From Octopus bimaculoides (Eukaryota), in contig NC_068984.1 in NCBI RefSeq assembly GCF_001194135.2, positions 91,302,013 through 91,335,210 on the forward strand: DNA of 33,198 bases, in the 5' to 3' direction. Shown piece by piece: positions 1 to 33,198 of this stretch. The translations under genes were made by a program, and so were the position numbers. The notes beneath the pieces were generated by a model. The model was not told the DNA's origin. It made no database searches and saw only the letters and a program-made list of their open reading frames with translations. Within the stretch, counting starts at the first letter, position 1. The number at the start of each line of letters is the position of its first letter.

Positions 1-8
1 CCTCCTCC

Positions 9-60
<52 letters not shown>

Positions 61-67
61 TATCATC
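1..67. repeat. (CAT)n microsatellite, the 3' (ATG)n tail of the adjacent minus-strand RTE LINE
   Basis: Perfect CAT run abutting TTAACGTCCG...CATGCTGGCATGGGTTGGAC. The same tail plus repeat recurs at ~5400, ~12700 and ~17000. Confidence 0.9.
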
Positions 68-2460
68 ATTTAACGTCCGTTGTCCATGCTGGCATGGGTT
101 GGACTGTTTGACCAGGGCTGGAAGGCTGCACTAGACTCCAGTCTGATTTGGTATGTTTTCTATGACCGGATGCCCTTCCTAACGCCAACTCCTCCAAGAG
201 TATAATGGGTGCTTTTTACATGCCAGTTACATGACACCAGCATCAGCCACAACTACGATTTCAGTTTGTTTGATGGGTCTTCTCAAGATCGTGCTTCACC
301 ACCTCATCCCATGTCTTCCTGGATCTATCTCTACCACAGGTTCCTTCCACAATTAGAGATTGGTACTTCTTTACAAAGCTCTCCTTGTCCATGCACATCA
401 CATGACCTTACCAGTGCAGTCGTCTCTCTTGCACACAGCATCTGATTCCTCTTATGCCCAACTTTTCTCTCAAGATGCTTACGCTCTGTCATACATGCAC
501 ACTGGCATTGCACATCCGGCAAAGCATACTGGCTTCATTTCTTTCAAGGCTATGCATGTCCTTGGCTGTCACAGTCCATGTTTCACTGCCATGTAGCATA
601 GCTGTTTGCACACAGACATCATACAATTTGCCTTTCACTCTGAGAGAGAGAGACCCTTTGTTGCCAGCAGAGGTAGCTCTCTGAACTTTGCCCAGCCCCA
701 AAAGAAGTTACTCTCTCAGAGCATCCACCTTTGCTACTAACTTGGTCACCTAGATAACAGAAGTTATCTACTACCTCTATCTTACCCCACTGGCGGTTGA
801 TGGAGTCTATTTTCTGCACATTTTCAGTGTTTATTGTATATGTGCATCTTTCACACACAAAAGCTATTTTCTCTGTTAACCTTCCCCTGATATTGCTGCA
901 CCTTTTATGTGTCCATAGCTGACACTGGGTATATCTTATGGAGTTTCTATCTATGCCTCTTCCACAGATCAAGCAGGGCCATCCACCGGAAGGGACTTAT
1001 AATTTGTCTACCCTTTTACTTACTAAGACTTTGGATTTTGCTAGGTTAACTCTAAGGCCCTTCGATTCTAGACCTTACGTCCATACCTGAAACTTCTCTA
1101 GTTCTGGTAGTTATCCAGGTATAAAAACAAGGTCATCAGTGTAGAGGAGCTTCCAGGGACAGCCTGTCTTGAATTCCTCTTTTATTGCCTCGAGGACTAT
1201 GATGAACAAGAGGGAGTTGAGGACCAATCCATGGTGAACCCCTACTTGTACCCTGAATTCTTTGCTGTACTTGTTACCAATCTCACCTTACTGATAGCGT
1301 CCCTGTACATGACTTGTACAGCTTTCACCAACCACTCACCTATCCCTAGTTTCCACATTGACCACCAGATAAGGGATCGGGGTCCCTGTCAAAGGCTTTC
1401 TCCAAGTCAACAAAAACCAAGTATAGAGGTTAATTTTTGGTTATGTATTCCTCCTGCAGCTGCCTTACCAGAAATATAGCATCAGTGGTGTTTCTCCCTG
1501 GCACAAAACCAAACAACATCTCATCTAGACTCTCTCCCTAATTAGTTGGGCTATGACCTTCTCCATAACTTTCATCACCTGATCCAACAACTTGATACCT
1601 CTGTCATTATTTCTATCTAAGGCATCACCTTTACCTTTTTAACAGTTAACTATGGTGCTGCTACACCAGTCATTGGATATGATTCCTTCGTGAACCACCT
1701 GATTTACAATATGGATGACTGGACCAGATATTTTGAGCATTTCAGCGGTGATTTTTGATGGTCCAGGGGCTTTCCCTGTCTTCATATCCTTAATTGCTTT
1801 ATCTACCAAGGTACTGTCAATTCAGATAGCTGATCCCTCAATTGGTTCAACATTTGGCAGACTCTCCTCCTCCTATTCATTCTCCAGATTCAGCAGTCTT
1901 TCATAATGGCATTTCCAAACCTCTTTCTTTGCTGAATCATTAAATGCAAGTGCACCGTCAGCTATGTGGACACATTTCTCTCCTATGACATCATGATTTT
2001 CTCTCACATGCTGTCTTGCAATCCGAAGCACTTCAAGACTTTGGTCCTCATGTTGTTGAGCATAGGCAAACTTCTTTTCTACTTCTCCCTTTTCAGATAT
2101 ACCGGTCTCCTAGCTTTCCTTCTGGTTATCAGATACAGTTCCCTGCTACCCTCACTCTTGCAGGCCTTCACCAGTGAAGATCTTTGTATTTAGGAGCAAC
2201 CATGCATCCTGCTGTCTGGTGAGAATGTAATCAATCTGGCTAACATAGTCACCTATTGGTAGGCTGGCTGGCTTCCTGAAGTTAGTGTTGCAAATCAATA
2301 GGTTATTTGCATTACAGAACTCCAGTAGCCTTGTCCCCTCTTTGTTTCGGGGACCAATTCCATGGCCTCCATGTACACCATGGAAGATACTGGGCTGCTG
2401 TCTGACATACCCATTGAAATCCCCAGCCACGAAGATGAGATCATTATCACTCATCTTTGA
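62..2460 (-). mobile_element. 5'-truncated, decayed RTE-clade LINE (APE endonuclease + reverse transcriptase remnants)
   Basis: Minus-strand translations give FVAGDFNG...GPRNKEGTRLLEFCNANNLLICNTNFRK...QIDYILTR (APE, 2152-2454). They also give VQVGVHHG...KTGCPWKLLYTDDL (RT, YTDD at 1132-1143), FCYLGD (~740), LHGSETW (~580) and a 3' UTR with (ATG)n tail. Many stops and frameshifts. Confidence 0.92.
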
Positions 2461-2711
2461 GGCAGCCTAAATACATGATTATGTTCAAGTTTCATTATTT
2501 TTATTTTAGACTTGCATATTTTCTTGTTTTTTTTTTTTTTTTTTTTTTTCTAGAACAATAAAGCCTCTAAATTCATATTCAATGTTTTCAAACTTGTACA
2601 GTCTCATTTTCAAGAGCTGAATATATTTGGTGTCCCAGTTGTTTCTTATATATTGGCTGAATTTGATATGAAAATTTGGTTGAAAGATACTTGTGGAGAC
2701 TATCTTTATCT

Positions 2712-2910
2712 TTTATTTGTTTCAGCCAATTAGACTGTGGTCATGCTGGGGCACTACTTTGAAAAAATTTTAGTCAAATGAATCGGCCCCAGTCATTTTT
2801 ATTAAGGCCTGATACTTATTCTGTCAGTCTCTTTTGCTGAACTGCTAAGTTACGAGAACATAAAGCATTAAGTCAAGCAGTGGAGTTGAGGATAAACACA
2901 CACACACACA
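2712..2910 (-). mobile_element. tRNA-type SINE family A, 3' half
   Basis: TTGTTTCAGCC...CATGCTGGGGCAC...ACTTATTCT...CTCTTTTGCTGAAC aligns to the copies at 11129-11478 and 20893-21292. Confidence 0.75.
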
Positions 2911-2958
2911 TTATATATGTTTTCCGAAATGTATAGTACTATACATCCATCACGGCTG

Positions 2959-3041
2959 AACTTACCAATCAGTTTCATGCAAGGAATACGATGGAGTGCT
3001 AGGTAACAAACTGATTATATAACCTTACACTCATCAGAGTT
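2959..3041 (-). ncRNA. Minimal type-I hammerhead ribozyme motif (core intact)
   Basis: Minus strand reads AACU-CUGAUGA-GUGUAAGG...CCUUGCAU-GAAA-C-UGAUUG-GUA/AGUU. Stem I AACU:AGUU, 8-bp stem II base, GUA cleavage triplet. Confidence 0.75.
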
Positions 3042-3386
3042 AGCTGATATGGAAGGAACATGGTGACTGCTCTCTATTGTCAGAGGTGGATTAGCACAAC
3101 TGGTGTGCGGCTACTGTGAAAAAGGTGGTGAAACAAGAAAGGGCCAGAGGATTAGGTTAGGAATTAATGTCCCTTGGTTAGGTATGCTGTGAGACCAGTA
3201 AGAATTATCTTGAAGTGTTTGTGGGGAAAGTGTGCATCATTAAGTGTGGTGCTCTTGTGGGGATGTCCTAAACTAATCCCCTAGTCCTTTCTCATTTCAC
3301 CCCTTTTTCACAGTAGCTGCACACCAGTTGTGTTAATCCACCTCTGACAATAGTGAGCAGTCCCCATATTCCCTTCGACGTCGGAT

Positions 3387-3469
3387 AACTCTGATGGGCA
3401 TAAGGTTATACAACCAGATTGTTACTTAACACTCCATTGTATTCCTTGTGCAAAACCAACTGGTAAGAT
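3387..3469 (+). ncRNA. Degenerate hammerhead motif (inverted sister of 2959-3041)
   Basis: AACU-CUGAUGG-GCAUAAGG...CCUUGUGC-AAAA-CC-AACU-GGUA/AGAU. A9G and G12A changes, so probably inactive. Confidence 0.6.
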
Positions 3470-3869
3470 CAGCTGTGATGGATATATAATACTATACATT
3501 TCGGATAATATATCCACTGTGTTGACAGATATAGGAGTGCATCTTTTCCCTAACTTATGGTCTCTTAGATGACTCATGTGCGCATATATATATATATANN
3601 NNNNNNNNNNNNNNNNNNNNNNNNNNNNNNNNNNNNNNNNNNNNNNNNNNNNNNNNNNNGTTAGCGTGAAAAACCTCATAGGGGAAAAATTTATTAATTA
3701 TTCCCTTTAAATATAATTATTTATATTAAGGGCATTACTATACATAAATGCCTCACGCTAGGAGGGACTCTTAAAGTCAAATCTACTGTAATAAACACAT
3801 TGTACCGAACACGAGGAAATGCAACTCTCGAAGCGAGCCTTTTAAAAACAGATTGAGCTGCTGATCATA

Positions 3870-4629
3870 GAGTTTCTAAATTCATATTAAACATTTCCAG
3901 CCATGACTGTCGTTTTCAAGAACTGGATAATATATAAAAAAAAAAAAAATATATATTTATGTATATATATATATATATGTAAAAAGGTTGAATTAGATTC
4001 GTCCTTTAATATGGAGGTTTCCAAAAAATGATTTCTAATATAGATTCTTCATATTTTGCTGGTAGCTTACTGGTATAAAATTGTGAATATGAAAATAATA
4101 CTTGTATATGGCGTGTTGTGAATTTATGGAAAGAAATCCCATAAAATTCAACAATTTTGATAAAAATGGAGAAGAGAAGATGTTAAAATATAGAAGAGAA
4201 GGTGTTAAAATATAGAAGAGAATTTTAATTCATGCAGACGGTCGTTTCATACGGCAATATAAAAATCATGCAAATTCATGGTTGAATAGAATTGATTAAA
4301 TTAATTTGATTAAATTAAATTAATTATATATCACTGTACTCTTCAGTGCAAGAAATACAAACAAATTTTTTACAAAGGACTTGAGAAAGGAAAAAGCAGA
4401 ATAGGACCTAGGGGATTCATATTTATCCTAATGATAAAGAAAGATATGTGTGAGTCCAGTTAGGTATTAATACCTAGGATTATGAATGCATGAAGCTAAC
4501 AGTGAAAAAACCTTTGGTGAGAAAGTCTATATGAATTAATTAGTAAGAAACAATACATTTGCCAAAATATCCAGTTCTTGAAAATGACACTGTCATGGCT
4601 GGAAATGTTTAATATGAATTTAGAAACTC
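3870..4629. mobile_element. 760-bp non-coding element bounded by ~62-bp inverted repeats (MITE-like) with an internal hammerhead
   Basis: GAGTTTCTAAATTCATATTAAACATTTCCAGCCATGAC... (3870-3932) is the reverse complement of 4567-4629. TA flanks both ends (3868-69, 4630-31). Confidence 0.7.
4233..4350 (-). ncRNA. Minimal type-I hammerhead ribozyme motif with GUC site and 91-nt stem II
   Basis: Minus strand reads UGCA-CUGAAGA-GUACAGUGAUAUA...UAUUGCCGUAU-GAAA-C-GACC-GUC/UGCA. All conserved core bases present, G10.1.U11.1 wobble. Confidence 0.78.
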
Positions 4630-4749
4630 TATTGTTCCAAAACAATTGTAAAAAAACTAATAAGCAAACATGAAAAACCTATGATGCAGAAGATAAAAAC
4701 TCCTATATAATTATGTATTGAATGAAACATATACAAAAGAAAAGCTGTT

Positions 4750-5100
4750 CCCTGCAGCCATAACTATGTGGTAAGAAGTCTGCCTCCCAACTACATGGTT
4801 CCATGGATTGCGACCATGCTGGGGCATCACCTTGGAGAGTTCAGTTGAACAAATTGACCCTAGTACTTTGCGAGCGTGGTACTTATTCTGTTGGTCACAT
4901 TTTGCTGATCTCAAGTGATAGTGGGGAACAAACACACACATAGAGATATATTCAGCTTCTGTCCACCAAATCCACTGACAAGGATTTGGCCAGCTCAGGG
5001 CCATAGAAGAAGATACTTTCCCAAGATGCTATACAGTTGGACTGAATCCAAAATTGTGTGGTTCGTAAGCAAACTTCTTATTACACAGCCATGCCTGCAC
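4750..5100 (-). mobile_element. SINE family A, near full-length minus copy preceded by a ~50-bp plus-strand head fragment
   Basis: 4805-5100 matches family A in reverse (head ...TTACACAGCCATGCCTGCA). 4750-4802 (CAGCCATAACTATGTGGTAAGAAG...) is a head in forward orientation. Confidence 0.7.
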
Positions 5101-5149
5101 ACACACACACACACACACGCACACACGCATCTGGCACCTTACTGTACTC

Positions 5150-5420
5150 AAGAAGACTTGTCCACCACAGAAGAATTGATACCGATGCTGGTGCTACACA
5201 AAAGGCACCTAGTATTCTCTGATTGGAGCTGGTAAGGTTGGGGCTTGGACCAGGCTCCATTGTCTGTTCTGGGATGGTTGGCATTAGGAATGGCATTCGG
5301 CCGTAGAATCTATGCCAGAACAGACAATGGAGCCTGGTGCAGGCCCTGATCTTACCAGCTCCAGTCAAACTGTCCACCTCTTACCAGTATGGAAAACAGG
5401 TGTGAAATGATGATGATGAT
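5150..5420 (+). mobile_element. Orphan RTE 3' tail with internal inverted duplication
   Basis: TTGGCATTAGGAATGGCATTCGGCCGTAGAA...CCAGTATGGAAAACAGGTGTGAAATGATGATGATGAT matches the RTE 3' UTR at 62-200. Confidence 0.7.
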
Positions 5421-5437
5421 AATTATATATATGTATG

Positions 5438-5488
<51 letters not shown>

Positions 5489-5768
5489 ATATATCTGAAT
5501 TAAGACCTTAATTTACAAATAAAGAAATTATATATCCACCAATGCAGTGCTGAGCACTCATTTCATCGTTCTACATTTATATCTATCTATCTATCTATAT
5601 ATATATCTATCTATATATATATCTATCTATATATATATATATATATATATATATGTTCCATATTTTGAAGGTCTTAGACCAACATGTTTTGGATTTGACA
5701 ATATGCCATAAAGCTAAACCCTTTATGGACAGGAAACCCAGGGTAATCCCATAAACCGGCCTTCCCCA

Positions 5769-5808
<40 letters not shown>

Positions 5809-6005
5809 GATAGATAGAGAGAGAGAGAGAGATAATCACACATAGACACACACACACACACACACACACTATATATATATATTTATATCGATATGTGTGT
5901 TTACACTCTATACACACACACAAACACAGATAGAAAGATGTGTGTGTGTGCGTGCGTGTGTGTGTGTGTGTGTACAAAATATATGGACACACGCACACAC
6001 AGACA
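5420..6005. repeat. Compound microsatellite field (TA, TATC, GA, CA, GT) interrupted by short unique blocks
   Basis: Directly visible dinucleotide and tetranucleotide runs. Confidence 0.9.
5691..5749 (+). ncRNA. Degenerate hammerhead motif
   Basis: GGAU-UUGACAA-...CCAUAAAG-CUAAACC-CUUUAUGG...-GAAA-CCC-A-GGGUA/AUCC. Stem I GGAU:AUCC, near-palindromic stem III, core has C3U and G8A. Confidence 0.45.
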
Positions 6006-6468
6006 AACACGTAAACACTTTTCTACATGGGTTGATTAACCTATATTATGTAAACGTATTGAAATTTATACATGAAAAGATTAGTGCTTTCGAAGATACT
6101 GACATAGACACACGTGTATTTACATAAATGATGTAGTGATATACATGTTATAGTAGTGGCAATTTTAGTTCTATAAATATCACACACATTTGGTGTACGT
6201 CATGTCTACAACTATTTCCTCGAGGAAAACGCCCTCTGCTCAAGTTTTTCTCGTGCATACTCTTCTCTCTCCCCTCTGTTATTTACTTACTCTTTAGCTC
6301 TCTCTCTCTCTCTCTTTCTTTCTCTCATTCTGTTGTTTATATTTTCTTTTCCCGTCATACAATGACAAATGAGTGCTCTTGCCCTCTTGCGCAATCACAC
6401 ACACACTACCCCCTCCTCCCACATCACACGCCCTCAAATCAACAATTACCTGTTTTATAATTTGTGTA

Positions 6469-7783
6469 GTTATTGTGTCAAAAAGTTCCTGGACTAGTTA
6501 CGTTTAATAAAAAAGACTTATTTGCCTAAGTTTTAACTTCATATCCTTTGAAATAGTCACCTTGCACAGCAATACACTTGTCCCAGGTTCCTTCACTTTT
6601 GGAATCTGGCCTGGAAGTCGTTTTCCGTAAGCAAGTGGAGGACCTTCCGTGATTTGTTCTGGATCTCAACAATGGGGTTAAAACAGCAACCTTTGAGCTG
6701 CATTTTCATCTTGAGGAAGAGATGGAAGTCTGCAAATGCTAAATCTGGCGAATAGGGCAGGTGCAGAAACGATACTATGTTGTTTTTGGTGAGAAATTCA
6801 CGAGTGAGGAAAGCTTGGTGACAGGGTGCATTGTTGTTGTGAAGAATCCAATTCTTCATGCTCCACAGATCTGGGCACTTTCACCAAATGTCCTCCCTCA
6901 AATGCTTCAAAATTTTAACCGTAGAACTCTTGATTGATGGTCTGGCCCTGGGAGGCAAATTCTTGCTGCACAATTGTGCAGATGTTGAAAAAAATGATAT
7001 GCATGCTCTTGATTGAGCTGTGACTCTGTTATGCCATTTTTGGTTGTGGAGGTGAAGGGCTCTTCCATTGTGATGAATGTTGATTTGTCTCAGGGTTGTA
7101 CCTGTAGACCCAACGCACGTCACTGGTGATGATCCTCGACATGAAGGATGGGTCATCAGTAGCATGCTGATGGAGATCTTGACAGTCTTTGACGTCTTCT
7201 GCTCAGTGGTCAGCAGGTGGGGGGGGGGGACAAACTTGTCAGAGAGACACTGCAGGTTCAATTCAGAAGTTAAGATTACCTGCACGGACCCATACAACAG
7301 ACCAACAACATCAGCGATGTCATTTATTGTCCTCCAACGATCCTCATATATAAGCTGATGAAGTTTCTCCACATTTCTGAGGGTGACACTTGTGGCAGGT
7401 CTTCCAGATTGCTCATTATCTTCCAGGGATGTTCTTCCGCTTTTGAAGTGCCTGTTCTACTTGAAACATTGCGTATGACCCATTGCCTTATCACTGTAAG
7501 CTTGCCAAAGTATGCTCAATGTTTATGTAGTAGACTTCTCAAGTTTAATGCAAATTTCACGTTGGCTCTTTGTTCCAACTTCCTGTCCATGACAAAATCA
7601 CAGACTGCATCATACATATGATCATAAAAACACAAATTTCACAACTTGCAAAGTAAACACAGTGATGTCACTCAGCACACTGCCTCATGAAGGACACTGC
7701 TAGCTCTCACTGTGCATGCAGCTGTTGCTGCCATCTGTTGGCACACTACTAAATTAGTCCAGGAACTTCTTGATACTACCTTG
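6469..7783 (-). mobile_element. Full-length (~1.3 kb) decayed mariner (DD34D) DNA transposon
   Basis: TIRs ...GTGTCAAAAAGTTCCTGGACTA (left) and TAGTCCAGGAACTTCTTGATACTACCTTG (right), TA at 6467-68 and 7784-85. Transposase remnant inside. Confidence 0.92.
6526..7590 (-). pseudogene. Mariner transposase pseudogene
   Basis: Reads MDRKLEQRANVKF..., IITSDVRWVYRYNPET (ITGDETW-like), WILHNNNAPCH and HLPYSPDLAFADFHLF. Several frameshifts and stops. Confidence 0.9.
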
Positions 7784-7876
7784 TACACTAAACATGCACT
7801 GCATGCAGAACTCACTGGTGACAGAAGAGTAAAAAGAATATTTGATGCTATTAATTTTTATTATTACTAACAACAT

Positions 7877-8090
7877 GAAGGTGGCAAGTTGGCAGAATCA
7901 TTAGCACACTGGTAAAAATGCTTAGTGGCATTTCATCTGTCTTTATGGTCTATGTTCAAACTCCTTCGAGGTTGACTTTGCCTTTCATCCTTTTGGGGTC
8001 GATAAATTAAGTACCAGTGAAACACTGGGGTTGGTGTAATCAACTAATTCCCTCCCCCAAAATTTCAGGCCTTTAATAGAAAGGATTATT
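7877..8090 (+). mobile_element. tRNA-type SINE family B, copy 1
   Basis: Head GGTGGCAAGTTGGCAGAATCATTAGC, core CTTTCATCCTTTTGGGGTCGATAAATTAAGTACCAG, tail GAAAGGATTATT. Confidence 0.85.
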
Positions 8091-8148
8091 TACTAATAAG
8101 TTGGCTACTATTTATGTTTATCATTATTAATAATCTCATATTAATATG

Positions 8149-8343
8149 ACTGCAAGGCAGAATCATTTGAGCACTGGAAGAACACGCTACTATATTTCTT
8201 TTAGCTCTTTTTGTTCTGATTTTAAATCCTGCCAAAGTCTTTCATCCATTTGGGACCAATAAAATAAAATACTAGTCAAATAGTATTGACTAATCTTCTC
8301 CTCTCAAAGTTGCTGGCCTTGCACCTAAATTAGAAACAGTTAT
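8149..8343 (+). mobile_element. SINE family B, copy 2 (degraded)
   Basis: GGCAGAATCATT...CTTTCATCCATTTGGGACCAATAAAAT...GGCCTTGCACCTAAATTAGAAAC. Confidence 0.65.
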
Positions 8344-8494
8344 TGATGAGGCAGTGTCATCTTAATATGACTATATGATGGCAAAAAGGCAGGATTGTTA
8401 CAACATTGGAAATATATGTTGCAACATTTGGCATGATTCTTTACACTCATATTCAACCAAAGTCAACGTTATCTTTTATTCTTCAGAAGAGATA

Positions 8495-8675
8495 CCTTGC
8501 AGCAATTTCCTGACACTTTACGTTCTGAGTTCGAATCCTACTGAGGTTGGTTTTACTTTGCATCCTTTCTGGATTGATAAAATAAAGTATTAATTAAGTA
8601 TCAGGATCCATGGTATCGACTAATCCCCTTCTCTCAAAATTACTGTTTTAAGTCTAAATTAGAAACCATTATTAA
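8495..8675 (+). mobile_element. SINE family B, copy 3 (degraded)
   Basis: B-box GTTCGAATCC, core TTTGCATCCTTTCTGGATTGATAAAAT, tail TTAGAAACCATTATT. Confidence 0.65.
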
Positions 8676-8763
8676 TAGTGGTTGTTTACTTGGAAGTGAA
8701 GTTCATGCTGACTTCTCGAAACATTGAAAACCTATTGGCAACACTTCAAAGTAAACAGTTACT

Positions 8764-8986
8764 ATTAATAATGGTTTCATATTTTGCTTCCAGGCCAGCA
8801 ATTTCAGAGGAGGGGGTAAGCCGATTACATTGACTCCAGTGTTCCACTGGTACTTATTCTATCAACCCCAAAATGATGGAAGGCAAATTTGACCATTGCA
8901 GAATTTGAACTCAGAATGTAAAACCAGAAGAAATGCTGTTAAGCATTTTTCCTAGTGTACTAATGATTTTGTCAGCTTGCCACCTT
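8764..8986 (-). mobile_element. SINE family B, copy 4
   Basis: Reverse complement of copy 1 from tail (AATAATGGTTTC) to head (GCTTGCCACCTT). Confidence 0.8.
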
Positions 8987-8997
8987 AAAGTTATTAT

Positions 8998-9215
8998 TAA
9001 TAATCCTTTCTACTATAGGCACAAGATCTGAAATTTTGGGGGAGGAGTTAAGTTGATTACTCTGACTCCAGTACTCCACTGGTACTTAATTTATTGACCC
9101 TGAAAAGATGAAAGGCAAAGTTGACTTCGGCAGAATTTGAACTCAAAACATAAAGCCAGAAGAAATGTTATTAAGCATTTTGCCCAGTGTGCTAACGATT
9201 CTGCCATCTCACCGC
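8998..9215 (-). mobile_element. SINE family B, copy 5
   Basis: Reverse complement of copy 1 from tail (AATAATCCTTTCTA) to head (CTGCCATCTCACCGC). Confidence 0.85.
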
Positions 9216-10120
9216 ATTAAAGCCACTATTAATAATAAAAATGTATTATATATAATAATGACAGGATCTGATTGACAGTCTCACACACTCATATACATAA
9301 ATATACTTTCACACTCACACATATGGGATGGAGTGGTGAGTTGATCTCAAGATGCTGGACTTCTCAAAGATGATAACTGTAATGATTGATGACATGCAGT
9401 GCTGGGGAAGACCTATCCAGTGCAAGCAAGGCACAACAGCCATTCAGACAGTGGTAGTGATAGAGGTTAGGGTATACAATGTATATATACTAAGTCTCTT
9501 GCTCATTATATTTCATGTAAGTCTCCATTTACTGCCCTCTTCAGTCATCTCTCATCTATAACTTGTCTTCTATTCATTGTACCATGCCATCTGTACAGTG
9601 AGGGAATGGCACTTAATCTATCTATATTCAATTTCCTTCACTATCACTCTTTATCATTTTCCTTATCTTCCACCATTACTCCTTTATCTATCTCATTTCC
9701 ATTGTAATACCTATGTGATGAGGGATAATATCAAATCTGTCTGCATTCAGTTCCCTCTACTGTCTCTCTCTTCATTGATATTTATCATTGCTCATCTCTA
9801 TTACAATCCATTATTTGTCCTCTTTGAACATAATCCATCTTTATTGTTATCTCAGCATGCTGCTCATGCTCTTTCTCTATTCAATCTCCTTACCAACAAC
9901 CAGGATGCAGCTATCACTATCTCTCTTCCATTACTCCCTCTCCATATTATTGTCCTTCTCCTATCCCTCTATTTCCTATCCTTATATTCATATTCTCTTT
10001 TCTTTTATCCACTTGATCATTAGTCCCTTTATTCTATGTACCCTCTTAGTCATGTTTATTTTGAATGATTAGAGACACTACAGAGCAAACATTTTAGTTT
10101 TGCAAGAGACAGGGTAACTT

Positions 10121-10299
10121 CACTTGTGCTGGTATCATGATAAAATGTGGTTGATATTAGAAATAGTATCTAACCATGGAAGCCATGCTAAATTGGAATG
10201 TATGAATGAGATGAGATCCTCTGACCCATCTTAAAGAGCAGTAGCTCCAAATATGAGCAAACTTGGACCATTACAACCTGTTTAACCTATACCAGCATG
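10121..10299 (+). mobile_element. Degraded RTE 3' tail
   Basis: TTGATATTAGAAATAGTATCTAACCATGGAAGCCATGC...AACCTATACCAGCATG resembles the tail at 16860-17004. Confidence 0.5.
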
Positions 10300-10434
10300 A
10301 GGAGGAGGAGGATGGGAAGAGGAAGAGGAGGAGGATGGGAAGAGGAAGAGGAGGAGGATGGGAAGAGGAAAAGGAGGAGGAGGAGGAGAAAAAGAAGAAG
10401 AAGAAGAAGAAGTAGTAGTAGTAGTAGTAGTAGT
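10299..10434. repeat. Compound purine-rich repeat: ~3x GAGGAGGAGGATGGGAAGAGGAA(G), then (GGA)n, (AGA)n, (AGT)n
   Basis: Directly visible. Confidence 0.9.
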
Positions 10435-11128
10435 CCTGAAAAGATTCACAGTTAGTAGTTTGTAACTTTATTCCTTTCCTGTGAGATCCATGGAAATTCC
10501 ACAGAATGAAAAAGACTAAGGGACGCGGTCAAACTAAAGCGTTTCACCCAAGCTCAAAAATAAAAAAAAAATTAGTGCAATAGGTGTAAAGCAATTTGCT
10601 GTGAACGAATATGAAGAGAAAAATGCACGCTCACGAACAGGGGTGGGTGGGGAGAGGACTGGGAACATTCACATTGTGAATGTTCTGAGACACCCACCAG
10701 AGCCAAGAAACAAAAGAAAAATACTGTAATAGATGTAAAACAGCTTCCTCTGAAAGAATATCAAGAACACACACACACACACACATATATACACACATAT
10801 ATATATATATATATACACATATATATATACATACATATATANNNNNNNNNNNNNNNNNNNNNNNNNNNNNNNNNNATGTATATATATATAAAGAAGACCA
10901 CTTCTAGAACATTAGCTGTCCCCCTTGTGGTCTCCTTTATATATACATATACAATAATCCTTTGAGATCTCAGATAATTTTTCTGAATCTCCTGATTCTT
11001 TCAATGTGCTAGTTCCATGGTATTAAATTGATAACAACAAACAAGATGAGGACGAATATCCGTCAATTGTAAATAATGTAAATAATCTCTTCTAACCTTT
11101 CTAATACCCAACCTGGATCTTTCCCCTG

Positions 11129-11478
11129 CTCTTACTCTTTTACTCTTTTACTTGTTTCAGTCATTTGACTGCAGCCATGCTGGAGCACCACCTTTAGTCG
11201 AGCAAATCGACCCCAGGACTTATTCTTTGGAAGCCTAGTACTTATTCTATCAGTCTCTTTTGCTGAACCACTAAGTTACGGGGATGTAAACACACCAGCA
11301 TCAGTTGTCAAGACACACAAACACTCATAATACATATATATATATACATATATACGACGGGCTTCTTTCAGTTTCCGTCTACCAAATCCACTCACAAGGC
11401 TTTAGTCGGCCTGAGGCTATAGTAGAAGACACCTGCCCAAGGTGCCACGCAGTGAGACTGAAACTGGAACCATGTGAT
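11129..11478 (-). mobile_element. SINE family A, well-preserved copy lacking the extreme 5' head
   Basis: (GAGTAAAA)n tail, core GTCCTGGGGTCGATTTGCTCGACTAA, internal (TA/CA) microsatellite. CpGs retained. Confidence 0.88.
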
Positions 11479-12169
11479 CCAGAACTTACTATGCTTCTTG
11501 GACGCAACCAATATCACTTCTATATTTTACCTTCACCACTAAAAACATTTACTGGATTCTATCACTGAATATTTATGTAATATTTACCTAAAGAACACCA
11601 TATCACCAGTTGGATACCTTTTCAACTCTCCTGTACATGCTATTTCTCATCTATCAGTCTCCGGTTTTATTTCACACTACATATCCCTTACTTCTTGCTA
11701 CCAAAAAGAACAATGCCTAATCTTCCACCTTGGCTGCTCTCCACCTTTGTGTATGAAAAGTGTGGCTAGGATAACATAACTACACTCCACCACCCCATGT
11801 TCCATCCTCTCACATTCATTCCATCATGGTATGCCACACTTTTACACACCCATCTCACAGACTGCACACGCACACTTTCCTATCCATCTATACATTTATA
11901 AACATTGAACACACCACAAATTACACTGACATATGGACATAACTTCCCACTTCATGTGCATGCACCCACAAACACACTGACATACATACCATCTTACCCT
12001 GAACCTACAAACATATCTCTAACTTACCACCCCCTCACACATTGCTCTATATCATAAGACACTACACAAATATTGGTATCCCTCTTTTATCACACATATC
12101 CCATGTATTTATGCACATGCACAACTACTGGTATTGTGAGCTCCCCACTACTTCTCTCAATTTCCCTCC

Positions 12170-12330
12170 CTCGCTACTTCTCACCCTCCACTTTTCTTTT
12201 TCTCTTCCTTGTCCCACTCACCCTCTCTCTTTTTACTTTCTCTCCCCTCTCTCTCTCTCTCTCCCTCCCTCTCCCTCTCCCTCTCTCTCCCCCTCTCTCT
12301 CTCTCTCTCTCTTGCTCCATCACTCTTTCT
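12170..12330. repeat. (CT)n / pyrimidine-rich tract
   Basis: Directly visible; source of the R/E-rich spurious ORFs. Confidence 0.9.
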
Positions 12331-12696
12331 CGATTTAAAACCACTGTGACCCAGATTGTGCCTCCACTTCTGGTTCTCCTTTTCCATTTCCCAGCTTTCA
12401 TACCATCTGAGACCTGTCTTCTGGACAAACATCATATTTGGTATCGTAAATTTTTTTGATTCTCTTACCTCTCAGTTCATTTTCCTATGCTTCTTTTTGT
12501 ATTCTGCTTGATGACAGGTATCATCTGAAACATCAGAATTTCTTCTATTTACTCCTTTAGCATGTTAAGCTTCACTGTACACATCTTTGTTGTTTTCTCA
12601 CTTTGTGTTTCTACACTTTTCAGCTATGTGCTTTGGTTGCCTGATTCTATGCAGCATTTTTATTTGTTTCCTCCTTGCCTCAAATTGTACTCATGT

Positions 12697-14270
12697 TATC
12701 ATCATCATTATCATCATCAGTTAACGTGCTGGCATATGTTGGATGGTTTGACAGGAGCTGGCCAGCAGGAGAGTGGTCCAGGCTCCATTTGTCTGTTATG
12801 GCATGGTTTCTATGCCTGGATGCCTTTCCTTCCACCAATCACTTTACAGAGTGTGCTGGGTACTTTATATGTGGCACTGGCATGAGTACTTTTTATGTAG
12901 GTAGATTCCTGTCCATTTTCCTTCTTACTAGAACTTTGTCTTTGCTAAGTTAACTTTAAGGCCCTTTGATTCCACATCTAGAATGCCTTTCCTAATTCTG
13001 TTACAGAGTGAGATCATTAGTATGTTGTAGTTCCCAAGTTCAGCTGGTCTTAAATTCTTCTGTTATGGCCTGGAAGACAGTGATGAATAGAAGGGGACAG
13101 AGAACTGAACTCTAGTGAACTCTTATCTGTACTCTAAATTAAATGCTGTACACATGCTAAAAGTACTTACTTTTAATTGATATTTCTCTTGCATTGTTTT
13201 ATTTAGAAGATGGCATTAGTACTACTTCTCCCTGGCACAAAACCAAACTGCATCTCATCTATTCTAACTCTTTTCTTAATTATTTGAGCTGTAACTTGCT
13301 TCATAATTTTCATGATCTGGTCCAACCATTTGATAGTAATTATTTCTATTGAAGGCATCTTCTTTACACTTGTTACAGCTGACTATAATGCTGCTACACC
13401 ACTCATTAGGTATAATACTTTCCTGTACAACCTGATTGACTTTATATGTGATTTGGCCATATTCTACCCCGCTAAGTATTTTAAGCATCTCTGTGGTAAT
13501 TTCTGAGGTACTAGGGGCTTCCCTATCTTCATATCCTTAATTGCCTGTCAATCCCTGTTTTGGTTCCACAATGGAAAGACTCTCTTTCTCCTAGACATTT
13601 TCCATGTTTAATAGCCTCTTCTAGTAGCACTTCCATGCTTCTGTCTTTTCAGAATCACTAAGTGCAAGTGCTTCATTATCTATCTATTCTTTTCACCCAC
13701 AACAACTTCATTTTCTCTGATACACTGTCTTGCAATCTGGAACACCTCACATTTGTAATCTTCATGTTGTAGAGCATAAGTAAATTTCCTCCTTTCTAAT
13801 TCCCTCTTTGCTATGTAAACCTGTCGCCTAGCTTCACTTCTTGCTACCTGCTATATTTCTCTACTACTCTCATTTCTTCCACTTGCAGGCCTGTCGTTTC
13901 ACTTTTATAGCTTAATTTACTTCACTGTTCCACTATTACATCACCCTTGGTCTGATCACCCTTGTTCCAGTTACAGATTTGGTCTGGAACTCTCAGGACA
14001 ACTGGAAGATCTGTGCAAACATCCAGTTGTCCTCTGCATTCTGTGTCTCTAACTTTTTGCCAAATACTTAAATTAGTATGTCTCTAACTTTCTTACTGTT
14101 TGCTGGGCCTTTGAGCTTCTGTATCTTTCTTTTCCAGCTCTAAGTCTGGAGTCATTAACCACTAACCTATGTAACGTAGAACATTCTTTGCATTTACAAG
14201 CATCTGTCTTGCCCTGTTTTCTAGTGAGAATGTAGTCAGTTTGGTTTGTGTGCCCACCAGCTGTTACGTG
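12697..14270 (-). mobile_element. Second, more degraded and internally deleted copy of the RTE LINE
   Basis: (ATG)n tail and 3' UTR at 12697-12900; RT pieces collinear with 1030-1900 (IIPNEWCSSIIVSCNKCKEDA); endonuclease piece QTDYILTRKQ...HRLVVND at ~14150-14270. Confidence 0.8.
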
Positions 14271-15344
14271 GTAGCAGGACATGCTAGAAATAGCAGCATA
14301 ATCTTTCCTTTTCTGGAGAAAGGAGCCGTTTGCACGTGATTTTGATGTCACATTCGTTGAAAGCATGCAAAATAACCTGGAAAAGACAAACAGACCCACG
14401 AAACAAAATTCCCTTTTTCCTGAAAAAAGTGGCTTGCAGCAGGTTTGGAGGTTAGATACATTGAATGCATCCCAAAAAAACTGAGCAAAAAAGTTATTCC
14501 ACACCGAGGTACAAAATATTTACCGAAAGAATAAAATCTTGTACCGATTATACCTGTATTTTAATTAATTCGAATTAATGTACCTCATCTTGAAAAGTGG
14601 CAAAATCTTTGTTGGTTGCCATTTGGGATAATTTTAGTAACAAATCAAACAAGTAAGATGCATTAAAAATTTCAATTTTAGTGTTTATCCATAATGTTAT
14701 TGCTTTTACACCTGTTAATTAAATTTACCTGCCCATAAGATGAGCTAAAATTACATAACTATAAACCAGTGGTATATAAAGCACCCACTGACAAAATTTC
14801 AAATCTGCATGTAAAAAATTTACAAAGTTACGAGCAAGTATCTTGAACCTGAATAATTCAAAATAACGTGAACAAATAAGTAAAACATTTGATAGATTAA
14901 TATGAACACTAAAGATGTTTTTAGGTGTTTTTTTCCTTACACACATAACATAGCCTTGCTCGGTTGGAACTACATGTGTTACTTTGACATCATCATTCCA
15001 TAAAATTTGTTTATGGAGAGAAAAATATTGAGAAATATCAATAGATGTGTGAGTGAGAAAGAAACGAGGAGGGAGGTTTTGGGACGTGCTAGAAACAACA
15101 GCTAGATCTCCCTTAAATCACACATTTTCCTCTGAAATTATTAACAATTTTTTTTTAAACTGAAAATGGCCAAAACCATTTCAGACTGGGGTCGTGAGGG
15201 GGTTGCAGGAGTGAAAGAAAATTTTCAAAGTTTTTTTTTTTTATGGAAAGATGCCTCCCATCATTCTGAAGACTTTGGTGAAAAACATTGGAAAAAATCT
15301 CTGTCAAAATGGAGAAATTCCAATTTATGTGGGCCATCTGATCC

Positions 15345-15645
15345 AAAACTCTGTTTTCCAGAAACTCCCCCCCCCCTTCCAAACATTTTGTCAACAAATT
15401 TCCTTGTAATCGTAATCTACACTGTTTGAAAGGTATCTGTATAAAATTTCATTAAAAAATACCTATTTTCCAGGAAGTTATAAAGGGGAAAATGTCGGGT
15501 CCTGTTAATTTTCCAAAACTCCTCTCCCCAACCCCTCGGAAAATATTTTCCCAACAAATCTTTAGACACACTCAATCTACAGGATATAAGCAATTATTTG
15601 GTGAAAGTTTCATTAAAAAGTATCCAGTTTTTTCTGGAAGTTATG
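15345..15645. repeat. Diverged ~160-bp tandem dimer inside an unclassified repeat
   Basis: CCAAAACTC, AATCTACA and AAA/GTTTCATTAAAAA...GGAAGTTAT each recur ~160 bp apart. Confidence 0.55.
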
Positions 15646-15919
15646 AGGCAACAAAGTTGGCAGGGTATTGAACTGTAGTTATACCTTTTTTCAATAAAAT
15701 TTAACGTTAAAGAATTGATGTTAACTTCTGTTGCATTTTCAAAGAATTAACAGATTAACGATTAACAATGTTAACTTTTCGATTAACGGTGCCCTTCTCT
15801 GCATATACACATATATACACATACACTTACACAAACATATGTGTATATATAGATACATATATACATATATTTAGACACACACACAGGTACACTAAGACAT
15901 ACACACATGCACTTTGATA

Positions 15920-16626
15920 TAGCTAAGCACCAAATGCCAGATCGAAAATCAATCAGAGTGATTTAGAATAATATTGGGCAAACAGAAAGTCATGTTGCAA
16001 AAAAGCTGGTGGGCTGTATATACATTAGCTATTAGTGACAGAAACAGCCTTTGTAATAAATATTAATTAGTACATTTTGGTCTGGCATTAGGGGCTTGGC
16101 TAGTTGCTGACGATGATCTGCAATACAGTGAAATCATGTGATTCAGTTGTGCCATTCACCAGTGCTGATGAAATTCTGTCAACTGATAGAATTTTGATGC
16201 TTCGTAGCATTTGTCATCTACACAATGATTTTTCAGGACATTCACCGCAGTTATAATGTTATAGACAAGACATCCAAGTTATGTTAGATGTGTTAATTAA
16301 TATTTGTTACAAAAGCTGCTTCTTTCACAAATAGTTAATTTTATACACAGCCTGCAAGCTTTTTGTGACACTACTGGCTGTTTGGCCAATATTATTCTGT
16401 ATCGGCTTGACTGATTTTTGATCACTGATAATTTACTATAATACACTGTATCATGTAATACATCTGCCATCCACTGGTTGTGACAAAATTTTGTCAACCA
16501 ATAGAATTTCAATGCTTCTTAGCATTTGTTATTGATACAAAACGACTTTTGGGGAATGTTCACCCTAGTCTACTAGGGCAGTATTAACAACACATCCAAG
16601 TTATGTTGGATGTGCTAGTTAATATT
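15920..16626 (+). mobile_element. Tandem-plus-inverted ~320-345 nt repeat with hammerhead remnants (retrozyme or PLE pseudo-LTR-like)
   Basis: Direct repeat B at 16107-16304 and 16425-16626. Segment A at 15940-16069 is inverted at 16294-16423. Short IR at 15920-15949 and 16074-16102. Each B starts with CTGA(C/T)(G/A)A. Confidence 0.55.
16102..16148 (+). ncRNA. Hammerhead-like motif with short, weak stem II
   Basis: AGUUG-CUGACGA-UGAUCUGCAAUACAGU-GAAA-UCAUGUG-AUU/CAGUU. Stem III AUCAUGUGAU is one CpG-type change from a perfect palindrome. No 10.1-11.1 pair. Confidence 0.45.
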
Positions 16627-16647
16627 ATATATATGTGTATGTAAATA

Positions 16648-17004
16648 GCACCATTTGAGCGTGATCGTTACGATTGTCTCCTTCCTGGCACTTGTGCCAG
16701 TGGCACGTGAAAAGACATTCGAGCGAGGTCGTTGCCAGTGCCACTGGACTGGCTCCTGTGCAGGTGGCACATAAAATACACCATATTGAGTGTGGCCGTT
16801 GCCAGTACCACCTGACTGGCCTTTGTGCCAGTGGCACGTAAAAGCACCCACTACACTCTCAGAGTGGTTGGCGTTAGGAAGGGCATCCAGCTGTAGAAAC
16901 TCTGCCAAATCAGATTGGAGCCTAGTGTAGCCATCTGGTTCACCAGTCCTCAGTCAAATTGTCCAACCCATGCTAGCATGGAAAGCGGACGTTAAATGAT
17001 AATG
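16648..17004 (+). mobile_element. RTE 3' UTR/tail with three tandem ~65-bp units
   Basis: GTGCCAGTGGCAC-type hairpin at 16694, 16758 and 16825, then TTGGCGTTAGGAAGGGCATCCAG...GCATGGAAAGCGGACGTTAAATGAT. Confidence 0.85.
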
Positions 17005-17092
17005 NNNNNNNNNNNNNNNNNNNNNNNNNNNNNNNNNNNNNNNNNNNNNNNNNNNNNNNNNNNNNNNNNNNNNNNNNNNNNNNNNNNNNNNN

Positions 17093-17141
<49 letters not shown>

Positions 17142-17330
17142 GCATATATACACATGTACATATATGCATAAATATGTATATACTTTTACATATAAACATG
17201 AATATCTATATCTATCTGTCTGTCTGTCAAATTTGAGTACATGCTTTCTTATAACCAACACAACTGTAAGCCAATGAATATGATTATGTAACTCCTGTTC
17301 TTTTATCATTCATTTAGTAATTAATATATA

Positions 17331-18292
17331 CAAGGGTTGGACAAAATAATGGAAACACCTAGCATCATAGCATCATAATTTTGAAATATCTATAAAACCA
17401 TCTAAAGCTTTTTTATTTTTATGTTTTTTGATTTATTATTAGTGTTGCTTAGTATGCTTTGCTAAAATTGCTGTTTCTTTTCAGATATCATCAGAAAAGG
17501 GTAATTAAAATTCACTAAAATGACAGATCTATCAGACTTTCAAAGAGGTCAAATTGTTGGTGCTTGTAGGGCAGGCACTAGTGTAATGAAAACAGCTGAA
17601 ATGTTTGGTATATCAAGAAGTACTTTCTCAAAAGTAACGACAGCTTTTGAGACAGAGGGAAAAACCTCCTTGTTGAAACAAAACTCTGGAAGAAAACCAA
17701 AACTTTCAGATAGGGACCGTTAGACTTTTACACAAATTGTTAGAAAGGATCACAAAATTACTGCAGAGCTTAATGCGCACCTCGGGAACCCAGTTTCCAC
17801 AAAAACTGTTTGCCGGGAGCTGCACAAAGCTGGATTTCACGGGAGGGCTACAATCAGAAAACCACTACTTTCAAAGACAAACGTTGCAAAGCATTTAGAG
17901 TGGAGTAAAAACCTACAGAATTGGTCCCTAGAGCAGTGGAAGAATGTTATTTTCTCGGATGAGTTATCCTTTACCTTCTTTCCAACCACCGGCTGAGTAT
18001 ATGTGTAGAGATAGCCAAAAGAAGCACTTGACCCAGACTGCCTTCTTCCAACTGTTAAAAATGGAGGAGGATCTGTGATGATCTGGGGGGCTATAACTTG
18101 GAAATTAGCCAGCCCAATGGTTTCCCTTATTAGCAAAATTAATAGTCAAGACTATTTAAGCATTTTATCTGATCAAATTCATCCTATAGTTGCGGAACTG
18201 TTTCTGGAGGGAAACGCAATCTTTCAGGATGATAATGAACCAATCCAAACTTTGTACAAGACCATACCTCATAGAATTCAAGCTGTAATTAC
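17331..18292 (+). mobile_element. Tc1-family DNA transposon (right end lost in N gap)
   Basis: TA followed by TIR CAAGGGTTGGACAAAATAATGGAAACACC; Tc1-type transposase follows. Confidence 0.9.
17520..18292 (+). pseudogene. Tc1-like transposase pseudogene (in-frame stops, C-terminal deletion)
   Basis: One frame gives MTDLSDFQRGQIVG...SGRKPKLS, KPLLS, WKNVIFSDE, TVKNGGGSVMIWG and IFQDDN. It then jumps to LYKTIPHRIQAVI, deleting the segment expected to hold the catalytic E. Confidence 0.9.
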
Positions 18293-18571
18293 NNNNNNNN
18301 NNNNNNNNNNNNNNNNNNNNNNNNNNNNNNNNNNNNNNNNNNNNNNNNNNNNNNNNNNNNNNNNNNNNNNNNNNNNNNNNNNNNNNNNNNNNNNNNNNNN
18401 NNNNNNNNNNNNNNNNNNNNNNNNNNNNNNNNNNNNNNNNNNNNNNNNNNNNNNNNNNNNNNNNNNNNNNNNNNNNNNNNNNNNNNNNNNNNNNNNNATA
18501 TATATATATATATATAAAGTAAAAAATAAAAGAGTCAAAAGGAAGAGTAAGTCCGGTTAGGCAGCTTTTTA

Positions 18572-18693
18572 ATCACTACAAATGTTTCAATACATACAGA
18601 TCCTCGTATATACAGGATTTAAAGTTAAGTTTAAATTAAATTATGTAATGATTTACCTGTATAAGAAGATCTATATGTATCACCTCAGGTGAT
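18572..18693 (-). ncRNA. Hammerhead motif, mutated sister copy
   Basis: AUCAC-CUGAGGU-GAUACAUAUAGAUCUU...AGGAUCUGUAUGUAUU-GAAA-C-AUUU-GUA/GUGAU. A9U and C11.1U changes. Confidence 0.65.
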
Positions 18694-19044
18694 ACTCAGT
18701 TGCTGTCTCCGTAAGTAAATCTAGATTTCCATGCTACAACATCCATGGCTTCTTAATTGAAACTAACAAACGCTGACAGTTTCAATTTGCTCAGTATGAG
18801 TGTGTTATCACGTTTGACATGAGCTGCAATGTGCACATTGTCTGTTTATTTATTCAGTTTCAACATGTTATTCTGCACATGCCAAACTACCATTACGCAA
18901 AATACATTCATCCATTAGCTCATACTTATACAATCACTTACACACTGATATACCATACATCACTGAGTGCTTCCATACATGCACACATACACACACACAT
19001 AAAAGACATCCCAATTCCATCCAAAAATGGATGGCAACTGAGTT

Positions 19045-19164
19045 TCACCTGAGGAGATACATATAGATCTTTTTATACAGGTAAATCATTACATAATTTA
19101 ATTTAAACTTAACTTTAAATCCTGTATATACGAGGATCTGTATGTATCGAAACATTTGTAGTGA
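19045..19164 (+). ncRNA. Minimal type-I hammerhead ribozyme motif, intact core, 93-nt stem II
   Basis: UCAC-CUGAGGA-GAUACAUAUAGAUCUU...AGGAUCUGUAUGUAUC-GAAA-C-AUUU-GUA/GUGA. 16-bp stem II base (2 G.U) plus UAUACAGG:CCUGUAUA. Predicted cut after 19160. Confidence 0.82.
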
Positions 19165-19584
19165 TTAAAAAGCTGCCTAACCGTACTTACTTTTCCTTTT
19201 GACTCTTTTACTTTTTACTTTTTATTTTCACACACGAGGAATACCTAAGACTAGAATTGGTAGCATGCCATAAGAATACTACTGGCTATTTGGGAATTCT
19301 AAAGGTGAACAAGCTCTATTTGTACTCTTATATGTTCTTAACAGAACACACCTCAACTGACTATATATATATATATATATATATATATGGAATATATACA
19401 TCTGAAAGTGTGATATGTAATCAAATTTTAGCACTCAGTAGTCACTTCCACATTCCACTCCTGTATTCTAAATGGTTAAACAAATGGCATTAAAACATGG
19501 GTTGAGCTAGTGTGCAGAATGTGAACCACATAATAGAATTAACTAAAAGAATACAGAAAATGTATTTGGTATTTTAAGCTTTAT

Positions 19585-19656
19585 AAAACATACACGTTCT
19601 TTCAGCAACTGACAAGTTTACACAATAATCCTATCGATTTACCTCATCAGTGTTTT
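19585..19656 (-). ncRNA. Hammerhead motif with damaged stem III
   Basis: AAAACA-CUGAUGA-GGUAAAUCGAUA...UGUCAGUUGCU-GAAA-GAACGU-GUA/UGUUUU. 6-bp stem I; stem III looks like a damaged ACACGUGU palindrome. Confidence 0.6.
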
Positions 19657-20033
19657 GGTAAAATAGACAAAGTATAGCAGTAAGTTTGCTCATTCTGTAT
19701 TCCCATTATGCTAATAACCTATAACTTCACTGTAGTAGCAGAATACAGGGTAACAGAATGCAAATTAGTAGGAGGGAGTAAATAAAATATAGAAATATCA
19801 ATATGATGAGGGTAGTTGAAGCCATACCTTGTCTTATATATTTAAGCAGATACAGATACACACTTGTACACACAACTGTTCACATGTAAACACAATAGAA
19901 AGAAAAGAGGGAAAAGCGATAACCCTGGGGCAATGTAGCCTCAATGGTGAGGGCAACAACAGCAGCAACAACAATAATAATATCACCTGCAACAATAATT
20001 ACTATAGTAGTAGCAAAGATGTCAACTAAAATA

Positions 20034-20147
20034 CAAACAGCCACTGTCGTATATGACAATTGAAGGGTTTCAGTGATCACATCCTTTGATGGGTTTATAA
20101 TACCAGCTTTGGATAACCTGCTTTCAGTTAGACAGAGTGGCTGTTTG
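20034..20147. mobile_element. 114-bp mini-MITE / hairpin (Tc1/mariner-type ends)
   Basis: TA-CAAACAGCCACT...AGTGGCTGTTTG-TA: perfect 12-bp TIR with TA on both sides; further imperfect internal pairing. Confidence 0.55.
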
Positions 20148-20892
20148 TAAAAATTTCCATAATCTGTAGTGAGTGACATATAGTGTACCGTTCACCCACA
20201 CCCACATTCTTTTACTTACATATATCCACTTATCCCTGCATACCATTACCTACTCCACCCATGCATACACAGCCAGACAGAGACAACCACACAGAGAGGT
20301 GTGCATGCACAAACACACACGTTCTTCAATGCACCAATGCACATGTATCAATACATATACTCATCCACAAATTCCCTCCTTACTAGCATACTGTACTACA
20401 ACCAAACTTTTTAAGCTCTGGTACTCTTTCTACTCTATCTTTATGTAAGTTCATGAGGTCCAGTTAGTTTATTGGCCAACATGGTCCACAGTTGTAGGAG
20501 ATGCACGTTGCACTCCACAGAAGGGTGTATTATTATGTGCAATCCAGATTATTGTTCCAGTTATTGTACAGCCTTGATTGGATAATGTTCAGGTTGCTGG
20601 GTGTATTAAGTTACCCTTTGTCACACACTTTGTTCCTAATACTGTTATAATCTAGTACTCCGTAAAAATGTTGCAGATACAAGCATAGCCAGGGTATATA
20701 TATAGGCGGATAGGATGAGAAAGGGGTTTGTGCAGAGATATACAAACTGGAGCATTTCAGGTGACTCAATAAGATTATGTAATCTCACTTAACTAGTGTC
20801 TAATGTTACCAGTTGATTTACCAAAACATATATGTCTTAAACATGTAATTTAAAATACTAAATACTTTTTCAGTACATACACACACACAGAG

Positions 20893-21292
20893 GCAGAGGT
20901 GTGACTGCATGGTAAGAAGTTTCCTTCCCAACAATGTGGTTCTGGGTTCAGTCCCACTGGGTAGCATCTTGGGCAAGTGTCTTCTACTATAGTCAGAGGC
21001 TAACTAAATCCTTGTGAGTGGATTTTGTAGATGGAAACTGAAAGAAGCCTGTCATGTGTGTGTGTGTGTGTGTGTATTTATGTGTGTGTGTCTTTGTGTC
21101 TGTGTTTGTCCCTTCACCATCACTTGACAACCAATTTTGGCATATTTATATTCCTGTAACATTGTGGTTTGGCAAAAGTGACTGATGGAATAAGTACTAG
21201 GCTTACAAAGAATAAGTCCTGGAGTTTATTTGTTTGACTAAATGCCTTTAATGTGGTGCTCCAGCATGGCTGTAGTCAAATAACTGAAACAT
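20893..21292 (+). mobile_element. SINE family A, full-length older copy
   Basis: tRNA-like head with B-box-like GGTTCAGTCCC, internal (GT)n, core GAATAAGTCCTGGAG, 3' CTCCAGCATGGCTGTAGTCAAATAACTGAAAC. Confidence 0.88.
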
Positions 21293-21522
21293 NNNNNNNN
21301 NNNNNNNNNNNNNATGTATATATTAATATTATCTCAGTTTAAAAAAACCTTTGACAATGTAAATATGTTAATAGTTACCATGGGTAGCAAAAATTACACA
21401 AAAAACCAGGATATCACACCTGTTTTATAGGTAGAGATACCAAGTTGAAGTGATACATTTTGAGTAGATATGAATGATAACAATAAATGGAGCAAAACGC
21501 ATATAAATAAAAGTTCCTTTAA

Positions 21523-21609
21523 TTCCTACACATGTTTCAAAATATATATGTGCTCTCCTCCAAAGAAGTAAGAGCTGCTGGAATTCCACATATATTCATT
21601 GTCAGGGAA
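21523..21609 (-). ncRNA. Degenerate hammerhead motif
   Basis: UUCC-CUGACAA-UGAAUAUAUGUG...CACAUAUAUAUUUU-GAAA-C-AUGU-GUA/GGAA. Stem I UUCC:GGAA, 9-bp stem II helix, G8A change. Confidence 0.55.
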
Positions 21610-21684
21610 CCAACATATAAAGGCAAGACAAATGCAAAATGATGTGGTAATTTACGAGCTATAATATTATATGAACTTATTAGT

Positions 21685-23356
21685 GCAGTCTGGAGGGGTG
21701 GTGCAATGCCTAAGGACTGGAAGAATGCAATTATTCTTCCTCTCTATAAAAGAAAAGGAGCCAGAACAATGTGTGGCAACTACAGAGGTATTGCTCTACT
21801 ATCAGCTGCTGGCAAGGTTCTGGCAAATATTCTTCTTACTCGACTGGANNNNNNNNNNTGCTCTACTATCAGCTGCTGGCAAGGTTCTGGCAAATATTCT
21901 TCTTACTCGACTGGATGGGTGTCTTGTAAAAGATGTCCTATCTGAATTTCAATGTGGCTTCCAATCTGGTAGAGGGACAATGGATATGATTTTCACAGCA
22001 AGATAGATGCAGGAGAAGTTCTATGGGCAGAATATAGATCTTGTCCAGGTATTCATTGATTTAACAAAGGCCGTTGATACTGTGAATAGGGCAAACTTAG
22101 ATGTCTGGATCACTTTGTATCTATAATTAAATCATTTCATGATGGGATGGAGGCTTGGGTCAGTGTTGGTGGTGGCATGGCTGGACCCATTCCTGTAGAG
22201 AATGGTGTCAAGCAGAGTAACATCCTTGCAACTCTCTTTTCTTTGTACTTTGCTGCTGCTTTTACTCATGCTTTTGCTAAGGTTAGCTCTATGGGAATAT
22301 ATGTCAGGTATCAATCTTCTGGCTGCCTCTTTAATCTGCGCCAATTTGCTGCCGATTCAAAGGTTCTCCAGTCTATTATTCATGACCTCCTTTATGCAGA
22401 TGACTGTGACTTAGTCATTCATACAGTGGATGACATGCAAATACTCATGAATTGTATTTCTGCTTCTTGCAAGGCATTTGGACTCAGCATTAGCCTGGAC
22501 AAGACTGTTGTAATGTTCCAGCCTGCACCAGGAAATCCATATGTGGTACCAGCTATCTTGGTTGAAGGAACAATTCTGAAGGTAGTAGACAAATTTGTCT
22601 ACCTGGGCAGCACACTCAACTCTTCTTGCTCCCTGGATGATGAAATATCTTTCAGGTTGCAGAGAGCAACTGATTTCTTCCGGTCTCTTCAGTCTTGTGT
22701 CTGGTCCCAACATGGCATCACAAAGCAAACAAAAATTGCTGTGTACTGTGCATGTGTACTGACATTGCTCATTTACTCATGTGAGACATGGACCCTTTAC
22801 AAACGTCATGTAAGGGTCCTTGAACACTTTCATCAGAGATGTCTCGGACACATTCTGAATATTGGCTGGACCTTAAAAACTCCTGAGGACAGTTGATATC
22901 TTGAGTATTGAGGTGATGGTGCACAAGCACTGATTACATTGGACTGGACACTTTATTAGAATGAAGGATAGTAGGATCCCTAAGCAGATGCTATATGGAG
23001 AACTTGTGAATGGAAAGAGACCCCGGCAAGTCCTCATTAAAGACTTGTGATATGCAGGAGACTGACTGGGAGAGCAATGCCTGTCATTGCCACAGATGGA
23101 CGAAGCAGGTTAAGGAGCAGGGTTAACACTTTTGAGAGAGCACGTATTCTGCATGAAGAACTTAAGTGTGCTGCTTGAAAGCACACTGCTGGTGTGCTGA
23201 ATGGGGAAAGCTTGGTCTGCAATGTTTGCAGTCATGTATGCTTGTCAAGAGCAGGGCTCATTAGCCACCAAGGGAGCCACAAATTCAAAATATAAGTTAA
23301 TCCTAGAGCACACAATGTTCCTGAAGTCAATAGTCTTCCTCAGTCACAAGTGGATG

Positions 23357-23364
<8 letters not shown>
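21685..23364 (+). mobile_element. 5'-truncated RTE LINE of a second (BovB-like) lineage
   Basis: WKNAIILPLYKRKG...NYRGIALLS, QCGFQSGRGTMDMIF, FIDLTKA, GVKQ, LLYADD, FVYLGS, YSCETW, HWTGH, and C-terminal CNVC...GLISH. Stops and a deletion present. Confidence 0.9.
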
Positions 23365-23398
<34 letters not shown>

Positions 23399-23432
23399 NN
23401 NNNNNNNNATATATATATATATATATATATAT

Positions 23433-23590
23433 ACAACGGGCTTCTTTCAGTTTCCATCAACCAAATCTATTCACAAGGCTTTGTTTGGCCTAAGGCTATA
23501 ATAGAAGACACTTTCCCAAGGTGCCTTGCAGTGGAACTGAACCCAGAACCATGTGGTTGGGAAGCAAACTTCTTACCACACAGCCGTGCT
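23433..23590 (-). mobile_element. SINE family A, 5' half
   Basis: ACGGGCTTCTTTCAGTTTCC...CCCAAGGTGCC...GAACCATGTGGTTGGGAAGCAAACTTCTTACCACACAGCC. Confidence 0.85.
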
Positions 23591-24235
23591 ATGCTATTAT
23601 TAAGAGTAAATTTATAAAGAAAAAATGGAAACAAGAAAATTCTTTGAAAAGTAAGACAGTATTTGCAATTTAACTAAACAGCTTCTGGTTTCAGTTGCTT
23701 TAAAATGTTGATCTAGTCATGCTAAAATAAAAGAAAACATACATTGAAATAAATTAAATTGAATTAATTTTTCATTATATCAGTTCTTGAAGTTCATGTT
23801 TTTCTAATAATGATTGCATGGTGCTGTATTTCTTTTCCATCTGATTGNNNNNNNNNNNNNNNNNNNNNNNNNNNNNNNNNNNNNNNNNNNNNNNNNNNNN
23901 NNNNNNNNNNNNNNNNNNNNNNNNNNNNNNNNNNNNNNNNNNNNNNNNNNNNNNNNNNNNNNNNNNNNNNNNNNNNNNNNNNNNNNNNNNNNNNNNNNNN
24001 NNNNNNNNNNNNNNNNNNNNNNNNNNNNNNNNNNNNNNNNNNNNNNNNNNNNNNNNNNNNNNNNNNNNNNNNNNNNNNNNNNNNNNNNNNNNNNNNNNNN
24101 NNNNNNNNNNNNNNNNNNNNNNNNNNNNNNNNNNNNNNNNNNNNNNNNNNNNNNNNNNNNNNNNNNNNNNNNNNNNNNNNGCATAAGCTCAGAGTCCTAT
24201 TTGTATGGCCATATTTTAATGTGATCTATGTATGA

Positions 24236-24556
24236 CAGGGGTTTTCAAACTTTTTGACTTGCGGACCCTTTTATATTTCAGGCTTTACCTTAGAGACTCC
24301 CTTATAAACGCTTATGAAATTTATACATAAATATTTGCTTAAAATAACATATATTTTTACATTTGTTTATTTAACAGTATTTAACAAATAGGTTTATTGT
24401 CAATTAAAAGATTTCGATTAAAAACCATATATAAAATCAAATTGCCCATAAAAAGTATTTGCTGTTCACGGACCCCCTGTCTTGTCCTTGCGGACCCCCT
24501 GTCTTGTCCTTGCGGACTCCGTCTTGTCCTTGCGGACCACAGTTTGAAAACCACTA
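24236..24556. mobile_element. hAT (Charlie-like) MITE, 321 bp
   Basis: TIRs CAGGGGTTTTCAAACT / AGTTTGAAAACCACTA; perfect 8-bp TSD ATGTATGA (24228-35, 24557-64); subterminal ~22-bp tandem repeats. Confidence 0.92.
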
Positions 24557-24797
24557 ATGTATGACACATTGTCATAAAGCATTTCTCATTTGATCAATGT
24601 GATGTTTTCCATATCTTGAGCATGTTATTGCATAGATTAGGCTTTCAGATGCACAGATAAAGTTATTTCTTATTGTGAAAAATTGTCCCTGTTTGAAACA
24701 GATCTCTGATCCTTCTGTCAGGTTAAAATATATGCCACAGTTGGATCTTTTGCCTTTTATTTTTGTCCTGTTGTTATTGTGTAAAATTTGACATTTG

Positions 24798-25069
24798 TTA
24801 TTTTTTCATTGATCTGTATTGACTTTTACTCTTTGTGATGGTTTGTATCTTGATGACTTGGTTCAGTCTGGAGTCCTTTTTCAGTAACGGTATGACTTGG
24901 AATATGATGTTGTTGTAAACCTCATTGTTATGGAGCTTGTAGGTAGAACTGTATGGCAGGACCTTCAATTTTGACTTATTTCTTTGGATTTTGTTTGTCT
25001 TAGTTCCTTTATACTGAATTTCTTGGCTCATTGTATTCCATTATTGATTAAGGATAGTGGATAATTCCT
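24798..25069 (-). pseudogene. Probable Penelope-like element ORF remnant (region between RT and GIY-YIG)
   Basis: Minus-strand pieces RNYPLSLINNGIQ*AKKFSIKELRQTK and VLPYSSTYKLHNNEVYNNII...LLKKDSRLNQVIKIQTITKSKSQYRSMKK resemble the PLE RxYP...I...A and LP...TY.P...I...K.L patterns. Recognised by eye only. Confidence 0.5.
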
Positions 25070-25575
25070 GTTCTGTTAGGAAATAGAAATGTTATTCTTA
25101 TCAGTATATCTGCATCAGGTGTAAATCTTTGCTTGAGAATTTCTACTTAGAAGTTGAGTTAAATATTGAAGTCACAAACATTGACTAAACAAGGGAAATC
25201 TTACTTTATTGCAAGAATGATGCAATGAACTTCCCTTCTAATAAAATATGTGCTTGAAACAACATTTTCATAAAGCAACCATTCTAATACTACAGATCAA
25301 AGAACTGGTATTTGTATTTATAATTGCGTCAATCCTACCTCAAAAATATTCACAAAATTAATCCACTGACTGTTGTAGAATCCTGACCAGATAATTATAT
25401 TTGAGAAACTAAAATAGAAAAAGAATTTATGGGGAATTTTCAACTCAGCAAGTTTAGAAAGAAGCTAAATTAGGAAACAGAAAAATGAAACTAATTATTA
25501 CCTTGGATGTAACTTGAAAATGGTACCAAGTACATATGCATGCTTTATTAAAATTTATTTATTATTCAAAATTCA

Positions 25576-27066
25576 TCTATATATATAAAAATGAGAATGT
25601 GTGTGTGTGTGTCTGTCTGTCTGTCTGTGTGAATCCCTAAAACTCGAGAACTACGCAATCAATTTCATTCAAATTTTACACATGCCTTACTTAGGGTTCC
25701 AGTAGTGTTTTAGTCAAAAACAATTATTAACTTCTTGCAGAGTTCGAGCACACGGCAACATAATATCTCCTCCACTATTTAAGTATTACGTGTCAAAAGT
25801 GAAACAAAAACACTCATGTCAAATACTTTCACTTTAAAAATGAAACTATTCCACTAACTGAAACAATCACATTTCGATACTGTAGTGACAGATACTTTCA
25901 CAGAGAGAGAAAGAGAGAAAGAGAGAGACAGAAAGAGAGAGAGAGAGNNNNNNNNNNNNNNNNNNNNNNNNNNNNNNNNNNNNNNNNNNNNNNNNNNNNN
26001 NNNNNNNNNNNNNNNNNNNNNNNNNNNNNNNNNNNNNNNNNNNNNNNNNNNNNNNNNNNNNNNNNNNNNNNNNNNNNNNNNNNNNNNNNNNNNNNNNNNN
26101 NNNNNNNNNNNNNNNNNNNNNNNNNNNNNNNNNNNNNNNNNNNNNNNNNNNNNNNNNNNNNNNNNNNNNNNNNNNNNNNNNNNNNNNNNNNNNNNNNNNN
26201 NNNNNNNNNNNNNNNNNNNNNNNNNNNNNNNNNNNNNNNNNNNNNNNNNNNNNNNNNNNNNNNNNNNNNNNNNNNNNNNNNNNNNNNNNNNNNNNNNNNN
26301 NNNNNNNNNNNNNNNNNNNNNNNNNNNNNNNNNNNNNNNNNNNNNNNNNNNNNNNNNNNNNNNNNNNNNNNNNNNNNNNNNNNNNNNNNNNNNNNNNNNN
26401 NNNNNNNNNNNNNNNNNNNNNNNNNNNNNNNNNNNNNNNNNNNNNNNNNNNNNNNNNNNNNNNNNNNNNNNNNNNNNNNNNNNNNNNNNNNNNNNNNNNN
26501 NNNNNNNNNNNNNNNNNNNNNNNNNNNNNNNNNNNNNNNNNNNNNNNNNNNNNNNNNNNNNNNNNNNNNNNNNNNNNNNNNNNNNNNNNNNNNNNNNNNN
26601 NNNNNNNNNNNNNNNNNNNNNNNNNNNNNNNNNNNNNNNNNNNNNNNNNNNNNNNNNNNNNNNNNNNNNNNNNNNNNNNNNNNNNNNNNNNNNNNNNNNN
26701 NNNNNNNNNNNNNNNNNNNNNNTCTCTTGGAAGAGCCCTGCTTCTCACATGGACAACTGTATGTTGGCTGCTCAAGAGTGGGCAGCAACAAAAAACCTAT
26801 TTGTATATGCTCCACAAGGGAAAACAAGGAACATAGTTTACAATGAGGTGTTATAATCACAACAGCAAGAAAGTATGTACATGATCACCTTCTTTTATGA
26901 AACTTCATTGACTTTCATATATTTATATTGATATACATATATATACGTGTGTTTGGGTGCGTGTGTGTATATACATCTCTATATATAAAGATGATGCGTA
27001 GTCTAGACGGCATTTTTAGATTTCATTATTCTCTTTAACCCGGGCAACGCCGGGTATTTCTGCTAG
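25576..27066 (+). mobile_element. Helitron (non-autonomous or gap-interrupted)
   Basis: A|TCTATATATATAAAA 5' end; 3' hairpin CCCGG-GCAACG-CCGGG (27039-27054), 8 nt, then CTAG|T; helicase tail inside. About 775 N interrupt it. Confidence 0.88.
26723..26856 (+). pseudogene. Helitron RepHel PIF1-type helicase C-terminal remnant
   Basis: LEEPCFSHGQLYVGCSRVGSNK, then a +1 frameshift in an A run, then NLFVYAPQGKTRNIVYNEVL*. FSHGQLYV..SRV is the characteristic motif. Confidence 0.88.
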
Positions 27067-28203
27067 TTAACAATAAAGAAGTTGTATTTGAGAAATAATC
27101 AGACAATATTCAGTTGATACAAATGCTAAAGTTTCCTTTATTTTTTTCACTGTTTCCATTTTTCCATTTTGCAACTGAAATATAATCAAACAAACCAATT
27201 ATTATAGGTACAAATATGAACTCAGTTTTTCTTTTGAATGTCCTTAATATAAATATGCACCTTCATTTGGAGTAAATTTCCACAACAGAACAATTCTACT
27301 GTTTTAGGGGACTATATCACATCTGTTATGTTATGAAGAAATTTTAATTAATACATTTCATTTATATTCCTTACTTGGAAGGTTACTTGGTGATCATTGT
27401 CAAGTATCTTTTATACTTTTATCTGAAATGCCCTTCCTACAAATGTCATTGTATATTCCTTGGAGAAAACGGTATGTAGATATCTTGATGAGTTTGCTTG
27501 CATAAAAGTTAACTCTTGAAATTTCATTTTTAATCATTTCTTTCCTAGAAATAACATTTGAGTCAATAAGAAGGTAAACTTAGAAATGGAATCTTAACAT
27601 TGATTCGTTTCACATGCCCAAGAATTCAGGTTTATAGTGAATAAGAAATAACATTGTGTGATGTCCATAACTTTCAGAAAAGCATTAATAACATCAGTTA
27701 AATTAAACAACTACAACACTAGAATAGAAATCGTGTTGCACTTTTAGATAAATATTTAAAACATGTCTGATTACAATTAAGATTTCTTAATATAGTAGAA
27801 TGGTATCAAGTAATTTTTCAACTGCGTAGTGTATAAATTATAAGTGGTTCAAGTAGATAATGATTTGGACAACATATGCAGAAATGGCAATATCTTATTA
27901 CAATGACTTGTAATTCACAATGGTCCAATTTATGAAGTTCCATTCAGGTCCCACAAGTTTCTACATTTTGTAGCTGTTAGTAATGTAAACATTGTAATTT
28001 AATGAGTATTTTGTTAACTTCAGAGTTAACTTTAACTTTTCATGTTGGTATGGCTTTGTTTTCAGTACCCCTCTCTCTTTCCACCATGACCTTAATGAGA
28101 GACAGAAACCACTAACACTATAGGCCAAAATAATATAGATTCCACTTATTCAATTCAACATTTCCCTAATTTTGGAGCATATAGATGGCTTAGTTGTATA
28201 GGA

Positions 28204-29237
28204 TAGTGTTTCTAAAAGTGGGTTTTCAGGAATTTCATGAAAAAAATTATGGTGTTCCATAAGATAAGGTGTCTTTTAATAAAATGTTGTTTTATAAAAT
28301 AAATGGTATTTGCCATTTTCAAATAAAAAAAGTTATTTTATATAAATAAATTCTTTTTATAAAATAATTTTTGCTTCATTGAACAAAAAATATGGGTTTG
28401 GTTTCCATTTCTTTTGAAAATCTTATAATAGGCTCCATGCCAAAATATGAGGTGGTGTCAAAAAATTCCTGGACTAGTTCTGTAGCACATCAACAGATGG
28501 CAGCATATGGTTGTGTGTACAGTGAGAGCTAGCAGTGACCTTCATGAGGCAGTGTGCCGAGTGATATCACTATGTTTACTTCGCAAGTTGTGAAATTTGT
28601 GTTTTTGTGATCACATGTGAAATTTTGTGTTGAACCTGGAAAGTCTGCTACAGAGACATTGAACATGTTTCGGCAAGCTTCTGGTGACAAGACAATGAGT
28701 GATCTAGAAGACCTGCCACGAGCATCACCCCTGGAAATGTGGTATTGTGCATTGAGAATTTGTCCCCAAGGGCCAGACCATCAACTGAGAGTTCTACTGC
28801 CATGTTTTGAAGCATCTGAGGGAGGACATTCGGTGAAAGCAACCAGATCCGTGGAGTGTGAAGAATTGGATTCTTCACTGAGCTCGCCTCACTTGTGAGT
28901 TTCTCACCAAAAACAACATAGTATTGTTTCTACACCTGCCTTATTCACCAGATTTAGCACCTGCGGACTTCAATCTCTTCCCCAAGATGAAAATGCAGCT
29001 CAAAGGTTGCGTTTTGTTGAGATTGAGAGTAAATTGCAGAAGGTCCTTGACTCGTATATGGAAAATTACTTCCAGGCTGGATTTCAAAAGTGGCAGGAAT
29101 GCTGGGACCAGTGTATTGCTGCACAAGGTGACTACTTCGAAGAAGATGATGTTAAAACTTAGGTAAATAAGTTATTTTTTTATTAAACATAACTAGTCTG
29201 ATGGTTTGATACCACCTCATAAGTTTGAGAATCACCA
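28204..29237. mobile_element. Old hAT MITE split by a mariner insertion
   Basis: Left end TAGTGTTTCTAAAAGT, right end AGTTTGAGAATCACCA. Flanks GTATAGGA / ATATAGGG are a 6/8 match to an 8-bp TSD. Confidence 0.6.
28448..29219 (+). mobile_element. Internally deleted copy (772 bp) of the same mariner family as 6469-7783
   Basis: TA-TGAGGTGGTGTCAAAAAATTCCTGGACTAG left TIR; right end ...GATACCACCTCA-TA; KFCVEPGKSATETL and HLPYSPDLAPADFNLFPKMK remnants. Confidence 0.9.
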
Positions 29238-29448
29238 ATATAGGGTATCAAATAAATAACCAAGATGTCTAATATCTTTTATCCTATCATTGAATAGTGT
29301 GTATCTTGTCATGGCCAAAACACTCAATATTCAAAGACTGAGTTCCTGAACTACAGAGTTGTATTACTCATTTCTATAATCTTGATGAGTGTATCTGGAA
29401 TTGCAGTGCTGAGTTTTAGTACAAAAAGTTATTTCAATAGAAAGCTAA

Positions 29449-29657
29449 CAGAGTATTCACTTTAATTTTTTGTAGTTTATGTGTGCAAAAATTTTATGCT
29501 GTGTAATTTTGTCATATGACAGTAATATATGCACACCGAATTTAAAAGAAGTATAATTAATAATTACTACATTATTTTAGATGCCTGAATTTTTGTGCAC
29601 ACATTAATTTCTTTTATGCACTGGTTGCAAAATGTGTGAATCTTAGAGGGAACAGTG
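29449..29657. mobile_element. Possible degraded hAT MITE
   Basis: Right end CTTAGAGGGAACAGTG is typical of CAGTGTTCCCTCTAAG-type elements. Left end is weak and no TSD is seen. Confidence 0.3.
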
Positions 29658-31114
29658 GGCTGGTATCATATCTTGGGAGATTTATCTTTCATCCGTTCAA
29701 CTGCTGTAGAAACCAAAGCATAAACCAATGATAAGCACTAATTTAGTAGTCAACAGGAATCAGTAGAAAGACATGCATTTCAACTTTTAACTATAATCTA
29801 AGTAAAAGTTGGCTTGGATTAAAAACTAGGATTTTAACTTTAAGCCTTAAGATAGTGTGTACCATACCATTCTTTCTATAATTATTGTATGAATAAAAAT
29901 CAGCTTGCATTTGAGGGCTCATGATGATAAAATGATAGTTATGTTAATGACAGCAAAACTATATTGAAAACCTTTGAACCATGTTTTCATGTTCATTATG
30001 AATGATTCAATGGTAGGTATGTGAGAGAGGTTTAGTGTTATCTTCTGCAGGCTCTTCAGAGTAGTTTGTGGTAAGCCATCCAAAAGTATGAAACATCAAT
30101 TTCTACAGTTCTTACTGTTTAACGTGATGAACTGTATCATGCCATTATACTTTATAAACAAGTTATGTTGCCAAGTAAGTGGCATCTATTCTTCAATTTT
30201 AACATTTTAACATCCGATATTATAACATATATGTTATATATGTTATATTAAAAGATGTAATATATTTCAACTTTTAAATATATTATCATTGTTGTAAGTC
30301 TTGATTTTGTAAGATTCAATTAAAAACTTTACTTTCTCAGATAGCTAAATTTTAAGATAGTGAACAAAGAGAAAAATGAAAGCTTGTAAGAAACTGAGTT
30401 TTCCTCCTTTATAAAAAAGAAAAGGAAAATTATGAAAACTTCATTTTACATATAGAAATTCTAAGCACATCAACTTCTATAAATAGATATAGCAAAACTA
30501 CTAGTATTAGTTTGTTTACAACAGTGTGAAGGCTTCAGTTTTAATTTGATTAACAACTAAAGAGAATTTTGTTATACATATGGCTATATATATGTTTTAG
30601 TATATCTCATTTACATGAACTACTATAAGATAGCTGTATTCCAGAGACGCTGAAGTTTAAGTTGATTGGATATTGAACAACTAGCATAGGACTTGATGCT
30701 TTGTTTTGTTATTTTCCCTGTGGTGTATCTACAATCAAGATAATTTTTACCTTCCTAGTTAGCAGGCTGTAAGTTGGTATTACAATATGGAATGGTTACT
30801 ATTATAAGCTGCAGTAGCACTGTAAATTCAAATGTTTTGTCAGCTCTCAGTGCTGGGTGTGTGTGTCTAGACTTACAATGTATGGTTGGGTTGTTTATGT
30901 AACTCTTCCTCTCTGAGCCATGAATACACTGTTCACATTGATCAACTTATGCTGTTCCCCAGCTTTCAGTTAGTTAAATTTTACCTCTGAGTTACACTTC
31001 CCACCACTCCCTCTTTCTTACTTTTGTTTTCTGCCCTAACTAAGTGCAAGATAATGTTGTGAAACCAAGCAACAGATTAAGTGTATTACCTAAGAACAGG
31101 AATAGTCTATCTGG

Positions 31115-31310
31115 TGGGCTTCGTACACTTTCTGTTTACCAAATTTCATTTACAACTTTGGCAGTATCTACTACCATAGTCATATGTCAACTTTGGTTGA
31201 CATATGACTATGGTAGCAGATACTGCTACCATAGATGCCTGCAGTGGAATTGAACCTTAGAGCCATGTAGTTATGAAGCAAACTTAACTTCACACACATA
31301 GCCATACTTG
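31115..31310 (-). mobile_element. SINE family A 5' remnant containing a 66-nt near-perfect palindrome
   Basis: GGGCTTC...TTTCTGTTTACCAAAT and GCAGTGGAATTGAACC...CCATGT...GAAGCAAACTT...CATAGCCATAC flank the hairpin at 31161-31226. Confidence 0.6.
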
Positions 31311-31750
31311 TACCCATTACATGTATGACTGACGATACATGTAATTCATATACCAATAGACATTTATAATTTCTTTATTTCTCACTGATGAGTCTTTGAT
31401 TAGTTACATATATGATTAAATAACCAGCTGTTTTAAAAACAAGAAAAAAAATCGTGTTGGATGAAGATGGAATTATATGCAAAAGTTTATTTTAATAGTC
31501 TATAAATATTGAAATAAAATGATAAGAAGCAGAAAAGAAAAGGTGAAAGCAAGCTTTAAACTAAAGCATTTTATTTTTCAAACATAAAACTAAGTGATAG
31601 TAGTTCTGGCAACAATTTTTGTAATTAAAAGGAATGCAACAGACAGAACAATATGCAGGAAATCTGTTTATAAAAAGAAATATTTGGCAACAAAAACTCC
31701 TTGCATTTTAGATTTCATTTGATTATAACTGTAGCTGAATAGTGAAATGC

Positions 31751-31838
31751 ATGAATTAGGGCTTGAAAACCACAATCACCATAGGGCTTGAAATATATAA
31801 TAATATATGAATTAGGGCTTGAAAGCCACAATCACCAT
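31751..31838. repeat. 32-bp direct duplication with a partial third copy between
   Basis: ATGAATTAGGGCTTGAAA(A/G)CCACAATCACCAT at 31751 and 31807; TAGGGCTTGAAA at 31782. Confidence 0.85.
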
Positions 31839-32639
31839 TTCAGTACAAAATGAAATTGGAAATTTCATATTGTAACTTGTGCAAATATTAAATACAATTG
31901 ATTTATAGCTATTTCAAACATAATTGAAGAAATGATTGTAGTATCTTTAAAAGTGGATGGACCGGTGAAGGAATTAAAATATAGTAACTCCTTTTTCTAA
32001 CTTCAAATCCTACTAGTATCGACAGTGTTTTTTCATCAGTAAAGTAAGTATAAATAAAATACTCCTTTACAAAAATCATTGTTATCTGAAAATCAGAAAT
32101 ATGTCATCAGTAAAGCAAGTCTGTATTGTCGTATCAATTCCCTTTTCAGACTATTTTGCTCACATCGCATATGCAACTCTTATATCCTTCTACAATAAAT
32201 TTGAGGCCTATCATTACTGGTAGTTATAATGGTGGTAAATACAATGCAATAGAGAATAGAGTTGAAAAAAATTGATGCACTGGACTAAATTCCTAAGACT
32301 ACTGAGTTTTATACCTCTACTTTATGAATTCACATCTCAGAGTCAAATAGTTTAAGTACCATAATTGCCTTTTGTTATTTAGTTACATTCATACTATTTT
32401 GGCTCTAGTAACTTAATGAAGTGAAATATCTAAATACTGTTAATTTAAGTATATACCACCAGCACCAGCTGGAAGGTAATCACCTACTATCTCAGTGCCA
32501 AAAAAGAACTGCCAAGAGAACAAAAGATAACCTTCAAGATTCATACAACCTACAAGCTCTCTTGCTTTCCAATTGCAGTCTTCCCATTTCCCCTTTTCTG
32601 GTCCCTTCCACTTTCCCACCATTAACGAGTGTGAAAAGT

Positions 32640-33060
32640 CTGGTCACATCAGTCATAGAAAAGAAGTCTTGTTATGGTTTTCCTGTTAATGCTTTCAAGG
32701 AAAGTGCTTCTGAGTCGGTTCCTATCCTTTCTTTACCAAACACTCAAACTTTTCTTTCTTGATGAGTACTATATCAATCTGTTGAAACGTGATTATATTC
32801 CATCCCCAAGAACTACTGGTCTGTTGCCCTCACTTCTAACATATCAAATATGATAGAAATAGTACTAAATAATCACTTCTATCTTCTTGCGTTACTTTAA
32901 TCTCTCACTAAGGACACTATGTTACACACTAACAAGGATGCTTCTATGCAATTGCTCAACCTGACAGAAAAAGCTGTCAAATCTCCCTCAAACTACACTC
33001 ACTATTTGAAAAAGGACTCATTGATTAATGTATTGCAGAGAACAGTACTGCTGAATAAAT
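32640..33060 (+). mobile_element. Heavily decayed CR1/L2-type LINE RT fragment
   Basis: KKSCYGFPVNAFKESASESVPILS (compare K..GPDGIP..VLKECASELAPILS) and NYWSVALTSNISNMIEIVLNNH (compare NYRPIALTS.ISK.ME). Confidence 0.55.
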
Positions 33061-33198
33061 TAATTGGTAGTCATGATTTGACAGTTTTAATCATATGTCT
33101 GTTTGATCAGTGCTGACCTTGGGCTAAACATCAACCAATTGTATCTCTTGGCTGTATAAATGTTAGAGGAAGCAATGGTGTAACTCTTGATATCAGTA

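Follow-up and report, generated by a model that had tools for sequence, protein, structure and literature searches.

Minimal type-I hammerhead motifs with long helix II in an octopus genomic window and their probable origin in Penelope-like elements

Hammerhead families and their host units

The window, a repeat-rich stretch of 33,198 nucleotides from Octopus bimaculoides, contains nine clear hammerhead motifs between positions 2959 and 21609, and a relic of a Penelope-like element (PLE) further downstream. Its octopod character is indicated by a LINE RT with 81-85% identity to proteins of Octopus vulgaris and by a SINE family also present at O. vulgaris loci. The original prediction gave the positions and strands of the motifs, about seven unrelated families and stem II inserts of 54, 54, 91, 31, 16, 93, 93, 40 and 60 nt; all of these were recovered, and blastn between the seven families showed no cross-similarity. 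No family is represented by more than two copies.

The first family comprises two copies, each in a non-coding unit of ~257 nt; the units are inverted head to head at 2906..3522 (arms 2906-3162 and 3266-3522, 83% identical), and in each the hammerhead stands ~50 nt short of the outer (3') end. Copy A (2959..3041, minus strand) has the layout AACU / CUGAUGA / 54-nt helix II / GAAA / CUGAUUGG / UA / AGUU, an intact core, an 8-bp closing helix in helix II with G10.1-U11.1, and a fully self-complementary helix III segment, ACUGAUUGGU (5/5 pairs). Copy B (3387..3470, plus strand) keeps the helices and has G10.1-C11.1, its core being decayed to CUGAUGG (A9G) and AAAA (G12A); at the base of helix II the copies differ by two compensatory double changes, U-A<->C-G and G-C<->A-U. 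The outer end of the left arm continues into ATATATAAT and a (GT)n run, and no microsatellite adjoins that of the right arm.

The fifth family forms the other inverted pair, at 18512..19225, with 192-nt arms (18512-18703 and 19034-19225) that are 96% complementary and a non-palindromic, non-coding spacer of 330 nt. The best example of the whole set is copy B (19045..19164, plus strand), with the full consensus core and the layout UCAC / CUGAGGA / 93-nt helix II / GAAA / CAUUUG / UA / GUGA; its helix II is rod-like (z -4.7), with a 17-bp closing helix and G10.1-C11.1. Copy A (18572..18693, minus strand) is alike, also with a 93-nt helix II forming a rod (z -5.2), save for CUGAGGU (A9U) and G10.1-U11.1. 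The shared unit runs from ~10 nt 5' of the hammerhead to ~55-60 nt 3' of it, and the left end of the pair adjoins (TA)n and then a gap (18293-18497). Opposite-strand hammerheads in the window are paired ~350 nt apart.

The second family is a single motif at 4233..4350 (minus strand), UGCA / CUGAAGA / 91-nt helix II / GAAA / CGACCG / UC / UGCA, with an intact core and an AT-rich helix II closed by 4 bp including G-U; the insert has no single-rod fold (z -0.4). The motif is enclosed by a TIR-like inverted repeat (3867-3929/4568-4632) of 66 nt, 95-98% identical, with a third copy at 2558-2630. The third family, at 5691..5749 (plus strand), presents the U3-A8 core in the layout GGAU / UUGACAA / 31-nt helix II / GAAA / CCCAGGG / UA / AUCC, an 8-bp helix past a 4x4 internal loop in helix II, and 4/4 self-pairs in helix III. 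Its host unit is ~113 nt long (5656-5770), with a (TA)n/(TCTA)n tract on either side.

The fourth family, at 16101..16149 (plus strand; 16102 in the original prediction), has an intact core, an AUU site and the layout UAGUUG / CUGACGA / 16-nt helix II / GAAA / UCAUGUGA / UU / CAGUUG. Helix III is fully self-complementary (5/5) and helix II is weak, with 3 bp and a 4-nt bulge, similar to the short or weak helix II of bona fide PLE hammerheads at two fetched loci (L005 and L008). A further candidate at ~16425 was rejected as a hammerhead: unit alignment and the repeat map make it recognisable only as a decayed paralogue (approximately 16418..16465, plus strand), lying within a tandem/inverted repeat complex (15940-16650), in the second of its two ~320-nt units, which are 77% identical.

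The sixth family, at 19585..19656 (minus strand), AAAACA / CUGAUGA / 40-nt helix II / GAAA / GAACGUG / UA / UGUUUU, has an intact core, a 5-bp closing helix with G-U, and a helix III formed by an A-U pair alone. The seventh, at 21519..21613 (minus strand; originally placed at 21523), has the layout UUGGUUCC / CUGACAA / 60-nt helix II / GAAA / CAUGUG / UA / GGAAUUAA. Its core is predicted to be inactivated by G8A; helix II has 11 bp, stems I and II both form in the MFE fold, and helix III has 4/4 self-pairs.

Each of the five gaps within 2959-21609 borders (TA)n- or TA-rich sequence at one or both ends, so element boundaries are blurred, chiefly at the left end of 18512-19225. The motif calls are unaffected: no N lies inside any motif, the closest gap is 75 nt from 18572- and the other motifs are at least 129 nt away.

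Frequency and conservation of the motifs

The strict type-I descriptor required CUGANGA, GAAA and H17. Stem I had to have 4 bp or more, stem II had to close with 3 bp or more and could hold an insert of at most 125 nt, and A15.1-U16.1 had to be accompanied by at least 1 bp. Three matches were identified in the window, 19045-19164(+), 4233-4350(-) and 2959-3041(-); 1000 block-wise dinucleotide shuffles gave an expectation of 0.018 matches (maximum 1), and the reversed sequence gave none. When the core was permuted, only one of 5,040 core/box combinations, the true one, yielded three matches in the unshuffled window. Five more motifs pass looser tests. Matches of equal quality were found in 0/300 shuffled windows for 2959-, 5691+, 18572-, 19045+ and 21519-, and in 0/500 for 16102+; they were found in 10/300 (3%) for 19585- and, under the loose descriptor, in 24/300 (8%) for 4233-. 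The motif set is real and far above chance frequency, and these last two are individually only marginally better than chance. With a very loose descriptor 11 matches were found against 4.25 expected per shuffled window, and 4153+, 6980+, 16161+, 17379-, 31902- and 25128+ were discarded as noise.

Several hammerhead features not imposed by the descriptor are conserved: position 10.1 is G in each of the six motifs whose helix II begins at the core, and C15.2-G16.2 and the GUA site each occur in 7/9 motifs. The near-palindromic helix III of the original prediction was upheld, the segment being fully self-complementary in four of the seven families (null 6-10% each). Helix I has 4-8 bp without a docking loop and helix III 1-2 bp with a self-complementary loop; 10.1-11.1 is G-U, not G10.1-C11.1, in four of the six motifs with helix II starting at the core, and most motifs have no bulge between A9 and 10.1. 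All nine motifs had been said to keep CUGANGA and GAAA, which holds for five; the boxes deviate through core substitutions in the other four (3387+, 18572-, 21523- and 5691+).

Penelope-like elements and the length of helix II

The PLE relic (24578..25031, minus strand) lies outside 2959-21609 and was identified by tblastn with an O. vulgaris PLE endonuclease (EN) fragment (E 6e-10) and by its translation. It contains the linker, a CCHH-type motif and a degenerate GIY-YIG, is frameshifted and interrupted by another insertion, and is of the C-terminal-EN (canonical) type. HMMER gave 18 matches, of which the eight inspected were all PLE EN-type fragments; their relatives carry PF01541 GIY-YIG and PF26215. 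None of the window hammerheads adjoins a PLE ORF, and no coding signal was found upstream of any motif.

In O. vulgaris, loci L001 and L002 comprise elements of ~300 nt with U3-A8 minimal hammerheads; (TA)n flanks these elements, and a PLE EN fragment lies next to them. The motifs of bona fide PLEs (L005, L008, L010 and L009) have the form CUGANGA-short helix II-GAAA-CAUG/CCGG/CGCG-UA/UU; they follow the EN stop codon by ~120-200 nt and stand 40-80 nt from 3' ends that abut (TA)n. L005, with its RT and EN ORFs, is itself arranged head to head as an inverted pair. The tails of the window motifs resemble these 3' ends (TTTTTACTTT) weakly (E 0.05-0.2, in T-rich sequence).

Most window motifs stand out only by their very long helix II, 31-93 nt against 7-14 nt in all confirmed PLE hammerheads fetched. 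The six PLE-linked hammerheads at five loci (L005, L008, L010, two in L009 and a decayed one in L002) include no long helix II, so the link of the long type to PLEs rests on resemblance and context. A large genomic population with long stem II had been proposed, and is not supported by 100 kb of other sequence (79 kb from O. vulgaris), where only two strict matches were found, both with a short helix II and a U3-A8 core. Nor is it supported that the long stem II is what hides the motifs: Rfam hammerhead models give no score for any window motif, even at E<=10, and also miss ordinary PLE minimal hammerheads with short helix II. No published description of such a long helix II was found; PLE minimal hammerheads are reportedly treated by Lunse, Weinberg and Breaker (2017).

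Comparison with known hammerheads and origin of the motifs

The closest known system is the PLE minimal hammerhead (Cervera & de la Pena 2014, PMC4209133): its helix I has 4-5 bp, its helix II is enlarged, U3-A8 occurs as a covariant, pairs on opposite strands are separated by 100-700 bp, and the motifs are extremely heterogeneous and cleave as dimers. With the window it shares type-I topology and a helix I that lacks a docking loop; a helix III cut down to 1-2 bp, whose self-complementary loop implies dimers; cores of the C3-G8 kind as well as the U3-A8 covariant; pairs on opposite strands at distances of a few hundred nt; numerous unrelated families in one genome; copies that are mostly solitary and away from ORFs; and a location close to the 3' end of the unit, with several units adjoining (TA)n. 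The published helix II has 6-8 bp and small loops, whereas that of the window has 31-93 nt with rods of up to 17+8 bp; the typical bulge after A9 and G10.1-C11.1 contrast with a window mostly without bulge and often with G-U; and the short-type O. vulgaris motifs have a GUC site instead of GUA. Insertions of PLEs are truncated at the 5' end and have inverted copies beside them, Naiad and Chlamys PLEs are biased to microsatellites, Naiads favour (TA)n targets and cephalopods retain old Naiad remnants (PMC8557442), and PLE endonucleases prefer AT-rich targets (PMC11167929). The Naiad 'HHR_half_core' (Craig et al. 2021, PMC8557442) has CUGANGA and GAAA in PLE 3' regions, 35-50 nt apart and beyond the reach of standard descriptors; it was published without helices or a folded-hammerhead reading, and the EN relic of the window is of the canonical type.

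The motif-bearing units of the window are non-coding, 5'-truncated or inverted, and several adjoin (TA)n. Since architecture, opposite-strand pairs, U3-A8, heterogeneity and (TA)n junctions match PLE minimal hammerheads, both published (PMC4209133, PMC8557442) and in the fetched bona fide PLEs, the PLE/retrozyme kind of reading is supported, and the motifs are probably PLE minimal hammerheads, or those of short non-autonomous elements mobilised by PLEs, fossilised in the octopod genome.

Metazoan non-LTR retrozymes (Cervera & de la Pena 2020, PMC7229834) are likewise short, non-coding, AT-rich units with type-I hammerheads and likely PLE-dependent. That the motifs belong to them, as short tandem repeats transcribed, self-cleaved and ligated to small circular RNAs and not as PLE fragments, seems unlikely. 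The short (~110-520 nt), non-coding, low-GC units and the ~320-nt two-unit repeat at 16102/16425 would fit, but this degenerate dimer is the only tandem array, where retrozymes form direct ones, and the clear pairs are inverted; published retrozyme hammerheads are canonical (helix I ~6 bp, helix II ~4 bp, loop1-loop2 contacts), unlike the loopless helix I and long helix II of the solitary or inverted minimal motifs seen here. The original "PLE/retrozyme" assignment stands as to kind and architecture, and is not supported as to tandem arrays. This alternative overlaps the preferred one, as a 2026 preprint regards animal retrozymes as non-autonomous PLE derivatives.

Much less probable are foldback or MITE-type DNA transposons, where the inverted pairs would be TIRs with fortuitous hammerhead-like hairpins and not inverted retro-copies. 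Long inverted repeats do bound 2906-3522 and 18512-19225, and 4233- lies between repeats; against this, the hammerheads face outward with a fixed ~50-60 nt tail, as PLE 3' ends do, the same head-to-head layout is seen in L005, a bona fide PLE, the arms of 18512-19225 are unequal partial copies of one unit (a 5'-truncation pattern), 5691, 19585 and 21519 are single-copy without TIRs, and neither a transposase nor a clear target-site duplication is associated. Least probable is chance, with CUGANGA and GAAA boxes fortuitously placed in hairpin-rich, AT-rich repeats: the shortness of the motif, the loose-descriptor background and the missing Rfam match would allow it, but the strict excess, the rank of the true core, the six motifs unmatched in 300-500 shuffles, the conservation of G10.1, C15.2-G16.2 and palindromic helix III and the compensatory changes in helix II largely refute it for the whole set, 4233- and 19585- individually excepted.

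Under a PLE origin, the units would be mobilised by PLE machinery and probably inserted by target-primed reverse transcription, several into (TA)n-type microsatellites, leaving non-coding, 5'-truncated units, often paired head-to-head, with the motif close to each 3' end. The core (C3-A9, G12-A14, A15.1-U16.1, H17) would act within the parent transcript, cutting it after GUA or GUC. Because helix III has only 1-2 bp and helix I lacks a docking loop, cleavage is expected to be slow and to require two copies, which may pair through helix III into an intermolecular helix of 8-10 bp, by analogy with PLE, newt and ASBVd hammerheads. According to Forster et al. (1988; cited in PMC4209133 and PMC6765202), monomeric hammerheads of newt satellite 2 and ASBVd have an unstable helix III, which its palindromic sequence allows to be extended in the dimer; those hammerheads differ, in these accounts, by a short helix II, tertiary loop contacts and a tandem satellite or viroid setting. 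The helix II of the window motifs would have grown to a mostly rod-like hairpin of 31-93 nt, expected to stack on helix III and leave the core undisturbed. Copies with intact and dead cores, found side by side, fit neutral decay after insertion.

Cores and helices of the hammerhead motifs

A layout formed by helix I, a CUGANGA-like box, a long hairpin, GAAA, a short near-palindrome, U-H and the second strand of helix I was identified in nine of the ten places of the original prediction, each on the strand predicted: 2959(-) and 3387(+) (family 1), 4233(-) (family 2), 5691(+) (family 3), 16102(+) (family 4), 18572(-) and 19045(+) (family 5), 19585(-) (family 6) and 21519(-), also numbered 21523(-) (family 7). 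The tenth place, at about 16425, is just a decayed paralogue of 16102(+). The predicted helix II insert lengths (54, 54, 91, 31, 16, 93, 93, 40 and 60 nt) are exact, and the proposal of about seven families without common sequence was borne out, no cross-similarity being found between the seven. The motifs contain no unread letters, the closest gap being 75 nt off.

The full core (C3 U4 G5 A6 N7 G8 A9, G12 A13 A14, A15.1-U16.1, H17) is present in 2959(-), 4233(-), 16102(+), 19045(+) and 19585(-). CUGANGA and GAAA had been described as kept in all nine motifs, which is wrong for the remaining ones: the full core is lacking in 3387(+) (A9G and G12A), 18572(-) (A9U) and 21519(-) (G8A), and 5691(+) carries U3/A8, a documented covariant. 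Read from their sequence, 3387(+), 18572(-) and 21519(-) appear to be decayed copies. Core changes that inactivate are found in roughly half of the window copies, as expected for old insertions. The motifs are predicted type-I hammerheads, a class already known.

Helix I has 4-8 bp, is open-ended and has no internal loop, as in the minimal type-I hammerheads (min-HHRs) of Penelope-like elements (PLEs), where a short helix I makes no loop 1-loop 2 contact. The closing helix of helix II has 3-17 bp and its insert measures 31-93 nt in eight of the nine motifs. A bulge between A9 and 10.1 is absent in six motifs, and position 11.1 is U in 2959(-), 4233(-), 18572(-) and 19585(-). In families 1, 5 and 7 the fold of helix II is a long rod, which reaches 17 + 8 bp in family 5 (z about -5 against shuffles); at the base of helix II in family 1, two compensatory double changes separate the copies (U-A to C-G and G-C to A-U). 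Helix III has 1-5 pairs, and the dimer design of a 1-2 bp helix III with a palindromic loop was found. The segment from A15.1 to U16.1 is fully self-complementary in 2959(-), 5691(+), 16102(+) and 21519(-), that is in four of seven families (null 6-10% each); three of four pairs form in 4233(-) and 19045(+), and self-pairing is poor in 19585(-) only. This self-complementarity agrees with hammerhead conservation although the descriptor does not impose it, as do a GUA site and C15.2-G16.2, each in seven of the nine motifs, and G10.1 in all six motifs with helix II starting at the core.

Tests against chance and covariance models

The strict descriptor comprises a helix I of 4 bp or more, CUGANGA, a helix II closed by 3 bp or more with an insert of at most 125 nt, GAAA, A15.1-U16.1 with at least one inner pair, and H17. 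Three matches were identified in the window, 19045-19164(+), 4233-4350(-) and 2959-3041(-). The comparison with shuffled sequence proposed with the original prediction was run on the window, and 1000 block-wise dinucleotide shuffles gave a mean of 0.018 matches (maximum 1); the reversed sequence gave none. Since shuffling destroys natural hairpins, the core boxes were also permuted on the real sequence: the true core is the sole one with three matches among 5,040 permutations, 4,945 of which give none.

In a relaxed test, one core mismatch or a U3/A8 pair was allowed and helix II could start up to 4 nt from the core. An equally good match was found in 0 of 300 shuffled windows for 2959(-), 5691(+), 18572(-), 19045(+) and 21519(-), in 0 of 500 for 16102(+), in 10 of 300 for 19585(-) and in 24 of 300 for 4233(-). 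The combination of three helices and core is significant against shuffles and against permuted cores, and the original observation is largely right and statistically solid. A very loose descriptor is noisy overall (11 matches against 4.25 expected), and the other loose matches, 4153(+), 6980(+), 16161(+), 17379(-), 25128(+) and 31902(-), are therefore background.

When the window was run against Rfam with cmscan, neither the gathering score nor a limit of E<=10 brought up a hammerhead or other ribozyme, just low-complexity miRNA noise. The same models (Hammerhead_1, HH9, HH10, II and 3) also missed the short min-HHRs of bona fide PLE loci, so their silence on the window motifs says nothing specific about the long helix; an Rfam match is a test with little power for this subclass.

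Repeat units and their surroundings

The motif-bearing units are short and non-coding. Translation upstream of each hammerhead gave no PLE coding remnant, and no ORF adjoins any motif. Family 1 forms a head-to-head inverted pair at 2906-3522, with units of ~257 nt that are 83% identical and carry 2959(-) and 3387(+). Family 5 forms an inverted pair at 18512-19225, with 192-nt arms that are 96% complementary and carry 18572(-) and 19045(+), the shared part running from 10 nt before the hammerhead to 55-60 nt after it. The hammerheads of both pairs point outward and lie about 350 nt apart; the left-arm outer ends meet (TA)n or TA/GT-rich sequence and the right-arm ends do not. The 5691(+) motif occupies a 113-nt unit with a (TA)n tract on either side, and 16102/16425 a ~320-nt tandem/inverted complex (15940-16650). 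Directly after this complex stand three tandem GC-rich units of 64-67 nt (16655-16843; …GCCAGTGGCACGT…).

The 4233(-) motif lies in a 638-nt AT-rich segment enclosed by 66-nt inverted repeats (3867-3929 and 4568-4632, 95-98% identical), a third copy of which (79%) is found upstream at 2558-2630. This structure may be a separate TIR element, and 4233(-) would then be a passenger or a chance motif. When the seven elements were compared by blastn with 100 kb of Octopus vulgaris and related loci, no family copies were found, and family 5 had 0 matches when JGI metagenome contigs were scanned for an exact pattern.

Five gaps fall within the region of the motifs; all have (TA)n- or TA-rich sequence on one flank or both and look like unresolved microsatellite. 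They blur the limits of elements, mainly at the left end of 18512-19225, and not the motifs. Across the window, the gaps at 3599-3659, 10842-10875, 17005-17092, 18293-18497, 21293-21313 and 23399-23408 nearly all border on (TA)n- or TA/CA-rich microsatellite, on one side or both, and several hammerhead-bearing units adjoin sequence of the same type. These assembly breaks were probably caused by microsatellite together with inverted PLE-type insertions; for annotation, the inverted fragments set in microsatellite are best treated as PLE-type debris.

The window is octopod, since its LINE RT (reverse transcriptase) ORF at 22147-22896 is 81-85% identical to O. vulgaris proteins and a SINE-like family of ~400 nt is common to three O. 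vulgaris loci (L001-L003) at 70-85%, with many copies there; an exact-product look-up of the LINE ORF found nothing on record. Window copies of the SINE-like family lie at 20890-21291, 11133-11476, 4914-5096 and 23409-23583, in both orientations. Inside a LINE RT ORF an exact 57-nt duplicate (21792-21848 and 21859-21915) stands on either side of a 10-N gap (21849-21858). The duplicate looks like an unmerged overlap, which would make the gap an assembly artefact, and ORF 21671-22006 is probably continuous.

Other elements of the window are a mariner-like HTH ORF at 6881-7372(-), a Tc1-like DDE transposase fragment at 18075-18292(+), cut by gap 18293-18497, and a 232-nt tandem duplication at 8757-9220 (75% identity) with an inverted copy at 7839-8073, about 700-950 nt upstream. 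At 31163-31226 lies a near-perfect hairpin of ~30 bp, to which an unrelated miRNA model gives equal scores on the two strands; it probably represents a small palindromic repeat.

Penelope-like elements and the long helix II

A frameshifted relic of a PLE endonuclease (EN), with a CCHH-type motif and a degenerate GIY-YIG, was identified in the window at 24578-25031(-) using the decayed PLE EN ORF of an O. vulgaris locus as query. It is broken at about 24570 by another repeat and is flanked by two large gaps. No candidates came from a word-indexed search of proteins in which the O. vulgaris EN fragment was the query. An exhaustive HMMER search with the relic gave 18 matches, the eight inspected being PLE EN-type fragments whose relatives carry GIY-YIG and PF26215 domains, and the loci reached via those proteins, which come from other animals, are bona fide PLEs. 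One of them (L005) has RT and EN ORFs and is itself a head-to-head inverted pair.

The min-HHRs of four such loci (L005, L008, L010 and L009) comprise CUGANGA, 7-13 nt, GAAA, CAUG/CCGG/CGCG and UA or UU, and are placed roughly 120-200 nt past the EN stop codon, with 40-80 nt left to a 3' end abutting (TA)n. The window units have the geometry of these PLEs and the same GAAA-CAUGUG/CAUUUG-UA core neighbourhood, and they match bona fide PLE 3' ends in 5' truncation, inverted partner and fixed 3' tail, several units having the (TA)n junction too. Tail motifs of family 5 and of the L005 and L008 3' ends are colinear, at a level that is not significant. In L009 (about 3730-3860(+), ENA ERZ25069865) two successive min-HHRs stand in the PLE 3' UTR, followed by a long (TA)n. 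The string UUAAA occurs directly or at most 3 nt after the helix I 3' strand in families 5, 7 and 2 (19165-19172, 21511-21518 and 4222-4232) and also after the L009 hammerhead (about 3810-3830); it may serve as a poly(A)-signal-like element or extend helix I.

Published PLE min-HHRs have a helix I of 4-5 bp, an enlarged helix II, a minimal palindromic helix III and the U3-A8 covariant; they number thousands of copies, mostly solitary, with opposite-strand pairs 100-700 bp apart and extreme heterogeneity (PMC4209133). Heterogeneous families, solitary or paired on opposite strands, are also what the seven window families with their two pairs present. PLE insertions are 5'-truncated, often with an adjoining inverted truncated copy, and a microsatellite bias is reported for the Naiad/Chlamys clades, with (TA)n in Naiads (PMC8557442).

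The originally proposed PLE/retrozyme reading is, with good confidence, the best explanation. Non-LTR retrozymes are direct tandem repeats of about 170-400 nt with canonical type-I hammerheads that make loop-loop contacts, whereas the window hammerheads lack loop 1, the pairs are inverted and the lone two-unit repeat, 16102/16425, has a degenerate second unit.

Window motifs differ from known min-HHRs in helix II, which in the latter has about 6-8 bp with a small loop, an A9/10.1 bulge and G10.1-C11.1. In every PLE-linked hammerhead fetched it measures 7-14 nt, against 31-93 nt in eight of the nine window motifs. Where the searchable literature speaks of a 'long helix II', about 6-8 bp are meant. 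The closest mention concerns Naiad PLEs, in which eight cases termed 'HHR_half_core' have the two boxes separated by 35-50 nt; they were not read as folded ribozymes (PMC8557442). Among 100 kb of other sequence (79 kb from O. vulgaris) just two motifs were identified, both of the short type. They belong to a ~300-nt element flanked on both sides by (TA)n, at L001 30870-31170(+) and L002 5299-5640(-), with a classical U3-A8, GUC min-HHR and a helix II of 13-14 nt; one of the two adjoins the decayed PLE EN ORF. The short type represents a second hammerhead architecture within the genus, and the long helix II is plausibly a new variant of the min-HHR.

From hammerhead structure and published PLE work, a transcript with two units would pair through its self-complementary helix III segments into a helix of 8-10 bp, and each core would then cleave after GUA or GUC. 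A long helix II should be tolerated, since it stacks on helix III, and the rates should be those of minimal hammerheads, there being no loop on helix I that could dock on helix II. PLE min-HHRs have low activity in vitro and need dimers (PMC4209133), and PLEs can integrate in vitro without cleavage (PMC11167929).

It is tentatively suggested that octopods, perhaps coleoid cephalopods generally, carry a PLE or PLE-dependent lineage with a rod-like helix II of 30-90 nt, which current descriptors and covariance models would miss and which may number thousands; the rod may have its own function, e.g. in RT/EN recognition or small-RNA processing. In animal genomes, the hammerheads of PLEs rank among the most abundant ribozyme motifs. 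If a long-helix-II class exists, current genomic hammerhead counts are too low and descriptor surveys need wider helix II limits. Short-helix-II U3-A8/GUC and long-helix-II C3-G8/GUA motifs in one genus would then also offer a natural comparison for the role of helix II, the candidates being folding stability, dimer geometry and protein binding.
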